Source of the DNA: a virus | Strand: one strand, 5' to 3' | Length of the DNA: 64,000 nt | Virus record (IMG/VR): IMGVR_UViG_3300014911_000002 | Span: 25,380-89,379 of that record | Shown: positions 1-64,000 of the stretch, in pieces | Numbering within the stretch: the stretch's first letter is position 1 | How the letters are laid out: the number at the start of each line of letters is the position of its first letter | Program-made: the position numbers and the translations under genes | The notes under the pieces: generated by a model | The model's input: only the letters and a program-made list of their open reading frames with translations | The model's database searches: none | What the model was told of the DNA's origin: nothing

Positions 1-263
1 CGTTCAATTATCTTCTTATCTGCAAACGGTTCGTTCATTAAATATGGACAGAACTTGCCATCAAATTCGGGATCGTATTCTGCTATATCGTTGAGTATTT
101 TCTCGTATAAATCATCTTGCATATATCCTGGATGTTTGTAATGCCAGGATGAACGGTACGGGCACATTATGCATCGAGCATTGCAAACGGAAGTTGTCAT
201 AATTTGAACAAGATTGAGCCGTCTATGTGGTAACCATGGAATGAATCCATCATTATAAGGCAT
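1..263 (-). CDS. Radical SAM protein, N-terminal part (runs off window start)
   Basis: Not in ORF track; manual translation from ATG 263 (GGTGA RBS): MPYNDGFIPWLPHRRLNLVQIMTTSVCNARCIMCPY...MNEPF, containing CxxxCxxC. Confidence 0.8.
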   Translation of the reverse strand, partial: MPYNDGFIPWLPHRRLNLVQIMTTSVCNARCIMCPYRSSWHYKHPGYMQDDLYEKILNDIAEYDPEFDGKFCPYLMNEPFADKKIIE

Positions 264-1020
264 AAAGATCACCTATAAATTTCAGACATCGTTCCAAGTT
301 TTCCTTATAGCCAGCAAGACCTCTTTTATCCGTGCCCACATGAAGAACATATGGAACGACATTAGGCTGCTCTGGTCTCCAGCCAAACCAGTGATGTTCT
401 TCTGTCATTGGTTTGAATTTATATCCAGCAAGGGCAATAGAGACTGCAAATTCATTATGATGCATGTCATCTACTGTATTCGGACTCTTCAATTTCTTTT
501 GGTGGAACAATGTATAAGCTGCTAAAAAATCATCTTTTATCTTCTTTTGGATGCCATGCCTGATTATCAAGAAACCATCGTTTATTGGTATAGCATCTTG
601 TGGCTTATTGAAGCGTTTTAAAGCATCCTTCCAAGCTTTGTTGTCCCAAGTTGGCTTAATCTTACCCTTATATCTAAAACACGGTTCTTCTCTTGCAGAG
701 TAATCAAAATCACCAAGAAGCTCTCTTATATCTCGTAATACCAGAGTATCACAATCAAGGAAAATCAAATCATCTGCATCAATGTCACATATCTCTATTT
801 TGTATTTAAAGTTCGGTAGCTCTAAGTTTCTATAAAACTCATCTCCAGGTCTTATTTCAGCATATCTCTTTAAGCTCCAGATCTTTGAGGTCTTTCTTGG
901 CTTTGGATTTACAATAAGAACAACCTCGTCACGATCAACAAATCTATGAAGTGTCTTCAGTGAATTTTTTGCTTGAAAATAAAAGTCAAATGAATCTGGA
1001 AGAGTATATACAACTTTCAT
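253..1020 (-). CDS. GT-A fold glycosyltransferase (GT8-like)
   Basis: IFLDCDTLVLRDI DxD motif, INDGFLII, late H (VLHVG). Confidence 0.7.
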   Translation of the reverse strand: MKVVYTLPDSFDFYFQAKNSLKTLHRFVDRDEVVLIVNPKPRKTSKIWSLKRYAEIRPGDEFYRNLELPNFKYKIEICDIDADDLIFLDCDTLVLRDIRELLGDFDYSAREEPCFRYKGKIKPTWDNKAWKDALKRFNKPQDAIPINDGFLIIRHGIQKKIKDDFLAAYTLFHQKKLKSPNTVDDMHHNEFAVSIALAGYKFKPMTEEHHWFGWRPEQPNVVPYVLHVGTDKRGLAGYKENLERCLKFIGDLYAL

Positions 1021-2429
1021 TTAAACTCAAGCCCAAATTTATCAAGTCTTTGGGTATAACCTACTCTACGTCTGGCCATCTTTACATACTCTGGATTTAA
1101 TTCTATGCCTATATAATGTCTTCCAAGTTTTTTCGCTACAAGACAAGTTGTTCCTGAGCCTGCGAATGGGTCTAATACTATTCCGCTGTCCCAACCTGCA
1201 CCGCATCCGCAATCTGTCCAGCCTACAGTAATATGCTCTCTTGCTATCATCCTTACACATTTGCATTCCGCCCCTTGATATCTCTCCTTATTTTGTGCCA
1301 TTTTTCCTTTATTACTCCCTCCTTTTGCGGTAATTCTTCCTAACTTAATTATCCTCTCTCTTGCCTTCCCACATTTCTTACAAATCCACTGAGGGCAGGC
1401 TGCTTTTATCATTGGTTCTACAAGCCTTTGAGGGAAAGTGGCAAAGTGGGCATCAGGAAATGATTCTGTTGGTATGCTCCAGACATCACCAGGATTCTTT
1501 CCTAACTTTCTGCCTTCAGCCAATTCTTTATACCATTTATCTTGTCTCGAAGCCGTTATACCGCTGAAATATAAGCCGCTGTCGTCCTTTCTTCTTTCTG
1601 GATTATTGAACGCCTTCGCTCTTTTGAATGTAGAAGGGGCAAATGGCACTCTCACAGCGTCCAAATCAAACCAGTATTTATCAGATTTTGTGAGCATGAA
1701 AACTGGCTCATAGGAATTAGTGAATCTATCTTTTGCACTTGAAGGCATATGATTCGGTTTGAACCATATAATAATATTACGAAGTATCCAACCTTGTTCA
1801 TCCACCATATGTAAGATGAGTCGGTAATTTTGCATGCACAGTGACTTTCTTGGAATACCTTGATTCTCAATCAGATCATTACTCCTCAAACCAGCACTTC
1901 CAATCCGCTCTTCATAACCTGGGGCAATATTTTCGTATATTTTCCCGCTGCCGCTCTTCGTCGCATAGTTATCACCATGATTCCAAAACATTACTCCGGT
2001 TGGTTTCAGGACCCTCTTAAGTTCAGCAGTGATTTGGAGGAGATGTTCTATGTACATATCAAGCGTTGGTTCAAGACCGAGTTGCCCGTGCCATGCTCCA
2101 CATTTTTTACAAAAGGACGACCTAGTGACCCTATTATGATAGCCAACGAATTCTCTAAAATTCTCTTTGCCCTTGATATTGAATTTTTCTTTGGCAAAAT
2201 CAGTTTTTCCGCCGGACGCATTGGGTCTTTCCGTTTCAACAATTTCCCATTCGTGTTCACAATCTGGGTTTCCACCCCACACCTTGCAAGTTGCCTCTCC
2301 ATAATCCCGCAAACCCCAATACGGCGGACTCGTAATAATGCAGTCTACTGAATCTGATGGCATCTGCTTGAGAACCTCGAGAGTGTCACCGCAGATGATT
2401 TTATCAATAAATTGTTCTATCTCTCTCAT
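1017..2429 (-). CDS. Beta-class N4-C/N6-A DNA methyltransferase with Cys-rich insertions
   Basis: TSPPYWGLRDY catalytic motif precedes VLDPFAGSGTT SAM-binding motif; HFATFP; start taken at MREIEQ next to the upstream stop. Confidence 0.92.
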   Translation of the reverse strand: MREIEQFIDKIICGDTLEVLKQMPSDSVDCIITSPPYWGLRDYGEATCKVWGGNPDCEHEWEIVETERPNASGGKTDFAKEKFNIKGKENFREFVGYHNRVTRSSFCKKCGAWHGQLGLEPTLDMYIEHLLQITAELKRVLKPTGVMFWNHGDNYATKSGSGKIYENIAPGYEERIGSAGLRSNDLIENQGIPRKSLCMQNYRLILHMVDEQGWILRNIIIWFKPNHMPSSAKDRFTNSYEPVFMLTKSDKYWFDLDAVRVPFAPSTFKRAKAFNNPERRKDDSGLYFSGITASRQDKWYKELAEGRKLGKNPGDVWSIPTESFPDAHFATFPQRLVEPMIKAACPQWICKKCGKARERIIKLGRITAKGGSNKGKMAQNKERYQGAECKCVRMIAREHITVGWTDCGCGAGWDSGIVLDPFAGSGTTCLVAKKLGRHYIGIELNPEYVKMARRRVGYTQRLDKFGLEFK

Positions 2430-2430
2430 T

Positions 2431-3234
2431 TTATCTCGGCTTATCCTGATATTTATCCCATCCAACTATAGGCCATATTTTCCACTTATTCCAGAAATAC
2501 TCTATGGCTTTACGACCGTCAAATTCATATGAGAGAGAACCATAAGGGAAAGGTCTTGGGTCGTGAATCACATATTGGCGTGTATACATATAGCATTTAA
2601 TTTCTTTAAGCTTACATTGAAGAAAGAAATCCAGCCTATCTCCCTTCCATGAAAAGTTATTGTCCCACCTTACCTTTTCGTATACATCCATAGGCAAGAC
2701 CATAGAATGCAAACACTCATCTGTCTCTACAAAATCCATCTTGAATGTCTTTGCAAACTCAAATGGGATTGGATATTTCTTCACACAAGGTCTTCCGTTT
2801 TGAATGCCAAATATATATTTCATCGAAGCATGCCTAAATGATTTATAGTAGTTGTCATACCAAGCTACAGATGTAATTGTAAGTTCTCCTTGTCTTCTTC
2901 GTTCTTTCACAAACTTAAGAAGAGTTTCAATAATACCTGCTTCTTTGAAATAAATATCATCATCTAGATGCATTAAGAATTCTGTATCGCAAGCATCTGC
3001 TATTAGATTATTCGATTCACAACATCCTATTTTTCTATCGGCTATGTCTAGATAGATATCTGCTTTCTTCTCAGCCCATGACATATCCACTTCATTCGTA
3101 AAGGCTTTGGTGTTGTCGAGAATTATAAGCTTATATGGAATCTTTACAAATCTCTCAAGAGATGCCAAACACCGTTTTAGGACTCTTGGACGCCCGCATG
3201 TTGCTATACCAATAGAAAGTTCTGGAGATGCCAT
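2431..3234 (-). CDS. GT2-family glycosyltransferase
   Basis: IGIATCGRP...LIILDN...FLMHLDDD. Confidence 0.8.
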   Translation of the reverse strand: MASPELSIGIATCGRPRVLKRCLASLERFVKIPYKLIILDNTKAFTNEVDMSWAEKKADIYLDIADRKIGCCESNNLIADACDTEFLMHLDDDIYFKEAGIIETLLKFVKERRRQGELTITSVAWYDNYYKSFRHASMKYIFGIQNGRPCVKKYPIPFEFAKTFKMDFVETDECLHSMVLPMDVYEKVRWDNNFSWKGDRLDFFLQCKLKEIKCYMYTRQYVIHDPRPFPYGSLSYEFDGRKAIEYFWNKWKIWPIVGWDKYQDKPR

Positions 3235-3242
3235 ATTACCTC

Positions 3243-3372
3243 TCAACCACCCTCAAATTTTGCGTTTAAACGTGTCTAGAATGGTCGTAGAGACGAGTTT
3301 TCGTCGAACGAATAGTAACATACTTGTGCGAGAAAAACTCGTCTCCTCGTCGATTTTAGACGCGTTTAACGC
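3243..3372 (-). repeat. Dispersed ~130-bp palindromic element, copy 1 (opposite orientation to copies 2-4)
   Basis: GTAGAGACGAGTTTT...AAAAACTCGTCTC inverted repeat; reverse complement aligns with 13575-13705. Confidence 0.85.
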
Positions 3373-3383
3373 GATATTTTATT

Positions 3384-4070
3384 TCACCTGATAATGCATC
3401 TCTGAACGTAATATTCTGCACGTTTTTTAATCATTTGTAACTCATCGTCTGTGAATTCTCTAATGTTCTTTGCACGTTTCGGATTCAATGCTTTCGTAAA
3501 TTTAAACCGCTGGAGAGCATATAATCTTGCTCCCTCGATATATTTCGCTATCTCCTCGATATCATCCATATCAAGAATTCCTCTGCCGATGGTCGTTCTA
3601 AATTCATAATCTAGATTGCTGTTCATCAACAGCCTTATGCTTTCCTTTATATCATTTATATTTACATCAGCACAAGCGATGTCTCGGTATTTCCCAAATG
3701 GACCTTTTATATCCATAGCTATGTAATCGACTAAATCCTGTTCGATAAGTTCCTCCAGCATTCTAGGATTAGAACCATTTGTATCAAGTTTGATTAGAAA
3801 ACCCATCTCCTTGATTTTCTTCAGGAAAGAAGGGAGATCTTCTTGCAATGTTGGCTCGCCACCTGTTATTACAACACCACTGATTTTCCTACGACGTCTG
3901 CCCAAGAAATCTAATATCTCTTTCTCGGAATAGACACCATCTTTTTGAGCTATAAGTTCTGGATTATGACAATAAAAACAACGGAAATTACATCCCTGAG
4001 TGAATATAACCGCTGCAATCTTCCCTGGATAGTCAATCAGGGAGGTCTTAAGAAGGCCGCCTATTCTCAT
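3384..4070 (-). CDS. nrdG: Anaerobic ribonucleotide reductase activating radical SAM enzyme
   Basis: SLIDYPGKIAAVIFTQGCNFRCFYCHNPEL, ITGGEPT, DTNGS; adjacent to nrdD. Confidence 0.93.
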   Translation of the reverse strand: MRIGGLLKTSLIDYPGKIAAVIFTQGCNFRCFYCHNPELIAQKDGVYSEKEILDFLGRRRRKISGVVITGGEPTLQEDLPSFLKKIKEMGFLIKLDTNGSNPRMLEELIEQDLVDYIAMDIKGPFGKYRDIACADVNINDIKESIRLLMNSNLDYEFRTTIGRGILDMDDIEEIAKYIEGARLYALQRFKFTKALNPKRAKNIREFTDDELQMIKKRAEYYVQRCIIR

Positions 4071-6163
4071 GTTGATATCTTAAACGTCTTTCTCAGCTTA
4101 AATTCAGAACGCTTTCCTTTGTTCCATTGATCAACGGGTCTAAGGTATCCAACGATTCTTGAATAGACCTCACAATGGCTTCCACATTTTGGACACTGTT
4201 CATGCTCGCCAGAAATATAGCCATGATTTGGACAGACACTAAATGTCGGAGTGATCGTGAAATAAGGAAGCCTGTAGTTATAACAAATAGTCTTCACTAA
4301 ATCCTTTACAACAGAATGATCAGGTATCTGCTCGCCTATGAAGAGATGAAGAACAGTTCCACCAGTGTATTTAGTCTGAAGTTCATCTTGCAAATCTAAT
4401 GCCTCGAATATATCATCGGTATAATTTACCGGAAGCTGAGTAGAATTAGTATAGAATGGCTCCGCTCCTTTCTGATATTCTTCCTCGTTTGCACAAATTA
4501 TGTCATCGTAGCGTTTTTTATCTAACAATGCAAGCCTATAAGATGTTCCCTCTGCTGGAGTAGCCTCAAGATTATAATTATTGCCAGTCTCTTTTTGATA
4601 TTCCACTAACCGGTCACGCATATAATCTAGAACTTTAAGAGCAAATGAGCGTCCTTCCTCTGTTGCTATATTGCCTATTCCAAGATTCAAACAAGCTTCG
4701 TTCATTCCAATTAAACCGATAGTCGCAAAATGATTCTTCCAGTATTCATCAAATCTGCTTTTTATATTCCTGAGATAGAATTTAGCATATGGATATAAAT
4801 TCTTATCTGTTAGACGCTCAAGAACTTTACGCTTGATTTCGAGGCTTTCCTTCGCCAAATCCATCATCTTTCCCAATTTCTCAAAGAATTCATCTTCATT
4901 CTTAGATAAATATCCTAGACGCGGCATATTTATGGTAACTACTCCGATGCTTCCAGTTAGTGGGTTCGCACCGAATAATCCGCCACCCTTTCGTCTTAGA
5001 TGCCTAGTATCTAATCTCAATCTACAGCACATACTTCGTGCGTCTTCTGGCTTCATATCCGAGTTTATAAAGTTGGCAAAATAAGGAATGCCGTATTTTG
5101 CAGTTGCTTTCCAAAGTGGTTCCAACACCTCATTATCCCAATCGAAATCTCTTGTTATATTATAGGTTGGTATTGGAAAAGTAAATACTCTTCCTTTTGC
5201 ATCGCCTTCTAACATCACTTCCATGAATGCCCGATTGAGCATATCCATCTCGTCTTGAAAATCACTATAGACGTCTTTCTGAGGCTCACCGCCAATTATT
5301 ACCGGAAAATCAGATAAATAAGATGGAGGCTGAAGATCGAGAGTCAGATTTGTGAAAGGAGATTGAAACCCTACTCGCGTTGGTATGTTAATATTGAACA
5401 GGAATTCCTGCATAGCTTGCTTTACGTCATTATAATTTAGCCCATCATATCTGATGAACGGCGCAAGAAGAGTATCAAAATTAGAGAATGCTTGAGCACC
5501 AGCAGCCTCGCCCTGGAGGGTATAGAAGAAATTCACAACTTGGCCTATGGCGCTCCGAAAGTGTTTCGCGGGTTTGCTCTCTATTTTACCTTTTGCGCCT
5601 TTAAAGCCTACCTGCAGTAAATCAAGCAAATCCCAACCAACACAATAAACAGATAGCATTCCCAAATCATGAATGTGGAAATCTCCGGATACGTGAGCAT
5701 GCCTAATTTCTGATGGATAAATTTTATTCAGCCAATAAGTCTTACTCACCTCTGATGATATATAATTGTGTAAGCCCTGCAAAGAATATGTCATATTAGC
5801 ATTTTCTTGAACTTTCCAATCCCTGCCTTCAATGTATTCATCCATAATGTTTATGTTCATCTTTTCTGCGATTTCTCGCATCTGTCTGTGCTGATCTCTA
5901 TAAAGTATGAAAGTTTTTGCAGTCTCTTTATATCTTGATGAGAGCAAAACTTCCTCTATTATTTCTTGAATCTCTTCAACAGTTGGGACTTTATGTTGAA
6001 TGGTTTCCTCGGCCAATGACAAAACCTTTAGCATTAGGCGCCTTGCTATAGATTCCTTTTGGATTTCTCCGCAGCTTTGGCCAGCCTTTAGTATCGCCTC
6101 AGTTATCTTTTCGGGTTTAAATCGCACTATCCTACCATCGCGCTTTCTTATACTCTTGAACAT
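4067..6163 (-). CDS. nrdD: Class III anaerobic ribonucleoside-triphosphate reductase with ATP cone
   Basis: N-terminal KRDGR ATP-cone, HIHDL, SMCCRL, EATPAEGTSYRLA, CxxH/CxxC site, YSRIVGYLRPV glycyl-radical loop. Confidence 0.97.
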   Translation of the reverse strand: MFKSIRKRDGRIVRFKPEKITEAILKAGQSCGEIQKESIARRLMLKVLSLAEETIQHKVPTVEEIQEIIEEVLLSSRYKETAKTFILYRDQHRQMREIAEKMNINIMDEYIEGRDWKVQENANMTYSLQGLHNYISSEVSKTYWLNKIYPSEIRHAHVSGDFHIHDLGMLSVYCVGWDLLDLLQVGFKGAKGKIESKPAKHFRSAIGQVVNFFYTLQGEAAGAQAFSNFDTLLAPFIRYDGLNYNDVKQAMQEFLFNINIPTRVGFQSPFTNLTLDLQPPSYLSDFPVIIGGEPQKDVYSDFQDEMDMLNRAFMEVMLEGDAKGRVFTFPIPTYNITRDFDWDNEVLEPLWKATAKYGIPYFANFINSDMKPEDARSMCCRLRLDTRHLRRKGGGLFGANPLTGSIGVVTINMPRLGYLSKNEDEFFEKLGKMMDLAKESLEIKRKVLERLTDKNLYPYAKFYLRNIKSRFDEYWKNHFATIGLIGMNEACLNLGIGNIATEEGRSFALKVLDYMRDRLVEYQKETGNNYNLEATPAEGTSYRLALLDKKRYDDIICANEEEYQKGAEPFYTNSTQLPVNYTDDIFEALDLQDELQTKYTGGTVLHLFIGEQIPDHSVVKDLVKTICYNYRLPYFTITPTFSVCPNHGYISGEHEQCPKCGSHCEVYSRIVGYLRPVDQWNKGKRSEFKLRKTFKIST

Positions 6164-6172
6164 GGATATCAC

Positions 6173-6448
6173 CTAAGAACCTTGAATCCACGTACCACTT
6201 TCGTCATCCTTAACTAATGTAATGGAGAATGACGCACTTGGTTTTTCTTCAAGCAATTGTTCCAACCTTGCAATATCATTTGCTTCTATAGCGCTAAGGA
6301 TCTTCTCAAAGATATCCTTTTTGCGCGAATCGTAATTAATAGTTGGGTCTGGAGATTCCAATACACTTACAAACCTGATGAATGCGTGAGGGCACATATC
6401 GAACAGCATTGTACCTACCGCTGCTAATTTTACCTTTTCGTCGACCAA
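6173..6448 (-). CDS. Hypothetical protein
   Basis: 91-aa ORF with GAGGTGA RBS, in operon. Confidence 0.6.
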   Translation of the reverse strand: MVDEKVKLAAVGTMLFDMCPHAFIRFVSVLESPDPTINYDSRKKDIFEKILSAIEANDIARLEQLLEEKPSASFSITLVKDDESGTWIQGS

Positions 6449-6578
6449 TTCATCACCTCAAAAATCTTTTTTCAATCTCAGCAATGTATCTAATGCTAAG
6501 TCACGCATATATCTTATGTTCTCCTTTTTATCACTAGACTCGATTTCAACTGCATAGTTGGGAAGTACAATTCTAAAG

Positions 6579-6761
6579 CTACGCTTCACTTCTTTTGTTT
6601 CCTTCTTTGGCATTCCTAAACACCTCCAACCACATATCTACATCTCCAACTCTATCTGTTATTTTGGCATCAGATCCTGCAATCAGCTTTATGAACTCGA
6701 TGCGTTCTTTATCGTTCTTAAACCTTACTACCGCCTTATCATATCTTATGGATATTTTCAT
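6579..6761 (-). CDS. Hypothetical protein
   Basis: 60 aa, GGAGGTG RBS. Confidence 0.55.
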   Translation of the reverse strand: MKISIRYDKAVVRFKNDKERIEFIKLIAGSDAKITDRVGDVDMWLEVFRNAKEGNKRSEA

Positions 6762-6926
6762 AATGCACCTCCTAATCAGATTTCAAGGAAAAAACTGAAA
6801 TATCGTCTATATTGTACTCAAGCTCATTTCCATCAGCTGTTCTTATCTTTAGTATGTTGTTACAAAAATAAAAGTATAGGACATCAAGTGTTTCATTCTC
6901 TCCAGATTTTAGAACGAGGACGCATT

Positions 6927-7361
6927 TCATTTCCATTCTTCATAGGAAGGGTGACTTCTCACATATATTATCTTTGCATGAGTACGTTTTCGAAGTTCCT
7001 TTACAATGGTTGGGTTATCTTCAAAGAAGACATCAATGTTTTTGCTGTTTATTACGCTGGCTTTCTTTATTGCTGCAAGCTCTGGGGATAGTTCTGTTCG
7101 CTTATTGCCTATGAAAATGATATCACACTCGATGTTGTGGAATTCAAGCCAAGCTTTAGTTACATCCGAGAAGATCGTTGGTCTGGCTGTTATTATAATA
7201 ATTTTATCATCTGGTGATGCAAAATCCTTTGGATTTAATTGAAGAGGCGCTTCAAGGAAAAACAAGCGCTTTATCGATTCGGGAATAATTAGATTAGATG
7301 CCCAAGCTAGATATCCGCATACTACGCCATCCAAATCAAATCCAATATTCATGGTTTGCAC
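6927..7361 (-). CDS. HAD-superfamily phosphatase / 5'(3')-nucleotidase-like
   Basis: GFDLDGVV motif I, ITAR motif II, K and FFEDN motifs III/IV. Confidence 0.8.
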   Translation of the reverse strand: MQTMNIGFDLDGVVCGYLAWASNLIIPESIKRLFFLEAPLQLNPKDFASPDDKIIIITARPTIFSDVTKAWLEFHNIECDIIFIGNKRTELSPELAAIKKASVINSKNIDVFFEDNPTIVKELRKRTHAKIIYVRSHPSYEEWK

Positions 7362-8122
7362 CTCATAAATAAATGTATGGGCTTCTTATTATAAACTAGA
7401 AGATTTGCTACTAATCTGCTATCACGACTACTAGTTGTATATGATAAGAGGGTTTGACGTGACCCAATCTTCTTCTTTCGTACAGTTTTTATTTTCCACA
7501 TTATATTTAATATATCATCAAAATCTAAATCCCCATAGCTGCTCAAATGATTGAGCAATGATAATGCGTCATTTCTATAATATGCCCAAATGGAGTTGTC
7601 GAATATTATTTCCATTGCTACAAAACCTCTTTCACTCGATGCGATATAACCCATTTCATAATCATGTGGTGATTTAAAGCCGAAATATCTTGATTCTACC
7701 TCATCTATAAATTTTAATATTTGTAGTACACCGTCCAGTTCTCTGAACATCACTGAAACATCATCTAAGAAATGCATGGTCTTTTGCTTCCTTCTGTGAA
7801 TGCCAATTGTGTGAGACGCCATGGGTTCTAGAATGAAAGAATGGAGAGGCGAGCGGTGTTCTTTATCTCGAGATATTTCTGAAAGCATTCGGAAGAATAT
7901 CGGCTGTCTTTCAAAAGAGAATATCTCGATGAAATTATCTGACTCCGTATCAGCTATGGCATAGTCGAGGTCTTTGTTATCGTGAATTAAATTTGTCCGA
8001 AACTGTCCGATTATCGGATAAATGACAATATCATTAATAACCCCAATTGGATGACCAAAGCGTATTTCATCACTCTCAAGAAGTGCTGCAATATACTTCA
8101 TATTAGTCATAGAATAAAGCAA
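7349..8122 (-). CDS. Hypothetical protein, possibly a divergent ARPP-1/DUF6569-like domain
   Basis: Pattern IVIYPI...PIFF..SEI..KEHR....FILEP...IGI and G......VAMEII...W loosely recalls ARPP-1; weak. Confidence 0.35.
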   Translation of the reverse strand: MLYSMTNMKYIAALLESDEIRFGHPIGVINDIVIYPIIGQFRTNLIHDNKDLDYAIADTESDNFIEIFSFERQPIFFRMLSEISRDKEHRSPLHSFILEPMASHTIGIHRRKQKTMHFLDDVSVMFRELDGVLQILKFIDEVESRYFGFKSPHDYEMGYIASSERGFVAMEIIFDNSIWAYYRNDALSLLNHLSSYGDLDFDDILNIMWKIKTVRKKKIGSRQTLLSYTTSSRDSRLVANLLVYNKKPIHLFMRCKP

Positions 8123-8594
8123 GTGTACGCAACATTATTTCCTGCTTCAATAACTCATCCCATAAAAGCCCTTCACTTGCGGCTATACGTCTAAGACGTT
8201 CCAACGTTTTTTCATCCCTTATCGGAATATCTACATCCTTGAATATCATATCTATATAGTCTTCTCGAAATGTTAATAAGTCAGAGAGCGCATAAATATT
8301 ATATGCAATTTCTCTTGCAATTTCTGATGCTGTTGATATCCGCTTTAGTGTTGATTCACTTCTATTTACACGTCTATTTTCAAAGGAATCAATAATTCGC
8401 TCTTCGATTAATGTGGACGCAATATCTTCAATATCTTTATTATCACCGACTAGATACACTATAATAGATTTTTCTTTAGGTACCCATCCTAGATAAGACG
8501 CATCCGATATTTTCTCAAACGCATCCATAATATAACTGCATGTGATTATACTCGGTTTATAACCAAGATGGAGTACAACCTCATTAACTCGCAT
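8103..8594 (-). CDS. Hypothetical protein
   Basis: 163 aa, GGAGGT RBS. Confidence 0.6.
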   Translation of the reverse strand: MRVNEVVLHLGYKPSIITCSYIMDAFEKISDASYLGWVPKEKSIIVYLVGDNKDIEDIASTLIEERIIDSFENRRVNRSESTLKRISTASEIAREIAYNIYALSDLLTFREDYIDMIFKDVDIPIRDEKTLERLRRIAASEGLLWDELLKQEIMLRTLALFYD

Positions 8595-8743
8595 TTACCT
8601 CCCTCCGTTTCACTTGTATGACATAACATCCCGGGCACATCCGATGAATTTCACGAATACAATGATCGACATCATCATTTTTTGACCAAAAGAGCACTCG
8701 ATGTCGTTTCCCCATCCAACCGATTATACATTCATAGCAGATA

Positions 8744-9613
8744 TCACTCATTACCTTTCTCCATCATCTCTAACTTCTTGTTTTTATATTCCATATATCG
8801 TTCATCCTCAAGCTCAAACTGTTTATGGAGTTCGATACAGAGCTTTTTGATCTTTGTATGGTCAATGTCACTTAGGTCAACATCTGGCCTATTGACCCAT
8901 ATCGGCACTTTTCTTAGTTCCTCAAGCTCAGAGCCTCCATAATGGCCGACTCTGCCTCCTTCTCCATCTTGCAGATTCTCTCCATGATCTGCAAATACCA
9001 CAACCGTCTCTATATTATTTGTTATGTTCTTGAATGCCATCAATCTTGTTTTAAAATCGTCAACTCCTATTTTATACCAATCAAGGAGTTTTCGCCTTGG
9101 CATCCTAGCCATAAGTCTATCGCAGTTAACCACGCATGGAAGTTCCTTTGGTCCGTAACAATCTATGCCCCATGGACCATGTGTTAACCATGAATGATAG
9201 AATATCAAATCCCACCACTCATTTGTTGCCATAGACCATTTTCGTCCAACGTATTCAAGAACATCGTCATCATTATTTGTAACGGCATTCCATTTAATCG
9301 GTGGCAAAAATGTAAACTTATCTCTTCTTGAAGGCGGAAGCCATTTGGGTCCATTTCCAATCAATCTCGAAATGGTAACCCAAGAGTCAAAATGATCAAA
9401 AATGGTATCTTTACAAGCCTCTGGTCTGACTGTGTCTAAAAAACCTCTAACGCCGGTTTCTTCTGGAGGTTTTCCTGTTGCCACAGTTGCTAGAACTGGT
9501 GCAGTAAAGGTTTCAATAGCTCTAAATGAACCCCATGATTCTTCTGGGAAGACGCCTTTTAGATATTTTGTCGCAAAATCATATCGCAAGCTATCAGCAA
9601 GTATTAATATCAT
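8744..9613 (-). CDS. Alkaline-phosphatase/sulfatase superfamily hydrolase or transferase
   Basis: ILADSLRYD, T nucleophile (ETFTAPV), THGP, FADHGE, GH metal ligands. Confidence 0.8.
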   Translation of the reverse strand: MILILADSLRYDFATKYLKGVFPEESWGSFRAIETFTAPVLATVATGKPPEETGVRGFLDTVRPEACKDTIFDHFDSWVTISRLIGNGPKWLPPSRRDKFTFLPPIKWNAVTNNDDDVLEYVGRKWSMATNEWWDLIFYHSWLTHGPWGIDCYGPKELPCVVNCDRLMARMPRRKLLDWYKIGVDDFKTRLMAFKNITNNIETVVVFADHGENLQDGEGGRVGHYGGSELEELRKVPIWVNRPDVDLSDIDHTKIKKLCIELHKQFELEDERYMEYKNKKLEMMEKGNE

Positions 9614-10065
9614 TTTCTCTCACCTTTTATATGAACTGGAATATAACATCTTGAAGTTTTCGTTGTGTCTACAGGTATAAACTCTTTGATGTATGTTCTT
9701 CGAATTAATATTGTATCTTCGCTTTCATCTAGAGGTTCTTCAAATCCCACGGCGTATCCTTTCTTCTCAACATCCTCAAATGTCTTCATAAACTTATCAA
9801 CCACCTCTTTATCTTGAAGCTTCCTGTTAGATTTGAATCCAAATTTAAGAATGTCTAGCTTGACTCTATCTTCTTGAGGCGCAGAATATCTTTCTTCTCT
9901 TAATATTTCACCATCTTCTGTAATAACTTCCATCTTTGTGACAACAGCTGGTATTCTGATTGTGTAGATGTATTCGGTAACATTCATCATATAATCGTAA
10001 TATTCTTCTTCTTTGAAATGATTTTTTATGTAACCTGACAAATCTTTTTTCGAAAATTTCTTCAT
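9610..10065 (-). CDS. Hypothetical protein
   Basis: 151 aa, ATGA-coupled to the downstream gene. Confidence 0.6.
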   Translation of the reverse strand: MKKFSKKDLSGYIKNHFKEEEYYDYMMNVTEYIYTIRIPAVVTKMEVITEDGEILREERYSAPQEDRVKLDILKFGFKSNRKLQDKEVVDKFMKTFEDVEKKGYAVGFEEPLDESEDTILIRRTYIKEFIPVDTTKTSRCYIPVHIKGERK

Positions 10066-10585
10066 AATCAGCTATTCCTCCACTTTTGGCATTTTCTGTT
10101 TATGTTTGTCAAATCGGCCAATATTATAACTAATCACTCTTCAGGTTGTTAAACAGCTTCTTTGCGCATATATCGCAAGTATAACCTATATCGCATTTAC
10201 ATCTTGGAATCTTGCCTCTCCTTAAGGCTAGATGAACTTCGGTAAGCCAATACAACTGCTCATAATCAGTGTCATAATCATCCATAATATCACATGTTTA
10301 TATTATTGTATAAGGAACTCTTAAGACTTGTACATCGCCTGTCGATGGATTACCAATCTCATATCCAAGAAAATAGTCTTTTCCATCTGTTGTTGATATT
10401 TTTGCATAATATACCACAGTCACATCTATCCCTCTTTTATCCCTTCTTGTCTGTCTATAATCCGAGCCCCAGTTTCTCTTTCCATCCTGTCTCGATAGAT
10501 ATCGATGAAGCAATCAGAACATAAGACAAGGTCACCATCCCAGATGATAAACCTACTTTTCACTTCCTCGCCGCAAAAATCGCAA

Positions 10586-10777
10586 TTAACCATATCTCAA
10601 AGAGTCTGGCAACCAAACTTCTCCACCATACTTCACTATCAGCTTTCCACAATAGGGACAGATAGGATCTCCTTTCATACTCTCGATTATAAACCTGCCG
10701 TTACAGTGTGGGCAGATGATCTCTTCGAGAATCTTAGACTTTCCTTTCATTTTCAGTCTCCTCTGGGTCCGGACCAA
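10586..10777 (-). CDS. Zinc-ribbon microprotein
   Basis: CPHC...CPYC. Confidence 0.55.
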   Translation of the reverse strand: MVRTQRRLKMKGKSKILEEIICPHCNGRFIIESMKGDPICPYCGKLIVKYGGEVWLPDSLRYG

Positions 10778-10861
10778 TTATAAAAGTTCCGCAACCACAG
10801 TAAGGGCATTTTAACATGTCTTCTGAAACTCGATTTCCACATTTGATGCAATACCATGAAC

Positions 10862-11149
10862 TCATTCCTCTCCCTCCAAGCTATGTTTAACTATTTTCTT
10901 GTAGTGAGCTTCAAATAATAATTCTAAATATCTTGGATCTCTGGATTTGTCGGTCATTTTGCATTGTCTTGCCCAATCTCCCACCACTTGAGTCACAAAC
11001 TCTTCCTTACCTTCAGGACTGGTATAGCCTAAATAAGACGTGAAAGTGAGTAAGTCATCTTCGGTTGATTTTTTCCCGTAAGCCACTAACCTTTTGCCAT
11101 CCCATATTTCTATCCTATCGTCAAATTCTATAATTCGTAGTTCTCTCAT
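10862..11149 (-). CDS. Hypothetical protein
   Basis: 95-aa ORF in operon. Confidence 0.55.
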   Translation of the reverse strand: MRELRIIEFDDRIEIWDGKRLVAYGKKSTEDDLLTFTSYLGYTSPEGKEEFVTQVVGDWARQCKMTDKSRDPRYLELLFEAHYKKIVKHSLEGEE

Positions 11150-11340
11150 TCTAACCCTTCAATATTTAATCTAATCTTCTATAGACGCTCTTATTTCCCA
11201 TATTAAATCATTTAGACTATCCCAGAAATCTTCCTTAGTGTCTTCAACACTCATCCTATCCCATACTTCTCCATTCCATGTTATTATGCCTTCATCGTAA
11301 TCAATTTCTATTATGTGCTTCATTATTTCACCTCTGCTAA

Positions 11341-11547
11341 TCATATTAGCTTCTTTGCTTTCTTTACCATCTTTTCTGCATCCCTTAATAAATCTTTTAT
11401 GATTTTTTCTTGATTCTCAGGCTCAATCTGCGGACCACCCACAAAGACATTGCCGGCTGTCCGCTCTTCCAATGCTTTCAATCTCTTTTCTATATTAGTT
11501 AGACGGCTTTCGATTCGTCTAATGCGATCTTCTAAATCGGCGTTCAT
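11341..11547 (-). CDS. Small coiled-coil protein
   Basis: Heptad LEDRIRRIESRLTNIEKRLKALEE. Confidence 0.6.
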   Translation of the reverse strand: MNADLEDRIRRIESRLTNIEKRLKALEERTAGNVFVGGPQIEPENQEKIIKDLLRDAEKMVKKAKKLI

Positions 11548-11810
11548 TTTTTATCATCTTCTTTTCCGTGCAAATCTGACATTGCCACAGCTATATCAGC
11601 GAGCATATGGGCAGCAGAATCATATACTGAATCCCTAATGCTTTTTATATCCTTCTCGATTGACCTTTCTATGATGGTTATACCTATTACACCCAAGGCT
11701 ATTCCGCCAACAACGACGCCTAAATCATTTCCATAGAACCCTTTATAGAAAATACTTCCTGATAATGTTAGCAAAAGATATCCAATTGGACGAGCAAGGA
11801 GACTAATCAT
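11544..11810 (-). CDS. Small two-TM membrane protein
   Basis: Two hydrophobic helices; GGTGA RBS. Confidence 0.6.
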   Translation of the reverse strand: MISLLARPIGYLLLTLSGSIFYKGFYGNDLGVVVGGIALGVIGITIIERSIEKDIKSIRDSVYDSAAHMLADIAVAMSDLHGKEDDKK

Positions 11811-11992
11811 CTAATCACCTATGTTGGAAACATATCTATTTCGATACGGCTAAAACGTGATGTATTTAGTTCATCCAAAAGATACTCCAATGCTTCTTTT
11901 GTATTGTTAACTTCAAACTTATGCGTCTCAACTTTGTGCAAACCATCAAAAATTTTTACAACCGCATAATATCGTTTTTTCATGCCCTTCAG

Positions 11993-12607
11993 TTATACCT
12001 CCAAATCTATTTCCTTGAAGGTCTTAACACAACATGAACAGGTATCACATATTTCTATACATTTATCAACATGATGATGGCCAAAGAAGTGATATTTCGG
12101 CTTTAATTTATATACAAGAGAGGTTATGAGAGGCGAACCTCTATCTCGCGCATCTCTCTCCTTTATTATGAAGGGTGATGGTGCTTCGTGAGTTAGCAGT
12201 ATATCCAATTTTGGCATCTTTAGAGCTTTTGTATATTCATCTAGTGTGAAGTGGCTTCTTCGCTTCCCTTTTAGCTCCTGCTTAGATTTTTGGAAGGATA
12301 TTGGGGAAAAATTTCCGCCAAAACCACCAATCCTCAGGCCGTGAATTTTAATATAAGTGCCATTTGGGATAAAAATAAGATTTTTCGCGATCTCTGAAGG
12401 CTCTCTTATTCCATGGATTTCATCAAGAGCCTCGTGATTACCCATTACGAAAAACATACGTTTAGGCAAATCTGGATAATAGTCTTTATCACCAGCTAAA
12501 TCTCCGACCTGAAGATATAAATCAGCGGAAATTCTCGTAAGATAATTTTTAAGCGTTGAGTAATCACCATGAATGTCTCCAATAACTACAATCTTCATGG
12601 TTCGCAT
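11993..12607 (-). CDS. Calcineurin-like metallophosphoesterase
   Basis: GDIHG, VGD, GNHE, THEAP, GHHH. Confidence 0.88.
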   Translation of the reverse strand: MRTMKIVVIGDIHGDYSTLKNYLTRISADLYLQVGDLAGDKDYYPDLPKRMFFVMGNHEALDEIHGIREPSEIAKNLIFIPNGTYIKIHGLRIGGFGGNFSPISFQKSKQELKGKRRSHFTLDEYTKALKMPKLDILLTHEAPSPFIIKERDARDRGSPLITSLVYKLKPKYHFFGHHHVDKCIEICDTCSCCVKTFKEIDLEV

Positions 12608-13456
12608 TTACATATATCCTAATGCTCTTAGCCTACGCATAATCTTTTCTTTGTCTTGCGCTCTTCCAGCTCTTTCTCCAACGCCCTTATAAGATTTTAT
12701 TTCTTCTATGATTTTATCAATAGTGTCAGCATCCGATTCTATTGGTGATGTACAAGGTGCACATCCGATGCTTCTGTATCGATAACCATTTACTGCAAAA
12801 TATAATGGATTTACAGGTATGTTTTCCTGTTTAATATACTGCCAGACATCCAATTCTGTCCAGTGGAGCATCGGATGAATTCTGTAGTGATCAACCTCTT
12901 CATCACTCCAGTCAGCAATATAGAGCGACCATCCAGCAAATTCAGCATCTTGTAGATATTCAAATGGGGAGTCGCCCTTTTCACTTGGCTTTTTGGGTCT
13001 TATAATTTCCCAATTTCCCCTCTTCCTCGGTGAAAAGTATCTTTCGATGCCCCTTTCAGGAAGTTCGTCTCGCCTTATGGCTAAAACTAAAGCATCGATA
13101 CCATATTCTGCAATTGCTTTCTTCAGTGCATTTGTCTTCCTTTCCATACAACATTTAAACCTATCTGCATATGGTGAAGTCATCTTGAATGCCTTTGAAT
13201 TTTTAACTGTTATAACTTCTAAATCCCACTTATCTATCAATTTCTGTTTGAATTCATAGATTTCTGGCAGCTTTAGTCCAGTATCTATATGCATCACGGG
13301 AAACTGAACCTTCAAACCTTCTGGATTCGCTTTCCTTGAAAGATGAAGAAGAGTGGTAGAATCCTTCCCGAATGAACAGAGTATGAATGGATTTTTAAAC
13401 TGGCTTTTTACTTCTCGAAGTATGAATATGCTCTGCTTCTCCAATTCTTCTAGCAT
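12608..13456 (-). CDS. cysD: Sulfate adenylyltransferase subunit 2 (CysD; PAPS-reductase family)
   Basis: LEKQSIFILRE, SFGKDS PP-loop, HIDTG, RRDE...ERYFSPR, RIHPMLHWTELDVWQYI, YRSIGCAPCT, ERAGRAQDKE..MRRLRALGYM. Confidence 0.85.
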   Translation of the reverse strand: MLEELEKQSIFILREVKSQFKNPFILCSFGKDSTTLLHLSRKANPEGLKVQFPVMHIDTGLKLPEIYEFKQKLIDKWDLEVITVKNSKAFKMTSPYADRFKCCMERKTNALKKAIAEYGIDALVLAIRRDELPERGIERYFSPRKRGNWEIIRPKKPSEKGDSPFEYLQDAEFAGWSLYIADWSDEEVDHYRIHPMLHWTELDVWQYIKQENIPVNPLYFAVNGYRYRSIGCAPCTSPIESDADTIDKIIEEIKSYKGVGERAGRAQDKEKIMRRLRALGYM

Positions 13457-13574
13457 TCATATCACCTTTTTCTAAAAGACTGGATATGTTCTGAGATGCC
13501 ACATTAGGAAATCCATATTTTCAATATCAAATAGCATACACTGTCTTGATTTCTCTTCTTCCTGACGAGATATA

Positions 13575-13705
13575 GGCCTGAGAGGCCCAGAAATCGATGT
13601 AGAGACGAGTTTTTTCCACGCAAGTATCTCACTATTCGTCGTCTCAAAACTCGTCTCTACGGCCGCGTTAGACGCCTTTACGGGCTTAATTTGAGGTGGG
13701 TTGGG
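13575..13705 (+). repeat. Dispersed ~130-bp palindromic element, copy 2
   Basis: Perfect 15-bp IR GTAGAGACGAGTTTT (13599-13613) / AAAACTCGTCTCTAC (13646-13660) around core CAAGTATCTCACTATTCG. Confidence 0.85.
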
Positions 13706-13718
13706 ACTATTTTTGGGA

Positions 13719-13874
13719 TTATTCATCGCTACATGAATCGTCATTCCTTACAGAAAGGACAATATAGTCCTTAGACCTACAGAAAGGACATCTAAACTTC
13801 TGTGGGGAAAAATCAGATTCAGGGAGTGTGTATCGTTCCCCACAATTTTTACATTCTATTTCATAATATTTCAT
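13719..13874 (-). CDS. Zinc-ribbon microprotein (51 aa)
   Basis: Manual translation MKYYEIECKNCGERY...FRCPFCRSKD; TAATG overlap with upstream gene. Confidence 0.6.
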   Translation of the reverse strand: MKYYEIECKNCGERYTLPESDFSPQKFRCPFCRSKDYIVLSVRNDDSCSDE

Positions 13875-14077
13875 TATATCTTTCCCCATTCTATCTTGTT
13901 CCAGATTCGTTCATGGAAATAATACACGATTGTCTTTATAATATGAATTAATGCAGAAGTCCTAACCGAGAATGAACCATCTCGAGTTACACCCCAGATT
14001 ATACTAAAGGTTATAAGGAACCCTAATATTCGCCAGCTTATAGACTTTGCAAGAGAGCGTATCTTCATATCAGTCAT
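13874..14077 (-). CDS. DUF2061-family membrane protein
   Basis: RSLAKSISWRI...KTIVYYFHERIWNKIEWG. Confidence 0.8.
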   Translation of the reverse strand: MTDMKIRSLAKSISWRILGFLITFSIIWGVTRDGSFSVRTSALIHIIKTIVYYFHERIWNKIEWGKI

Positions 14078-14318
14078 ATTTCGACCATTCTCGCTTAAGG
14101 ACTTCAAAAACTTCACGAGATATTAACACCTTTAATTGCTTCTCTTGGTTTTCCCAACCAAGGAAGTATTTTCCGTTTCGCCTCTCAACAAAAAATCCTT
14201 CTTCGGTAATCTTTGAAACTGGACAACGCCATATTCGTTCTACGAATTCAGAACTTCTTTTACGACTGCTTTCCACTTGTGCTGAAGCTTTCTTAACGCG
14301 ACGTTTTTTACGGCCCAT
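14070..14318 (-). CDS. Hypothetical basic protein
   Basis: 82-aa ORF overlapping the 3' end of the GT4 gene. Confidence 0.4.
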   Translation of the reverse strand: MGRKKRRVKKASAQVESSRKRSSEFVERIWRCPVSKITEEGFFVERRNGKYFLGWENQEKQLKVLISREVFEVLKREWSKYD

Positions 14319-15514
14319 TCTCTTGCATTCCTCCCATGTTCTTCCATAATGTCTCTATTCTGATAATAGAACTCTAGTGCTTCAACTAGTTTATCAATAT
14401 CAATGAGTGCTCTTTGAACTGCTGCAACATTGAATCGTTCCCAAAAGAGGGTAACATACGGTACGAGTATGCCTCGTGGACTTGGTTCTCCATCCATTAT
14501 AAGTTCTTGAGATGTTGTATAGTCAGTAATCACCGTTGGCTTCCCGCAGGCTGCGGCTTCAATAGTTGTAAGCCCGAAGCCTTCACCTGCAGTCGGATTT
14601 ACTGAAATATCCCACATATTATAAATCTGTGGAATTTGCTTTCTTGGCATGCCAACCTGGAACGGCTGAATTATTTTATCTCCGATGCCGTAAAGATTTA
14701 CAAGATAGCCTATCGGATAACCAAATACATCATTCCAATCCATTTGAAGATGAAGAAGCACATCGTCTTTATCCTTCGCAAATTTAGCAAAGGCCTCGAT
14801 TAATCTTGCAGGCTGCTTTCTCGGTTGGTTTCTATTTAAATCGCCAACTACAAATTTATCCTGAAGGGATTCAGGCTTTTCCGCAGGTTTGAATATTGCA
14901 GAATCTACACCGTGCCAAATGTAGTCGACATCCATATTGAAGTATTGCTTGAAGACATATTGCCCATATTTTGACATTGCAATAACTTTATCAGCTGTCA
15001 TATATATTTGTTTCCAGAAAGGCATTGGTGGTTCGCCATCTTGTGGTGCGTATTGAATCCATTTCACATCTCTTGGGTATTTTTCTCTGAATTTTAAAAG
15101 CTCGCCTTCCAAATGCATCTGTATGGTTGCATCATCGAGGATTTTCTTCGCTGGAAGGTCTGCAACCTTTAGAGTGATTGAATTTGGGCATAAAACTGAA
15201 GGAACATGCTCTACCATCTGGATATCATTTACGGTTATCAAAATGTCTGGTTTAAGGTTATCCAGTAAAACGGGTAAAGAGCGCCTGCCAAAATCGTAGA
15301 GCTCTCTTTCACGTGGATAATTTCTATGCTGAATCACTTCTCTCGGGTCACCTTCAATGTCAAGAATGATTTTTCTGTCCATTACTTCCTGTAGTCCCAG
15401 GATATGTACGTCGTATTCATCCGCGAGAGACCATGCAACACCCTGAGCATTAACACCAAATCCAGTTGGACCTTGAAGGTTATCTGAAACTATAAGAACT
15501 TTTTCTCCAGCCAT
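14240..15514 (-). CDS. GT4 (GT-B) glycosyltransferase
   Basis: TGFG, WHGVD, NRNQPRK, GEGFGLTTIEAAACGKP. Confidence 0.9.
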   Translation of the reverse strand: MAGEKVLIVSDNLQGPTGFGVNAQGVAWSLADEYDVHILGLQEVMDRKIILDIEGDPREVIQHRNYPRERELYDFGRRSLPVLLDNLKPDILITVNDIQMVEHVPSVLCPNSITLKVADLPAKKILDDATIQMHLEGELLKFREKYPRDVKWIQYAPQDGEPPMPFWKQIYMTADKVIAMSKYGQYVFKQYFNMDVDYIWHGVDSAIFKPAEKPESLQDKFVVGDLNRNQPRKQPARLIEAFAKFAKDKDDVLLHLQMDWNDVFGYPIGYLVNLYGIGDKIIQPFQVGMPRKQIPQIYNMWDISVNPTAGEGFGLTTIEAAACGKPTVITDYTTSQELIMDGEPSPRGILVPYVTLFWERFNVAAVQRALIDIDKLVEALEFYYQNRDIMEEHGRNAREWAVKNVALRKLQHKWKAVVKEVLNS

Positions 15515-15516
15515 AG

Positions 15517-16485
15517 TTACACCATAGCCAATTCTTCAAAATATTCTAAATAATTCTTCACTTGATTTTCCCATGACAGCCAGGTCGGGTCTGGAACATC
15601 ATCTAAATCTTCATGTCGTAGTGCATGTACGACATCATCGGTAAATTTATCGGGGTCTGGTCTACCCTTTAAGACACCCTCTTGTGAACCGATGAAATCA
15701 TAGTGTGGAACATCTTTCACGATGAGTTTTGTATATGAACCGTACATATCTGCGGCTATTCCAGATTGAGAGCCATAGGAATTCCCGCCAGCATTCCAAG
15801 CAAAGAGTAAATCACACGCTTGCATTTTTTCATTCAGTATCTTTTCTGGCACAAATTCAGTATCTATTCTAAAATTCTCCTCTTTACCGAGACGTTTGAC
15901 AACCGAGCGGATTTCTGCTTCCCTTCCTAAATCTCCGGCTTTCCAATATGAGGTGATCAAATAAAGAAACTCATCATCATTTAATTTTGGAAGGAGTTTC
16001 TCAACTATCAATGGCAAACGTTTTCCCGTACCGGTGATGAATCCGGCCGTCCCAACTATTTTCTTATCTACTGGAAGACCATATTTTTCTCGAAGTTTCA
16101 TCTTATCTTGTTTTGGAAAGACCAAAGCTGGGTGTGGTATAACTCTATAATTCCAAGGTTCCTCACGTAGACCTTTTATCTGAGATTCTGAATGTAATAC
16201 AACACCTTCCAAAATAGGGAAGAACTGTTGAAGACCGTTTATGTGATGTGCCGTTACAACAATTACTGGATTTACGTATTGGTTTATGAAACGATTTAAC
16301 AACTGAGGTGGTACTATTCCCGGTTCGTATTGTACCGAAATCACATCGACATCTTCGCGCAGATTTTCTGCAAACATGAGAGTTTTAACATTTGGAAGTT
16401 TGCTCAGATAATGCGATAGCCGTTTAGCATAAGTATAAATCCCACATCTCTGGCCGATAGATGAACACTGAATTGCTATTTTCAT
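15517..16485 (-). CDS. GT-B fold glycosyltransferase (GT4-like)
   Basis: CGIYTYA, VIPHP, GTAGFI...K, SQSG, SWEN. Confidence 0.75.
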   Translation of the reverse strand: MKIAIQCSSIGQRCGIYTYAKRLSHYLSKLPNVKTLMFAENLREDVDVISVQYEPGIVPPQLLNRFINQYVNPVIVVTAHHINGLQQFFPILEGVVLHSESQIKGLREEPWNYRVIPHPALVFPKQDKMKLREKYGLPVDKKIVGTAGFITGTGKRLPLIVEKLLPKLNDDEFLYLITSYWKAGDLGREAEIRSVVKRLGKEENFRIDTEFVPEKILNEKMQACDLLFAWNAGGNSYGSQSGIAADMYGSYTKLIVKDVPHYDFIGSQEGVLKGRPDPDKFTDDVVHALRHEDLDDVPDPTWLSWENQVKNYLEYFEELAMV

Positions 16486-16847
16486 ATCGCATCCTCAATT
16501 TTTACTACATCCCATCTTCTTCGTAATTTTTCCACGGTTTGTTTAAATTGTTCGTATATATCATTCGTTAATTCGCGCTTGAATATATCGATTATTTCCT
16601 TTCTTTCTGACTTCTTAAGTTTATCACGCGGAATTATCGTGAAATGTTTTCGATAATTCCATTTCTTTCTGCTCTTGTCTTTGAGGAAAGGTATGTGGCG
16701 TTTCCGCTTTAAATAAAATCTAACAGATGCCCAACCTGTTACAAATATCGCATCATCATATTCATGAACGCGAATTTCGATATGAGGCTTAAAGCCTTTC
16801 TTCATCACAAATCCTCCTATAGCATCGAAAGCATATAGGTACGCCAA
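16482..16847 (-). CDS. Hypothetical protein
   Basis: ORF in operon; true start may be internal (MKKGF). Confidence 0.5.
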   Translation of the reverse strand: MAYLYAFDAIGGFVMKKGFKPHIEIRVHEYDDAIFVTGWASVRFYLKRKRHIPFLKDKSRKKWNYRKHFTIIPRDKLKKSERKEIIDIFKRELTNDIYEQFKQTVEKLRRRWDVVKIEDAI

Positions 16848-16977
16848 TATGTTTCACATAATTTCGCTCGCTTCTTGATTTTATTGAATTCATTAGCCGT
16901 TGAATCGGAAAGTATCTTGAAGTTGTCCACACGTAAAAGATGGTTTCAGTACCGCAGAGAAAGCATTGTTTGCCCAT
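16789..16977 (-). CDS. Zinc-finger microprotein
   Basis: CFLC...CFRC; TAATG coupling. Confidence 0.55.
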   Translation of the reverse strand: MGKQCFLCGTETIFYVWTTSRYFPIQRLMNSIKSRSERNYVKHIGVPICFRCYRRICDEERL

Positions 16978-17498
16978 TACTTCTTCTCCTTTTGTTTTGC
17001 TTCGTTCTCCCGAAATACAATAAATACATATGGAACCCCCATTCTTTCGAATTCTTTTATGGCGGACAAAATTCTATGTTCGTATGTTTTTTCGTGCGGC
17101 ATCTTCCAGCGGATCTTATTATGTTCTTTCCATCTCATTGTAACTAGTTTATTCGGGAGAACGTATATCTTCGGCATATATTCTTCGCAAATGATTTTTG
17201 CAAAGGCTTCTCGTTCTCTTTCGTGAACTAAGCAAATATAAGGTACCTCCGGTAAGATCTCTTGAAGCTTTACAGACCTATCTGGGAAGCACACTTTTCC
17301 ATTTGGAAGATGCGTCATTAGCTTCTTTGACCCATCAGGTTGGTCAACCCAACCAAATACTAAGATTCTGAGGTCTGTAAATCGTTCATCTTGCATTTCT
17401 TCTATCTGTTTCATAAATTCCTCATCATCTTTCCCAAAATCACCCCGTCTTTCAATTGCCTCATCAATCGTTATTTTCTTCCCAACTTCAGTCTTCAT
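16977..17498 (-). CDS. Hypothetical protein
   Basis: 173 aa, GGTGA RBS. Confidence 0.6.
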   Translation of the reverse strand: MKTEVGKKITIDEAIERRGDFGKDDEEFMKQIEEMQDERFTDLRILVFGWVDQPDGSKKLMTHLPNGKVCFPDRSVKLQEILPEVPYICLVHEREREAFAKIICEEYMPKIYVLPNKLVTMRWKEHNKIRWKMPHEKTYEHRILSAIKEFERMGVPYVFIVFRENEAKQKEKK

Positions 17499-17842
17499 AC
17501 TTTCTCACCACCTTTATGCATACGACACATCATCTTCTTTTGCTTTCAATTTATTTGCGTAATCTTCAATTATCTCCCAACCAAATTTTACAACAAGATA
17601 ATGAGTTGCTATCATTATGAGATGTATCCATGTTAAAGTTCCTATTAGCGCGACTCCTCCCAAAAATATAAGAAAACCTATTAAATCCATGATATCAGCT
17701 CACCAAATCTTCTATCAAATACATGCTTGCAATATCAAGATATGCGTCGCATGTGATTTCATCATCTGGGTTCGGAATGTTTTTGTTGTAATTAATTCCA
17801 AGAGGTTCGGTACAAGTCGTTCCATTATAGAATGCACAATTT

Positions 17843-18847
17843 CTACATTTCACCATGTCTCAAACACCTTATACTCTTTATTTCGTCAAAATCAACATAA
17901 TACGGACATTCCTTACCTAGACAGTAGCCTAATGCCTGTAAAGAGGCACAAGACAAAGGTTTGTAACTCCCCCTCTTACAGATATGGGTTATCTGCATTG
18001 CAGTTATTCTATCGTTCCAATCAACCCATTTATGGGCATAACGCCGTTTTAATGTCATAAATATTTCCTGTGGTGAAACTCCATTAGCATAAAGCCATGC
18101 AACATATGAGTATCTTATGATATGATGTGGTTCTGGCTCATGCTCTAAATGATACTCGACACATGGATAATCGTGATGCTCGATTGGGCGTTCCCTTTCC
18201 TTCCCATTAATATCAAGTTCTATTGGAGCTGTATAGAATGGTGCAATTTCATCCAAATCTAGGAGTTTTCCTTTTCTATACCTAATCAATGTTGATAAAC
18301 CTCCATTATAGACCAATTGATATTGCCCATTTTTAGATTTATATTTACCAAGATGATAGGTGCCTGGAATTCTTATAAGCCGTCTTGGGTCCCGAATTCG
18401 TTCATCGATCGTTTTTAAATTTAATAATAATTTCAGCCATGATACAAATGCTGAGACCTGAGAAGACTGATAAGGTTTCGGTTTTAAGCCGACAAGAATG
18501 TGAAAGCCTCGCCCTCCAGTATAAGAAAGAATCATATCAGCGTCTATGGCAGCAAGGAAATTGAAGGCCACCACTGCATCATTCAAAGATTCAGATATTT
18601 CACCATCAAAATCTATTGGGATAAATAATCTATATGGAATTCCATCGAAGTATGTAGAAATTGATAACCCGCAATTTGCAACGCCATTGAATTTCTCAAT
18701 AAGATCTATGACTTCTGATTTTGACCAGACTCGTTTTTGTCCAGCAATTCCGTATCCCCAGTATCCGAAGTATCTGTAACCTCCGAGAAATTCTCCGATG
18801 AATCGCTCAAGGCCATCTTTGGTTTGAACCTTCGTTTCAATTCCCAA
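17843..18847 (-). CDS. Archaeo-eukaryotic primase, PriS catalytic domain fused to PriL-like Fe-S C-terminal domain
   Basis: IDFD, YTGGRGFH, RLIRIPGTYH; C-terminal YPC...YKPLSC..LQALGYC...CP. Confidence 0.85.
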   Translation of the reverse strand: MGIETKVQTKDGLERFIGEFLGGYRYFGYWGYGIAGQKRVWSKSEVIDLIEKFNGVANCGLSISTYFDGIPYRLFIPIDFDGEISESLNDAVVAFNFLAAIDADMILSYTGGRGFHILVGLKPKPYQSSQVSAFVSWLKLLLNLKTIDERIRDPRRLIRIPGTYHLGKYKSKNGQYQLVYNGGLSTLIRYRKGKLLDLDEIAPFYTAPIELDINGKERERPIEHHDYPCVEYHLEHEPEPHHIIRYSYVAWLYANGVSPQEIFMTLKRRYAHKWVDWNDRITAMQITHICKRGSYKPLSCASLQALGYCLGKECPYYVDFDEIKSIRCLRHGEM

Positions 18848-19167
18848 ATTTCAACCTCCATACCTTTGCGTACATAATCGACGGCTTTCTTTACAGCCTC
18901 TAATTCGGATTTGACATAAACCGACGATTGGACTTTTAATTCTGGGTTGAACACCTCGCATAGGAAGCATTCATTGTTGAAGCTTTCTTCGGTGAAGCCA
19001 TTATTTGGCTTTTTAATGGCAAAAATGCATTTGCACTCGGGGACATAATATATGGTTGCGTCTTTGGGAACTCGTTTCAAAAGAGATAATAAATCCTGAT
19101 CATCATCGACTAGCTCTTTATTGTATATCGCCACAAACTTCCATTTTAATTTATTCCGTTCTTTCAT
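18706..19167 (-). CDS. Hypothetical protein
   Basis: 153-aa ORF, ATGA-coupled; overlaps the primase 5' end. Confidence 0.5.
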   Translation of the reverse strand: MKERNKLKWKFVAIYNKELVDDDQDLLSLLKRVPKDATIYYVPECKCIFAIKKPNNGFTEESFNNECFLCEVFNPELKVQSSVYVKSELEAVKKAVDYVRKGMEVEIWELKRRFKPKMALSDSSENFSEVTDTSDTGDTELLDKNESGQNQKS

Positions 19168-20135
19168 TTTCCCACGTGCATATCGAATTTATGGGAGTAT
19201 AATTTTATCTTTGGAGCTCCCATCTTTTCGGGTTTATATCGCCCTCTTTCTGCATATCCACCATATTCTAGGAAGAACCCAGTACCAACAAGAAGCTGTT
19301 TGATATTTTCTACTTCACCAGTTACGAAATTTGGACGCCTTTTTATTTGATCTTCGCCTATTATCGAATGGATATGCCCGCATAATATTATATCAACATC
19401 ATGAATCGCACCTAAATCCTCCAAAAGCTTTATCTTTGATGATTTTTTAACAGCAGCGCTATGTGGATGAATTGCATATATCGTATAGAACTGCTTACCA
19501 ACTTTTACTCCAATGTATCCCGCTTCACCCATATATGGGACATTCAGAGATAGGGCTAGAGTTTTTATTATATCAAAACCTTTATCTCTGTAAACCCAAA
19601 GCTCATGATTTCCGCTCAGTATTGCTATGATTTTTCCCGCATCAGCAAGTGGTCTCATCTTTTTATAAATCCATTCATATTGTTCTTGAGGCGTAATCTT
19701 AAGTGTAAACGTTGAACGTTCATTTGCGGATTCAATTAAATCTCCCATCAAAATAGTGTATACGCCATCATTTTCGAGAATGTATTTTATATAACCATCT
19801 AAGAGCTCTTCACTTCTTTCTGTGAACTCTGGGTTGCCATAATGAATATCGCCAAGTGGAACTAATACAACTCTCCCTTTCGCATCTGGTTTCAAATCAA
19901 CAACCACAAGATTTTTAGTTTCACGTTTAGGAACTGCAATGAGTTTTAAATATTTTCCGTTTTTGTCTATATCACCTGTTTCGTTAACTCGTCTGATTAT
20001 ATAGCCGAGCTTATTCAATTCGGAAATTCGTCCTCGTAAACCATCATAGGACATTTCTTTTGTGAACTCAGATATGGAATGGCTGTTGCCATCCATCAGG
20101 ATATCTATAATCTTCTTGTGTGTCGGTTTTAACAT
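19164..20135 (-). CDS. Winged-HTH plus calcineurin-like metallophosphoesterase
   Basis: N-terminal LRGRISELNKLGY HTH; GDIHYG, GDLIE, GNHE, GHIH. Confidence 0.82.
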   Translation of the reverse strand: MLKPTHKKIIDILMDGNSHSISEFTKEMSYDGLRGRISELNKLGYIIRRVNETGDIDKNGKYLKLIAVPKRETKNLVVVDLKPDAKGRVVLVPLGDIHYGNPEFTERSEELLDGYIKYILENDGVYTILMGDLIESANERSTFTLKITPQEQYEWIYKKMRPLADAGKIIAILSGNHELWVYRDKGFDIIKTLALSLNVPYMGEAGYIGVKVGKQFYTIYAIHPHSAAVKKSSKIKLLEDLGAIHDVDIILCGHIHSIIGEDQIKRRPNFVTGEVENIKQLLVGTGFFLEYGGYAERGRYKPEKMGAPKIKLYSHKFDMHVGK

Positions 20136-20139
20136 TTTA

Positions 20140-20397
20140 TCAACTCATCCATTTCTTTGCCCATATCCAGCCTTTTCCATCACAAAATTCACATATTATT
20201 TTCTTCTTTTCATCTGTTTTCATCCAACCCATTCCAAAGCATTCTGGACAGATGATTTTGACCATCGAATCATCGAGCTCATTCAATTTATCTATGGTGT
20301 TTTTAATTTCATGTTCGAGCTTCTTCAAATCGGATAACATTTCATTATGCTTCTCTTTTAGCGAATTTAATTTTGCTTCCAACTCTTCTTTATTCAT
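20140..20397 (-). CDS. Coiled-coil plus DnaJ-type zinc finger protein
   Basis: CPECFGMGW...CEFCDGKGW (CxxCxGxG x2). Confidence 0.7.
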   Translation of the reverse strand: MNKEELEAKLNSLKEKHNEMLSDLKKLEHEIKNTIDKLNELDDSMVKIICPECFGMGWMKTDEKKKIICEFCDGKGWIWAKKWMS

Positions 20398-21019
20398 TAA
20401 ATATCCTCCAAATATTTTTCGCTAGCTTTTTACCAAAACCCTTAACTCGCATGATATCTTCAACACTAGCATTTGCAATAGATTTTAGCGTCCCAAACTC
20501 ATCTAAAAGCATCTTTGCTCGTTTTATAGACATCCCTTCTATACAGGCAAGCATATTTTCTTTTCGTTCTTCTAATGTTACGGCCTTCCTCTGTACGAGC
20601 GTTGGTTTTGAAGAGGTTGCTTCAGCCGTTGATTTATTGTGAAGAAGGACAAGTACCTCAACAAATTCGTCTACACCTGATACAGTTATGACTGGAATAC
20701 CAAATTTATATGCTATTGTGGCAAGAGCACCAAAATATGATTTGTGAGCATATTTAGAATCACTAAAATAAAGAGTCTTCCATTTGTTTGGTTCTTCTAT
20801 TATTAAGATGGGGTGCTCATACTGACTTAAATTAGATAGCTGATACCATATTCTTCCGTTTTGTATTGACTGAACGAAATCGCTTGACTTCCGTTCGACT
20901 GCAATTCCATCGGGAAGAAGATAGTCGCCAACAGGCAATTGCCTACGCTGAACTTCTATTCCTCTAAGCATTAATAAATCTATTATTTCTTGTGGCTCTC
21001 TGGTGTCTGCAATTATCAT
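20390..21019 (-). CDS. ERCC4/XPF-family structure-specific nuclease with HhH
   Basis: ADTRE, GDY, VERKS, IIEE; C-terminal VKGFGKK HhH. Confidence 0.9.
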   Translation of the reverse strand: MIIADTREPQEIIDLLMLRGIEVQRRQLPVGDYLLPDGIAVERKSSDFVQSIQNGRIWYQLSNLSQYEHPILIIEEPNKWKTLYFSDSKYAHKSYFGALATIAYKFGIPVITVSGVDEFVEVLVLLHNKSTAEATSSKPTLVQRKAVTLEERKENMLACIEGMSIKRAKMLLDEFGTLKSIANASVEDIMRVKGFGKKLAKNIWRIFNE

Positions 21020-21127
21020 AAGGCTTGAAATATAAATGCGAAAAATAAAAGCATACAAAGAAATACCGAACTTATTACATACGACGAAACTATGCAGAGA
21101 CCGATAATTCCGAGAAGGAATAAAATT

Positions 21128-22183
21128 TTATTCATCGACAAACCCCAAATCCAAAGCCAATCTAACTGGATATTTTGCCCAATCTGTTTTCACATCTGGT
21201 CTTCGTACAAGCTGAACTCGCCTTGCTTCATCACCGAATTTTTCTTTGGCTTTTTTATCTGGCGGAAGAATTTGCAAAATATATTTCGAATGATAGATTA
21301 TGGCATCTCCACCGTATGGTCTCCCCAAGTCCCGCATGTTTGTTGGGTCTATCGACACATGATGAGTTATTACTGTGCATAGATTATATACCTTTGAGAG
21401 CTTTAGAAGTCTCCCATAAATTCTGTTGACTATTGAAGACCTTGCTGGTAGATTGAAGGTTTCATGTCCTATGCTTTCTTTCAAAGGAGTGGTCAAAGAA
21501 TCTATTGCGAGGAAAGTTGCATTTTCCAATTGTTTCCTAATGGGCATATCCTTCATTGGAAAGAATCTTACGGAATATTTCCCAGCCTTTTCAGAAAGTT
21601 CAAGTTGAACGTTATATCCGAAGAGTTTACACAATGCTTCAAGGGATTCCATAACTGGGTCATCCATCGTAGATATAAATATAAAGTGCTTTTTTATATC
21701 TTCATCCGAAACCTCATAGCGTTTTGCCAATTTATATGCTATTGACATAATATCTTTTCGCCTATTGCCTTCGGTATCGATGTATATAGAGTCCATGCCA
21801 GTCTTTTTGATATTTGCAACTGCAAGCATAACTGATAACCAAGTCTTACCAACCGATGGTAGCCCAGTGATTGCCGTTGGTATGCCGTAAGGGAAGCCAC
21901 CACCCATAAGCTCATCTATGGTAAGGCAACCTGTACGCAAATTTTCTAACTTATCACGCATATTTTTCAACCTCTCAAAATCAATATTGTTGAGAGCAAA
22001 CATAATGTGCTTACATGCAGACTTTTTAAATGTAAAGTATGGACATGAACACCAAGCATCTGCATATTCTCCATCAATGGAAACAACATACTCACGTCCA
22101 GAATCTGATTTTATAAGCAGGACTGCTATACCATTCAGACCATAAACTTTTTCCAGAATTTTCATAATATCGAATATTATCAC
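21128..22183 (-). CDS. SWIM zinc finger fused to RadA/RadB-like recombinase
   Basis: CSCPYF...CKHI SWIM; LRTGCLTIDELMGGG, GLPSVGKT Walker A, YIDTEG, AIDSL Walker B, PYGG. Confidence 0.85.
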   Translation of the reverse strand: MIIFDIMKILEKVYGLNGIAVLLIKSDSGREYVVSIDGEYADAWCSCPYFTFKKSACKHIMFALNNIDFERLKNMRDKLENLRTGCLTIDELMGGGFPYGIPTAITGLPSVGKTWLSVMLAVANIKKTGMDSIYIDTEGNRRKDIMSIAYKLAKRYEVSDEDIKKHFIFISTMDDPVMESLEALCKLFGYNVQLELSEKAGKYSVRFFPMKDMPIRKQLENATFLAIDSLTTPLKESIGHETFNLPARSSIVNRIYGRLLKLSKVYNLCTVITHHVSIDPTNMRDLGRPYGGDAIIYHSKYILQILPPDKKAKEKFGDEARRVQLVRRPDVKTDWAKYPVRLALDLGFVDE

Positions 22184-22204
22184 CTATTGGTATCTATTTC
22201 GAGA

Positions 22205-22435
22205 TTACCTAAGATATCGATATCTATATCTATGAAGGACATTTAGTGTCTTGTCTTCTTCTGCATCGCCTAGAACTTCGATTACTGAGATGTTATCTGT
22301 TAGATACCAACTTCCATTAATCTTTACATATTTCTTACTTGGCGAAATTTCTTCGATTACACCTTCTTGTATCGTAGAATATGGAAACTCTCTATAGAGA
22401 AATCGTTTACCAACCAACTCATCAGTTATCTCCAT
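22205..22435 (-). CDS. Hypothetical (SH3-like) protein
   Basis: 76 aa, GAGGT RBS. Confidence 0.5.
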   Translation of the reverse strand: MEITDELVGKRFLYREFPYSTIQEGVIEEISPSKKYVKINGSWYLTDNISVIEVLGDAEEDKTLNVLHRYRYRYLR

Positions 22436-22616
22436 TTACCTCCCCTTCCAAATCACCTTTCCGCCTAAACTTTCAATAACGCTTATACAATCATGCAGCA
22501 GTGAAGATGCTATCTTCTTTGATGCTTGCTTATCTTTTACACCCATCTTCTTCCTTAACATTTCGCTTGCTTTCTCCAATACTTTATCAGGTATCTCATT
22601 CATATTCTCACCGATT

Positions 22617-23516
22617 TCAGAGTATTGAAGAGATGGTGTTCAGAAAATCTTTTCCTAATTTTGTAGTTTTACCGCCCATATATCCAGCATGACCATCTAT
22701 TTCCATGAACGGGAAGATATTCAGTAGTTCTTTATAATAGTCAGCAAGGTCGCCTCTTATTGAGAGTTTTCCGTTCTTTTGGTTTACTGCAAGTATTGTT
22801 TTACCAGATGCGGAATTAAGAACACTAGCAATGTATCCAGTTAATCTAGCATCTGAAGTAAATAGAACAACAGTTATGTTTTCGAATTCGAGAACATCTG
22901 CATTTTTTAAAGCATTCTCAAATTCAAAATGCAAATCTTCTTTCGCTTTTACAGCTTCATTCGACATATAAATATCAAATGGCGTTTTCGATTCTGTTAT
23001 TAGTTTTAGAGCCTCATCATATTTATGAAGTCTCAGCAGAGCATTGATATATGATGAAAGAACTTTATACATCGGGATAGTATTTACCGACCATTTACCA
23101 TAAGACTGATATATCTTTGTATTGACACGTTTTAAAAGAGAAGGAAAGTCTCTGAATATCTCTGGTGGTATTAATTCTGGCTGTCCATCACCAACTAACC
23201 CAATGACAAGCTTCCAGCGTTCATTTTTCGGTATTTCGTCCAAAAACTGTCTATAAGCTATAAGAGATGCTGGCACATTATCCCAAATTAGCATATATTT
23301 TCTATTTGTTGGATGGTTTGGATGATGGTCTATCACCAATCCCTCAATAGACGGATTTAATGGTTTCATATCTGTCATTATGTCATCTTTTTGCCACTCT
23401 GGTGCATCGCCAAATTCTTCTGTTATCTTGATTCTTACGGCATCCTTTACATGAAAGGATGTGAAGTATGCTGAAGTTACTCCATCTGCATCGTGATGAC
23501 ACCAAATTGTCTTCAT
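22617..23516 (-). CDS. DHH-family phosphoesterase (RecJ/GAN-like exonuclease)
   Basis: HHDADG, TD, IDHH, GD, SIRG..DGH..MGG. Confidence 0.85.
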   Translation of the reverse strand: MKTIWCHHDADGVTSAYFTSFHVKDAVRIKITEEFGDAPEWQKDDIMTDMKPLNPSIEGLVIDHHPNHPTNRKYMLIWDNVPASLIAYRQFLDEIPKNERWKLVIGLVGDGQPELIPPEIFRDFPSLLKRVNTKIYQSYGKWSVNTIPMYKVLSSYINALLRLHKYDEALKLITESKTPFDIYMSNEAVKAKEDLHFEFENALKNADVLEFENITVVLFTSDARLTGYIASVLNSASGKTILAVNQKNGKLSIRGDLADYYKELLNIFPFMEIDGHAGYMGGKTTKLGKDFLNTISSIL

Positions 23517-24109
23517 AGTATAAATACCTTACCGCCTTCTATTTTAATTATTCCTTTCTTTTCCAACTCTGGAAGTATGGCGTCAACCAAATCAGCTCTT
23601 ATCGATGCCCTTATAGATATGACTTTCTTCAGGTCATTCGGATTTATTCCATCATTAACCAGTTCTGGCGTAAGTTCTTTGAATTTCTTTAGAGCATCTA
23701 TCACTTTATCCAAATCTATTTGAGGAGCAGATTCTCCGCTTGCTCCACCTAGATATTTTATATTGTATCGGAAGTTATCAAGGAATTCTATTTCCCATTT
23801 AGTGCCAGATATAGAATTTGGAGTTAAATTGTGTTGTTTTAGTGTTTTGAGGAATTCTCTCAAGAATGGATTTCTTCTTGAACCGAAAGAATATACCTTC
23901 GGTTCGCCATCAACTTTTGCTTTGGCTTCATATTTATCCCAGTCATTATTCCAGACATTCCCTAGAAAATCTACATCGCCTTTCTCAACCTTATAGATAT
24001 TTGTTTCAAATTCTACTGTCTTTTTTCCGTCTGCTGGTGTTTGAATAAAATATTTTGTCTGGCTCTTTAATATTTCATTCACATCTTCTGGAGTTATTTC
24101 TCTACCCAT
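23513..24109 (-). CDS. Putative ssDNA-binding protein (beta-rich domain plus C-terminal wHTH)
   Basis: Aromatic beta-rich N-domain, GGASG linker, wHTH-like LEKKGIIKIEGG; next to exonuclease and recombinase. Confidence 0.4.
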   Translation of the reverse strand: MGREITPEDVNEILKSQTKYFIQTPADGKKTVEFETNIYKVEKGDVDFLGNVWNNDWDKYEAKAKVDGEPKVYSFGSRRNPFLREFLKTLKQHNLTPNSISGTKWEIEFLDNFRYNIKYLGGASGESAPQIDLDKVIDALKKFKELTPELVNDGINPNDLKKVISIRASIRADLVDAILPELEKKGIIKIEGGKVFIL

Positions 24110-24579
24110 ATCTTATCACCCCTCTTTTTAGGCATATCCTTCCAATGATATTCCTCACAGAAGGACTTTATATCTTTAAATAGAGTTTCCACACGCTTTT
24201 TATCACAATAGAAAGCGTCAATCACACCACTAAAATCTACTTTTCTATTATCATGGTCTAATACCTCCATAACCACAGCAACGGCTAGTTCTTCGTTAGA
24301 ATAATGTGAATGCTTATCTTTCCACTCACCTATATCGTAAAGTTTGTCAATAATTGCTAGAGCCTCACGCCTATAATATATGTGTTTTGAGTATCCCAGC
24401 TTTGACAAAACATCCTTTGCAAGCAACTTTACATCTGTAGAGTGAGACCATTCATCTATATCCTCATCACGCTTAACAGACAATCGTTTCTTAAGTTCAC
24501 GCCTTAATTCTTTAAGAAACAACTTATACCGTCTTATGAGGAATCTTATCTCTTCTTCAGTTAAATCTTCGAATGTCAT
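24094..24579 (-). CDS. Possible TFB/cyclin-fold protein
   Basis: VLSKLG...ALAIIDKL...SNEELAVAVV...VDFSGVIDAF...VETLFKDI follows the TFIIB cyclin-repeat pattern. Confidence 0.4.
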   Translation of the reverse strand: MTFEDLTEEEIRFLIRRYKLFLKELRRELKKRLSVKRDEDIDEWSHSTDVKLLAKDVLSKLGYSKHIYYRREALAIIDKLYDIGEWKDKHSHYSNEELAVAVVMEVLDHDNRKVDFSGVIDAFYCDKKRVETLFKDIKSFCEEYHWKDMPKKRGDKIWVEK

Positions 24580-24935
24580 TTTGGCATCTCTTCAATCTCC
24601 TTATAGGAAACATCAGAATCACTTACAAGAATGGCAAAGCGTTTTTTTCGACCTAGTGGATATTCGATAATTATGTCATCGTAAGAAGGTGTGAAATAGA
24701 TGTCGGGCTCTATTAGATTTCCATGATGAAGTCTATGAAAATATTCTTCCTTTATCATGTTATATCGTTGTTTCATCTTTTGTATCTCAAGTTCGGATAC
24801 ATCTTTCTCCTTCTTTATCTCTTCCAAATCCTTCCTGTATTTCTGTATTAAGAATGCCAGAGATGATATACTCATATCAGCCAAGAGTGTATCAAACGAG
24901 TATTGACTTTTCCTTCCTTTAGTCACACACATCAC
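24576..24935 (-). CDS. Hypothetical protein
   Basis: 119 aa in coupled operon. Confidence 0.55.
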   Translation of the reverse strand: MMCVTKGRKSQYSFDTLLADMSISSLAFLIQKYRKDLEEIKKEKDVSELEIQKMKQRYNMIKEEYFHRLHHGNLIEPDIYFTPSYDDIIIEYPLGRKKRFAILVSDSDVSYKEIEEMPK

Positions 24936-25038
24936 CGCCTACCAAGACAACCGATTAGGTCGCCTTTGCCCAGTCTCTTCCTCCATTTAGTATATATAAA
25001 GGAAAGAAAACTATAAATAGTTTTTGGTTTGGTTTCGA

Positions 25039-25533
25039 CTACAAAACATTTCCTAAAAACAATATTGAATATCCATAATTTGAAATATATAAATCTGAAA
25101 CCACAAATGGTTGGGTTACGATTAGAAAAGGCTTCTTTTGAAGCCAAAACCCATCTTCTTCTCGCAATCTTGCGCTCCATAATATAGTCTCTAAAACTAT
25201 TCCATCAGGAGTCATTACAAAGTAGCTTCCCAACCTATCCATCACTATATCTATGTTCAGTTTGTTCAATATAATCTGAAATATAGTAATAAGCGATTCT
25301 TTAATCTCCTCAAAATCTGAATAAATGATAAGTGTATCATCCTTATCTATCGTTCCCACATCGATTTTCGGTTCGAGATAGATAGTCGCATATACATCGT
25401 TATAGCCTCGCCCAATAATTAATCGTGACTCTAATATCAAACCACTCTCTTCCTTTGAAAGTTTTATATATTCGGGACAGCCAAATACTGAATAAATTGC
25501 TCTTTTCATGATATCAACCCAAAAAGATAACAT
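25039..25533 (-). CDS. Hypothetical protein
   Basis: ORF in operon. Confidence 0.5.
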   Translation of the reverse strand: MLSFWVDIMKRAIYSVFGCPEYIKLSKEESGLILESRLIIGRGYNDVYATIYLEPKIDVGTIDKDDTLIIYSDFEEIKESLITIFQIILNKLNIDIVMDRLGSYFVMTPDGIVLETILWSARLREEDGFWLQKKPFLIVTQPFVVSDLYISNYGYSILFLGNVL

Positions 25534-25969
25534 TTATATTTTCTGCTTTGTTGCCTCTTTGCTGTGCTATAAATTTAATTGGCATAGAATAATTACCGAA
25601 GTTTGAAAAAGCTACTCCAAGCACAAGTGGTAATGCAAGAACACCATTCTCTTGCGATGAGCTTAAAATATGAACATGTTCTCGTTTGAAAAGCTTTATA
25701 TCCCTAACTATAACATCAAACCTTAAGGCACATTTAATCCCAACAATCCGCATCAATTTTTTAATATCTATATCCCGCACCCAAACTATCTCAAGGGGCT
25801 TATCACCCTCCAACGAACGCTTTGCAAACTCTCTATCGTATAAATAAATCCATTCGCCTTTAGGTTGAGATATGAAAAGAATGTTATTCGAAAGACCCAA
25901 CCGTGTCCTGATTTCTTTCCCAGCACAATAAACAGTTATATCCTTTTTCCAATATACATCCTCTGTCAT
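25514..25969 (-). CDS. Hypothetical protein
   Basis: 151 aa, ATGA coupling. Confidence 0.55.
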   Translation of the reverse strand: MTEDVYWKKDITVYCAGKEIRTRLGLSNNILFISQPKGEWIYLYDREFAKRSLEGDKPLEIVWVRDIDIKKLMRIVGIKCALRFDVIVRDIKLFKREHVHILSSSQENGVLALPLVLGVAFSNFGNYSMPIKFIAQQRGNKAENINVIFLG

Positions 25970-26574
25970 ACTATCTCCCTAAAATATTTTGAAGAATTCT
26001 CTTTTATTGGAAACGGGACGAATGATTTCCGAAGTGGCAGACCGTAAGAGTATTCTATTTGATATAATCCGATACCTTCAAGAGCTAATCCATTTAAATT
26101 CGAGGAATGTTCATCTATGACATCTATGACAGCAAAGAAACGAAATATATAAGTCAATAAGAGATTTGTTACTATTCTCCGAAGACCATCCCTTTCTTCT
26201 ACAAGGGAGATGCTACTCGATTCTTTTGAATAAATTTCCCCATCTGGTATAACGAAATGAACTGGGATATTTATTGAAGCTTTTGGTTGCAAATAAAAAT
26301 TAAAGAGTTTTAAAGAATCAGCTAAAACATCTTTCCTAGTTGGAGGTTTTATATTAGATAGGAAGGTTGAAGGAACAGACACGTAAGGTTCACCTAAACT
26401 ATCTTGGAATCCTAAATCAATTCGTGATAAATGAACCAAGCCTCCATTCTTCTTTCGTTCTATTACATCAAGGCGTCGTTCAAGGAAACCCGTAATGTCT
26501 CTTTTGTTTAAATTATATTTGAACTCTTTATCAAGAAGGATAATACGTTTGCTCCTAAATTGTCTCCAGAACAT
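25966..26574 (-). CDS. Hypothetical protein
   Basis: 202 aa in operon. Confidence 0.55.
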   Translation of the reverse strand: MFWRQFRSKRIILLDKEFKYNLNKRDITGFLERRLDVIERKKNGGLVHLSRIDLGFQDSLGEPYVSVPSTFLSNIKPPTRKDVLADSLKLFNFYLQPKASINIPVHFVIPDGEIYSKESSSISLVEERDGLRRIVTNLLLTYIFRFFAVIDVIDEHSSNLNGLALEGIGLYQIEYSYGLPLRKSFVPFPIKENSSKYFREIV

Positions 26575-26575
26575 A

Positions 26576-26809
26576 CTATCCCCGAATCAACGATTCTATA
26601 TATTCTTTTTTATGTTTAAGCTTTCCATAATCGATGATAAGAACATTTTCCTTTCCATATTTCTCAATAAAATCTTCAAGGAAACGAGGATGACCGTCAA
26701 TTTCTTTTGATAAAATATTATTTCCTTCTCGCAATCCAATATCATAATAGTATTTACCCTCTGGAATCACAAAAATCTTCAATCTCATCATCATGTCATC
26801 CCACCTCAA
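26576..26809 (-). CDS. Hypothetical protein
   Basis: 77 aa in operon. Confidence 0.5.
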   Translation of the reverse strand: MRWDDMMMRLKIFVIPEGKYYYDIGLREGNNILSKEIDGHPRFLEDFIEKYGKENVLIIDYGKLKHKKEYIESLIRG

Positions 26810-27309
26810 GGTTCTGGAATTCCTATCATCCGTTTAACCTCTTCAATTTCTGTCTCATCCAAAAATAACTCTAAAATTTCTTGCAATATGCTATTTTCGT
26901 GTGTCTCTTCTTTTTCCGCTTTAATGCCTTCAAGTAGGCGTTTAACCTTCGCTGGGGTCAAATATTTTTCTCCGAACTTCTTTATGTGCTTTGGGGCAAA
27001 TAGTTTAGACGAAAAATTGGGGCATCTTCTTCCATCGCAATAATAAACTATTAGCTTTTTCCCATTCTTCAAATCAAAGACATCATATAGTTTTGGGCAA
27101 TTATGGATGCTCTTTGCTGTGCAAAACGGATTCATTCGTATCGGGAGAGAACAGTGTCTTGCTGAACAACCGAGTAAGCTTCCAACGCAATAATCTTTAA
27201 ATGAACAATCATCTTTATCTATAATAACCCCAAACTTATATCCCATTTCATCATCTCCCTTCAGAATTGGCAACCCTGAATTCTTCCAATAGAGGCACGG
27301 AAATGGCAT
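26806..27309 (-). CDS. Cys-rich hypothetical protein
   Basis: Multiple Cys; likely start at MGYKF. Confidence 0.5.
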   Translation of the reverse strand: MPFPCLYWKNSGLPILKGDDEMGYKFGVIIDKDDCSFKDYCVGSLLGCSARHCSLPIRMNPFCTAKSIHNCPKLYDVFDLKNGKKLIVYYCDGRRCPNFSSKLFAPKHIKKFGEKYLTPAKVKRLLEGIKAEKEETHENSILQEILELFLDETEIEEVKRMIGIPEP

Positions 27310-27877
27310 CTAATGTCAGATTGTCATCTGTGAAGACATCTTCTGGTTTGCATTTATAAATTTTCTCGAAGGTTTTTCTTAAGAAGGATTCCAGCTTTTT
27401 AATATCTTTTACAGAAGCCAGAGCATCTATAATATAATAGCCATCATCAAGATTCCAATCTCTTAAAAATCTAATCACTAATGAAGACTCTGGATTTGCC
27501 CTAACATCCATTTTCTTATTAAGTCTTACTCGTCTCAGTAATTGAATATCCCGAGTTATAAAGGAATCTGCGATTGAAATATCAATTTGATTCTCTAAAA
27601 GGTAAATGAAGCCTAAAACATCAAGAATTCTTCCAGTTACATAAACATAAAGCATGTTATTCTCAAACGACGTTTTAACCTTTAGATTGGTGAGAATCTC
27701 ATAGTATCGTGTCAGTTTCAGCACTTGTTCATTATGACCTATAAATATTGTCATAACGGTGATTTCCTTCTGCAAATCAAAATTCAGATGATTCAAACGT
27801 TCTAATGTATGTTCGAGTGGGGTATTATCCAACCACACCTTTCTTTTATTTTGCAGAAATAACATTTCAATCACCAA
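27251..27877 (-). CDS. Hypothetical protein
   Basis: 208 aa, directly downstream of the amidotransferase. Confidence 0.55.
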   Translation of the reverse strand: MVIEMLFLQNKRKVWLDNTPLEHTLERLNHLNFDLQKEITVMTIFIGHNEQVLKLTRYYEILTNLKVKTSFENNMLYVYVTGRILDVLGFIYLLENQIDISIADSFITRDIQLLRRVRLNKKMDVRANPESSLVIRFLRDWNLDDGYYIIDALASVKDIKKLESFLRKTFEKIYKCKPEDVFTDDNLTLDAISVPLLEEFRVANSEGR

Positions 27878-28857
27878 TATGACGTTATTTTAGAGTTAGA
27901 CGTAATCCTCTTCTTTCTAGGGTCTTTAAGACCGTGAATTATTGCACATTCGAAACACTTCTTCTTTGAATCGTCATCATCCCAAAGAGCAAATTTTTCT
28001 TTGCCACAAATACTACAGCGAGAATAATCATCGTATTCATCGGAAGAAAAGATTTTGTAAATTTCATACACTTCATTTGTATAATTTTCGCAGGGAATTG
28101 CTTCAGAAACCTTATGGATGCCTTCAGATACTAATCCAATGAACTTTGGCTTGAGTTTATCTATAACCGTCTTATTAAGTTCTGAAACGAGGAATTTACC
28201 GAGCTTCGATTCTATATACCAAAGCCGTCTCGATTCCGTTCTGAATATTCTAATTTGAGAACCGCATACTTCTAATATAACACCAAAATCTAGAGTCAGG
28301 AAGCGTTTTAATGAATCCTTTTTCTTTTCAAGTAACATAAGTGCATTTGCAAGAACTTCTGTATCCGTTTCAGACTTAAACTTTACACCAAAGTATTCAG
28401 ACATAAACAGCCGAAGCGGAGCTATATCTTCTACTGTGCCATTATGAAAATAGAGTCGTTTGTTTAGTATTATTGGATGAATGTTTCTTATATCCACGCT
28501 TCCAACGGATGCTCCTCTATGATGAAGAATTGCAAAATGATATTTCCTCTCCATTATTGGCTTTACAAATCGTTTGAATGTTTCGTTCTTCTCCTTATAA
28601 AGGCGTTCATCAAAACCTAAATAAGAGACCGCACCAACTTTTATTCTTGAAATAGCTCGCTCTTTGAGAAGCTCTTTCTTTGCTAATTCTTCGAGTTTAA
28701 ATGGAAGACGCCGAATTAGAGTTCTATTCATCTTTTCATCGAAATACACGAATCCTACTCCATCATCTCCCCTATGCTTATTAGATAATGCAATTTCAAA
28801 TAAAGTCTCTCCCTGCACTCCAGCATTTGATTCCAATACCGCAACTATTCCGCACAT
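27871..28857 (-). CDS. Class II (Ntn) glutamine amidotransferase with C-terminal Zn finger
   Basis: Start MCGI (Cys1 nucleophile), HRGDDG, HHRGAS, HPI, HNG, ETDTE; CSIC...CFEC. Confidence 0.88.
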   Translation of the reverse strand: MCGIVAVLESNAGVQGETLFEIALSNKHRGDDGVGFVYFDEKMNRTLIRRLPFKLEELAKKELLKERAISRIKVGAVSYLGFDERLYKEKNETFKRFVKPIMERKYHFAILHHRGASVGSVDIRNIHPIILNKRLYFHNGTVEDIAPLRLFMSEYFGVKFKSETDTEVLANALMLLEKKKDSLKRFLTLDFGVILEVCGSQIRIFRTESRRLWYIESKLGKFLVSELNKTVIDKLKPKFIGLVSEGIHKVSEAIPCENYTNEVYEIYKIFSSDEYDDYSRCSICGKEKFALWDDDDSKKKCFECAIIHGLKDPRKKRITSNSKITSYW

Positions 28858-28858
28858 T

Positions 28859-29839
28859 TTAATCCCATCCACCTTTTAATGCTAATGCAAGAAATCCATT
28901 TATGTTTGAAGATAAGCCCAATCTTTCTCTATATTCAAATTGAGTTTCTTTCGGGAAGTTGATACCGAAATATTCTGCAATCATTTCGCAAATATCCGAA
29001 TTTAATCTCGCATTGAGAATTTTGTTAACACCATATCGCTGGTGCTCAACCAATAATCTTGTGAGATTTACAGCATCATAAGCCTTCTTCTTATCTGTTT
29101 CTATCAATCTTACAAATGGGTTATCATCCTTAATGTGAGATGCCACATTATAGGTTGCCTCAACTATGAATCTGAAGTGAGAAAACAAAGATGGTGTATC
29201 AAATATCCTTATTTCTATAGTCGCTGGTCTTTTTAATCGTTCTCGTGTATCTTCTGCCTGTGGTCTTCTATAAGCTATGTCGGCATATTTATTTCCGCCT
29301 CTTATAAAATTCTGAAATTCCAGATAAGGCTTGCCTATATGGCGAGAATCCAGTAACCTTTTTGACCCATGAATCAAGTCTATTTCAAAATTCTTTGTAT
29401 GGTCTGCTATTGATAATGCAAATGGGTAAATGCCCATAGCTCTTCTCCAATATTCTTGTTCCGTTGCTTTTGGATATGAAACATGAATATGCAATCCGCA
29501 GAACACTTGCCCATCTCTCAATATAGAAGTGGCAGGAATTACAGCTATGCCTTGCTTAATGAAAACAGACCTAGCCTGTTTATAAAGTTGCTTTACTTCT
29601 TCTATCGCATCTTCAGGATTATCAAACGGTCTGCTCCTTATCTCAAGTTGATATGGATAATAGTCTTTCCAGACTTGTCTCGGGAGATATTCTTCAAGGA
29701 TTGCCATTACCTTCTCGTTGCTATCCACAAGGTGTTTAGATTGCAAATCAAAAAGAGTTAATTCAAGCTCCACCCCGATAGTTGTTTTTCTCCCTTTCCG
29801 CTCAAACCAATCTGAAAAATTTATTTCACGCATTTTCAA
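28859..29839 (-). CDS. GCS2-family carboxylate-amine (glutamate-cysteine-like) ligase
   Basis: TIGVELEL, QLEIRS, CGLHIHVS, TIEIRIFD. Confidence 0.85.
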   Translation of the reverse strand: MKMREINFSDWFERKGRKTTIGVELELTLFDLQSKHLVDSNEKVMAILEEYLPRQVWKDYYPYQLEIRSRPFDNPEDAIEEVKQLYKQARSVFIKQGIAVIPATSILRDGQVFCGLHIHVSYPKATEQEYWRRAMGIYPFALSIADHTKNFEIDLIHGSKRLLDSRHIGKPYLEFQNFIRGGNKYADIAYRRPQAEDTRERLKRPATIEIRIFDTPSLFSHFRFIVEATYNVASHIKDDNPFVRLIETDKKKAYDAVNLTRLLVEHQRYGVNKILNARLNSDICEMIAEYFGINFPKETQFEYRERLGLSSNINGFLALALKGGWD

Positions 29840-31214
29840 CCCTCAATTTTAATGCAGTCATTATCTGTATTAATTTATAGAGAGCATCCGAAGAATCTGA
29901 TAACTCTATTTCAATACTCCAATCTTTTCGTAAGCTTAATCCATATTTCTCAAATAAGCGTTTTATAAATGGTTTTTGCCCAAAGATTAATCTAACATAC
30001 TCTGAAGAACCACCTCTTCCACTTCTTATGAAATATATGGCTGTGCCTTCGAGGAAACGAGTAAAGTTTTCGATATTCTCCTTTAGCACATCTCTTGAAT
30101 CTCTCCTAAATACATAACGAAGGGATGGAAGAATACTCTTTAATTCAGACATTCTGATTTCCAGAAGAACCTCTGCGGTATTTGGTTCGAAATATACGCA
30201 TTCTTGTGCAAGCTGTTCATGTTCTGCAATACGATTATAAAGTATTGGTGAAGAAATTATCAACTCAATTATTCCATCTTCCCAAATCATAGCCTCAATG
30301 ATATCATCTGGGCGATACTTTTTCCAATCATCCAATATACTTTTCAATTGCTCTAAATCTTCATCTTTAGTGTCTATTCCATCTAGAGTATCTGAACTAC
30401 TGTAAGAACTATATGAATTTGGAAGACCTCTATAAGTGGTTACATTTACACTATAGCTTGTTTCAAATTCGCCTACTTCTTTTATGCCTTCCTCATCTAT
30501 CATATAGATTGTGTTTTCCTTAATGTCTGGAATATCGGAATATCTCAATTTTTTATCATACACGTTATCAATATGCCTCTGTTCCGAAGCAAATAATAAA
30601 CATCTGTTTCGTTTATCTATATAATAGCATATTGGATTGCTATGGCGGAAGAGATAAACTGTTTCAGATTTCTTATGATATAGCCAGCAGGCATAAGAGC
30701 CCGATAACAGCTTTGTTGTTTCCTGAATAGCTTTCACAACATCTTTATATTTATCATAGAAATGCTGAATCAGATGAATAATAACTGCGGAATCACATTC
30801 TGATTCATAATCTAGCTTAAACATTTCTTTGAGTTCCTTATCATTTGATATTGTGCCATTATGTGCCAGAATGAAATCCTTTGTCATAAATGGATGGTTA
30901 TTCTCATTATTATCTGTTGAGCCAGATGTTGGTGCACGAGTATGACCAAGAAAGATGGAGACACCATCAAGAGAAATTTCGCCTTGTAAATCTTTGAAAA
31001 ACGAAGTTACCGAGCCTTTTATTTTAAACAAATGCCCCTTTATATCCTTTCGTTTTTCGGTTACATAATAATTATATTCTGGATTGAGAACATAGAATCC
31101 GAATGCACTTCTTCCACGAGATTCAATCTCTTCAAGCAGTTTTATCGCCCTAATCTTCATACATTTTGGAAATTCGGTTTTGTCTAATCGTATTACTCCA
31201 CAAATTCCACACAT
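29826..31214 (-). CDS. Class II (Ntn) glutamine amidotransferase with C-terminal extension
   Basis: MCGICG, RGRSAFG, GHTRAPT, NHPF, AHNG, CDSAVI, GSYA, FASE. Confidence 0.9.
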   Translation of the reverse strand: MCGICGVIRLDKTEFPKCMKIRAIKLLEEIESRGRSAFGFYVLNPEYNYYVTEKRKDIKGHLFKIKGSVTSFFKDLQGEISLDGVSIFLGHTRAPTSGSTDNNENNHPFMTKDFILAHNGTISNDKELKEMFKLDYESECDSAVIIHLIQHFYDKYKDVVKAIQETTKLLSGSYACWLYHKKSETVYLFRHSNPICYYIDKRNRCLLFASEQRHIDNVYDKKLRYSDIPDIKENTIYMIDEEGIKEVGEFETSYSVNVTTYRGLPNSYSSYSSSDTLDGIDTKDEDLEQLKSILDDWKKYRPDDIIEAMIWEDGIIELIISSPILYNRIAEHEQLAQECVYFEPNTAEVLLEIRMSELKSILPSLRYVFRRDSRDVLKENIENFTRFLEGTAIYFIRSGRGGSSEYVRLIFGQKPFIKRLFEKYGLSLRKDWSIEIELSDSSDALYKLIQIMTALKLRVENA

Positions 31215-31370
31215 GTTTACACCTTCCTTTCATATTGAATGCCTTTATACTTTCCATATCTCCTAGAAGACTTTATAACTCTCCAAGCTTCTCGCAAAGA
31301 ATCAACTCCTAAAACATAAACACTTGATTCTTTACCGCTTTCATTTGTAAATCTGAATTTATACATCCTC

Positions 31371-31583
31371 TCACCGATATAATTTTGGTTTTGGAACTTT
31401 TTCTAGTAAATTTTCAAGAACCGTAAGCACAAAATAAGGATAATTTTCTTTGGCATTCGTAAATGGTTGCATAGGAACTCTTACTTTAGCCTTTCTTGCA
31501 CCACCGTCTGAATAAATCTCCTCTACAACGCCATGAATCTCTTTCCTATGTTTGAGGGAAACTATATCACCGACTTCAACCAT
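31371..31583 (-). CDS. Small SH3/KOW-like protein
   Basis: VGDIVSLK...GVVEEI. Confidence 0.5.
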   Translation of the reverse strand: MVEVGDIVSLKHRKEIHGVVEEIYSDGGARKAKVRVPMQPFTNAKENYPYFVLTVLENLLEKVPKPKLYR

Positions 31584-31587
31584 TATA

Positions 31588-31887
31588 TCACTCCAGAATT
31601 TGCTTTCTAATAAACTGTTTTAGTTCATCAAGAGCGTCTTTCTTTAACCTCTTCATTTCGCCAAAAAACATTCTATGGATGACCATTTCCATTAAAATAT
31701 CCTTTCGCTGGGATATAGCTACAGCCTCTGGAATACTGGGAGAAAACCAACATCGCATTAAAAATATCGGGTCATTATGAGAGACCATAATCCGACCATT
31801 GTCTTTCTCTAAAATCATCTTATCGCCTTTCTTAACCACTTTTGCTTGCTTGAATTCTCCCTCGTTAGTTATATAGTATAAATCCAT
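31588..31887 (-). CDS. Hypothetical protein
   Basis: 99 aa in operon. Confidence 0.55.
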   Translation of the reverse strand: MDLYYITNEGEFKQAKVVKKGDKMILEKDNGRIMVSHNDPIFLMRCWFSPSIPEAVAISQRKDILMEMVIHRMFFGEMKRLKKDALDELKQFIRKQILE

Positions 31888-32966
31888 TTGTCTTCGCCTC
31901 CGTCCAACATATATTGAATCTCTTTATCATCATATTTAATCATCAACTGGCTAAACTGATGAATGCCATTCCCAAGTATGCGGGTCTTGTAATAATTAGT
32001 TATATGTGCTGGGTTAAAGAAATATCTATAGCCTCCCCTTTCATAAATGCGTTTGATAATATAAAAGATGCTCTTCCTACAAAGAGGGAAATAGTTCTTG
32101 AGTCTCTTCGGTATATGTTTAATTAGAATTCTCCTATAAATAGAAAGATAATCAAAAGCAGATTTTCTATCGCAATTGTTTATTATCTTTACAATCTCCT
32201 CATCTGTTGGTTCAGAAAGAATTTCATCTCCTATCTTTGATAATGCAAGTTTAACAGCATTTCTAACTGAAGCCGTCATAACAGACACTAAAGGGGGAGC
32301 AATAATCCAGAAAGATGATGGTGTTCTATATTCGATGCCATGATTATTCAATCTATAGCATCCAGCTTGCCCATAATATTTTCTCCGTTGTCGTTCATCT
32401 TCGTATGGAGACAAGACGACTGATAATAGACCACCAAGTCTATCCATAAGCTTAATGGAATTCCTTAAAAACTCTAGTTTATTATCTTTCAGAATCTCGA
32501 GGAACACTATCCTATCTTTCAGACCTACATGAATATGCCCGCCTGCATATCGATAGAAATGTTTCCTTCCGTCTGGATAGGAGCGTTCCTCCGATGAATA
32601 TAATATAGCATCTGGAGAACATCCGAACCGTAAACATTCTTCATCGACATCTATGAGGTGTTCTGGCTTTATTCTTATTGTGGCTACTGGAAATATTTTG
32701 AAATCTTTAATTCCTAATTTTCGCCCCTTATGTTCAATTTTAGAAGATGCTTCCCGAATTATACCGCCCAAATCTGCCGTGAAAAGCTCCCTGCATGTAT
32801 TCGGCGGTAAATTTATTTCCGCTTGAAAACCATCGAAAAAGATTTGATGCGATACGTTTCGCCTCTTTTTACCGAAAAACTTATCCGCACTTATAGGTTC
32901 ATCATTTGCCAATATGAAAAATTCTGGGTCTGCTCCCAAAAGCGGATTTGGTAATATTCCGTTCAT
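31869..32966 (-). CDS. phiEco32-like COOH-NH2 ligase (type 2)
   Basis: LGADPEFF, DGFQAEIN, FGCSPD, RYAGGHIHVG, RRKYYGQAGCYR, GIEYRTPSSFW. Confidence 0.9.
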   Translation of the reverse strand: MNGILPNPLLGADPEFFILANDEPISADKFFGKKRRNVSHQIFFDGFQAEINLPPNTCRELFTADLGGIIREASSKIEHKGRKLGIKDFKIFPVATIRIKPEHLIDVDEECLRFGCSPDAILYSSEERSYPDGRKHFYRYAGGHIHVGLKDRIVFLEILKDNKLEFLRNSIKLMDRLGGLLSVVLSPYEDERQRRKYYGQAGCYRLNNHGIEYRTPSSFWIIAPPLVSVMTASVRNAVKLALSKIGDEILSEPTDEEIVKIINNCDRKSAFDYLSIYRRILIKHIPKRLKNYFPLCRKSIFYIIKRIYERGGYRYFFNPAHITNYYKTRILGNGIHQFSQLMIKYDDKEIQYMLDGGEDKWIYTI

Positions 32967-33003
32967 AACATCACCAATTAAAAGAGAAAAAGAGGAAGGA
33001 GAG

Positions 33004-33339
33004 TTAGTTCTCCCCTTCCTCTTCTAGAGTCTCAGTTTCTATTACTTCATATCCCTGTTCTGTTAAATATTCTATAGCAGAAGATAAAGAGATTCCCTTC
33101 TTCTTCTTTATCTTGAGATTAACTATCTCATCTTCTGGTGCTTTCTCCTTCAAGATATAATAAGTCTTTTTCTTTCCTTCGACCTTTTCAAACATATCGC
33201 TGTTCTCAAGAATATACCTAACTATATCCACATCCTCTTCTAATGCTTCTGCTATTCCTTCGGCACTTCTCTTTTTATATTCCTTGTTGTTGAATTCCTC
33301 TATTATTTTATCTATCAGTTTTCCCATATTCCCACCCAA
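33004..33339 (-). CDS. Small wHTH-like protein with acidic C-terminus
   Basis: RSAEGIAEAL...; ends ETETLEEEGEN. Confidence 0.6.
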   Translation of the reverse strand: MGGNMGKLIDKIIEEFNNKEYKKRSAEGIAEALEEDVDIVRYILENSDMFEKVEGKKKTYYILKEKAPEDEIVNLKIKKKKGISLSSAIEYLTEQGYEVIETETLEEEGEN

Positions 33340-33352
33340 ACCATCCTTTTAT

Positions 33353-34177
33353 TCAAGGATGGAGCGTCAAAGCTGGAAAAATAACATCTCTCCATCTAGG
33401 CAAACGTTTAATTGGTTCGCCCATCGGAAGAGAAGCATAAGCATCCCAATATTCATTAATGAAATCCAAACAGCGGGCAAAGACTTTAAGCCTATAATCC
33501 GAATCCATAGCTGGGGCTTTATTGGCTTCTAAAACATAATACCTGTTATTCCATTTCATTATATCAATCGCTGTAAAATCTAATCCCAAAGCATCTGCGG
33601 TTTCTAATGCAAGAAGCACTAATCTTCTATCCCAAGCAGAAAATCGCACATTCTTAAACACTGCACCATGCCTATGATTCCATCTTATCATATCTTCTCC
33701 TCTTTCTTTTTCTGCCACACCAATCACATAACGAAGTAGCACAAAGACTCGATATTCTTTATCTTTTGGAATGAATACGGAATAATAATCACATTTTGAG
33801 TTATACCGCAATAAATCTCGTATGGTGCGTATAACATAGAAGTGTTTCCCTCCAAAATGATTTTTTGGTCTCCCTATAAGTGTTTTTCCCAATTTCAGCA
33901 GAGCTTTTGCTTCCTTTAGCGAATAAACTGTTATGGGAATTGAAATCCTTCTTTGTTGCAAAATCCTTCTTGCAGTCGCCTTATCTATCGAAATGGCTCT
34001 ATTTGAATTAATGTAGGCATCTGCATTCGATGAAACATATACGCCATACCTAAATAGAATTCCATCTAATTTTTTCGGCACATCTCTAGCTTCATAAATT
34101 TTTACATCTGTATTCATTAAATCGAAGAGTCTTGACAAATGCTTACTCCATTTCTGCCTCCTTGCAATAGTAATCAT
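33353..34177 (-). CDS. ATP-grasp peptide ligase (RimK/phiEco32-like)
   Basis: DKA, GRPKNHFGGKH, KEYRVFV, WNH, GLDFTAIDI, VLEANKAP. Confidence 0.88.
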   Translation of the reverse strand: MITIARRQKWSKHLSRLFDLMNTDVKIYEARDVPKKLDGILFRYGVYVSSNADAYINSNRAISIDKATARRILQQRRISIPITVYSLKEAKALLKLGKTLIGRPKNHFGGKHFYVIRTIRDLLRYNSKCDYYSVFIPKDKEYRVFVLLRYVIGVAEKERGEDMIRWNHRHGAVFKNVRFSAWDRRLVLLALETADALGLDFTAIDIMKWNNRYYVLEANKAPAMDSDYRLKVFARCLDFINEYWDAYASLPMGEPIKRLPRWRDVIFPALTLHP

Positions 34178-34983
34178 TCTTCAACCTCTTTATATTCGGG
34201 AATAAATTTACGAACATAATCGTAATTATCTCGCATGAATGCGACGATTCCTCTAAACAGAATGTGTTGCCAATCATCCTGTTTCAAAATCTTAAAGAGG
34301 TTACCTTTTTCAGCGGTGTTATAAACAAAATCAAAGACCTTTAGATAATGCAAGTCCTTATCTGGTTGAGAGTTATATACTCTATCAGAGAGAAAATCCA
34401 TAAATTCGGGGTCGATACTTTCCTTCAGTCTCCGCATAATATGTGTGAATATAAAGCGTAATGTTTCGATATCCTTCTCGGTGAATGCATCTCTTACATC
34501 ATTCCCATCAATAAACTTAAACACTTCCCTAAATGCTTTTCTATTATCTGGATGGCATGAGATTATAAGAGCCAATCGCAGTAAGCCAGCAACTATTGAT
34601 ATTACAGCTGAATGTCTAGCCAAAACTCTCCATGGAATTTTAATTTTAGCACCGTAATCGAATATGGAGAAATCAATATCAGTTTCTCCAATAGCAGAAG
34701 CTATATAAGCTATTGGTAAAGATATAATTGCGATTTCAAAATCGTTTTTATTCTTCAAACGGTCTGGTAAACTAATAGACCAAGAACACTGCCTCGTAAT
34801 TATTAAATGACCGTAACCATTAAGTCTATTCTGTTTCAATCTTCTTCTTATAAATCGTATAGCACTTTGTTGTATTAGAACCTCTCTGCATCCAAAAGTT
34901 GCCACAAACTCCTCAAGGTTTTTAGGCACGGTTCTGTCTGATTCTATGGTAAAGCCAATTCCATCCCATCTCTTTAATCTCAT
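34174..34983 (-). CDS. Probable degenerate paralog of the COOH-NH2 ligase
   Basis: FGCREVL and VISIVAGLLRLAL...EVFKFIDGNDVRDAF resemble segments of 31869..32966; catalytic DPE/HIH motifs absent. Confidence 0.45.
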   Translation of the reverse strand: MRLKRWDGIGFTIESDRTVPKNLEEFVATFGCREVLIQQSAIRFIRRRLKQNRLNGYGHLIITRQCSWSISLPDRLKNKNDFEIAIISLPIAYIASAIGETDIDFSIFDYGAKIKIPWRVLARHSAVISIVAGLLRLALIISCHPDNRKAFREVFKFIDGNDVRDAFTEKDIETLRFIFTHIMRRLKESIDPEFMDFLSDRVYNSQPDKDLHYLKVFDFVYNTAEKGNLFKILKQDDWQHILFRGIVAFMRDNYDYVRKFIPEYKEVEE

Positions 34984-35004
34984 ATTTGCACCTCTTTCTT
35001 ATGA

Positions 35005-35490
35005 TTAAATCAATACAAAATATGCAGAACCTCCAGAGATATGGATATCTAGTTGTGGTTCTATAAAATGGATTTTATAGTCTTCTCCAATATAAAAATT
35101 AACTGCATGGCTTCTTCCGTCTAATGTTTTTACAAATGCTACTCCCAAAGCTATATGATAATGCCGAGTAACATTTCTCCAGAAGTCAAATGCAAAATCA
35201 TCGCAATCATATACCTCTTTAACATATTTATGTTCATTTGTCTTGTCGTATTCCATCAAAGCATTTATATCGTCTTTATTCACCAGATAATACCAATTAT
35301 CTATTATGACTATCATCGCCTGCGGAAAACCGTCTTCAAGAACATCCATTAGTTCCGTGAGGTATATTCGTTCCTTTAAATCTAATTTGGGTTTTTCTTC
35401 CAATTTCAGTGAAACTATACCTCTCCACCCGATTATCAATACCAAACCAAACAGAAACACCAAAACTTTTTTCCTTTTATTCATGGTCAT
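35005..35490 (-). CDS. Membrane-anchored papain/transglutaminase-like cysteine peptidase
   Basis: N-terminal TM; YDCDDFA (Cys), HAVN (His), IEPQ. Confidence 0.7.
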   Translation of the reverse strand: MTMNKRKKVLVFLFGLVLIIGWRGIVSLKLEEKPKLDLKERIYLTELMDVLEDGFPQAMIVIIDNWYYLVNKDDINALMEYDKTNEHKYVKEVYDCDDFAFDFWRNVTRHYHIALGVAFVKTLDGRSHAVNFYIGEDYKIHFIEPQLDIHISGGSAYFVLI

Positions 35491-35883
35491 ATCTCCTTCT
35501 TATTAATCAGAAGCAAAATCTTCAAGGTAGTCTTCTTCTTTTATCTCTTTCCAATCATATACATAATTTACTTTTGGGAGCATATTTCACCACCAATATC
35601 TCTACTTAATGTGGTCTAGTTAGAACCATCAAACCAATACCAACAAGCATTTCAGAAATATTATTGGTAAACACACCTATCAGCCAAACTATAGCTCCGA
35701 ATGTGCATAATGCATAATCCATAATTTTTTCTAATGAATTGTCGTCTGAATTCATACTTCCACAATCACCTTTTTCCTATCTCCATCTATATACCCATTC
35801 TTTTCTTCAAGAATCTGGCACATCTCTTTCAAGCTTAAGATTCCCCAATCGATTTCTAAAATCAAGATTCCACCCAATACATG

Positions 35884-36014
35884 CCTTTAAAACGCACAGA
35901 AATCAATTCTGGGACGAGTTTTTTCTTCACAAGTATATTACCATTCGGAAGCGAAAAAAATCGATTCTGGGGCGTTTTAGACACGTTTAAAGCGAAATTT
36001 TGAGGGTAGTTGAA
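35884..36014 (+). repeat. Dispersed ~130-bp palindromic element, copy 3
   Basis: GGGACGAGTTTTTT..CAAGTATATTACCATTCG...TAGACACGTTTAAAGCGAAATTTTGAGGG. Confidence 0.8.
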
Positions 36015-36067
36015 CCTGCTTTTCTCTCCATCTCGATTTCTATTGCTATCCAGATGTATTTATTCCC

Positions 36068-36298
36068 CTATTTCCCCCTAATCACATAGATAAGCTCTTT
36101 CCCATCCTTGCATATCGCAATCAAATGAATATTTAAGTTAGAAATTGCCAACGCTATAACATTCTCTTCTTGAATTTTCCTTCTAAATTCCTCATCATCT
36201 TCACATTCAATTATCCGTTTTGGCTTTTTAAACCTGTAATAAGACTTCCAATCATTTGTTTTTGCCAAAATCTTCCCAATTCTTACCATTATCATCAC
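36068..36298 (-). CDS. Hypothetical protein
   Basis: 76 aa. Confidence 0.5.
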   Translation of the reverse strand: MMIMVRIGKILAKTNDWKSYYRFKKPKRIIECEDDEEFRRKIQEENVIALAISNLNIHLIAICKDGKELIYVIRGK

Positions 36299-36324
36299 TA
36301 CTTTTGACTATTTCCCTTTCTCCA

Positions 36325-36636
36325 TCAATCGCCAAAAAATCTCATTTCGCTTAACAGGTAATTATGAAGGCGTTTTAACGAAACTTCGGTATGAATTTTC
36401 TTATGGTCTTTTCTTTCAAGAGGAATAAGATTACCAACGTTATTATTAAATGGATTCAAATCCCTATGGTGAACTTCGTAATTCTCTGGAAGTTTTGAAA
36501 AGAGGCGTTCATAAACGAATCTTGCAAGGCTTTTAGTGATATAATGAGAGAAGCGGGTTTTTCTTACATAAATTCTACCATTACTTGGCTTGATTAAAAG
36601 TTCAACCTCACCGAGAGAAATGAATTCATCATCCAT
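36325..36636 (-). CDS. HNH endonuclease
   Basis: EVHHRDLNPFNNNVGNL....DHKKIH. Confidence 0.85.
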   Translation of the reverse strand: MDDEFISLGEVELLIKPSNGRIYVRKTRFSHYITKSLARFVYERLFSKLPENYEVHHRDLNPFNNNVGNLIPLERKDHKKIHTEVSLKRLHNYLLSEMRFFGD

Positions 36637-36651
36637 CTTTCCCCTCTTTTC

Positions 36652-36996
36652 CTATGGAATTACGAATGTAGAAGCCAAGAGGCGTATAAATCCTATTGAA
36701 AATAAAAGCCAAGCCCAGATTTTGTCTTCCCTATACGCAATCATACTAAAGATGAGATAAAGGAATGAACCGATGATATAGACAATTGGAAATTTAATCA
36801 ATAGGAAATAGGAAAGTGGAATTAAGGTCATGACCGTCAGGGTGAATAATATCACATGGAATAATTTGATTTTTTCTTTACCATGAATAATGCGAGATAA
36901 TTCCAAACCAGAGAAGGAAACCTGAAGAATCATCACGGTAATATCGCAAATAAGCATCCCAAATCCATAAACTAGATATGTGGCTAAATCCAGCAT
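36652..36996 (-). CDS. Multi-TM membrane protein
   Basis: About 4 hydrophobic segments; GGTGA RBS. Confidence 0.6.
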   Translation of the reverse strand: MLDLATYLVYGFGMLICDITVMILQVSFSGLELSRIIHGKEKIKLFHVILFTLTVMTLIPLSYFLLIKFPIVYIIGSFLYLIFSMIAYREDKIWAWLLFSIGFIRLLASTFVIP

Positions 36997-37174
36997 TTTT
37001 TCACCATTTAACTAATTAAGTTGCCTCATCATAGACTAATTCTTCACCACATTCTGGGCAAACTCTATCTTTTAATTGATTTGGAAAGTATTCTTTGCCA
37101 CACCGCCTACAATACCAAATTCCAATTATGGGCTCGCCTTCTATCATCTCATCATGTATTCAGAGAAGTTAATT

Positions 37175-37384
37175 CTATTCTTTCTTTAATTGCCGTTTTG
37201 CTTCTTTTAGGAATTTAATTACTTCTTTTAGCTTTGTCTTATCCGAGAAATAACAAGCAGGGCAGAACAGACAAACCTTTGTGATTTTTGGGATTCTGGA
37301 TTCCAGACTCGGATTCATCTCACAGATTTTAGGGCTAATTTCCTTCTTTAACAGACAAAATTCTTCTTCTATTGTATCTACCAT
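37175..37384 (-). CDS. Small Cys-containing protein
   Basis: CLFCPAC. Confidence 0.5.
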   Translation of the reverse strand: MVDTIEEEFCLLKKEISPKICEMNPSLESRIPKITKVCLFCPACYFSDKTKLKEVIKFLKEAKRQLKKE

Positions 37385-37461
37385 CTTATCACAAAATCCA
37401 ATTACGAATTTTATGCCCGTTTTAACTTTTTCCTAAATTAAAAAAAATAAGAGCGGTGGGA

Positions 37462-37767
37462 TTATAGCTTAAATAATTGCTTTGCTATCTGCTCTGTCAA
37501 ACCAATTGCAGATTTTACTATTCTTCCTCTCTCGGGGTGCTCGATAATTTTTCTTAATGTGTAAACTGTTCTCCTGCCATTCGGTGATATTGATTTCGAT
37601 TTCACCAATTCTATAATTGTGTTGTCGCCTGTCTTAAATTCCTTCAGCACCTTTTCATCGAAATATATTGTCTTCCTACCGACGCTTATTGGCAATTTCC
37701 CCATCTCTGTTACCACGAACATTCTTCCGCCCTCTATTACTATTTCTCCCAATTTTCCATTTCCCAT
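37462..37767 (-). CDS. Hypothetical protein (start MGNGK)
   Basis: AGGAGGTG RBS just upstream of ATG 37767; T-rich run downstream. Confidence 0.65.
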   Translation of the reverse strand: MGNGKLGEIVIEGGRMFVVTEMGKLPISVGRKTIYFDEKVLKEFKTGDNTIIELVKSKSISPNGRRTVYTLRKIIEHPERGRIVKSAIGLTEQIAKQLFKL

Positions 37768-37780
37768 ACATACACCTCCT

Positions 37781-37843
37781 TCTGCCCCACTCTTCAGGTG
37801 GAGCAGATAAGGAATGGTGGGATTCGAACCCAATTCCATTCCC
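37781..37843 (-). ncRNA. tRNA-like element: acceptor/T-arm minihelix plus anticodon-like hairpin
   Basis: GGGAATG-GAA-TTGGG-TTCGAAT-CCCAC-CATTCCT followed by TCTGCTCCAC-CTGAAGA-GTGGGGCAGA. Confidence 0.5.
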
Positions 37844-37861
37844 TGATTGAATTTTAATCCT

Positions 37862-37897
37862 AAAAAAATAAAAAATGGGAGAGGAGAAACCTCTCCC
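37862..37897 (-). terminator. Hairpin plus oligo-T terminator
   Basis: GGGAGAGG-TTTCT-CCTCTCCC then ATTTTTTATTTTTTT on minus strand. Confidence 0.7.
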
Positions 37898-38195
37898 TAA
37901 AGCTATCGGGTTCATTTGAATTACTAATTACGATTGCCTTTTGAATTTATGTATATTGTTTACTGATACTATTCCCTACCACCAATTAGGCAATAGGGAA
38001 TAGAGAGGATTTCGTGTTCTATGCTGGGCAACCCCAAACCCAGCAGGGGAATTAGAAATCCTCTAAAAGATTCCCCATCGTATTTTATCTCAATCCCAAA
38101 TCAAAAAATTGACTTGGGATTTCATCGAAGGGATTTAATTCAATAATTTAAATCGTGAGGAAAGGCAATAAATTTTTGTTTTGCCCCTCCTCAAC
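37870..38195 (-). ncRNA. Candidate ~320-nt multi-hairpin non-coding RNA
   Basis: Five or more stems between its own TATA-like promoter (38220-38235) and terminator (37862-37897); no credible ORF. Confidence 0.5.
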
Positions 38196-38219
38196 CAAAA
38201 CGCAACCACAACCGAAACC

Positions 38220-38235
38220 TTTAAAAACCTTTTGG
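38220..38235 (-). promoter_or_regulatory. BRE-TATA-like promoter (CCAAAAGGTTTTTAAA)
   Basis: Purine-rich BRE followed by TTTTTAAA about 25-28 nt upstream of the first hairpin. Confidence 0.5.
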
Positions 38236-38323
38236 TGGGTTTTCTCCTGTTGGACACCCAAAAATGTCGGGCAAAAAGCCGAATTTAAAATTAAAAATCA
38301 AAAAATAGAGGGGAAAGGAGGAA

Positions 38324-39091
38324 TTAATATCCTTCAAGTTTCACTTGATTATTTAGGAATTCATAGAATTTCTTTCTGTCGATTTCTGTTTTATCCATTA
38401 CTTTGAATGGAAGCTTCACCATAGAACCATCGGGAAGCCTAATTCTAAATCTCTCCACGAGAGGAATATCCATATTTAAGGCATATCTTCCAGAGGTCAA
38501 TTCCTTTATTAATTCCTCGAGGTATTCAATTGGGTATTTCGGAAATCCAAAGTAATCAAGTAATTTAGGATTGCCAGCTTCTTCTTCCGCTTTTATCCAT
38601 CGCAACATAGCCACAATTGTTCTTCCTTTAATTAGGAGCATTCCGTTTTTCCTTCTCCAGAATTCTTTACCCTTCTGATAGGTAATTCCTTGAGCATTTA
38701 AGAATTCTTTAACCACTCTGGAAGCGAACCAGCGATTAATCATAGATTTACCTTTGTATTTAATTGGAACAATTACATGCCTCTCTACACCGCCACCTGT
38801 TCTAATTTCATTTACATGGGTATATTCTTCAATTGCACCGAAATGCCTTTTCTCCCGTCTGTCGTTATCCACATAGGAAATATTTGTAATTCCGCCAACC
38901 TTTTCAATTGGGGTTTTTTGAGTATAGGCAATTTTAATTGTTCTAATATGCTGTGCCGAATTTAATGAATTTATTATGTCGCACACCTCTTCCTTTCCTG
39001 AAATTACACAAAATCCTGTCTTCAAGCACTCGAAATTACATGGGGATTGAAATTCCTCTGGCTTCCATACTTTAATTCTCTCTAAATACAT
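38324..39091 (-). CDS. Hypothetical early protein
   Basis: 255 aa, GGAGG RBS, T-rich terminator downstream. Confidence 0.7.
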   Translation of the reverse strand: MYLERIKVWKPEEFQSPCNFECLKTGFCVISGKEEVCDIINSLNSAQHIRTIKIAYTQKTPIEKVGGITNISYVDNDRREKRHFGAIEEYTHVNEIRTGGGVERHVIVPIKYKGKSMINRWFASRVVKEFLNAQGITYQKGKEFWRRKNGMLLIKGRTIVAMLRWIKAEEEAGNPKLLDYFGFPKYPIEYLEELIKELTSGRYALNMDIPLVERFRIRLPDGSMVKLPFKVMDKTEIDRKKFYEFLNNQVKLEGY

Positions 39092-39227
39092 CCTCCTTCC
39101 ACCTCCAATTAGGAAATTATGCTTCCTCTTGAGGTTTTCATAGATTCATACCAAATTCTGTGATAGACACCTGCCTCATCCAATTCGTCTTTAATTTCCT
39201 CCTTCTTCCTCCTTCCCATGCTCTCAC

Positions 39228-39695
39228 CTATAGGATTAATAAATTTTCTTCCATTACTAATTTCCCATCTCTTTTAATTGGCATGCTAATTATGCAGGGT
39301 TGGGCTTGGCATGTTGCTAATCTATGATTGCTCCTAATTGCCAGATATATGCCTTTCAATTGTTTTAATTCGTTTTCGAGGCATCCAGCTACAAAGAATT
39401 TCGTTAAATCCCATCGCCTCTTTTCCAATTCGGGTTTTAATTCCTCGATAATCTCATCTGCGATTCTTTCAATTTCCTCTGGAGTCAATTCTTTTGATTT
39501 CGGTTTCCGTTTCATGCGGGTTTTAATTATATAGATTGCCTTTATACCTCTTTCGAACAATTCTTCAATTAGGTTTGGTGTGTCTGTGCCAATTTTCCTA
39601 TAGATTTTCATTAGAATTGGGTGTCGTTGGAGTATTTTGCCATATTCGGAATTCCACTTGCCTTCATCCAATTCAAATATTTTCTTTCCGCTCAT
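39228..39695 (-). CDS. Hypothetical early protein (probably leaderless, start MSGKK)
   Basis: ATG 39695 lies about 23 nt downstream of the TATA box. Confidence 0.65.
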   Translation of the reverse strand: MSGKKIFELDEGKWNSEYGKILQRHPILMKIYRKIGTDTPNLIEELFERGIKAIYIIKTRMKRKPKSKELTPEEIERIADEIIEELKPELEKRRWDLTKFFVAGCLENELKQLKGIYLAIRSNHRLATCQAQPCIISMPIKRDGKLVMEENLLIL

Positions 39696-39718
39696 GGTAG
39701 GATATGTGTTGCTCATGC

Positions 39719-39735
39719 TTTATATACTTTTCGCC
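39719..39735 (-). promoter_or_regulatory. Strong archaeal early promoter GGCGAAAAGTATATAAA
   Basis: BRE plus TATA; identical 17-mer at 40666-40682. Confidence 0.8.
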
Positions 39736-40114
39736 ATGTCGAATTAGAATAAAACGAATTCCTATGTGAACAAAACGTTATATCGTTATAGAACCCAAGC
39801 CAATTACGAATCTAAATCGCCCATTTAAACATATATAGAATTCTAGAATTCAAAGAAATCAAGGATTATGGAATAGATTTAAGGTTTATAGAGAAGGTAG
39901 GAAAGGAGAGGAAGAATTAAAAAGATTAAAAAAGAAGGGAGAGAGGTTTAGAGAAGGGAATTAAAGGAATTGTTGGGTTCTTGGTTTTGGAATTTGATTA
40001 AGTCATTCATATATTCAATCCCGTTACCCTGAATTATTTTTTATTCTTTTCCTGCTCTAACCACTTTTTAAATTCTTTCCATTCCTTTTCATCCATTATC
40101 ATTTCTCTCTCACC

Positions 40115-40333
40115 TCACAATTCAAAGAAATTTGTATCCTCAAGGTGCATGAATAAGAATATATTTGGCTCTCCATTCCTGAAATTTACTAATCCAGCCA
40201 TGAATGTTGTTTCGAGATGCCTAATTCTATAACAGAGGAATTTGTAGGCATCGGGAATTTTCTTTGATTTCTCGAATTCGTATAATTTCCACCCACCTGC
40301 TGATTTCAAATATTCTCGCAATTTTTCTATCAT
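40115..40333 (-). CDS. Hypothetical early protein
   Basis: 72 aa coupled to upstream gene. Confidence 0.55.
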   Translation of the reverse strand: MIEKLREYLKSAGGWKLYEFEKSKKIPDAYKFLCYRIRHLETTFMAGLVNFRNGEPNIFLFMHLEDTNFFEL

Positions 40334-40633
40334 TTATTCCACCTTCCTGCACAATTCCTGAATTTCGACTTCCTCAATATAATTGGTTTCCTCATCGAGA
40401 TACAGAATTCCTAGAAATTCCTTTCCGTCTTTTGCAATTTCCACGATTGCTCTATTTAATTTCGGGTCAATTCCTATTATTATCATTCCATCGGCTGTCT
40501 CAAAGAATTCTCTTATAATTTCTTCCTGCTCGGCTTCCACAATTTCCTTTATTCTGGCATAGGTAATTTCTAATTGGTTTATTCTCTGCTCTGTCGTTTG
40601 CCTCGCACCTTCCGACTTAATTTCCAATTCCAT
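40334..40633 (-). CDS. Hypothetical acidic early protein
   Basis: 99 aa, GGTGA RBS, downstream of promoter 40666-40682. Confidence 0.65.
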   Translation of the reverse strand: MELEIKSEGARQTTEQRINQLEITYARIKEIVEAEQEEIIREFFETADGMIIIGIDPKLNRAIVEIAKDGKEFLGILYLDEETNYIEEVEIQELCRKVE

Positions 40634-40665
40634 TCCCTATCACCAAGATGGCATAAGCATAGAGG

Positions 40666-40682
40666 TTTATATACTTTTCGCC
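40666..40682 (-). promoter_or_regulatory. Strong archaeal early promoter GGCGAAAAGTATATAAA
   Basis: Exact repeat of 39719-39735. Confidence 0.8.
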
Positions 40683-40744
40683 TCTCACAATTCCAATTAG
40701 GCAATTCTCGGGATGCACCAATTGAAAATCCAGAAATGCCCGTA

Positions 40745-40868
40745 TTAGGCTCATACGTGGACGTAGAGACGAGTTTGATTCTCACTAATACTCTACCATT
40801 CGGAATTAAAAAAAATCGCTCTACGGCGACGATAGACGCCTTTAAATTGAAATTTCGAGGGTATCCCA
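40745..40868 (+). repeat. Dispersed ~130-bp palindromic element, copy 4
   Basis: CGTAGAGACGAGTTT...TACCATTCG...CTCTACG...TAGACGCCTTTAAATTGAAATTTCGAGGG. Confidence 0.8.
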
Positions 40869-41010
40869 ACCCCCCCAATTACGAATTTGCCAAGCCGATT
40901 TGAATACGCCATAGAATTCTGAATTCCAAATATGAATCTGAATTCGCCATTTTGCGTATATAATTAATTGAGAATTGGAATTGGGCGAGGAAGTGAATTC
41001 ATGAGAATTA

Positions 41011-41045
41011 GAGAAAGGGTTACCTTCGGTAAACCGAGAGTTACC
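41011..41045. repeat. Left arm of inverted repeat pair (partner 41919-41952)
   Basis: GAGAAAGGGTTACCTTCGGT (41011-41030) is the exact reverse complement of 41933-41952. Confidence 0.85.
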
Positions 41046-41239
41046 TATTCATCGAGAAAATTCTATAAAAGGAGAGCGATAAAAATCGCCAAATAAAAAA
41101 AAATTACAAATCTCTTAAGATAAGCTCTAATTCCTTCTTAATCTCATCTCGTGTCATGCTATCGAGAAAGGTTATTAGTTTGAAGATTCTCATCCTTGTA
41201 TCCATATTATCACCCAAATAAAATAAAAAGAGGAAGATA

Positions 41240-41644
41240 TCACTCTTCCTCTTTAACCAATTCTTTTAGTATTGAAAGAAGTTCTTTTTTGGTCATGTTC
41301 TCTAACTTTCTTTTTCCTTTGAATTGGTTTATAATCGTTGCTTCTTTTTGTATTCCATACTTCTTTAGTATCTCCCAATTTTCCTTAAGCACTTTGCCCA
41401 ATTTCTCCTTTTCTATCTCCTTGTATATCTTTCCAAGTATTTTAGCTTGGTTTTTATCAAAGGGTTTAACAAGTGTCTTACTTGGGGGTATCCTAAAAAT
41501 CCACCCACCGTTTAGGGGGTAGATTTTCAGATACCCTCTAAATCTTTCTATTTTTGATATATTTCCAGATAGCTCTATGGTTGCTATCGGTGTGTCGGTG
41601 TCGTTGCTAGCTCCTACCTTTTGGGTTTGGGTTGTCTTACTCAT
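41240..41644 (-). CDS. Hypothetical Lys-rich protein (probably leaderless)
   Basis: 134 aa; GCAAAAGCTTTATAAA TATA box about 22 nt upstream. Confidence 0.65.
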   Translation of the reverse strand: MSKTTQTQKVGASNDTDTPIATIELSGNISKIERFRGYLKIYPLNGGWIFRIPPSKTLVKPFDKNQAKILGKIYKEIEKEKLGKVLKENWEILKKYGIQKEATIINQFKGKRKLENMTKKELLSILKELVKEEE

Positions 41645-41666
41645 GATTGAGAGAATATATTGTGGG

Positions 41667-41721
41667 TTTATAAAGCTTTTGCAACCTTCTGGCTTAACTC
41701 GGTAAAAGTTCTGGCTTAACT
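41667..41721 (-). promoter_or_regulatory. BRE-TATA promoter with two upstream direct repeats TTCTGGCTTAACT
   Basis: 13-mer at 41687-41699 and 41709-41721 (22-bp period) adjacent to the BRE. Confidence 0.65.
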
Positions 41722-41918
41722 ATATGAATCATCTCACTTGACAGCTTAAAAAGTTAAGGCATCGGCTTAAAAAATTAAGCTTCGATAATCGAGATGTCTG
41801 TAAACGTCTAATATTGAAAAATAAACTTTCAAAATTGAATAGTTAAGATCTCGGCTTTCCATAAAATTCAAAATTATAATTCTCCCAAGATAAATTTGTT
41901 CCATGCAGTCTATATGGA

Positions 41919-41952
41919 GTAACCGACGGTAAACCGAAGGTAACCCTTTCTC
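41919..41952. repeat. Right arm of inverted repeat pair
   Basis: GTAACCGACGGTAAACCGAAGGTAACCCTTTCTC. Confidence 0.85.
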
Positions 41953-42096
41953 CATATAATTAGCATAAATTGAGATTAAATTCAATTATCAAATTTTCGT
42001 GCTTAGTCCCTCCACAGCGCGATAACGGAATTCAAATTCGCTCCTCCCTACCTCCTCATACCTCCTTCTGTAACGAAATCGCCCTCTTCCCTGCCT

Positions 42097-42195
42097 AAAG
42101 GTATATAAAGGAGAAGTCGTATAAGTATATAAACTTTTTCCTATCTATAAGGAGAAAATCATCCTTTTCCCTGAAATCACGAAACGTATATATAA
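42097..42195 (+). promoter_or_regulatory. Cluster of TATA boxes upstream of the morphogenesis arm
   Basis: AAAGGTATATAAAG (42097-42110), AAGTATATAAAC, CGAAACGTATATATAA (42180-42195). Confidence 0.6.
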
Positions 42196-42359
42196 TTAAT
42201 GGAGAAAGACGTTTAAGAAAGGAGCGCCGGAAGAGCCGGCGGGTAGAGGGTGGGTATGAGACCACCTTTTCTGATCGGGTAAGTCCACATCGGTTATTTG
42301 TGTACCGGATGGTGCACTACATGCTGAACCGATGTGGGTCCGATAATTGGTGAGTAAAG

Positions 42360-42923
42360 ATGGCTAACGTAAACAAAATAGTCAAATACGGTTTAGAAGA
42401 GGAAGTTCTTGCCCTGCGAAATAGAAATCCTCCGCTGTCCTATCGTGAGATAGTTGACTATATCAAAGTGACTCATCCTGACATACCTGAGCTTCAAAAC
42501 CTTTCAGTGATGTCAATTAAACGTTTCTTGGAATCTAAAGAGCGTGAGAAAGTAGAAGATGCTATAGATAAAGGCGAAGATGTCACCTCTAAACTTTACA
42601 AGGAGTTTCGTGCAAAGATGCAGGATCTTGTATTGCAAATTGAACATCTGCAAAAATTAACAGAACCATTGATAGAAGAAGCTCTCGAAAATAAAGATAT
42701 TCATACGCTATTGAGGCTTCTTAAGGAACAAAGAGAAAACATTGAACAGATACGAAAAAATATGGTTGCAATTATGAACTATCAGGAAAACAGGTTTAGA
42801 CCGATAATGCAAGTTCAGGAAATGAGAGTAGTAAATATTCGAAATATCCTACTTGACTTTTCAAAACATTTATGTCCTCATTGTAGAAAGAAAGTTGCAA
42901 AACTTGTGGAGGAGGTCGAATGA
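42360..42923 (+). CDS. Probable terminase small subunit
   Basis: N-terminal HTH-like LSYREI...LSVMSIKRF, coiled coil; first gene of the arm, upstream of TerL. Confidence 0.55.
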   Translation: MANVNKIVKYGLEEEVLALRNRNPPLSYREIVDYIKVTHPDIPELQNLSVMSIKRFLESKEREKVEDAIDKGEDVTSKLYKEFRAKMQDLVLQIEHLQKLTEPLIEEALENKDIHTLLRLLKEQRENIEQIRKNMVAIMNYQENRFRPIMQVQEMRVVNIRNILLDFSKHLCPHCRKKVAKLVEEVE

Positions 42924-43177
42924 AGAACAAAAAACTTGTTCAGGTTCCGGTACCCGCATATAAACTTTCGAAATCTGTGGAGAAGTGGTTATATGGATTC
43001 TTTACAACAATTATCGTCGCAGCATTATCATACTTCGTTGCAAATCACTCTGTGCTAAGCAAAGAATATCCGCAATATGCGTTTTTCATAGCAGCAGCTG
43101 TAGGTTTTGCAAGATTTGTTTTGAACTACCTGAAACACAAAGAGGATATTGATTTCATCGAAATAGAATCAGAGTGA
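42920..43177 (+). CDS. Two-TM holin-like membrane protein
   Basis: Two hydrophobic helices ending ARFVLNYLKH. Confidence 0.55.
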   Translation: MKNKKLVQVPVPAYKLSKSVEKWLYGFFTTIIVAALSYFVANHSVLSKEYPQYAFFIAAAVGFARFVLNYLKHKEDIDFIEIESE

Positions 43178-43229
43178 ATCCGATAATATTAGTATGTCCG
43201 ATGTTCAAAGAGATTAAAAGAGGTGACAT

Positions 43230-43403
43230 ATGGTAGACGGAGAAAAATTCTTCAAGACGATCGCAATACCGGTAATAGGCGGTATACTAGGAGCTTTCCT
43301 GGGAACCATAATAGGTGACCTCACCTTTGTGCCGCTGACGGCTGCAGAGTGGGGCCCAGTCGGCTTTTTGGTAGGCCTGCTTGCCCCATTCTTGGGTAAG
43401 TAG
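43230..43403 (+). CDS. 57-aa glycine-zipper membrane protein
   Basis: Not in ORF track; GAGGTGA RBS; MVDGEKFFKTIAIPVIGGILGAFLGTIIGDLTFVPLTAAEWGPVGFLVGLLAPFLGK. Confidence 0.7.
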   Translation: MVDGEKFFKTIAIPVIGGILGAFLGTIIGDLTFVPLTAAEWGPVGFLVGLLAPFLGK

Positions 43404-43467
43404 TAATGCCGTCTCAGGCGGCTAACTTTCATGTTTTACTGTCCTCCTGTTAATTTTTTAGATTTAT

Positions 43468-44913
43468 ATGGATGAATATTTCAGGAAAGTCTTAAGATAT
43501 GCAAACGACCCAGTTGCGTTCGCTCGCGATATAATTGGCATTACTGTTAAAAAATTTCATGCTGAATGGTTACGGGCGTTTGAACGCCACAAATATCTCA
43601 TATTGCTTGCTCCAAGAGACCATGGGAAAACCGTTATAGTAGGAACATATATCATTTGGAGAATTGTTAGGGACCCAGATGTCAGGATTCTTATTTGTAC
43701 AGTAAATCAATCGAAAGCTAGTGACATGATGTTTTTCATTCAATATCATCTTGAACATAATGAGAAGCTCATTGAGTATTTCGGTGAACAAAAAGGCGAT
43801 GGGGAATGGTCGAAGACGGAATTGAGGGTCAAGCGGAGAGGAAAAACTGGAATGGCCTTTCAGACACCAACACTTCAGGTTCTTGGTGTTGGTTCATCTA
43901 TGATTTCAGCTCACTATGATTTAATTATCCTTGACGATGTTGTGGATGAAAACAATTCCAAGACTCGATATAGAAGGGAAGCATTGGAATCATGGTACAA
44001 TTCAACGCTTATGGAGATGCTCGTTCCAACTGGTCAGATAATAGTGATTGGAACTAGGTGGCATGAAGATGATCTCTATAATTATCTTGCCAAAAAACCC
44101 GGATATGTTGTAAAGGTTTACAAAGCCATCATTAAGGAACGTACTGAGGACCAAGAGCCTGTAGTTCTTTGGCCGGAACGATATCCTTATGATGATGAGC
44201 AAGCTAAGAAATTGGGTTTACCCGAAGGAATTAAAACCCTTAAATTCATTCGTGAACACATTGGTGAGACAAAATTTGCAATGCAGTATCAGAACGAAAT
44301 TCGCAAATTTGAGGGTTCAAAAATTAAGCCGGATTGGATTGATGCCGCAATAGAACGTTGGAGAAAATTGGATGTAATCCCTGGGAATCTTAAGCGATAT
44401 ATTGGGGTTGACTTCGCTTCACCTGGCAAAGAAACTGATTATTTTGTCATTTGTGTTATCGGAATCGATGAGTATTCCGATATTTATGTCCTCGATTGTT
44501 TGAGGACAAAAGCCTCTTTATTCAGACAATTCGAGCTCATCAAAGAAATGGATGCTCGATGGAACCCAGTAAAAATCGGACTAGAGGCGACAGCTCAACA
44601 GAAGATAATAACAGACCAGCTGCAAGAAATTTCAACTATGCCTATAGTTCCAATAAAATCATCACATGTGAATGACAGAGATACGCGCGTTGATCGCTTA
44701 TCGATATTGTTTGAAACAAATAGAATCTATCTCAATCCTGAATTAGGACATCTCATTGATGAGTTATATGCATATCCGAGATCTGCACACGATGATTGTA
44801 TTGATGCGTTGACATTTGCAATACAAGCGGCATCATCTGGGAAGCCTGTAGATTGGAAATGGGTGGTGAATACTACTAAAACATCTAAGCTTTGGAATGT
44901 CAAGCTCATGTAG
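43468..44913 (+). CDS. terL: Terminase large subunit
   Basis: APRDHGKT Walker A, IILDD Walker B, GTRWH, GVDFA and HDDCIDA nuclease motifs. Confidence 0.95.
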   Translation: MDEYFRKVLRYANDPVAFARDIIGITVKKFHAEWLRAFERHKYLILLAPRDHGKTVIVGTYIIWRIVRDPDVRILICTVNQSKASDMMFFIQYHLEHNEKLIEYFGEQKGDGEWSKTELRVKRRGKTGMAFQTPTLQVLGVGSSMISAHYDLIILDDVVDENNSKTRYRREALESWYNSTLMEMLVPTGQIIVIGTRWHEDDLYNYLAKKPGYVVKVYKAIIKERTEDQEPVVLWPERYPYDDEQAKKLGLPEGIKTLKFIREHIGETKFAMQYQNEIRKFEGSKIKPDWIDAAIERWRKLDVIPGNLKRYIGVDFASPGKETDYFVICVIGIDEYSDIYVLDCLRTKASLFRQFELIKEMDARWNPVKIGLEATAQQKIITDQLQEISTMPIVPIKSSHVNDRDTRVDRLSILFETNRIYLNPELGHLIDELYAYPRSAHDDCIDALTFAIQAASSGKPVDWKWVVNTTKTSKLWNVKLM

Positions 44914-44944
44914 TCATGTTTCCCAAAGAAAAGGGGGGTGTTGA

Positions 44945-45193
44945 ATGGACCAAATATTTATAGGCGGAAAGCCACTAGCCAGCTATGTAACAGCTGGTCT
45001 GATATCGATAAGCAAAAACAAGTCTGTTAAGATTGTTGGAAGAGGAAGACATGTAAAGACAGCAATAGACGTTGCAGAGATCCTGAAAAGACATATGAAG
45101 AATCCAGAAACAAAAGTAGAGATAGGCTCTGAGCAATTTGACGAGAGGTACGTATCGACAATAGAAATCGAGTTGGTTGAAAAGGGCGAATAA
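44945..45193 (+). CDS. albA: Alba DNA/RNA-binding chromatin protein
   Basis: IFIGGKPLASYV, KIVGRGRHVKTAIDVAEI, VEIGSE...VSTIEIEL. Confidence 0.88.
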   Translation: MDQIFIGGKPLASYVTAGLISISKNKSVKIVGRGRHVKTAIDVAEILKRHMKNPETKVEIGSEQFDERYVSTIEIELVEKGE

Positions 45194-45197
45194 ATAT

Positions 45198-46451
45198 ATG
45201 GCTCTATTCCGCAATCCTTTCTCCGGTAAAAGAATTTCTGTATTTGAGCGAGATGATGGTAGCCCCAAAACTCTAGTTTATACATCAGGGAGGAGAAGCC
45301 CTCTATTTTCCTCTCGCGGTAGGAGTCTTTCCACACTCAATAAATACTGGCAGTTTTATGAAGGAGAAAGTACAGTATTCGCTGCGGTTAACGCCATAGC
45401 GTGGAACACAATTATGGTTGGCTTTACCATTCACTCTTCCGATGATAAGGCAGCTGCGCTTATCAGAGACTATGCCAAAAGATTGAGACTTCAGGCTCAT
45501 CTCCTTGATGCCATGATATATGCACTAGTCTTCGGAGATGCTTTCATAGAGAAAATTTATAATCGAAAGGGCGATATATCAAGATTGAAAAATGTTGATC
45601 CCAGAACGATGCAGATAAATTTCAACGAATATGGAGACATAGAAAGCTATCAGCAAGTAATTTCTACAAAGAAGGGCCCATTGATAGAACCTTCTAAAAT
45701 AATTCATCTTCGTCTTTTCCCAAGACCATCATCTCCATATGGTATATCTCTTCTAGCCGCTTCTGTTGATACAATAGAAAGGAAGATTAGAACCGATGAA
45801 GCCCTTACGATGGCGATGATTAGACACGGAACGCCCAAATACGATATAACCGTAAAGACACCAGAAGGAGGTCAAGTACCACCGGAAAGTGTGCTTGAAC
45901 AGATATCAGAGAAGCTATCAAATCTGCACGAGGAAAATGAGGTTGTCCATCCAGATGTAATAGAGATAGATACGATAGACGAACGCGGTATCCCAGGTGT
46001 AGAAGAATATTATAACTATTTCCAGACTCAGTTGGTTATTGGTCTACTCTGTCCTGAAGAAGCATTAGGTCTTGGTCGGGGTTCGACAGAGGCAACTGCC
46101 AGAATTAAAGCGGTCATGTTTGAGAGAATGATTAAATCATTCCAAATGAGAATCTCCGAAATTATAGAGCAAGAGCTTTTTAATGAAATACTCGAGAAAA
46201 ATGGTTTCGAACCAAATACTGTTTCTATGAGATTTAGAAGTGTTACAGAGGAAGATGAAGCAACGAAGGCCAAATGGCTCGGCAATCTTCTTCGTGGTTA
46301 TTCCAGACGTGAGGCTATGCCGTTTACAATTAATGAAATAAGAGCCATGTTCGGCTTCCCCCCAATTGAGGAAGGCGATATGTTGATAAACCCACCTTTA
46401 ATAAAAAAGAGTGAAGATGACGACGAAGACGTTGCACCTTCCGCTGATTAA
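45198..46451 (+). CDS. Portal protein
   Basis: FGDAFIE, IIHLR...PYGISLL, TINEIRAMFGFPPIEEGD; follows TerL. Confidence 0.9.
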   Translation: MALFRNPFSGKRISVFERDDGSPKTLVYTSGRRSPLFSSRGRSLSTLNKYWQFYEGESTVFAAVNAIAWNTIMVGFTIHSSDDKAAALIRDYAKRLRLQAHLLDAMIYALVFGDAFIEKIYNRKGDISRLKNVDPRTMQINFNEYGDIESYQQVISTKKGPLIEPSKIIHLRLFPRPSSPYGISLLAASVDTIERKIRTDEALTMAMIRHGTPKYDITVKTPEGGQVPPESVLEQISEKLSNLHEENEVVHPDVIEIDTIDERGIPGVEEYYNYFQTQLVIGLLCPEEALGLGRGSTEATARIKAVMFERMIKSFQMRISEIIEQELFNEILEKNGFEPNTVSMRFRSVTEEDEATKAKWLGNLLRGYSRREAMPFTINEIRAMFGFPPIEEGDMLINPPLIKKSEDDDEDVAPSAD

Positions 46452-46941
46452 ATTTGAAACTGGTCCAAAATATCTTGCAAAATCTGCTGATTGGCGAATA
46501 TATAATGATGCCGTAATTCTTGCTCCAGGTGTATGGACAGATGCGGCATCGAATCTCAAGACGTATTTTCCTCCAGAGGAGTTGAAGAAGGCAGCAACTA
46601 GATGGAAGGTAAACTATCTCAATGTGAATCATGAAATAAGAAATCCCCTTCTTAGAATAGGGTATGTCAAAAATACTTATTGGGATGGCGAGCGAATAAG
46701 AGGCGACCTTTATATTCTACCGACAACCACTGCAGGCAGGGACATCATCTCGCTTATAGATGCCAATATGGTTAATTGGCTTTCGCCAGAGCTGATATCT
46801 GAAGATAAATGGGACTCAAAGAAAGGCATTCATGTGGCTACAGACATTGAATTTATTGGATGCGCAGTGGTTTTACATCCTGCTTGTCCGAAGGCAAAAA
46901 TAAGAGAGGAATTTGCAGATTATGTCGGATATTTCTATTGA
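46417..46941 (+). CDS. Prohead-protease-like protein (DUF2213/XkdF-like fold)
   Basis: ILAPGVW...EELKKA...NVNH...IGYV...LSPE...AVVLHPAC. Confidence 0.55.
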   Translation: MTTKTLHLPLIKFETGPKYLAKSADWRIYNDAVILAPGVWTDAASNLKTYFPPEELKKAATRWKVNYLNVNHEIRNPLLRIGYVKNTYWDGERIRGDLYILPTTTAGRDIISLIDANMVNWLSPELISEDKWDSKKGIHVATDIEFIGCAVVLHPACPKAKIREEFADYVGYFY

Positions 46942-47230
46942 TGGCCCAATACGAGTAAAGGGATGCCCATATTGCGAACTTCTGAATGACGATTCCAACA
47001 TAGTTTACAAACCACGCAAAAACCTGGACGAATGCTCATTTGTTATAGTTAAGTGTCCACTTACCGGGAAAGATGTTGTAGTCGCTTCAGAACATGTAGA
47101 AACATTACCTCGTGGCATTTACAATCTTGCTATATATCATGCAAAGAAATATAAAAATACGAATGTAGGTATTAAAGTCGATCGAAAACGTGTGTCCGAT
47201 CATTGGCACGCTTACATTGAATTGATATAA
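46922..47230 (+). CDS. HIT-like zinc protein
   Basis: N-terminal CPYC, H at SEHV, C-terminal DHWHAY (degenerate HxHxH). Confidence 0.45.
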   Translation: MSDISIDGPIRVKGCPYCELLNDDSNIVYKPRKNLDECSFVIVKCPLTGKDVVVASEHVETLPRGIYNLAIYHAKKYKNTNVGIKVDRKRVSDHWHAYIELI

Positions 47231-49938
47231 TGCCGTTGAAAATTAATGTTTTAGGTGGCTGGGCATCATATAATCTTCCGAAAAAGTATGGGAAGCATTT
47301 CTCCCTTCTCTTAGATACTGGGAAGCATAAAATATGGATAGATCCTGCGGTATCGCTCAAAGAGGATGTTGATGCAATTATAGTAACCCAATCTGATGAG
47401 GATCATTATATTAAGCTCGATTCATACTTAGAAAAACATCCTGATGTTCCTGTCTATTCAACTAGGGCTGTTATTAATAAGATTAACATTTCCCATCGGA
47501 AAAATCTGAAGGCTGTAAGAAAGCCACTTAAATTTGATGGGCTTGAAATTATCTTTATGGCCGTCCCGCATAAGGTTAATGTCCCTGCGGTCGCCTTGAA
47601 AATACGATATAGAGGTCATGTCATAGGCATAGTTCCAGAATTTAATTTTCTTGGCGAACAAGAAATCGAATATCTCAAGAATGCTGTATTGATTGCTGGA
47701 GTTGGCGAATATGAAAAAAGGAAGCCAAATGATACAAAAGCTACATTTAAAGAACTAATTGAATATGCTAACGGGGAGTTATCCCCTAAGAGGTTGTATT
47801 TAACAAATCTTAGAAAAGCCACATTCGACAAGCACAAGAGAGATATTTTAAAAGAATTGAAGAAATTTAACGGCGGAATTCTCCTTGATGGTGCCAGTTT
47901 GACCTTTAATGGGGATGAGGTTAAAACTGAAGGTCTATATCTCATTTCACCACATGCTACTCTAATCTACGAAGGCTTAAAAACAATGATTCTCAAGAGT
48001 AGGAAATTCGATATGGCTGGAAAGAAATTCATTCTTTGTGATGACACATATGCATACGGGACAATTGAGCTGAATGAGCCTGAAGAAATCAATGAAGCAC
48101 AATTCGAGGAATATGCTGATGAACATCTAGTCACGAAAGAAGAGATGAAGAAATGGGGTTGGAATTTCCCCTTGTATGCATATCGAATAAAGGCCTTTAT
48201 ACCGTACGAGGAGCCTATAGAGCTTTCACTTCCCAAAGGCATCCAAACCTTCGTTCGAGATGTGGAACAATATTTCGAGAAACTTCATTTACAAGAATTT
48301 AGAAGCACCGGAGTTGATTATGATATTAGGCATATAAATGAACGGTGGAGAGAAGCAATAGCGGATCTGAGGTATTTGGGCAATAGTGGATATCCTCGCC
48401 TCAAGCGTGGTGAGAAATGGGGTGATTGGACTCTTGAGGATGTTCTAAAATACTTTGCAAAACTTGTAGATGCATTGAGATCTGTGCACTTCCCAATCAT
48501 TCCGCCGTACAACGAGAAACTTTATCGTGAGTATACAGGAAAGGACCCCAAAAAAGCGAAAAAATCTTCATATTGGAAATGCTATCGTGAGGCTGAAAAA
48601 TACATGAAATCTAAACCACCAAAGGATATTGCAGAGGCGAAGGAGTGGGATAAGAAACGAAGGCAGAAGATTTCTTTGAGGAAGAAAGCAAGAAGTCTTA
48701 AAATTGGTTATTACTCAGAAGCAAAGCCATATTACAGAGGCTATTTCCAGGAGCTTGCTGATGAATTAAAAGCGATAGGCTGGGATGAAGAAAAACTTCT
48801 TGTCGATTGTAAATGGGATGGCCTGCGGATGACAATTGGCAAGGTTAATGGGAAAGGTTTTGCATACGTTGACCCCGAGGATGTCAAGGAAAAGAATCCG
48901 AATGTATCGAATCGGATACCTGCAATAATAAAGGAGATTGAAGAAAACTTTCCTGACGATACGGTTCTTGACGGTGAATTTCTTGCCATCCATCCCAATG
49001 GAAAAGAGATGCTTCACAGAACCGTAGCAAATTCTCTTTTAAACTCTAAGGCTTCTGGTGAAGAATTGGAGCGTTATGCAATCATTGTTGCCTTTGATGT
49101 TATATTCTACGATGGCCTCGATTTGCGTGATCAACCACTTCTTGAAAGACTTGAATATCTTTCTAGACTTAAGCCAACTAAGCACATTTGGATTGAACGA
49201 ATTTCCACCTCTCTTGACAAGAAGGCAGATGGATATATTTGCAACGGCAGCGATATCGATTGCATAATGAAGGCTGCAGATATCATAGCTAGTGGAAAGA
49301 ATGGGAGACCGAAATTCTGTGCTGAAGGGGTCATGCTAAAACGCTTGGACGGACCATACGAATATCCGCAGAATCATTACTGGATGAAAGTGAAATTCTA
49401 TCATGAGCTTGATTTGCGGGTTATTAACAAAAAATTAGTCAAAGGTTCCAAGGACGTTTATAATTATTATCTCGGGTATGATACACCAAGGGAGTATGCC
49501 GAAGCGTACCTTAGTATGACAACAAAAGACTGGTATGGTAAAGTTCATTGCTTCAAGAATGGCAAAGTTATAGCCGCTGGAAAGGATTGCAAGAAATTTT
49601 TAAACGATAATAATGTACTGTTTGTAACATTAATGGGCAAAACAGATAATCATAAGGAGGTATTGCCAATCAAGATTGGTGATATCATTCGAATTGCAGC
49701 AGAAGAGGTTTTGAAATTTGAGAACCCTAAATTTCCAGAATATCCAAGATACTCATTCTATATCGGTAGAGTATTAGAGCCCATACCAGAAAAAGACATC
49801 ACCGACTCTCTTGAGACCATTGATAAACTTTCTTCTTTTGAGCCACAAAGAATACCAATTGAAGAACTTCAACATATTACACAAGATATTGCCAAGATGG
49901 GTGATGTATATGTTAGGATTATCAGATTCCATCAATGA
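47230..49938 (+). CDS. Multidomain protein: MBL-fold + ASCH-like + ATP-dependent polynucleotide ligase
   Basis: MBL-like LGG..IWIDP..TQSDEDH..VPH; ASCH-like GLYLISPHATLIYEGLKT; ligase motifs DCKWDGLR (KxDG), LDGEF, AFDVIF, EGVMLK, WMKVK. Confidence 0.8.
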   Translation: MPLKINVLGGWASYNLPKKYGKHFSLLLDTGKHKIWIDPAVSLKEDVDAIIVTQSDEDHYIKLDSYLEKHPDVPVYSTRAVINKINISHRKNLKAVRKPLKFDGLEIIFMAVPHKVNVPAVALKIRYRGHVIGIVPEFNFLGEQEIEYLKNAVLIAGVGEYEKRKPNDTKATFKELIEYANGELSPKRLYLTNLRKATFDKHKRDILKELKKFNGGILLDGASLTFNGDEVKTEGLYLISPHATLIYEGLKTMILKSRKFDMAGKKFILCDDTYAYGTIELNEPEEINEAQFEEYADEHLVTKEEMKKWGWNFPLYAYRIKAFIPYEEPIELSLPKGIQTFVRDVEQYFEKLHLQEFRSTGVDYDIRHINERWREAIADLRYLGNSGYPRLKRGEKWGDWTLEDVLKYFAKLVDALRSVHFPIIPPYNEKLYREYTGKDPKKAKKSSYWKCYREAEKYMKSKPPKDIAEAKEWDKKRRQKISLRKKARSLKIGYYSEAKPYYRGYFQELADELKAIGWDEEKLLVDCKWDGLRMTIGKVNGKGFAYVDPEDVKEKNPNVSNRIPAIIKEIEENFPDDTVLDGEFLAIHPNGKEMLHRTVANSLLNSKASGEELERYAIIVAFDVIFYDGLDLRDQPLLERLEYLSRLKPTKHIWIERISTSLDKKADGYICNGSDIDCIMKAADIIASGKNGRPKFCAEGVMLKRLDGPYEYPQNHYWMKVKFYHELDLRVINKKLVKGSKDVYNYYLGYDTPREYAEAYLSMTTKDWYGKVHCFKNGKVIAAGKDCKKFLNDNNVLFVTLMGKTDNHKEVLPIKIGDIIRIAAEEVLKFENPKFPEYPRYSFYIGRVLEPIPEKDITDSLETIDKLSSFEPQRIPIEELQHITQDIAKMGDVYVRIIRFHQ

Positions 49939-50942
49939 AGGTATTAATTGAATACCAGGACGGAACAGTTGATTTTGTGGATGATAACAAGCTCGAAAAG
50001 CTTACCCTCCTTGAATACACTGAACTTTATCACTCGAAAAGCTTACCACAAACTTGGCAACGGATATTGAAAGACAAGGCTGTGACAAAGAAAGATATTT
50101 GCGAATGGTTGAAATTGAAACATATTCCCGAGGACATTTTTGAGCAGCTCAGAATGAAGTTGCAGCCATTGCCAAAAATCTTCTACGTTGATTATGATGA
50201 AGGTATAGCTTGGGCTCAAATGCATATTAGAGGATTAAATCCAGATGACACGAAAAAATATCAGGAAGGCAAACTTTCATTTGCCAAACTTATCGAAAAC
50301 CATAGTATTCACATAGATTTGCGTATGAAGTTTAAAAAGGCTTTCGTCCAATGGGTTATAACTCAAGACCATATACCAGATTATTTCGATACTATAATAG
50401 GTAGAGTAGATAAAAAGACTGGTAATGCAAGTAAAGGTCTTGCGATAGTAAAGCCATCTGCTGAAGAGCCATCTCGGGAAGTTAAAAGTAAAGATAAGGA
50501 GCTAATAATAGGTCCTGAAGATGCAAAACTAATTGAAAAGTATGTTCTCTTTGATAAATCATACATTATTCCAGCAGGAGACGTTGGTGCGAGTCCTTAC
50601 AAGGACGCATATATGTGCGCAATATGGATTGGTAAAGTTAAGGCGGGAGTGCAAAGGCCAGACTTGCATGAATATTTCCTCTATCCAGGATCTGATATGC
50701 CAAAACGAAATCAAGAATTATTCAACGGTCGGTTTATAATCCGGTGCTTTAAGGCTGGTAGCGATAAACGCTGGTGGGTTTGGAAAGCATATAATGATCC
50801 TTATCCTATGGATTCCATACTTCACGCGGATTGTGGGTATTATTATCCTATCAAGGCGGAGAAGTTAGAGAAGTTTGGAAGGGAAGCATATAGGGAAATG
50901 TCTGTTAAGAAGTTTTCAAAGAAACTATCATGTGGAACATGA
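49935..50942 (+). CDS. LigD-type 3'-phosphoesterase (PE)-like protein
   Basis: AQMH...SIHIDLRM...QWVI and IWIG...HEYFL...FNGRFIIR...WWVWK match the PE pattern Q.H...HYDLRL...W and G...L.GR....W. Confidence 0.6.
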   Translation: MKVLIEYQDGTVDFVDDNKLEKLTLLEYTELYHSKSLPQTWQRILKDKAVTKKDICEWLKLKHIPEDIFEQLRMKLQPLPKIFYVDYDEGIAWAQMHIRGLNPDDTKKYQEGKLSFAKLIENHSIHIDLRMKFKKAFVQWVITQDHIPDYFDTIIGRVDKKTGNASKGLAIVKPSAEEPSREVKSKDKELIIGPEDAKLIEKYVLFDKSYIIPAGDVGASPYKDAYMCAIWIGKVKAGVQRPDLHEYFLYPGSDMPKRNQELFNGRFIIRCFKAGSDKRWWVWKAYNDPYPMDSILHADCGYYYPIKAEKLEKFGREAYREMSVKKFSKKLSCGT

Positions 50943-51016
50943 ACGGAGTCGGGAAAGCAATAGAAGAGCTCAAAGTTTTGTATTTTAAGATTCTTAAAGA
51001 GTTGGAATAAATAGTT

Positions 51017-51307
51017 ATGACTCTCGAAGAGAATTTCCGAGAGTTTTATGGTAGAGTCATTGCTACTCTGGAATCAATCAACAAGAACGAGGATGAGCTT
51101 GCGGAGAGGATTAGAATTCTTGAAAAAAAGATCGATAAAAAGACCGATGAAATATGGTCGGCTGTAAATTCTATTAGAAATACTTCTATTAAGGATATTG
51201 CGACAGACATTTCTGCCCTTAAAATGAAGATTTCCATTCTTTATTGGCTGTTTGGAATTATGTTCACTTTCCTGTTGGGTATCTTGGGGAAAATATTGCT
51301 CGGCTGA
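51017..51307 (+). CDS. Coiled-coil protein with C-terminal TM (holin/XhlA-like)
   Basis: Heptads then ILYWLFGIMFTFLLGILGKILLG. Confidence 0.6.
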   Translation: MTLEENFREFYGRVIATLESINKNEDELAERIRILEKKIDKKTDEIWSAVNSIRNTSIKDIATDISALKMKISILYWLFGIMFTFLLGILGKILLG

Positions 51308-51309
51308 TT

Positions 51310-53073
51310 ATGGATTTAGAGAAAATTAAAATGTTAACTAAGAAGGGAGAGCTTGAATACGCTCCGATTCCTCCCTCCGGAAGAGGTACGAACGATAAAA
51401 AACTAAAATTAAAAGACATTCTCCCGAAATTGAAACCATTTTCTGTGAGAAAGCCCGTTGCATATATAGTTGGTTCGCTTGCTGTCCATGGTGAGAGTGA
51501 TAATGATATAGATATAGTCGTTAGGGGCGAAGATTGGTCTGATGAGCAGAAAACCGCTTTTGACTTTAGAATCTTTCGAATGTTTGCCGATATACTTGGC
51601 GTTCCCTATGACGATGTTCCGAAATACGTTTCAATTCATTATTCGAATGAAGGCCCCTTTACATCCTATGTCCCAATATATGAAGAAACGTTTCTTCCAA
51701 TAGAAAATCCCCAGATTATTCATATGTCGAAGTCAAAATCATCTGAAGTTTCATTTAATATTAGAGGGAATTTTGACGTATTCTCCAATGGAAAACAAAA
51801 ATCAAGACGCATAATTGCTGGTTATGCTTCTGTCGCTGTAGTGGACAAAGATAATGAACTTATACCAGTAGATGTGCTTCGTGATGCCATCAAAACACTT
51901 CTCAATGACGAATTTTACGCAAATGTAATGCTAAAGCATAGGAATATCCAAATTGGACGTATCCTCAAGGAATATAACGGTTTGAAAACTCATGTTGATG
52001 ATAAGGGTTTATTTATTGTTGCTGAGATTCGTGACGATTTGAAAATTGCTGACAAAGTTTGGGAGGATATTCTTGCTGGAAAGCTAAATTCATTCTCCAT
52101 CGCTGGTGAAGCGCTATTAAGTCATCGAGAGTGTGATGATACTAAATGCTACACTGTTGTGGATAAGATAAATCTCTATGAAGTTTCGATATGCGAAGCT
52201 CCTGCAAACCCGCTTTCAGGCTTTATAGTTATATCCAAATCAGATGATGTATGTGGATGTTCGAAGGAATGCGATAAAATGGCTGAAGAGATTTTGGAAG
52301 ATAATGTATTAAAGAACGACGAGGAGACAGGGGAAGAGCCTACAGAAGAGACGACCGAGGAAGCGAAATCTGAAGATAACTCGGAATTTGAGGCATGGAA
52401 AGAAGCAATAGAGCGCAAGCTTGAAAGTCTCACAAAAATAGTCTCCGAGCTAGCAAACAAGCAAGACGAAGATAACGACGAAGATGATGAGGAAGAAAAA
52501 GCCGAGAAGTCAGAGGAGACTCCCGAAGAAACAGACACTAAAGACGAAGAGAAAGAAAAGGAAGAGAAAGCTGGTGGGCTAATTGCTGCAATCAAAGATA
52601 TGTTAGCTCAGATAATAGCAGATACAAAGAATAAAGAAATAAAAGAGAAATTAAATGCACTCATGTCATTGGTAGAGAATCTAAGAGGCAAAGGATATCC
52701 ATATCCCTATCCAATGCCGAGTAATTATCCCTATCCATCGAAATACCCTTATCCATCGAAATATCCATACCCAACAAAATATCCATATCCAGCGAAGAGT
52801 GAAGATTGGCATAAGATGGTAGTTGATGCAATTGATGATCTGTGGGAGAAATATTCTGCATTGAAATCAGAGAGCGATATGGCTAAGGAGATAGAAGAGT
52901 TGAAACTAGAGATAAAAGCCAAGGATGACCAGATTAAAGCATTTCAGAAAAGATTGGAAATACTTGAGAAGTCAGAAAAGCCTCCAGAGACTATAAATCC
53001 AGATGAGGAGATCTCAGACGAAGAGGAAGTTAGTGACATAGTTATTAGTCACGGTGTTATTTACAAGAAATAG
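51310..53073 (+). CDS. Nucleotidyltransferase + HK97-type prohead protease + scaffold fusion
   Basis: YIVGSLA...DNDIDIVV (Pol-beta/MNT); IAGYAS..D..H..IG..GLFI..FSIAG..EVSI...PANP protease; acidic/coiled-coil tail. Confidence 0.85.
   Translation: MDLEKIKMLTKKGELEYAPIPPSGRGTNDKKLKLKDILPKLKPFSVRKPVAYIVGSLAVHGESDNDIDIVVRGEDWSDEQKTAFDFRIFRMFADILGVPYDDVPKYVSIHYSNEGPFTSYVPIYEETFLPIENPQIIHMSKSKSSEVSFNIRGNFDVFSNGKQKSRRIIAGYASVAVVDKDNELIPVDVLRDAIKTLLNDEFYANVMLKHRNIQIGRILKEYNGLKTHVDDKGLFIVAEIRDDLKIADKVWEDILAGKLNSFSIAGEALLSHRECDDTKCYTVVDKINLYEVSICEAPANPLSGFIVISKSDDVCGCSKECDKMAEEILEDNVLKNDEETGEEPTEETTEEAKSEDNSEFEAWKEAIERKLESLTKIVSELANKQDEDNDEDDEEEKAEKSEETPEETDTKDEEKEKEEKAGGLIAAIKDMLAQIIADTKNKEIKEKLNALMSLVENLRGKGYPYPYPMPSNYPYPSKYPYPSKYPYPTKYPYPAKSEDWHKMVVDAIDDLWEKYSALKSESDMAKEIEELKLEIKAKDDQIKAFQKRLEILEKSEKPPETINPDEEISDEEEVSDIVISHGVIYKK
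52696..52796 (+). repeat. Coding ~18-bp tandem repeat (YPYPxK) in scaffold domain
   Basis: YPYPYPMPSNYPYPSKYPYPSKYPYPTKYPYPAK. Confidence 0.9.
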
Positions 53074-53138
53074 TCAGTTTCCTCTATGTTCCCATAATAT
53101 GTTTTCGTGTTCAAAGTTAGAATAGGTGATAGCGGAAC

Positions 53139-53519
53139 ATGGCCTTTATAACAATAGAAGATGATATAGGGATTCAGCTTGGGACATTCGCATACAATTT
53201 CAAGGCATCTGGCAACATCTTGAAAGGGCAAGCCGTAAGGATGATAGCTGACGGTGCTGTTACTCCCGTATCCGCTTCTTCTCAAACAGCGATAGGTGTT
53301 GCTGATTATGATGCAAGCCACGGCACTATGGTTGCCATATATTGCGGAGGTAATATAGTAAGATGCGGCTTGTCCGGTTCGTCTGCACCAAGTGTTGGTG
53401 ACCAAGTTGGTGCATTCAAAGATGGTTATCTTTCGCACGAGACCGGAGGAAGGATCTGCGGAATAGTTGTAGAGGCACCATCTTCAAATCCAGGAGTAGG
53501 AAAGGTGCTTCTCATTTAA
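53139..53519 (+). CDS. Capsid decoration/cement protein (DUF2190-like)
   Basis: A..I.KGQAV...AIGVA...GDQV; immediately before the major capsid gene. Confidence 0.65.
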   Translation: MAFITIEDDIGIQLGTFAYNFKASGNILKGQAVRMIADGAVTPVSASSQTAIGVADYDASHGTMVAIYCGGNIVRCGLSGSSAPSVGDQVGAFKDGYLSHETGGRICGIVVEAPSSNPGVGKVLLI

Positions 53520-53572
53520 GTTCATTAAGTTACGTATGTCTGTTTAATGTTTTGAAATTCTAAGTGGTGTAG

Positions 53573-54550
53573 ATGAGTAAGCTTACAAGACTACTCCAGC
53601 TTGCATATGCAGGCAACAGCGAGAGAACCAAACTGCTGAATGATCCCCACGTGATTCACGATCTTGGAGGTAAAAACTCCAAGACCTATAAGACTCTCCT
53701 TCAGTCTAATGCAATAAACGAGACCACATTGCTGCAAGAAGAAGTCTGGAAGACAGTAGTTGAAGGTGCCGAGCCTTTCAAGTGCTTTAGAGATGTTTTG
53801 CCAATCATCAATACTGATTCTTATTCAGTGAGAGTTGTAACTGGTGAATCTGGCGCATATGCCCAGGATATAGCTGAAGGTGCTGAAATACCGATAGATA
53901 CATCATCCTTCTCAAAGACAGATATTACAATAAAGAAGATTGGAACCAGACCACTGATAACAAACGAACTCATAGAGGATGCATTATTCGATGTAGTCGA
54001 GTTGGAGCTTAAAAAGGCTGGTGCAAGACTGGAAAACAAGTTAAACAGAGACTGTTTGCAAGCCATATTATCAGGTATGGATGGCATAACCGATGTGGAC
54101 CCCGCAGGCACAAATCTGGCCGTATCCGATTTGGCCACAGCAAGAGCCTTAGTGGAGGCAGAGGGAAGAATGCCTGACACTTTGATAACTCATCCTATCG
54201 CCGAGGGTCAGCTATTAAAAGACTCCAATTTAGTCTATGTCGCATATGCCGGTCAGGGCAGAACCCTTGAAACAGGCGAGTTGCCAAGAATACTTGGTCT
54301 GAAGCCATACACACTTTCCGTAACAGTCGAAGATGGATTTACATATTATTGGGATGGCACGGACGCTGCAAACCACTATTATGCTTTGGTCCTCGACTCC
54401 AAGAACACTGCTTACATAGCGATGAGAAGAGACATAACAATCGAAAGGTATGACGACCCAATTCACGATCTACTTGGAATATCTTGTACAATGAGATATG
54501 GTGTTGCGGTAGTTGACGATAAGGCTGGAGTAAGAATTCTGGCAAAGTAA
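53573..54550 (+). CDS. Major capsid protein (HK97 fold)
   Basis: IAEGAEIP, KKIG....ITNELIED, PDTLITHP, ILGL, RYG..V. Confidence 0.92.
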   Translation: MSKLTRLLQLAYAGNSERTKLLNDPHVIHDLGGKNSKTYKTLLQSNAINETTLLQEEVWKTVVEGAEPFKCFRDVLPIINTDSYSVRVVTGESGAYAQDIAEGAEIPIDTSSFSKTDITIKKIGTRPLITNELIEDALFDVVELELKKAGARLENKLNRDCLQAILSGMDGITDVDPAGTNLAVSDLATARALVEAEGRMPDTLITHPIAEGQLLKDSNLVYVAYAGQGRTLETGELPRILGLKPYTLSVTVEDGFTYYWDGTDAANHYYALVLDSKNTAYIAMRRDITIERYDDPIHDLLGISCTMRYGVAVVDDKAGVRILAK

Positions 54551-54626
54551 TAGGCTGAACATTTCCCAAAACAACCATATGTGCTATGTTTTTATGTATG
54601 TTTTATTTCGATAATCTATACATTCT

Positions 54627-54866
54627 ATGCTCTCTGGAAAAGGATCTCAAGCCTGGATGACCAAAACCTTTGAGGAACGTAGGCGAAAAGCACTCAAAAA
54701 CAGATATCCATTTTCAGATGAAGAGTTGATTGATCTCGAAATAGAATTTGGAGAGGGAGGAGGGCGCACGAATCCAAATACCTTTAAAATCCGTCAATTC
54801 CCATTTCCGACAAAAGGCAAACGTGATGTTATTGATATTCGAGATCTTCCTTGGATAGGGGATTAA
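54627..54866 (+). CDS. Hypothetical virion-cluster protein
   Basis: 79 aa between capsid and adaptor genes. Confidence 0.55.
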   Translation: MLSGKGSQAWMTKTFEERRRKALKNRYPFSDEELIDLEIEFGEGGGRTNPNTFKIRQFPFPTKGKRDVIDIRDLPWIGD

Positions 54867-54867
54867 T

Positions 54868-55290
54868 ATGGTTGATTATACCCCCAGATTCGTATCGGAA
54901 GCTGATGTAAGAGGATTCTTCACTCCTCCCATTCCATACGATAAAGTTTCTAAGGCTGAGATTCTTCTCAAGATTCAAGCCGTTGAAGAATTTATAATCA
55001 ACTCCTACTTTGGAGGGAAAATCCCACCTGCCGAAAAAGTTAGAGTTCCCGTATTATTGTTAGTTGCTTCAAGGCTAATTTACTCACCGCAATTAGCTAA
55101 AGATTATTATACGATCAACTCCGAAAAATTGGGTGATTACTCCTATAGACTTGCACTTCCGACTGCAAGGACACCCCGTGGTGGGCGAAATTCACCATAT
55201 GAACTCGCGAAGAGCTGGGAGCAAATGGCATTCGATATCTTGAATTCGATCACTCCAATTTGGAATATTAAACTTGCAAATGAGTTATAG
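54868..55290 (+). CDS. Head-tail adaptor
   Basis: SEKLGDYSY motif; position after capsid gene. Confidence 0.7.
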   Translation: MVDYTPRFVSEADVRGFFTPPIPYDKVSKAEILLKIQAVEEFIINSYFGGKIPPAEKVRVPVLLLVASRLIYSPQLAKDYYTINSEKLGDYSYRLALPTARTPRGGRNSPYELAKSWEQMAFDILNSITPIWNIKLANEL

Positions 55291-55513
55291 GCCATCTGAA
55301 TTATATCCACCAAATTGGAATGCTCTTAGATTCTATATCTTCAAGCGGGATGGATATAGATGTCAAATCTGTGGTCGGTACACGTCCAGGCCACATTGCC
55401 ATCATATTATTCCTGTAAGATGCGGAGGAAGTCACCATCCTTCAAATCTTATAACAGTTTGTGAAGAATGTCATGCTAGGATACATAAAATATGTCCTTC
55501 GAAACGCTATTAA
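55280..55513 (+). CDS. HNH endonuclease (HK97 gp74-like)
   Basis: RDGYRCQICG..HCHHIIP..GGSH..SNLITVCEECHARIH. Confidence 0.9.
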   Translation: MSYRPSELYPPNWNALRFYIFKRDGYRCQICGRYTSRPHCHHIIPVRCGGSHHPSNLITVCEECHARIHKICPSKRY

Positions 55514-55812
55514 ACGAGGAAGTTGTGATATTGGAGAGACATGATACGGTTAATGAGCTTGGTGAAAGAGTGTACGCTTGGACATCTGGTTCAAGCTTTA
55601 AATGTAGATTGGTTCCTCTCTCTGTTGAAGAACGTCTTGCTCTTCCTGGCGAATATCGTGATGCAAATTATAAGGCTTATTTCCTCTCTTCTGCATCCAT
55701 AACAGAGGCCGATAGGATAAAGTGGAATGATTCTCTCTTCAATGTTGTAGCTGTTTATACCGATTCGTCGCATCATCATAAGACGGTGATTCTTCGTGAG
55801 GCTGAGAGTTAA
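55492..55812 (+). CDS. Head closure protein (SPP1 gp16-like)
   Basis: NELGE...W; ITEADRI...FNVVAV...HH. Confidence 0.7.
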   Translation: MSFETLLNEEVVILERHDTVNELGERVYAWTSGSSFKCRLVPLSVEERLALPGEYRDANYKAYFLSSASITEADRIKWNDSLFNVVAVYTDSSHHHKTVILREAES

Positions 55813-56338
55813 GTTTGTTGGGTTCAATACCGTTTATGCGCGTTCAAAACGCCTAGTTAGTGCTATTCGAACCGGGAGCACTTATGCTGCTATGGATGCT
55901 GCAAATATACTTGGTGAGAGAGCCATTTCAATTCTTCGTTCAAAGGCACGTGCTTATGGTGCGTCTACAGATCCTATAGAGCAGTCGAAACAAATAGATA
56001 TTGAGCCAAAAAAGACTAGGTCGGTTGCAACCCTTAGATTTACTTCGAAACACGCAGCGATAGTTGAATTTGGCGCACCTGGCTGGTTTATACTTTCCTA
56101 TGCGCCAGTGAAGATGTATTTTGGTGGGGCCATAGCCCATAGGCGTGGTGGTATATACCGAGGATGGCCAATAGGAAAAGAACAAGGAGCAATAGTTGCA
56201 TTTCGTTCGAAGGTTCCTCTTCAAGCAGGCTACCATTATCTTTCGAACGCGATAAATGATACTGTAACTCGCAGAAATATGCGAGACGCCATAAGAGGAA
56301 CTATGTGGAAATTTATCTCGCTTATGATGCCGGATTAA
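55796..56338 (+). CDS. Neck/tail-completion protein (HK97 gp10-like)
   Basis: HAAIVEFG...YLSNA; position. Confidence 0.65.
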   Translation: MRLRVKFVGFNTVYARSKRLVSAIRTGSTYAAMDAANILGERAISILRSKARAYGASTDPIEQSKQIDIEPKKTRSVATLRFTSKHAAIVEFGAPGWFILSYAPVKMYFGGAIAHRRGGIYRGWPIGKEQGAIVAFRSKVPLQAGYHYLSNAINDTVTRRNMRDAIRGTMWKFISLMMPD

Positions 56339-56339
56339 T

Positions 56340-56744
56340 ATGTCTCTCGAAGCTGATATTGAACTCAGGAATCTTCTTATATCTGATGATGAGCTCACTT
56401 CCAAGGTAAAACCCGAAAATATTATTGTTGGCTGGACCAAAGCGCCTACAGAATATCCTTGCATAGTTATTGTTCAGACGGGTGGAGAAGACATTGGTAT
56501 GCTTGGTTACGGTACAGCTGCTGAAGGGTCTAAACCATGGAGAGAGCGAATAACTTGGCAAATAAATATTTATTCAACAAATTCCCGAAAGGAAACTCTT
56601 GAGATTGCAGACAGAATCCGAGAAATTCTTTTTGCCTCAGATGGAGTTTATTGGAAGACTTCTGATGTTGATACTTATGAGGCTAATTTACATGCATACC
56701 GTAAGATAATTACATGGACACGTATTAGGCTCGATAATGATTAG
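56340..56744 (+). CDS. Tail terminator protein
   Basis: YPCIVI, QINIYS...EIADRIREIL. Confidence 0.7.
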   Translation: MSLEADIELRNLLISDDELTSKVKPENIIVGWTKAPTEYPCIVIVQTGGEDIGMLGYGTAAEGSKPWRERITWQINIYSTNSRKETLEIADRIREILFASDGVYWKTSDVDTYEANLHAYRKIITWTRIRLDND

Positions 56745-56779
56745 TGTATGTAAATGTGGTGGAGTAGGTAGATAAAGAT

Positions 56780-57226
56780 ATGGCCGGAATAGTAAGCGGA
56801 AAAGATGCGAAGATCTTTATTGCAACAAACGCAGCGGATTTATCTGCAAAAGGCCAAGCAGTGTGGGGTATATCTGATTTTTCTTTAACATTTTCTAGGG
56901 ATACTGTTGAGCAAGAATTAGTTGGAATGCCCGGGAACTATTACAGAATAGGTTCCTTATCCATAGAGGGCTCCTATACAAACTGCAAATTTGCTGCTTC
57001 TGGTTCAGCAGATTCATTGAAGAGCATAATTGAATCAACTTATGTGCAAATCTCTGGTGCTGTTGCAGATGGTTCCCTTAGATGGTATTTCGTTTCTTGC
57101 CAGATAACCGGATATGACATTTCAATCGGAGATGCTGATACTATAACCGAAGCATCCATAGATTTCACGGTAATGGACCCATATAATGTAACCTACTCCA
57201 ATGGATATATAACGGATATAACGTAA
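56780..57226 (+). CDS. Tail tube protein 1
   Basis: SGKDAKI..DFSLTFSRD..SIEGS..ITEASIDF; follows tail terminator. Confidence 0.7.
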   Translation: MAGIVSGKDAKIFIATNAADLSAKGQAVWGISDFSLTFSRDTVEQELVGMPGNYYRIGSLSIEGSYTNCKFAASGSADSLKSIIESTYVQISGAVADGSLRWYFVSCQITGYDISIGDADTITEASIDFTVMDPYNVTYSNGYITDIT

Positions 57227-57227
57227 T

Positions 57228-57668
57228 ATGCCTACACAAACTTATACCGGAGAAAGTGCTAAAATTCAGATTGGTGGCAAGACTCACTCTATGCTAGGTC
57301 TTGCAGATTTTACGTTGACTCTATCAAGAGATACTATTGAAGAATCCTTGCTTGGAGAAAGAGGAAATTTCTTCATGCAAGGGCCCCTCAGCGTAGAGGG
57401 CTCCCTTACAGCAGCTAAGCTCTCTGATTCAGCGGCTGGAGTTCTTCTTGAAGCTTTGATATCTGGAAGCGTAGTCTGGGTTTCAGGCAGTGTGGGTCCA
57501 AACTCACTTCATTTCTTCTTCCAGTCATGCCAGATATCAGGATTTGATATATCCATTGGAGATGCATCAACTATAACTGAGGGGTCCATTGACTTTAGTG
57601 TCTTGCATCCATACAAAGTTTCATCGGTTGCAAATATGGAATACGGCACAATGATCAGGGACTTCTGA
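57228..57668 (+). CDS. Tail tube protein 2 (paralog of the preceding gene)
   Basis: Shared DF.LT.SRDT.E, S.EGS, SCQI.G.DISIGDA.TITE.SIDF. Confidence 0.7.
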   Translation: MPTQTYTGESAKIQIGGKTHSMLGLADFTLTLSRDTIEESLLGERGNFFMQGPLSVEGSLTAAKLSDSAAGVLLEALISGSVVWVSGSVGPNSLHFFFQSCQISGFDISIGDASTITEGSIDFSVLHPYKVSSVANMEYGTMIRDF

Positions 57669-57719
57669 TGTCTGTTGTGCTTATTTATACTGTCCAGAGC
57701 TCTCATATGAGGTGATATA

Positions 57720-58232
57720 TTGACTGATGAGCAGACTAAGGTTGAAAATGCTGGCAGTCAGAAGAAGCCAGCGGTAAAAAAAGATGATGAGAAAGTATTT
57801 TTCGAAAAATTGAAGAAAAGTGAGGAAAAAAAGCAATTGGAGCTTCTCCGTCAATTAGCAACAAGAGAAAAACTTGAACGAGATTATGATGAAGACATAA
57901 TCTATGTCACATTCCATACTTCGCCCGAAACAAAGCGTACTATAAAAGCGCGTAAACCAAACCCAGAAGAAATGATTGACATCTTGATGTTATCAGCTGA
58001 GGCCGCAAAATATGAGGGAAGAGTAGATGCAGAATCACTCAAAAAGATGGCAGAAATTTACAAAAAACTCCCAAAGTTAGCAGCAAGATTATCCGTTGAT
58101 AAGAAGCTGGATGAAGAATTCTGGTCGAAGAAAGTTTCATTTACAACGCTACAGAATTTCATCTTCGAACTAATCGCTGCAACCCAAAAATCAACCTTAA
58201 TATCCGAAGAAGAATTAGAATCCTTTCGTTAA
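57720..58232 (+). CDS. Tail assembly chaperone (G-like)
   Basis: Position after tail tubes; ends TCC TTT CGT TAA. Confidence 0.65.
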   Translation: MTDEQTKVENAGSQKKPAVKKDDEKVFFEKLKKSEEKKQLELLRQLATREKLERDYDEDIIYVTFHTSPETKRTIKARKPNPEEMIDILMLSAEAAKYEGRVDAESLKKMAEIYKKLPKLAARLSVDKKLDEEFWSKKVSFTTLQNFIFELIAATQKSTLISEEELESFR

Positions 58233-58434
58233 AAGCGATCTGGGTTTATTGGAAGGAAAGCTTTGTGAGTTTTTTCGCGTTACGCCAAAACAACTAGGGA
58301 AGATGAGGCGCGAAGATCCCGTAGGCATGATGTTCGTTGAACGATATCTTCTCTATCTGGCGGAGTTACGAGAGAAGCAGGCTAAACAAATGTTAAAGGC
58401 TCAAAAGAAAAAGCCACATAGGCGGTATAGATGA
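58225..58434 (+). CDS. +1-frame extension of tail chaperone (GT-like)
   Basis: Frame open from TTC 58225 through LEGKLCEFFRVTPKQL to stop 58434; no ATG near its 5' end. Confidence 0.6.
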   Translation, partial: FVKSDLGLLEGKLCEFFRVTPKQLGKMRREDPVGMMFVERYLLYLAELREKQAKQMLKAQKKKPHRRYR

Positions 58435-58487
58435 GCTCTGGATGTACTAACATGTATTCTTTTATGTTCTTTTATAATGGATAGGTT

Positions 58488-59114
58488 ATGGCAGCAACAG
58501 TAGTTATAAAAGAAATTACAGGTCCGGAGGGTTCTCCAACTTATACTTTGAAGGATGAAAGCAATCCTTCTCGTTATTACACTGCAGACATTTCGGATTC
58601 CGATAGCACATCTTATCCTATTCCCATACCAACAGCCGGAACCAATAGAAGCTTTTGGAAGAGTCATTGTCTTGACATAACTTCAGGTCCAGACACATAC
58701 ATCAAGAATGTTAGGTACTATCAAACCTGGACAAATTCACCAAATGAAGATTGGTCGCTTGGCACCGATGGAGACATCATCGTAGGAGTTTCGTCATCCT
58801 CAGTCGATGATTGCAGAACTCTTTCTCAGGGTTGCCCGCAAAGCAGTTATGACCAAGCTACCGGGACTATAGGCCAAACTGGGGATCCCATAGAAACAAC
58901 ACATAGCTATTATTCGGCTACTGCGGGAAAGAAAATGAGCATCACTTATTTCTCGTCACAAACCTCTGCACTTATGGTTCAATCGGGGCAGGTTGTTGGT
59001 GCAGGAGAAACGGGAAAATCTTACATAGTAGTTACACAGGTAATTGTTGGTTCTGGTGCAACTCAGGGACTTAAGCCTGATAGAACTGCAACGTTTGTAT
59101 ATGATGAGGCATAA
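58488..59114 (+). CDS. Virion structural protein
   Basis: S/T/G-rich beta protein ending TFVYDEA; in tail region. Confidence 0.6.
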   Translation: MAATVVIKEITGPEGSPTYTLKDESNPSRYYTADISDSDSTSYPIPIPTAGTNRSFWKSHCLDITSGPDTYIKNVRYYQTWTNSPNEDWSLGTDGDIIVGVSSSSVDDCRTLSQGCPQSSYDQATGTIGQTGDPIETTHSYYSATAGKKMSITYFSSQTSALMVQSGQVVGAGETGKSYIVVTQVIVGSGATQGLKPDRTATFVYDEA

Positions 59115-59174
59115 ACTATGATGCCTCTTCTGTCTTTCACTATTGTATGTTTCTAATGATCGCAACCCAATACA

Positions 59175-59849
59175 ATGGGTGGTGATATGGCATCCCAGCC
59201 TCACCCTATATGTTATTTCTGGATTGCCCACTATAATGATGGTACCTGTTTGCCTCAGTTTGATCCTTATGATTTCCATCCTAATAAAATTACTGATATA
59301 GATCAGAGTCGATTAGTAAAAATTGGTTGGTATCCACTCTCAATATCTTTAGCTAAGGCTCTTAATGATAAAGGCATACCTGCTATCTCAAATCCCTTAC
59401 TTCCAAAGATTGAGGTTGACATTACCAAGGATAAAAGGTATATACTTTTCACCAGAAATTTCATTGCCAATGAAGAATTTAGAATATGTGGAGCTTGTGG
59501 TAAGGAATTTAAAGCTACTGCCAACAGTAAGATATTTGCAGATACTAAATTCCCTTCTCCTATTTGTCCATATTGTGGTGCCCATGATTATTGGAAATGT
59601 AAAAACTGCGGAAAGACCTTTCAACGTTTTGAAGAAACTGAATCCACACCTCCAGAGAAGGGCGGTGCAGGTCATTGCCCGGAATGCGGCGGATATCTTG
59701 AGCGGGTTAGAGTAACAAGTAGACAATTTACGCGAGAAAAACGCTGGCGCTATTATGTAGTTGGATACCAGGAAACAATAAACGGGAGAAATTACAAGAC
59801 TCTGTTATATATTAACGAGAATGGTGATGTTGAGGTTAGATACGAGTGA
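59175..59849 (+). CDS. Multi-zinc-ribbon protein
   Basis: CGAC, CPYC, CKNC, CPEC inserted in a WIAHY...QFD domain. Confidence 0.65.
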   Translation: MGGDMASQPHPICYFWIAHYNDGTCLPQFDPYDFHPNKITDIDQSRLVKIGWYPLSISLAKALNDKGIPAISNPLLPKIEVDITKDKRYILFTRNFIANEEFRICGACGKEFKATANSKIFADTKFPSPICPYCGAHDYWKCKNCGKTFQRFEETESTPPEKGGAGHCPECGGYLERVRVTSRQFTREKRWRYYVVGYQETINGRNYKTLLYINENGDVEVRYE

Positions 59850-59853
59850 CTGA

Positions 59854-61338
59854 ATGGTTTGGAATGAGACTAAACTTCCAGGAGATGTAATAACAGCAGA
59901 AGATTGGAATGCCCAAGCTAATGTTATAATCGAAACTTCAGGCTCATTTTGGGCTCATTCTGGAAATAAACTTAACCCGCATCAAGTTACATTAGAGCAG
60001 GCAAGAATAGAAAATAATACTCTCGAAGGACCAATTGATATGAGCGATAATAAAATAATCAATTTAGCTAGTCCTATCGCTATTGGAGATGCAACAAATA
60101 AAGAATATGTAGATAGAGCGGTTACATCATTAGGTGCTTCCTATTATATGACAGATGACATCGATTCTGACACCGGCTATAGGCTATGCTCTTTAGTTCC
60201 ACCATCAATAGCCGAGACCTATGTAGAGGTGACAGACATAACTGACGATCAAGAAATAGCGAGCTTTATTGCTAAACCAGGAGAGTCACCTTCAATCCTA
60301 CTAAAGGGCGTATATTCCTGGTTTATTTTTGCAGAGAAAACAGACGGAACTAAGGACATTAGGATATACTGGAAGATGTACGAACGCTCTGGTTCAACAG
60401 AAATTGAGATTGATACGTCTGCTGAAAGCGGGATAATTGAATCCAAGACCTCCTATATAGTGCCATTAGCTTTGAATACTGATTACCATCCTTGGAGTGG
60501 TTCTAGAATAGTTGGCAAGATTTTTGCAAGAGCTGAGGGTACGGGGTCGGCTCCTTCATTAAGGATATATTTTGGTGGCAATTCTGCATCAAGATGGGAA
60601 ATACCAGCGAATTCAGAAATCTTTAAATATATTTTTGTCCCATATTCTGGAGCCAAAAAGGATGTTTATTTAGGAAATCATTCCTTAACTGCTAGTGAAA
60701 TCTCAAGTGATCAGTTCACTCTGAATGGCTATTCCATTTCAGAGATATCAAATGACACATCCTTAGCTGATGCATCTCAAACTGCTATACCTACAGAATA
60801 TGCTGTCAAGTCTTATGGTGATGTAAATTACTATCCATCTTCACAGGGTAGCTCTTTAAGTGATTCTCTCACATCGCATGTGAATAATTCGTCAATTCAT
60901 TTCACAAAGGACAGTATAAATCTCGACGATCTAGGTGATGTAAGCACAACTTCCCTGGTATCTGGCAACCAGCTGATATATATGGGGACTACATCGAAAT
61001 GGAAGAACGCTTATCCTCCACTAACATTTTCTATTGCTAATGTCAAATTATCAGGTCAACAGAATCTAAATTTAGCCAGATTTACAACCCCTCCCGGAAA
61101 GTCGTGTTATGTATGGCAAGCATCTGCTTGTGGCTCTGGTGGTGCTGCAATCGCAGACCTGAAGATTCAAATACTATCAGGAAATACCGTGGTATATAGC
61201 ACCTCTTCGGCTACTGTTCAGCAAGGCAGTCCATTAGCAGTTACTCAAGGAAATATTGAAATTAGATTAGCATACTCGGGTTCGAATGCGACTGGAGAAG
61301 TGTATGGTACTGGTTTCATGTCATTGTCTATCCTTTAA
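59854..61338 (+). CDS. Tail fibre-like structural protein
   Basis: ITAEDWN, H..NK.NPHQVT, KIINLA.P...DATNKEYVD, IPTEYAVK, LDDLGDV fibre motifs. Confidence 0.7.
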   Translation: MVWNETKLPGDVITAEDWNAQANVIIETSGSFWAHSGNKLNPHQVTLEQARIENNTLEGPIDMSDNKIINLASPIAIGDATNKEYVDRAVTSLGASYYMTDDIDSDTGYRLCSLVPPSIAETYVEVTDITDDQEIASFIAKPGESPSILLKGVYSWFIFAEKTDGTKDIRIYWKMYERSGSTEIEIDTSAESGIIESKTSYIVPLALNTDYHPWSGSRIVGKIFARAEGTGSAPSLRIYFGGNSASRWEIPANSEIFKYIFVPYSGAKKDVYLGNHSLTASEISSDQFTLNGYSISEISNDTSLADASQTAIPTEYAVKSYGDVNYYPSSQGSSLSDSLTSHVNNSSIHFTKDSINLDDLGDVSTTSLVSGNQLIYMGTTSKWKNAYPPLTFSIANVKLSGQQNLNLARFTTPPGKSCYVWQASACGSGGAAIADLKIQILSGNTVVYSTSSATVQQGSPLAVTQGNIEIRLAYSGSNATGEVYGTGFMSLSIL

Positions 61339-61347
61339 TGATTAACT

Positions 61348-62670
61348 ATGCTTAAACTTAATTCCACAACATGGAAGCATACCGCTAAAGATGATAAGGA
61401 CGACCGATTAGAGGTAATAATCGGTGATGATAAGCAGCCAGATTTTAAGCCACAAATCAAAATTCAACGATGGGACAACGAAGTAAACGCTTCATTCAGG
61501 CTGGTTGATGATGAAACTGATACGCCCATTATAAAAGAAGAAGAAAGCAGGATAAAATACATCAAGCCTAAGAAAGAATTACATTTTTACAACATAGAGC
61601 CTAACGATGAGCTAAGAGAAGGCGGGTTTGAATTCGAAATAATCCTCAAGGAGAAACCTAAGAGCAATAAACTTGAATTTACAATTAATGCAAAAGGTTT
61701 GAAATTCTATTATCAACCGCCCTTGACAGAAATGCTAAAGGTTGGAGATTGGAATGGCAAAATAGTTAAAGTGACAGAAACCCACGCTTACACGAAAGAT
61801 GAAAAGACTGGAGAACTGATACCCTTCATCCATGGGCCTGAGTATGTTATCGGCTCATATGCGGTGTATCACGAGAATAAGGCAGGTGATTATTCTAGAG
61901 TTGGTGGGAAAAATTATCGGGTAGGTAAAGTATTTCACATTTATAGACCGAAAATTATAGATGCTAATGGAAACTGGATATGGGGCAAGTTGCACATAGA
62001 TACGGATAGAGGAATATTAACGATTACAATAGATCATGATTGGTTAAACGCTGCTTCCCTTCCCCTAACTGTCGATCCCACATTTGGATATGACACCGCA
62101 GGCGTATATGAAATCGACTTTGTAGAGGAGATAATGGGAACGAAATATAATTCGCCATCAGACATATCAGATGCCGATAGCATATCGGTGTATACAAAGC
62201 TTCTTTCTGGCCCTCCCGAAGATACATTCAAAGCAGCAATATATGAAGCTGATGGAGATACTGGGATATTAGTCTCTTATAGTTTAACATCTGAAGAGAG
62301 TGTAACGAATACATCACCGCATTGGCATCATTTTGCCGATTATAGCCCCAAACCTTCACTCTCTCCCTCGACGGATTATTTCCTGGTATTTCAGACTCTA
62401 ACATGGGGCTATTTGGCTTATTTTTTCGATGAAGTTACCGGAACATATCAGGTAGGAACTCCGAACCATCCTATTATTGGGGATTCTCCCATAACTTTCC
62501 ATGATGCTGGGGAAGGAAAATTTTCTGTTTATTGTACCTACACAGCAGCTGGCGGTGAAGAAGCTACGGCAGAACGTGCATTAGACTCTGACCAACACTA
62601 CGGAAATGAAGCTTATATTGATGTAGATAAATATGACAGTGATGTATATATTCCAACGATAAATGTCTAA
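61348..62670 (+). CDS. Tail/virion structural protein
   Basis: GSYAVY, HIYRPKIIDANG, VDPTFG; C-terminal beta-sandwich. Confidence 0.6.
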   Translation: MLKLNSTTWKHTAKDDKDDRLEVIIGDDKQPDFKPQIKIQRWDNEVNASFRLVDDETDTPIIKEEESRIKYIKPKKELHFYNIEPNDELREGGFEFEIILKEKPKSNKLEFTINAKGLKFYYQPPLTEMLKVGDWNGKIVKVTETHAYTKDEKTGELIPFIHGPEYVIGSYAVYHENKAGDYSRVGGKNYRVGKVFHIYRPKIIDANGNWIWGKLHIDTDRGILTITIDHDWLNAASLPLTVDPTFGYDTAGVYEIDFVEEIMGTKYNSPSDISDADSISVYTKLLSGPPEDTFKAAIYEADGDTGILVSYSLTSEESVTNTSPHWHHFADYSPKPSLSPSTDYFLVFQTLTWGYLAYFFDEVTGTYQVGTPNHPIIGDSPITFHDAGEGKFSVYCTYTAAGGEEATAERALDSDQHYGNEAYIDVDKYDSDVYIPTINV

Positions 62671-62686
62671 TTATAGTTATTAGGAA

Positions 62687-64000
62687 ATGGCTAGGGATTT
62701 CATCTGTACACTGCGGGCATCTGGAGGCGATTACACTAGCATCAATGCGTGGAGAGCTGCAATAGCATGTGATTTAACATCTTCGACCACAAAAGTGTTC
62801 ATAGTCTCAGACAGGGGCACTTACACACCAAGTGATGATGGAAAGACGGTCACATTTACTGGTGGTGGAACTGGGACACTTAAGCATATTAACGTTTACA
62901 ATCAAGCATTAATAGTAAATTGCTCTGGAACCATACAACCAGGAACCGTAACAATAGCTAATGGTCATACATTTACTATTTCTGATACTGGAGAGCAAAT
63001 AGGCGATGCTATTCTGAGTTGTTATAACGACTGGCCAGATGGTCTTGATGAGAGCTATATCGATATTAAAGATTTCATAACAAATAGCGAGCACCATGTA
63101 AAAATTTGGACTGACCCAAATGAATCCGGGACACAAGGTCCGAATAGACATAATGGAACAGCAGAGAGTGGATTTTATATTAAAAATTCAGGTAATTATT
63201 ATACATTTGTTTTCAGGATTTCAAATGTGATCCTTGAAGGAATTGAAATTCAACAGCCATCTAAACCAGCTTATGCTGTTCTATATAACACAGATAATTC
63301 TTTTGTCAATATTTTCAGGAAATTAATCATTCATAATGTTGGAGGAATCATATACAACGGGGGATCGTCAAGAGTTGAGAATTCAATATTTTATGATTTC
63401 GGAAGCTCTGGTTATTCAGCGGTGAGATTTGGTAAGGTATACAATTGCACTGTTTATGCAATAGATTGTGGAAGTTACTCTAATCAAATTTTGGTTCGTG
63501 ATGCAGAATGCTATAATGTCCTATTATATAGCAATAATTCTGGAACTGGCTATAATGATTTTTATAATTGCACGGGTGATTATAATATAGGTTCTGATAG
63601 CTCTGTTCCTGGGAGTCATTCTATTAAAAATGTAACGCTTGATCAAATTAAATTTGTCTCCACAACACCAGGGTCAGAAGATTTACATATCCAGGCTGAT
63701 TCAATTGCAAGGGATGCTGGTACAGACCTCTCGGCTTATTTCACCGATGATATCGACGGTGATACAAGGAGTGGGACCTGGGATATCGGAGCAGATGAGT
63801 ATGTTGCTGGCATAGAAGAAGAAACTATAAGCATAAATTATCAATTTGATACTGTAGCTAAGAGACTAAACTTATACGAGTCTTATTCTCTAGATTCGTT
63901 AATCAAGGCTTTAGGCTTAGAAAAAACCTATGCCTTTGATGAGATACAAAGCAGAGAATTGGTAAAGAATTATCTAATAGATGCATTACAAAAGAAGGTA
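62687..64000 (+). CDS. Beta-helix (pectin-lyase-like) tailspike/adhesin, partial
   Basis: Not in ORF track; MARDFICTLRASGGDYTSINAW...DLHIQADS.A.DAG...DIDG.TR..WDIGADEY; same frame at both ends and open at the window end. Confidence 0.7.
   Translation, partial: MARDFICTLRASGGDYTSINAWRAAIACDLTSSTTKVFIVSDRGTYTPSDDGKTVTFTGGGTGTLKHINVYNQALIVNCSGTIQPGTVTIANGHTFTISDTGEQIGDAILSCYNDWPDGLDESYIDIKDFITNSEHHVKIWTDPNESGTQGPNRHNGTAESGFYIKNSGNYYTFVFRISNVILEGIEIQQPSKPAYAVLYNTDNSFVNIFRKLIIHNVGGIIYNGGSSRVENSIFYDFGSSGYSAVRFGKVYNCTVYAIDCGSYSNQILVRDAECYNVLLYSNNSGTGYNDFYNCTGDYNIGSDSSVPGSHSIKNVTLDQIKFVSTTPGSEDLHIQADSIARDAGTDLSAYFTDDIDGDTRSGTWDIGADEYVAGIEEETISINYQFDTVAKRLNLYESYSLDSLIKALGLEKTYAFDEIQSRELVKNYLIDALQKKV

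Follow-up and report, generated by a model that had tools for sequence, protein, structure and literature searches.

Why one stretch of a viral genome should lack palindromic words that are frequent on both sides of it is the question raised by this locus. The window analysed here, to which all coordinates refer unless marked as genome coordinates, is a 64,000-nt stretch (positions 25,380-89,379 of IMGVR_UViG_3300014911_000002) of an 89,379-bp genome, assembled as a circle with an end overlap of 127 bp, from an uncultured tailed virus whose host domain is probably Archaea. Its large terminase subunit (TerL) shows at most 28% identity to that of any cultured phage, and the MAG labels of its relatives are mixed (Thermoplasmata, Saccharibacteria, Actinomycetota, Methanomicrobia). 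A sequence-only reading had marked limits between which GATC, CCGG, GGCC and GTAC seemed to be lost, and the exact positions agree with them: GATC occurs at 19,349 and next at 41,847, while CCGG (17,249 and 42,227), GGCC (20,582 and 43,353), GTAC (21,933 and 42,302) and also CGCG (17,649 and 42,018) have no site between the paired positions. GCGC is found within 19,350-41,846 at 19,456 and 25,172 only.

For 19,350-41,846, the observed counts and the mononucleotide and Markov expectations, respectively, are 0, 70.7 and 75.3 for GATC; 0, 20.8 and 20.2 for CCGG; 0, 20.8 and 12.2 for CGCG; 1, 20.8 and 26.3 for GGCC; 2, 20.8 and 15.3 for GCGC; and 4, 70.7 and 22.2 for GTAC. Across mononucleotide, Markov and zone-versus-rest models, about 39-75 GATC sites are expected. 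Also purged are CCWGG, GGWCC, GCWGC, CTNAG, GTSAC, CATATG and ATGCAT. The longest gaps of the 13 word classes are co-located, reaching from 0.1-1.6 kb (9.0 kb for ATGCAT) to 10-26 kb upstream of terL, and each equals 9-44 sites at the density seen elsewhere. Pooled, the six four-letter words (GATC, CCGG, GGCC, GTAC, GCGC and CGCG) reach 7.1 sites per kb over the 25 kb preceding the window and 6.7 over 1-17,249; they fall to 3.6 across 17,250-21,933 and to 0.05 across 21,934-41,846, and return to 7.45 across 41,847-64,000. This is the single such zone of the genome, the next longest GATC gap being 3,066 bp. Observed/expected counts, which the earlier reading had proposed as its check, are thus far below expectation, with the depletion confined to one zone.

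The loss is selective. TGCA (75 sites), AGCT (70), TCGA (77) and CTAG (30) are retained in the zone, as had been noticed by eye, and as GAATTC is over-represented (28 vs 7.3 expected) and AGCT, TCGA and TGCA stand at expectation, a general avoidance of palindromes is excluded. When the 136 four-letter words were ranked by zone versus rest, an unbiased comparison, palindromes made up six of the top nine. Synonymous codons were shuffled within the 38 minus-strand ORFs over 300 rounds, which gave 53.3 +/- 5.3 GATC sites (minimum 38) vs 2 observed, both of them in ORFs overhanging the zone edges; the same procedure predicted 17 CCGG, 15 GGCC, 28 GTAC, 14.5 GCGC, 11 CGCG and 43 CTNAG, and it reproduced the controls (observed vs shuffled: AGCT 65 vs 62.7, TGCA 73 vs 66.6, CATG 48 vs 51.2). 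The asymmetric halves of degenerate words are lost in both orientations (CCAGG/CCTGG, GGACC/GGTCC, GCAGC/GCTGC), the trimers GAT, ATC, CCG and GCC differ by no more than about 15% from the left arm, and GTA, CGG and GGC fall about 26-27% below it. With full words almost totally lost, halves lost both ways and trimers mostly kept, the target of the constraint is duplex DNA rather than RNA. The loss thus acts at the DNA level, is palindrome-specific and runs via synonymous sites. An origin in chance, base composition, coding constraint, RNA-level constraint or a chimeric assembly is extremely improbable: the zone is slightly more AT-rich, as a compositional effect would have it, but the counts are far from the mononucleotide, Markov, rest-of-genome and codon-shuffle expectations, and the strand symmetry of the depletion led us to reject an RNA-level cause. 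Chimeric assembly was rejected because a contig from the source run spans 37,803-48,014 at flat depth (as seen in contigs only) and because a strain from other runs, 90-99% identical, is collinear except for a replaced stretch at 41,087-41,614.

The depletion carries the hallmarks of selection by restriction enzymes, being palindrome-specific, strand-symmetric, synonymous and, among relatives, lineage-specific. The proposal that the agents are Type II systems with 4-bp sites was too narrow in its word length, as 5- and 6-bp words are purged too.

The zone forms the promoter-proximal part of a minus-strand arm, and its sharp outer end falls within the divergent spacer that precedes the terminase genes (Table 1). 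The 38 ORFs chosen in the zone all read from the minus strand, the late/structural arm is on the opposite strand, and the GC skew is negative from approximately 17.5 kb to 67.2 kb in genome coordinates. The purged arm comprises 20-25 kb, about one quarter of the genome. Within it, the amidoligase-type cluster encodes two class-II glutamine amidotransferase-like proteins, two GCS2/COOH-NH2 ligase-like proteins and one ATP-grasp protein. Beyond the spacer lies the conserved gene for a 187-aa protein; among the loci L001-L082, tblastn recovered it in 57, and a search for a family match to it gave none.

Table 1 Features of the purged zone, its edges and related loci (window coordinates).
Feature	Coordinates	Strand	Remarks
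Sole DNA methyltransferase encoded, N6/N4 type	1017..2465	-	Outside the zone
Dispersed ~130-bp element, out-of-zone copies	3,236-3,375 and 13,580-13,712
Graded inner edge	17250..21933		17 sites, roughly half as dense as in the flanks; end point differs between words
Inner-edge genes	19164..22183	-	Mre11-like phosphoesterase, ERCC4-(HhH)2 nuclease, Rad51/RadA-like ATPase with SWIM finger
GATC-free interval	19350..41846		22,497 bp
Core site-free zone	21934..41846		One site of the six words (GCGC at 25,172) in 19.9 kb
Amidoligase-type cluster	27871..34983	-	Within the zone
Dispersed ~130-bp element, in-zone copies	35888..36020 and 40,732-40,850
Acidic early protein, 99 aa, pI 4.4	40334..40633	-	Near the outer edge
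Divergent spacer, sharp outer edge	41645..42359		First 200 bp, by the first early gene, site-free
GGCTTAAC-type direct repeats	41,687-41,780		In divergent spacer; also in relative L002
Palindromic element	41,911-41,958		In divergent spacer
Conserved block	~42,000-42,036		Common to three genomes; carries the first GCGC/CGCG
TATA-like boxes	~42,097-42,200		In divergent spacer
GC-rich hairpin	42,286-42,338		In divergent spacer; dense in sites
Conserved 187-aa gene upstream of terL	42360..42923	+	Candidate small terminase
Large terminase subunit (terL)	43468..44913	+

To place the zone in its family, relatives, not all of which are independent lineages, were compared upstream and downstream of terL, and an arm was called depleted when at least one palindromic 4-mer was at least 4-fold depleted (p<1e-3). 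Depletion of the arm was observed in 15 of 22 genomes (this genome and 14 of 21 relatives); in seven of the 21, no palindrome depletion was found within the 5.3-7.5 kb examined. Words depleted upstream of terL comprised 46 palindromic vs 20 non-palindromic hits, and the reverse direction, depletion downstream, gave 4 palindromic vs 57 non-palindromic hits. Six relatives with whole records (G001, G002, G004, G005, G008, G009) have co-located gaps that abut the spacer upstream of terL, each with its own word list, and the signal is weak in a further one (G006). Examples of such purge lists include AGCT/CTAG/GTAC/GATC/CATG and GCGC/GTAC/GGCC/GCWGC. As judged from these comparisons, purging of the arm is a trait of the family, with lists that differ by lineage.

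This recurrence bears on a mosaic origin, in which the arm was imported from a lineage under heavier restriction and its pattern records history rather than present exposure. Such an origin would be in keeping with the GC content of the zone (about 35%, vs 37-40% in the flanks), with the lack of close relatives of the zone proteins in viral and metagenome scans, and with the nearest relative (L002), which is 73% identical in late genes while its arm is hardly alignable. However, purging of the same arm in 14 of 21 relatives with differing lists argues against a one-off mosaic, and the tetranucleotide signature of the zone, computed without the purged words, is not foreign (r 0.60-0.79 with the rest, vs 0.69-0.77 among the other parts). 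Moreover, a dispersed native element common to the remaining genome is purged in its in-zone copies only, the out-of-zone copies carrying CGCG/GGCC, and import would only shift elsewhere the event in which the arm was purged as a unit. We therefore regard a mosaic origin as distinctly unlikely.

Outside the zone, the purged words stand at 0.5-1.8 of expectation. CCWGG (1.09), GGCC (0.88) and GCWGC (1.84) are near or above it, so that the remaining genome is not under the selection seen in the zone, and 130 GATC sites are present in the remaining 67 kb. Retention of these words implies that something shields the remaining genome but not the arm. One conceivable shield is a covalent modification (methyl, sugar or other) of virion DNA outside the arm, from which the arm is exempt; several glycosyltransferases, a PAPS-reductase-domain protein and the N6/N4 methyltransferase are encoded outside the zone and could serve it. 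No C5 or Dam-type methyltransferase was found in the genome, however, and self-methylation by a single DNA methyltransferase cannot cover 13 word classes. A base modification coupled to replication would have to leave out one quarter of the genome, for which we know of no mechanism, and we consider differential modification improbable.

Instead, the early-gene arm was probably purged by restriction avoidance, as the DNA that would enter the cell first. The arm would have been rewritten mostly at synonymous positions, with the recognition words of at least a dozen Type II systems in the host population removed. Selection would be confined to the arm because, as we propose, the arm encounters restriction enzymes while these are still active and the virus has yet to disable them. 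The most likely reason for this exposure would be that the arm is the leading DNA, packaged last, beside the terminase-proximal end, and ejected first. An intact arm would then allow expression of the early genes, at least one product of which may shield the remaining genome, which keeps its words; a risk that falls as entry and early expression advance would account for the graded inner edge. We infer both an early anti-restriction function and the host restriction repertoire from this pattern.

For this virion, we likewise infer an order of entry and a fixed end of the genome at approximately 41.85-42.1 kb. The sequence-only reading had also suggested an early arm with a genome end near 41.8-42.2 kb; the early arm does adjoin the terminase genes, but no physical end is visible in the circular assembly or in the contigs of the source run, which bridge the region at flat depth. 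Contig ends lie at most 4.1 kb upstream of the conserved pre-terL gene in 7 of 17 long relatives, for which strain variation is an equally possible cause, and the break in G001, a record with a completeness rating of 98%, is located 2.1 kb into the purged arm instead of at its edge. Under headful packaging with random ends, entry order could not explain a regional purge, a caveat that is also made in the discussion of PMC12455610.

Ordered entry would not be needed if the whole genome enters at once and damage to the late region can be survived or mended as soon as early functions (recombinase, nucleases, ligase) have been produced, whereas a cut in the early arm would stop their production altogether. 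Genes for Rad51-like, ERCC4-HhH2 and Mre11-like proteins lie exactly at the inner edge, a ligase domain is present within a 902-aa protein of the head module, and ligase-dependent repair of nuclease cuts is reportedly the subject of a preprint on PhiKMV-type phages. However, dozens of sites lie outside the arm (130 for GATC alone), so that many fragments would arise before any repair protein was made, and the position of the repair genes at the far end of the arm implies late expression within it. To our knowledge, no phage survives Type II restriction by such repair at such site numbers. This explanation is unlikely, and entry of the arm as leading DNA is preferred.

The need for a first-step-transfer region of the T5/BF23 type to be site-free reportedly goes back to Davison and Brunel in 1979. 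In T5-like phages, according to PMC10644984, restriction was shown experimentally to act only via sites in the first-step-transfer region, so that in T5/BF23 (Tequintavirus) the first-expressed block must be site-free, while the rest keeps sites and is shielded by early functions. The zone described here resembles that region in being site-free while the remaining genome keeps its sites. In contrast to T5, it belongs to an unrelated virus family, comprises about 25% of the genome (vs about 8% in T5) and does not lie in a long direct terminal repeat (source-run contig depth 40.1 wholly in the zone, vs 41.8 for bridging and 45.6 for late-arm contigs, with no second copy in the assembly). Furthermore, its inner edge is gene-dense and graded, without a large repeat-rich non-coding stop region; the nearest gap measures 345 bp (17,498-17,843), and the inner edge has no repeat cluster. 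In T5, two-step DNA transfer depends on pre-early proteins (A1/A2); PHROG scans of 20 zone proteins gave no T5 pre-early family.

As in the T7 early region, all zone genes point away from the proposed end, but the late genes run opposite, so that transcription could not draw the complete genome into the cell as it does in T7-type entry. For the T7-like Murciaviruses, PMC12455610 describes Mme2I Type I motifs that restrict only in the first-injected region, a sub-genomic selection that was shown experimentally for one Type I motif, in contrast to the 13 Type II-like words deduced here from sequence. [quoted passage not shown] Under-representation of Type II palindromes as an anti-restriction strategy of prokaryotic viruses is described for whole genomes in PMC6286503, whereas the avoidance observed here is near-absolute within a single arm, with little or none in the other parts of the genome. 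The principle is thus already known from T5/BF23 and Autographiviridae (PMC10644984, PMC12455610), and the value of the present case lies in the size of the zone, in the comparison across a family and in the host domain.

Genome entry and anti-restriction are essentially unstudied in archaeal-type tailed viruses. Tentatively, and with somewhat more doubt than for the single genome, the reading could be extended to a whole uncultured family of head-tailed viruses, probably archaeal and of about 50-155 kb, with ordered, slow or staged delivery, a leading arm of 10-35 kb proofed against up to 13 words of the respective lineage, and an arm-encoded broad Type II neutraliser. A purged arm would then point to the genome end and the first-expressed genes, serving as a sequence-only marker of the entering end, and the word list of each lineage should match the restriction enzymes of its host, which could aid host assignment and read out the repertoire of uncultured hosts. 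A broad inhibitor of Type II restriction should be among the approximately 35 uncharacterised early genes; we know of no protein that inhibits Type II enzymes in general. PHROG matches were lacking for 17 of 20 zone proteins, among which no anti-restriction gene was found. The acidic 99-aa protein encoded near the outer edge, by its charge alone a candidate DNA mimic like Ocr, which is encoded at the leading end in T7-type phages, gave no match in the family scan and an unusable fold model (pLDDT 56).

The zone, a GATC-free interval at 19,350-41,846 that holds the minus-strand early genes upstream of the large terminase gene terL, is delimited by exact site positions: consecutive GATC sites lie at 19,349 and 41,847, with none between them against ~71-75 copies expected within the zone from mononucleotide and Markov models. 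Gaps were also found for CCGG (17,249, then 42,227; 20 expected in the zone), GGCC (20,582, then 43,353; 21-26), GTAC (21,933, then 42,302; 22-71) and CGCG (17,649, then 42,018; 12-21), and GCGC (15-21 expected) occurs within the interval at 19,456 and 25,172 only. These positions and expectations agree with the sequence-only reading, which had claimed a zone of about 20 kb purged of GATC, CCGG and GGCC and poor in GTAC. Its remark that TGCA, AGCT, TCGA and CTAG persist is likewise borne out, the counts of these four words and of CATG being at or near expectation. The density of the six purged words falls from 6.7-7.5 per kb in the flanks to 3.6 per kb at 17,250-21,933 and 0.05 per kb at 21,934-41,846. 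The depletion is regional and not genome-wide: the whole 89,379-bp genome contains one such zone, and the same words are kept elsewhere.

The original list of purged words was right for the 4-bp words but too short, as 5- and 6-bp words are purged too, and the observation is thus confirmed in a stronger form than first claimed. In an unbiased comparison of the zone with the rest of the genome, all six words ranked in the top nine of 136 four-letter words by depletion, and the most depleted five-letter words were longer forms of these six, or halves of CCWGG, GGWCC, GCWGC, CTNAG and GTSAC. For the 13 word classes (the six words and the seven tabulated below) the longest gap is co-located, starting 0.1-1.6 kb upstream of terL (ATGCAT, 9.0 kb) and ending 10-26 kb upstream. 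Outside the zone, observed-to-expected ratios were 1.09 for CCWGG, 0.88 for GGCC and 1.84 for GCWGC. Separately, the non-palindromic CAATG/CATTG is scarce in the zone, with a ~3.5-fold depletion (13 copies, where the rest of the genome predicts 45; 1-19349 and 41847-64000 compared), and may belong to the target of a Type IIS or Type III enzyme.

Longer words: count observed in the zone, mononucleotide expectation for the zone, and count elsewhere
Word	Zone	Expected	Rest of genome
CCWGG	0	13.4	62
GGWCC	0	13.4	47
GCWGC	2	13.4	105
CTNAG	9	70.7	162
GTSAC	2	25.1	44
CATATG	0	7.3	32
ATGCAT	2	7.3	40

When synonymous codons were permuted inside 38 minus-strand ORFs (300 shuffles), GATC reached a mean of 53.3 +/- 5.3 against 2 observed, and the shuffled means likewise exceeded the observed counts for CCGG (16.8 against 0), GGCC (15.1 against 1), GTAC (27.9 against 5), GCGC (14.5 against 2), CGCG (10.9 against 0) and CTNAG (43.4 against 9), while the control words AGCT, TGCA and CATG were unchanged. 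The proteins and their codon usage therefore do not explain the loss; it is codon context that has been selected. Asymmetric halves of the purged words are depleted in both orientations, and the component trimers are little changed relative to the left arm (GAT, ATC, CCG and GCC within ~15%; GTA, CGG and GGC ~26-27% lower), so that the constraint acts on duplex DNA rather than messenger RNA, and the strand symmetry of the depletion rules out avoidance at the RNA level. A general avoidance of palindromes is ruled out as well, because GAATTC is over-represented (28 copies in the zone, where 7.3 are expected; 41 against 22.1 in the rest of the genome) and AAGCTT, CAATTG, TTCGAA and ATCGAT occur in the zone at or above expectation.

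The zone is native to the genome. With the six words removed, the tetranucleotide signatures of its halves correlate with other genome parts at r 0.60-0.79, and those parts among themselves at 0.69-0.77. Moreover, a dispersed, partly palindromic element of ~130 bp carries CGCG and GGCC in its two copies outside the zone and other letters at these places in its two copies inside. A chimeric assembly is ruled out by a contig of the source run that bridges the outer edge (37,803-48,014, depth 41.8) and by a strain of 90-99% identity from two other runs, which is collinear except for a replaced stretch at 41,087-41,614. In three runs (X2, X3 and X5) a contig follows the window as far as 33,767 and diverges beyond it into unlike sequence with two GATC within 30 bases; another X2 contig passes straight through this position.

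To place the purge among relatives, an alignment of 25 terminases was used to retrieve 80 loci from IMG/VR, and 4 more came from genome collections. The comparison took in all loci that extend 7.8 kb or more upstream of terL (20 IMG/VR loci and L119, n=21; L063 was excluded as a near-copy of L062), a palindromic 4-mer being scored as depleted when it was at least 4-fold rarer (p<1e-3) in the arm upstream of terL than downstream. At least one palindromic 4-mer was depleted upstream in the window and in 14 of the 21 relatives, which are not 14 independent events since some may be close kin; none was in the remaining seven (L030, L036, L041, L043, L046, L061 and L119). Upstream depletion comprised 46 palindromic against 20 non-palindromic matches, drawn from 16 and 120 words, and several of the 20 were halves of 5-bp palindromes; in the reverse direction there were 4 palindromic against 57 non-palindromic matches, mostly GC-rich words. 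The purged lists vary: AT-rich relatives are purged of AGCT, CTAG, GTAC, GATC and CATG, and the whole record G001 of GCGC, GTAC, GGCC, GCWGC and GGWCC with GATC untouched. Zones of ~10-35 kb adjoin the spacer upstream of terL in the whole records G001, G002, G004, G005, G008 and G009, the purge being weak in G006, and its length differs from word to word inside one record. In the closest relatives (terL 87-90% identical) GATC is nearly absent even from the late genes, with 1 copy in 13.2 kb (L001), 0 in 7.4 kb (L002) and 0 in 5.2 kb (L003), compared with 47 copies in the late arm of the window virus; shielding of GATC thus differs between sister lineages. In G005 (~117.5-122.5 kb, 5 kb) and G009 (~20-27.5 kb, 7.5 kb), with terL oriented +, CATG is strongly over-represented in a block between purged arm and terL (24-31 copies in 2.5 kb, compared with ~5), with CGCG also there and TCGA in G005; this block may be a repeat array. 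Four of the relatives' terL proteins (P0025, P0039, P0044 and P0053; 800-836 aa) carry intein/homing-endonuclease domains (PF14528, PF14890, PF05203, PF05204).

We read the purge as the signature of selection by Type II restriction enzymes, concentrated on one arm. The genome encodes one DNA methyltransferase, of N6/N4 type, which lies at 1,017-2,465 and hence not in the zone; no enzyme of C5 or Dam type was found in the genome. One methyltransferase cannot cover 13 word classes and the rest of the genome keeps these words, so the rest must have a shield that the arm lacks. Order of exposure is the known precedent. In T5-like phages restriction acts only via sites in the first-step-transfer DNA (PMC10644984), and in Murciaviruses only via motifs in the first-injected region (PMC12455610); for the latter, selection is argued to be focused on whichever segment is injected first, which would not hold for headful packaging. 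The position of the zone beside the terminase genes fits such an order: packaging would start beside these genes and proceed into the late arm, and the early arm would be packaged last and come out of the capsid first. In tailed phages the DNA packaged last leaves the capsid first. Of the interpretation offered from sequence alone, avoidance of restriction by the early arm is well supported by this palindrome-specific purge at the DNA level; that the arm enters first, and that the genome ends near 42 kb, is what we infer. The principle is already known, and the zone would be an unusually large, family-wide instance of it; our search of open-access main texts turned up no regional purge described for an archaeal or uncultured virus.

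The proposed end is bridged by Logan contigs (assembled contigs of the runs), which is a statement on contigs only and on a circular assembly. Across all relatives' contigs, the spacing between contig end and the conserved upstream gene falls off gradually (7, 5, 6, 5, 3, 5 and 2 per 700 bp), and hence shows no sharp cluster. Among relatives' contigs of at least 36 kb, 7 of 17 end within 4.1 kb upstream of this gene, 3 of them within 400 bp; the enrichment is confined to long contigs and is ambiguous, because assemblies could also break there through strain variation in the early arm. The G001 record, with a completeness rating of 98%, has its break 2.1 kb within its own purged arm. Unlike the first-step-transfer region of T5, the zone is not a long terminal repeat, since its depth is not doubled, and its inner edge has no non-coding stop region.

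The outer edge is sharp: beyond the start of the first early gene (41,644), 200 bp are site-free, and then come GATC at 41,847, GCGC/CGCG at 42,017-42,018 and a GC-rich hairpin with seven sites clustered around it in 90 bp, ahead of the conserved 187-aa gene at 42,360. The GGCTTAAC-type repeats and the ~37-nt block (see the table below) are candidate regulator or terminase sites, and an Rfam scan of 40,500-43,000 gave chance-level matches only. The inner edge is graded and gene-dense, and coincides with Rad51-like, ERCC4-HhH2 and Mre11-like genes. The zone has roughly 35 genes; no PHROG family was found for 17 of 20 zone proteins scanned. Family scans of zone proteins and inspection of the first early protein and of an acidic early protein identified no anti-restriction gene in the zone; an Atlas search with the first early protein gave no usable match, and the fold model of the acidic protein was of too low quality for a fold search.

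Features of the window (window coordinates)
Feature	Position	Strand	Remarks
Minus-strand arm	leftward from 41.6 kb	-	
Plus-strand arm	from ~42.4 kb	+	conserved 187-aa protein, large terminase, Alba, portal, protease, major head protein
Dispersed ~130-bp element, 4 copies	3236-3375, 13580-13712, 35888-36020, 40732-40850		
Amidoligase-type cluster	27.9-35.0 kb		among the exceptions with a PHROG family
GGCTTAAC-type direct repeats	41687-41780		upstream of first early gene; common to relative L002
Block of ~37 nt	~42000-42036		conserved in window, L001 and L002; holds first GCGC/CGCG
Alba-family gene	44945-45193	+	between terL and portal; Pfam E 5.7e-14
902-aa protein, head module	47230-49938	+	metallo-beta-lactamase-fold domain and ATP-dependent DNA ligase domain

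The virus record is a single contig of 89,379 bp, of which the window is positions 25,380-89,379; its ends overlap by 127 bp, so that it is assembled as a circle, and IMG/VR classes this overlap as direct terminal repeats. The virus has no close cultured relative: megablast of the zone against a phage collection gave no match, and terL has distant matches only (at most 28% identity) among cultured phages. Scans of viral and metagenome contigs returned no relatives of the zone proteins. Labels of metagenome-assembled genomes holding relatives contradict one another on the host. The Alba, Rad51-type and ERCC4-HhH2 genes, together with the inteins in relatives' terminases, make us lean towards an archaeon as the host. 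Finally, the 902-aa ligase-domain protein may be an enzyme of repair or end processing that is associated with the virion.

Follow-up and report, generated by a model that had tools for sequence, protein, structure and literature searches.

The interval between the portal and capsid genes of an uncultured archaeal tailed virus encodes a predicted DNA ligase, a remodeled LigD-type end-cleaning enzyme, and a set of helper domains. Because one of the helper domains is joined to the capsid-maturation protease, we read the set as probably a kit for mending DNA that is linked to the virus head. The window analyzed here is a 64,000-nucleotide stretch (positions 25,380 to 89,379) of IMG/VR record IMGVR_UViG_3300014911_000002, and the block at 46411-53073 has the features of a conserved DNA end-healing and end-sealing cassette within the head-assembly operon. 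At its predicted core are an ATP-dependent ligase (K528) and a remodeled LigD-type 3'-phosphoesterase (PE). Around this core lie a putative Pol-beta/MNT-type nucleotidyltransferase (NTase), a HIT-like protein, an ASCH-like domain that may bind nucleic acids, and a degenerate MBL-like domain. We put at roughly one in two the probability that the protease/scaffold brings this set into the procapsid and that the set works on the viral genome upon entry. We infer the enzymatic activities, capsid loading, processing, ejection, and substrate alike from sequence, and the link to the capsid is drawn from gene position and from fusions to head proteases. We found no description of such a kit in print.

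Organization of the locus

The genes of the block run in the order portal, S78-like 176-aa protein, HIT-like 105-aa protein (orf105), ligase protein (lig902), PE-like protein (pe335), orf96, NTase-protease protein (prot609), and major capsid protein (MCP), all on the plus strand (Table 1). Every open reading frame that the initial annotation had placed between the portal and capsid genes was recovered on that strand in the same position, and the translational coupling that it described is visible as stop/start overlaps, TAATG between orf105 and lig902 and ATGA between lig902 and pe335. The orf105 start may be the ATG at 46922. Another ATG, at 51310, sits 2 nt after the orf96 stop, and alignment with relatives suggests that it is the true start of prot609. 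Homologues with 40-90% identity were found in the same order in 20 IMG/VR loci, which indicates that the block consists of real genes and not of chance ORFs. Matches in the same place were found in 7 of these loci for the Alba-family gene and in 9 for orf96. Of the block's proteins, the ligase and the protease alone score above Pfam cut-offs. The closest named relatives of the MCP are from haloarchaeal tailed viruses (28-29% identity).

Table 1. Features of the head-assembly region (positions are those of the window)
Feature	Position	Strand	Evidence
Large terminase, left flank of head module	43468..44913	+	ORF; tblastn to annotated terminase large subunits; conserved in relatives
Alba-family protein, between terminase and portal	44945..45193	+	Pfam Alba E 5.7e-14
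Portal protein	45177..46451	+	Pfam Portal_Mu 6.5e-17, Phage_portal 5.7e-12; PHROG portal families
S78-like 176-aa protein	46411..46941	+	Pfam Peptidase_S78 below cut-off
orf105, HIT-like	46913..47230	+	Family-profile hhalign
lig902, whole ORF, 902 aa	47230..49938	+	MBL-like/ASCH-like/ATP-dependent ligase
lig902 aa 1-232, MBL-fold-like, degenerate metal motif	47230..47925	+	Pfam Lactamase_B_2 E 9.7e-5, below cut-off
lig902 aa 233-345, ASCH/PUA-like	47926..48264	+	PDB phmmer 2dp9/1wk2; hhalign
lig902 aa 346-500, domain of no recognized kind ("mid")	48265..48729	+	No Pfam match
lig902 aa 520-902, predicted ATP-dependent ligase adenylation domain and C-terminal region	48787..49938	+	Pfam DNA_ligase_A_M
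pe335, LigD-PE-like	49935..50942	+	Profile-profile comparison and bridging sequences
orf96, 96-aa coiled coil with C-terminal hydrophobic helix	51017..51307	+	ORF translation; sub-threshold coiled-coil Pfam matches
prot609, whole ORF: NTase, S78 protease, and scaffold-like tail	51244..53073	+	ORF translation; Pfam; PHROGs
prot609 aa 23-170, Pol-beta/MNT-type NTase	51310..51753	+	hhalign, 18-sequence family
prot609 aa 186-327, S78 prohead serine protease	51799..52224	+	Pfam Peptidase_S78; PHROG head maturation protease families
prot609 aa 340-609, acidic coiled-coil YPYP-repeat tail	52261..53073	+	Translation; phrog_80, phrog_617, and phrog_3270 alignments extend into it
Head decoration/cement-like protein	53139..53519	+	Pfam Phage_cement_2 E 1.3e-4 (below cut-off); phrog_673 E 4.1e-8
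HK97-fold major capsid protein, right flank	53573..54550	+	Pfam Phage_capsid E 2.1e-16

The ligase protein

The ATP-dependent ligase with intact motifs that had been proposed for lig902 is borne out by a match to Pfam DNA_ligase_A_M (PF01068) over aa 520-722 (E 2.4e-17; 63.7 bits; cut-off, 26.2). PDB matches, among them 3gde and human LIG1/LIG3, also were obtained. Inspection of the sequence located CKWDG (aa 527-531), LDGEFLA (aa 580-586), VAFDV (aa 620-624), EGVMLK (aa 699-704), and WMKVK (aa 718-722), which we take to be nucleotidyltransferase motifs I (KxDG), III, IIIa, IV, and V, respectively. For the OB-fold after the adenylation domain, Pfam DNA_ligase_A_C gave no match in lig902; the phrog_114 alignment covers aa 507-836. 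A six-frame search of the 89,379-bp genome returned lig902 as the sole PF01068 match.

The N-terminal MBL-like domain scored 22.5 bits against Lactamase_B_2 (PF12706), short of the cut-off of 27, and was matched by phmmer to the MBL domain of flavorubredoxin in the PDB (E 0.0016). Of the H-x-H-x-D-H motif, the corresponding TQSDEDH (aa 53-59) retains the D-H pair alone. Relatives carry SSPDxDH or TQADRDH, with H/E and N at the later canonical His positions, and the degeneracy reported earlier for the viral motif is thus common to the whole family. The adjacent ASCH-like domain matched 2dp9/1wk2 (TTHA0113) in the PDB by phmmer (E 0.032). When a 20-sequence family was aligned with 16 archaeal ASCH domains, hhalign gave a score of 22.5 (P 0.0028) that 0 of 50 shuffles reached. 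The ASCH-like assignment stands in part: it is favored by the shuffles, but the match is weak (probability 11%) and hmmscan found no match to Pfam ASCH (PF04266) in lig902. The "mid" region had no usable Atlas match. In two relatives (L012 and L018) it and the ASCH-like domain occupy the next ORF, which in L012 terminates in an XkdF-type protease.

The PE-like and HIT-like proteins

Profiles and bridging sequences predict that pe335 is a remodeled LigD 3'-phosphoesterase-like protein with a core at aa 88-300 (50196-50834). It gave no hmmscan match to Pfam LigD_N (PF13298) at E <= 0.1, a six-frame genome search gave none at E <= 10, and neither the protein by itself nor a 19-homologue profile of the family matched a chain in the PDB. 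Its top Atlas feature match, at 0.89, was a LigD-PE cluster that shares 176 of 256 features. Direct alignment of the core with 30 PF13298 domains by hhalign gave a score of 32.0 (P 3e-4; probability 39%), and 0 of 100 shuffles reached it. A set of 23 bridging sequences matched canonical PE with a probability of 98.9% (E 3.5e-17) and the pe335 family with one of 99.9% (E 2.2e-34), compared with 0.1% for wrong-family controls; these scores are inflated, since the set was preselected for matching both HMMs. The LigD-type PE-like call of the initial annotation is upheld both by this bridge to LigD_N and by a score exceeding all 100 shuffles.

The residues Q95-x-H97 and H126-x-D128-x-R130 of pe335 align with canonical PE counterparts (Q7, H9, H15, D17, and R19 of CkoPE). 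Q95 and H97 are invariant in the PE-like family, and conservation of H126, D128, and R130 is 90% or higher. According to PMC3082917, H9, H15, and D17 of CkoPE are the Mn ligands and R19 is the phosphate-binding Arg; pe335 therefore appears to keep the Mn-binding His/His/Asp and the phosphate-binding Arg of the PE superfamily. The two motifs are separated by an insert of 26-28 residues. Further residues of note are K173, G215-x-V-G-A, and R241-x-D243-x-H245-E246. CkoPE H51, the second phosphate-binding His, and Y55 have no counterpart at the aligned pe335 position, where the canonical E-D-H...Y segment faces K-P-S-A-E-E-P in pe335 and K..q.P..W in the intermediates. The family-specific R241, D243, H245, and E246 might stand in for the lost His and Tyr.

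The orf105 protein contains CPYCE (aa 18-22), SEHV (aa 59-62), and DHWHAY (aa 96-101) and has no match in Pfam (hmmscan) or the PDB. A 6-sequence profile aligned with 30 archaeal HIT domains scored 29.7 by hhalign (P 1.4e-4; probability 52%), and a full-length alignment placed HxHxY on the HIT HxHxH. In the family pattern, [DE]-H-[WF]-H-[AC]-[YE], Tyr or Glu takes the place of the third His of the triad, whose first two His residues are retained. The nucleophile of the HIT triad is the middle His, and orf105 is a possible de-adenylase. Of the HIT-like call made initially, the similarity to the family is favored by the shuffles, of which 0 of 100 reached the score; against it stand the replacement of HxHxH by HxHxY and the absence of a Pfam match.

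Taken singly, the block proteins gave no Pfam match for PE, HIT, ASCH, or NTase, and the direct hhalign probabilities for the first three are modest (39%, 52%, and 11%). The PE-like, NTase, HIT-like, and ASCH-like profiles each matched the proposed family alone (wrong families gave P values of 0.043-0.77) and beat 100/100, 100/100, 100/100, and 50/50 column shuffles, respectively.

The NTase-protease protein and a second S78-like protein

In prot609, the NTase motifs VGS...DIDIV (aa 76-92) and PYDD (aa 121-124) are conserved in 18 sequences. Comparison of this family with 16 short archaeal PF01909 (NTP_transf_2) domains gave an hhalign score of 38.7 (P 6.5e-6; probability 85%; 0 of 100 shuffles reached the score), and the GS, the DxD, and the third Asp coincide with the PF01909 pattern. 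No NTase match was obtained by hmmscan with prot609 alone. The protease domain matched Peptidase_S78 (PF04586) at E 2.8e-11 (44.3 bits; cut-off, 21), the only match above cut-off in the genome, with its His in MLKHRN (aa 229-234) and its Ser in NSFSIAG (aa 282-288), columns that are conserved in 15 sequences. These results agree with the in-frame fusion of a Pol-beta/MNT NTase to the prohead protease that had been suggested at the outset. The tail is a predicted scaffold-like region.

The 176-aa protein is a probable second protein of the prohead-protease fold. It scored 18.4 bits against Peptidase_S78 (E 0.0025), under the same cut-off, and has a His in NVNHE (aa 71-75) and a Ser in WLSPE (aa 123-127). 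Its alignment with the prot609 S78 domain by hhalign (P 0.013) superimposed the His and Ser columns, which are conserved in 9 sequences. The gene was found in 9 of the 20 related loci.

Conservation and fusions in related viruses

Loss of the linkage to head genes in relatives had been named beforehand as grounds for rejecting the initial proposal, but the linkage held. The position of the block was kept in 20 related viral contigs, in ANMV-1, and in one remote metagenomic virus (L114/L115), although the 20 loci represent fewer independent lineages because they include near-duplicates (L006/L007, L015/L016, and L019/L020). By tblastn, the portal was found in 11/20 loci and the MCP in 11/20, and Pfam added a portal for L012 and L014 and an MCP for L012. 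The ligase lay 5' of the PE-like gene in all 17 loci having upstream DNA. The remote virus has the order portal...PE-ligase-XkdF...MCP, and placement between portal and protease/MCP persists at portal and terminase identities as low as 27-35%. In a nonsystematic look at the loci, no ligase/PE-like pair was found among replication genes.

The enzymes also are joined to one another and to proteases in relatives, as ligase+PE-like, NTase+ligase+PE-like, PE-like+NTase+S78, and PE-like+ligase+XkdF protease fusions. Homologues of lig902 and pe335 form one open frame in six distinct IMG/VR loci (L004, L009, L010, L012, L014, and L018). In ANMV-1, NTase, ligase, and PE-like domains make up one 866-aa ORF immediately after the portal, and the NTase domain of prot609 corresponds to the N terminus of this ligase protein. 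DNA_ligase_A_M was present in 43/139 representatives having the PE-like domain. A scan of 158 sequences of the PE-like family turned up a fused domain of head-protease type in only 8, 2 of the 8 being DUF2213, which we take to be a protease: S78, with the PE-like domain with or without NTase, in P0070, P0076, and P0077; the XkdF-type S78_2 domain in P0119, P0145, and P0134; and DUF2213 in P0075 and P0080. Inteins in relatives interrupt the PE-like HxDxR motif directly after its His, follow the PE-like GxVG, or lie within the ligase. Such insertions inside catalytic motifs fit indispensable active sites.

Comparison with known systems

The coupling or fusion of a ligase to a PE-superfamily domain recalls bacterial LigD (LIG, PE, and POL, acting with Ku) and the stand-alone CkoPE and MbaPE, as described in PMC3082917. 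The viral PE-like domain retains the Q-x-H, the H-x-D-x-R, and the C-terminal strands, and a nucleotide-adding domain would round out a three-activity end-processing set, as in LigD. The POL of LigD is of the primase-polymerase type, whereas the viral counterpart is an approximately 130-aa Pol-beta/MNT-type NTase. Unlike canonical PE, the viral domain has the 26-28-residue insert and its own invariant R-x-D-x-H-E, lacks an equivalent of His51, and falls short of the Pfam LigD_N cut-off. The set is viral and placed in a head operon, and no Ku (PF02735) match was found in the 89,379-bp genome at E <= 1.

Phage polyvalent proteins are predicted to be packaged and injected; where they carry an assemblin-like peptidase, it is C-terminal and is the likely agent of their processing as the virion is assembled (Iyer, Burroughs, Anand, de Souza, and Aravind 2017, PMC5512222). 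The layout given there, with several enzyme domains, a head-gene neighborhood, and a C-terminal peptidase, also is found here: multidomain enzymes lie beside portal/head genes, lig902 has at least four domains, and an S78 protease lies C-terminal to the NTase in this virus and to PE-like and ligase domains in relatives. The main text of that paper contains LigD, ASCH, and metallo-beta-lactamase 0 times, "ligase" 3 times (one passage on ATP-grasp RNA ligases and two reference entries), and "archaeal" once. Unlike polyvalent proteins, the set described here is a predicted DNA ligase/PE/NTase repair set, divided in this virus among several coupled genes, and it belongs to an archaeal virus group.

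African swine fever virus (ASFV) packages the base-excision-repair enzymes ligase NP419L, Pol X O174L, and AP endonuclease E296R, with repair of viral DNA ahead of replication as the rationale (PMC12172490). Each set pairs an ATP-dependent ligase with an end-processing enzyme and a minimal member of the Pol-beta superfamily. ASFV is an unrelated virus of eukaryotes whose capsid differs, and its enzymes were found by virion proteomics, whereas the present set is known from genes, its packaging is inferred, its end-cleaning enzyme is of PE type, and its route would be via an HK97-type head protease/scaffold. The heads of tailed phages also carry enzymes that leave with the DNA, some of which the head protease processes: T4 Alt and internal proteins, N4 virion RNA polymerase, and P1 Dar proteins (PMC5512222). 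These examples include no DNA ligase or end-healing enzyme, and their loading signals are known.

Possible roles of the cassette

Within the window only the NTase is fused to a protease; lig902, pe335, and orf105 are unfused, and no targeting signal was found. There is a real, if lesser, chance that the enzymes are made late and stay unpackaged, mending concatemeric or damaged viral DNA in the infected cell during packaging. Nick sealing, 3'-end cleaning, and flap trimming would then provide intact duplex for the terminase, and the place in the head operon would set timing only. Phage packaging requires sealed DNA, as in T4, and the translational coupling inside the head operon and the lack of a head-protein fusion of ligase and PE-like protein here agree with such a role. 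So does the presence of a single ligase gene in the genome; for this reason lig902 may be a general viral ligase, which leaves room for a purely intracellular late function. This account leaves unexplained the fusions of PE-like, ligase, and NTase domains to S78, S78_2, and DUF2213 in independent lineages, as well as the placement of the NTase within the protease-scaffold polypeptide here. Many large viruses encode their own ligase, and it could be argued that lig902 is an ordinary replication/recombination ligase with accessory repair genes whose head linkage is without functional meaning. Its being the sole ligase of an 89-kb genome, and the passing of curated family cut-offs by ligase and protease alone, are compatible with this notion. 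We consider it unlikely, given that the portal-to-protease/MCP placement is kept at 27-35% portal/terminase identity, in ANMV-1, and in L114/L115, and that fusions to head proteases recur. In the ANME-1 virome paper (PMC9894754), structural and enzymatic arms are described as cleanly split in such viruses, so the block would be a retained exception.

The substrate might instead be RNA, host or viral (for example, tRNAs cut by host defense nucleases), healed and resealed in the manner of T4 Pnkp/Rnl1, with the NTase restoring 3' ends and the ASCH-like domain binding RNA. RNA often is the substrate of ASCH/PUA-like domains and MNT-type NTases. LigD PE removes 3' ribonucleotides as well as 3' phosphates (PMC3082917). 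Pfam RNA_ligase was touched by 3/80 relatives and mRNA_cap_enzyme by 9, as cross-matches within one superfamily. In both the PDB and Pfam, the ligase is matched best by DNA ligases, the block contains no polynucleotide kinase or 2',3'-cyclic phosphodiesterase by Pfam, and the partners fused in relatives are UDG (n=2), pyrimidine-dimer glycosylase (n=2), and Dam methylase (n=1). Since DNA glycosylases are among these partners, DNA is favored over RNA, and an RNA-repair kit seems very unlikely.

We return to the reading in which the DNA-mending set travels in the virion. The enzymes would be produced late, alongside the head proteins, and a physical link to the S78 protease/scaffold would carry them into the procapsid; in this virus the NTase has such a link by fusion, as do the ligase and the PE-like enzyme of relatives. 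One difficulty is that prot609, if it is the main scaffold, would bring in many copies of the NTase, which would need to exit or be broken down before the head is filled with DNA. Proteolysis would free the enzymes, which would remain with the packaged DNA and accompany it out of the particle at infection. Inside the newly infected cell, they would use host ATP and Mn2+ to clean blocked 3' ends and add or trim nucleotides, and nicks or ends in the viral genome would be sealed before viral gene expression.

Layout of the head module

The virus record is 89,379 bp long and has direct terminal repeats; the window covers its right-hand 64 kb. Genes at 1-42 kb lie on the minus strand, and a plus-strand structural arm begins at 42.3 kb. 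The GC skew and the coding strand both switch sharply at ~42 kb (window 1-42000 compared with 42000-64000), matching the "enzymatic arm/structural arm" arrangement that the excerpted text of PMC9894754 gives for head-tailed viruses of ANME-1. The completeness estimate shown for the record is only 24 despite its direct-terminal-repeat class in IMG/VR, probably a failure for want of references. The capsid protein is closest to those of haloarchaeal tailed viruses (28-29% identity); this affinity, the Alba gene and the named relative ANMV-1 together point to a putative archaeal host. Alba, a chromatin or RNA-binding protein, here is encoded inside the packaging operon, between terminase and portal.

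Genes of the packaging and head module (window coordinates)
Feature	Position	Strand	Support
Small-terminase-like ORF	42360-42923	+	
Large terminase	43468-44913	+	
Alba	44945-45193	+	Pfam
Portal	45177-46451	+	Pfam, PHROGs
176-aa S78-like protein	46411-46941	+	
orf105, 105-aa HIT-like ORF	46913-47230	+	
lig902, 902-aa ligase protein	47230-49938	+	
pe335, 335-aa PE-like protein	49935-50942	+	
orf96, 96-aa coiled-coil/hydrophobic protein	51017-51307	+	
prot609, 609-aa NTase-protease-scaffold protein	51244-53073	+	
Cement-like protein	53139-53519	+	Pfam, PHROGs
HK97-type capsid protein	53573-54550	+	Pfam, PHROGs

The block from orf105 to prot609 had been described as mostly translationally coupled, and stop/start overlaps are indeed present in the sequence as TAATG (orf105/lig902) and ATGA (lig902/pe335). 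The listed start of prot609 is a TTG that overlaps orf96. An ATG at 51310, 2 nt past the orf96 stop, coincides with the starts of prot609 homologues, so the true protein is probably 587 aa, starting there. Its tail is acidic and coiled-coil, and YPYP occurs in it five times, as part of Y-P-Y-P-[ST]-K-like units (window 52696-52791). The orf96 product combines a coiled coil with a C-terminal hydrophobic helix; such a membrane-type helix is odd in a head operon, and the gene keeps its place between the PE-like and NTase-protease genes in 9 of 20 related loci. A sigma-70/terminator scan, uninformative for an archaeal virus, returned 49 promoter-like sites (35.2 +/- 6.0 expected) and 9 terminator-like sites (9.7 expected). 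Of the sigma-70-like matches in the region, the strongest (47203-47231; 11/12 plus extended TG) ends at the lig902 start codon; in an archaeal virus it probably reflects chance in A+T-rich sequence, or a TATA-like element.

Domain assignments in the block

Among the parts of the block, only the ligase adenylation domain of lig902 and the S78 protease of prot609 (aa 186-327, 44.3 bits) exceeded curated Pfam cut-offs. The initial annotation had placed an ATP-dependent ligase in lig902, and this was confirmed: Pfam located it at aa 520-722 (63.7 bits), KxDG-type motifs are present, and its PDB matches include DNA ligases from archaea and human. A genome search identified it as the sole ligase of the 89,379-bp genome.

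The remaining families were compared by hhalign with reference alignments drawn from genomes matching the Pfam models (30 LigD_N, 30 HIT, 29 NTP_transf_2 and 16 ASCH domains; 16 of the 29 NTP_transf_2 sequences were retained after a length filter), with column shuffles of the reference alignments as controls. Each viral family fits its proposed family alone, wrong-family pairs giving P values of 0.043-0.77.

Comparison of viral family alignments with reference families (hhalign)
Pair	Score	P	Probability	Shuffles reaching score
pe335 core vs LigD_N	32.0	3e-4	39%	0/100
prot609 N-domain vs NTP_transf_2	38.7	6.5e-6	85%	0/100
orf105 vs HIT	29.7	1.4e-4	52%	0/100
ASCH-like domain vs ASCH	22.5	0.0028	11%	0/50

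Searches of the PDB by phmmer with orf105, prot609 and pe335 gave nothing above chance level, and the middle domain of lig902 had no usable match in the Atlas. The MBL-like domain of lig902 scores below the Pfam cut-off. Its metal motif had been called degenerate; we found H-x-H to be absent in all eight sequences aligned, one from the window and seven from relatives, and an active canonical MBL nuclease was rejected on account of this family-wide degeneracy.

A remodelled phosphoesterase-like family

A 19-sequence pe335 profile, built on homologues from a word-indexed search, found nothing in the PDB, and a Pfam scan of the same 19 returned only coiled-coil noise. When phage records were searched with pe335 by tblastn, fibritin noise and a match to ANMV-1 came up. 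A profile search with the family recovered 145 proteins at E <= 0.001 among 1.84 billion representatives, and an HMM of bona fide archaeal PE (LigD-type 3'-phosphoesterase) domains matches many of the weaker members in the same regions (2.2e-11 for P0127 and 6.2e-9 for P0129, as E-values for a set of 158). An alignment of 23 bridging sequences matched canonical PE with a probability of 98.9% (E 3.5e-17) and the pe335 family with 99.9% (E 2.2e-34), figures that are generous because the set was picked for matching both HMMs; HIT, NTase and ASCH controls gave 0.1%. An Atlas feature search, independent of the HMMs and used as a lead only, ranked a LigD-PE cluster first (0.89, 176/256 features).

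The active site of CkoPE, an archaeal stand-alone PE enzyme, served as the comparison standard, as set out in excerpts of PMC3082917. Its Q-x-H and H-x-D-x-R motifs are retained in the pe335 family (Q95, H97; H126, D128, R130), separated by a 26-28-residue insert. Unlike CkoPE, the family has no His at the place of His51; an R241-x-D243-x-H245-E246 motif peculiar to it is invariant, and K173 is conserved. The retained motifs, the insert, the missing His51 and these invariant residues mark pe335 as what is, by sequence, a remodelled member of the PE superfamily. The LigD-PE identity proposed initially is supported at the superfamily level, by the profiles and bridges, and not as a plain LigD_N domain.

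Synteny and domain fusions in relatives

Fourteen window proteins were searched by tblastn (E <= 1e-4) in 20 IMG/VR loci with a PE-like gene. The ligase lies upstream of this gene in 17, the remaining three contigs starting at or within it, and the NTase-protease protein lies downstream in 16/20 (no match in L012, L014, L018 and L020). Portal and capsid protein were each matched in 11/20, the 176-aa S78-like protein in 9/20, Alba (in the same place) in 7/20 and orf105 in 6/20; with Pfam, L012 and L014 also show a portal immediately ahead of their ligase protein, and L012 a capsid gene. Portal and capsid genes beside ligase and PE-like genes in related loci uphold the proposed link to head genes. 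Near-duplicate loci are L006/L007, L015/L016 and L019/L020. L002 and L004 recur as contigs L022 (QNBZ01000001.1) and L023 (QMSR01000007.1) of MAGs from Guaymas samples, labeled Planctomycetota and Thermoplasmata; at least one of these binnings is probably wrong, so the labels are not host evidence.

Ligase and PE-like domains share a single open frame in L004, L009, L010, L012, L014 and L018, and in ANMV-1 the portal is followed directly by an 866-aa ORF that unites NTase-like, ligase and PE-like domains. Among 139 family representatives, Pfam detected DNA_ligase_A_M (43), Lactamase_B_2 (10), Intein_splicing (10), Peptidase_S78_2 (3), Peptidase_S78 (1), DUF2213 (2), UDG (2) and Pyr_excise (2). 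PE-like domains, with or without NTase, are joined to S78 in P0070, P0076 and P0077 (phmmer); P0119, P0145 and P0134 carry an XkdF-type protease, and P0075 and P0080 carry DUF2213. Two metagenome contigs have a P0119-type protein between portal and capsid gene; neither P0119 nor P0077 had a relative in the viral contigs searched. The ORF that follows the ligase-PE protein of L012 combines the lig902 middle domain, an ASCH-like domain and an XkdF-type protease.

Two larger proteins were also observed: P0100 (1689 aa) unites pyrimidine-dimer glycosylase, ligase, MBL and PE-like domains, and P0041 (1282 aa) unites ligase, Dam methylase and PE-like domains. Inteins of ~320-350 residues interrupt the PE-like and ligase genes of relatives: in L018 (ORF 1334-5554) the PE-like gene is cut inside H-C-D-L-R, between H and C; in L021 (ORF 7377-9590) the intein follows G-x-V-G of the PE-like gene; and in L003 (ORF 4223-8014) it lies inside the ligase, after H-R-T. 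Inteins were also noted in P0017, P0020, P0024 and P0060; in all, Pfam detects Intein_splicing/LAGLIDADG domains in 10/139 representatives.

Proposed working of the block

The fusions of these domains show that ligase, PE-like enzyme and NTase would act jointly, in the manner of LIG, PE and POL within LigD. A true LigD/NHEJ system was rejected, there being no Ku in the genome and the NTase being of another kind. It is likely that the block serves as a set for healing and sealing DNA ends. The fused partners, which include DNA glycosylases and a Dam methylase, point to DNA as the substrate, and a role in RNA repair appears remote. An accidental location among the head genes is improbable, if less so; the block keeps a constant place between portal and protease/capsid.

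That constant place, the repeated joining to three kinds of head-protease-type domain and the NTase-protease-scaffold polypeptide of the window virus suggest capsid entry, in keeping with the virion delivery first proposed. The enzymes would enter the procapsid with the protease/scaffold, then be cut free and travel with the DNA, a reading to which we give a probability of about 0.5. Its main rival, which we consider rather unlikely, is that the enzymes act late, inside the cell, on DNA under packaging. In favor of this, lig902 is the only ligase that the genome has, the window ligase and PE-like proteins are unfused to any head protein, and an NTase on every scaffold copy would need removal before the head fills. 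The loading reading shares its logic with that proposed, in passages of PMC5512222, for those polyvalent proteins that end in an assemblin-like peptidase. The result would be similar to what is seen in ASFV, which packages a ligase, Pol X and an AP endonuclease (PMC12172490, in excerpt).

More tentatively, and with odds somewhat short of even, there may be a large undescribed class of archaeal and bacterial tailed viruses in which the head-maturation protease/scaffold loads a DNA-mending kit (ligase, remodelled PE, minimal NTase and sometimes glycosylases), each genome arriving with its own enzymes. The window virus, whose genome is complete, is a well-preserved example of the kit; in addition it has HIT-like, ASCH-like and MBL-like parts, as well as a second S78-like gene.

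The kit parts are members of known superfamilies, and packaged phage enzymes are an established idea. The literature listings searched name no head protease to which a ligase or PE is joined. In these listings and in main texts, we found no printed description of a ligase/PE/NTase set in a head module, of its fusion to head proteases or of the PE branch of pe335; supplements may list such genes. The texts of the ANMV-1 paper (PMC4372165; "ligase" and "portal"), the ANME-1 virome paper (PMC9894754; "ligase") and the polyvalent-protein paper (PMC5512222; "LigD") contain no uses of these words.

Implications

Within the PE superfamily, the pe335 family constitutes a new branch, marked by inteins and altered at the phosphate site, and the finding would tie S78 and XkdF proteases to cargo loading. 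To our knowledge, the enzymes that tailed phages have so far been found to package either jump-start transcription or disarm the defences of the host. If a ligase and end-healing set is packaged, genome repair at entry would join these roles, giving tailed viruses an equivalent of the repair system that ASFV packages. The kit may also reseal breaks left by restriction or CRISPR nucleases of the host. Such a kit would also offer a reason for virus persistence where the environment damages DNA: in hot, damaging sediments, a particle nicked or end-blocked over long dormancy could still begin infection.
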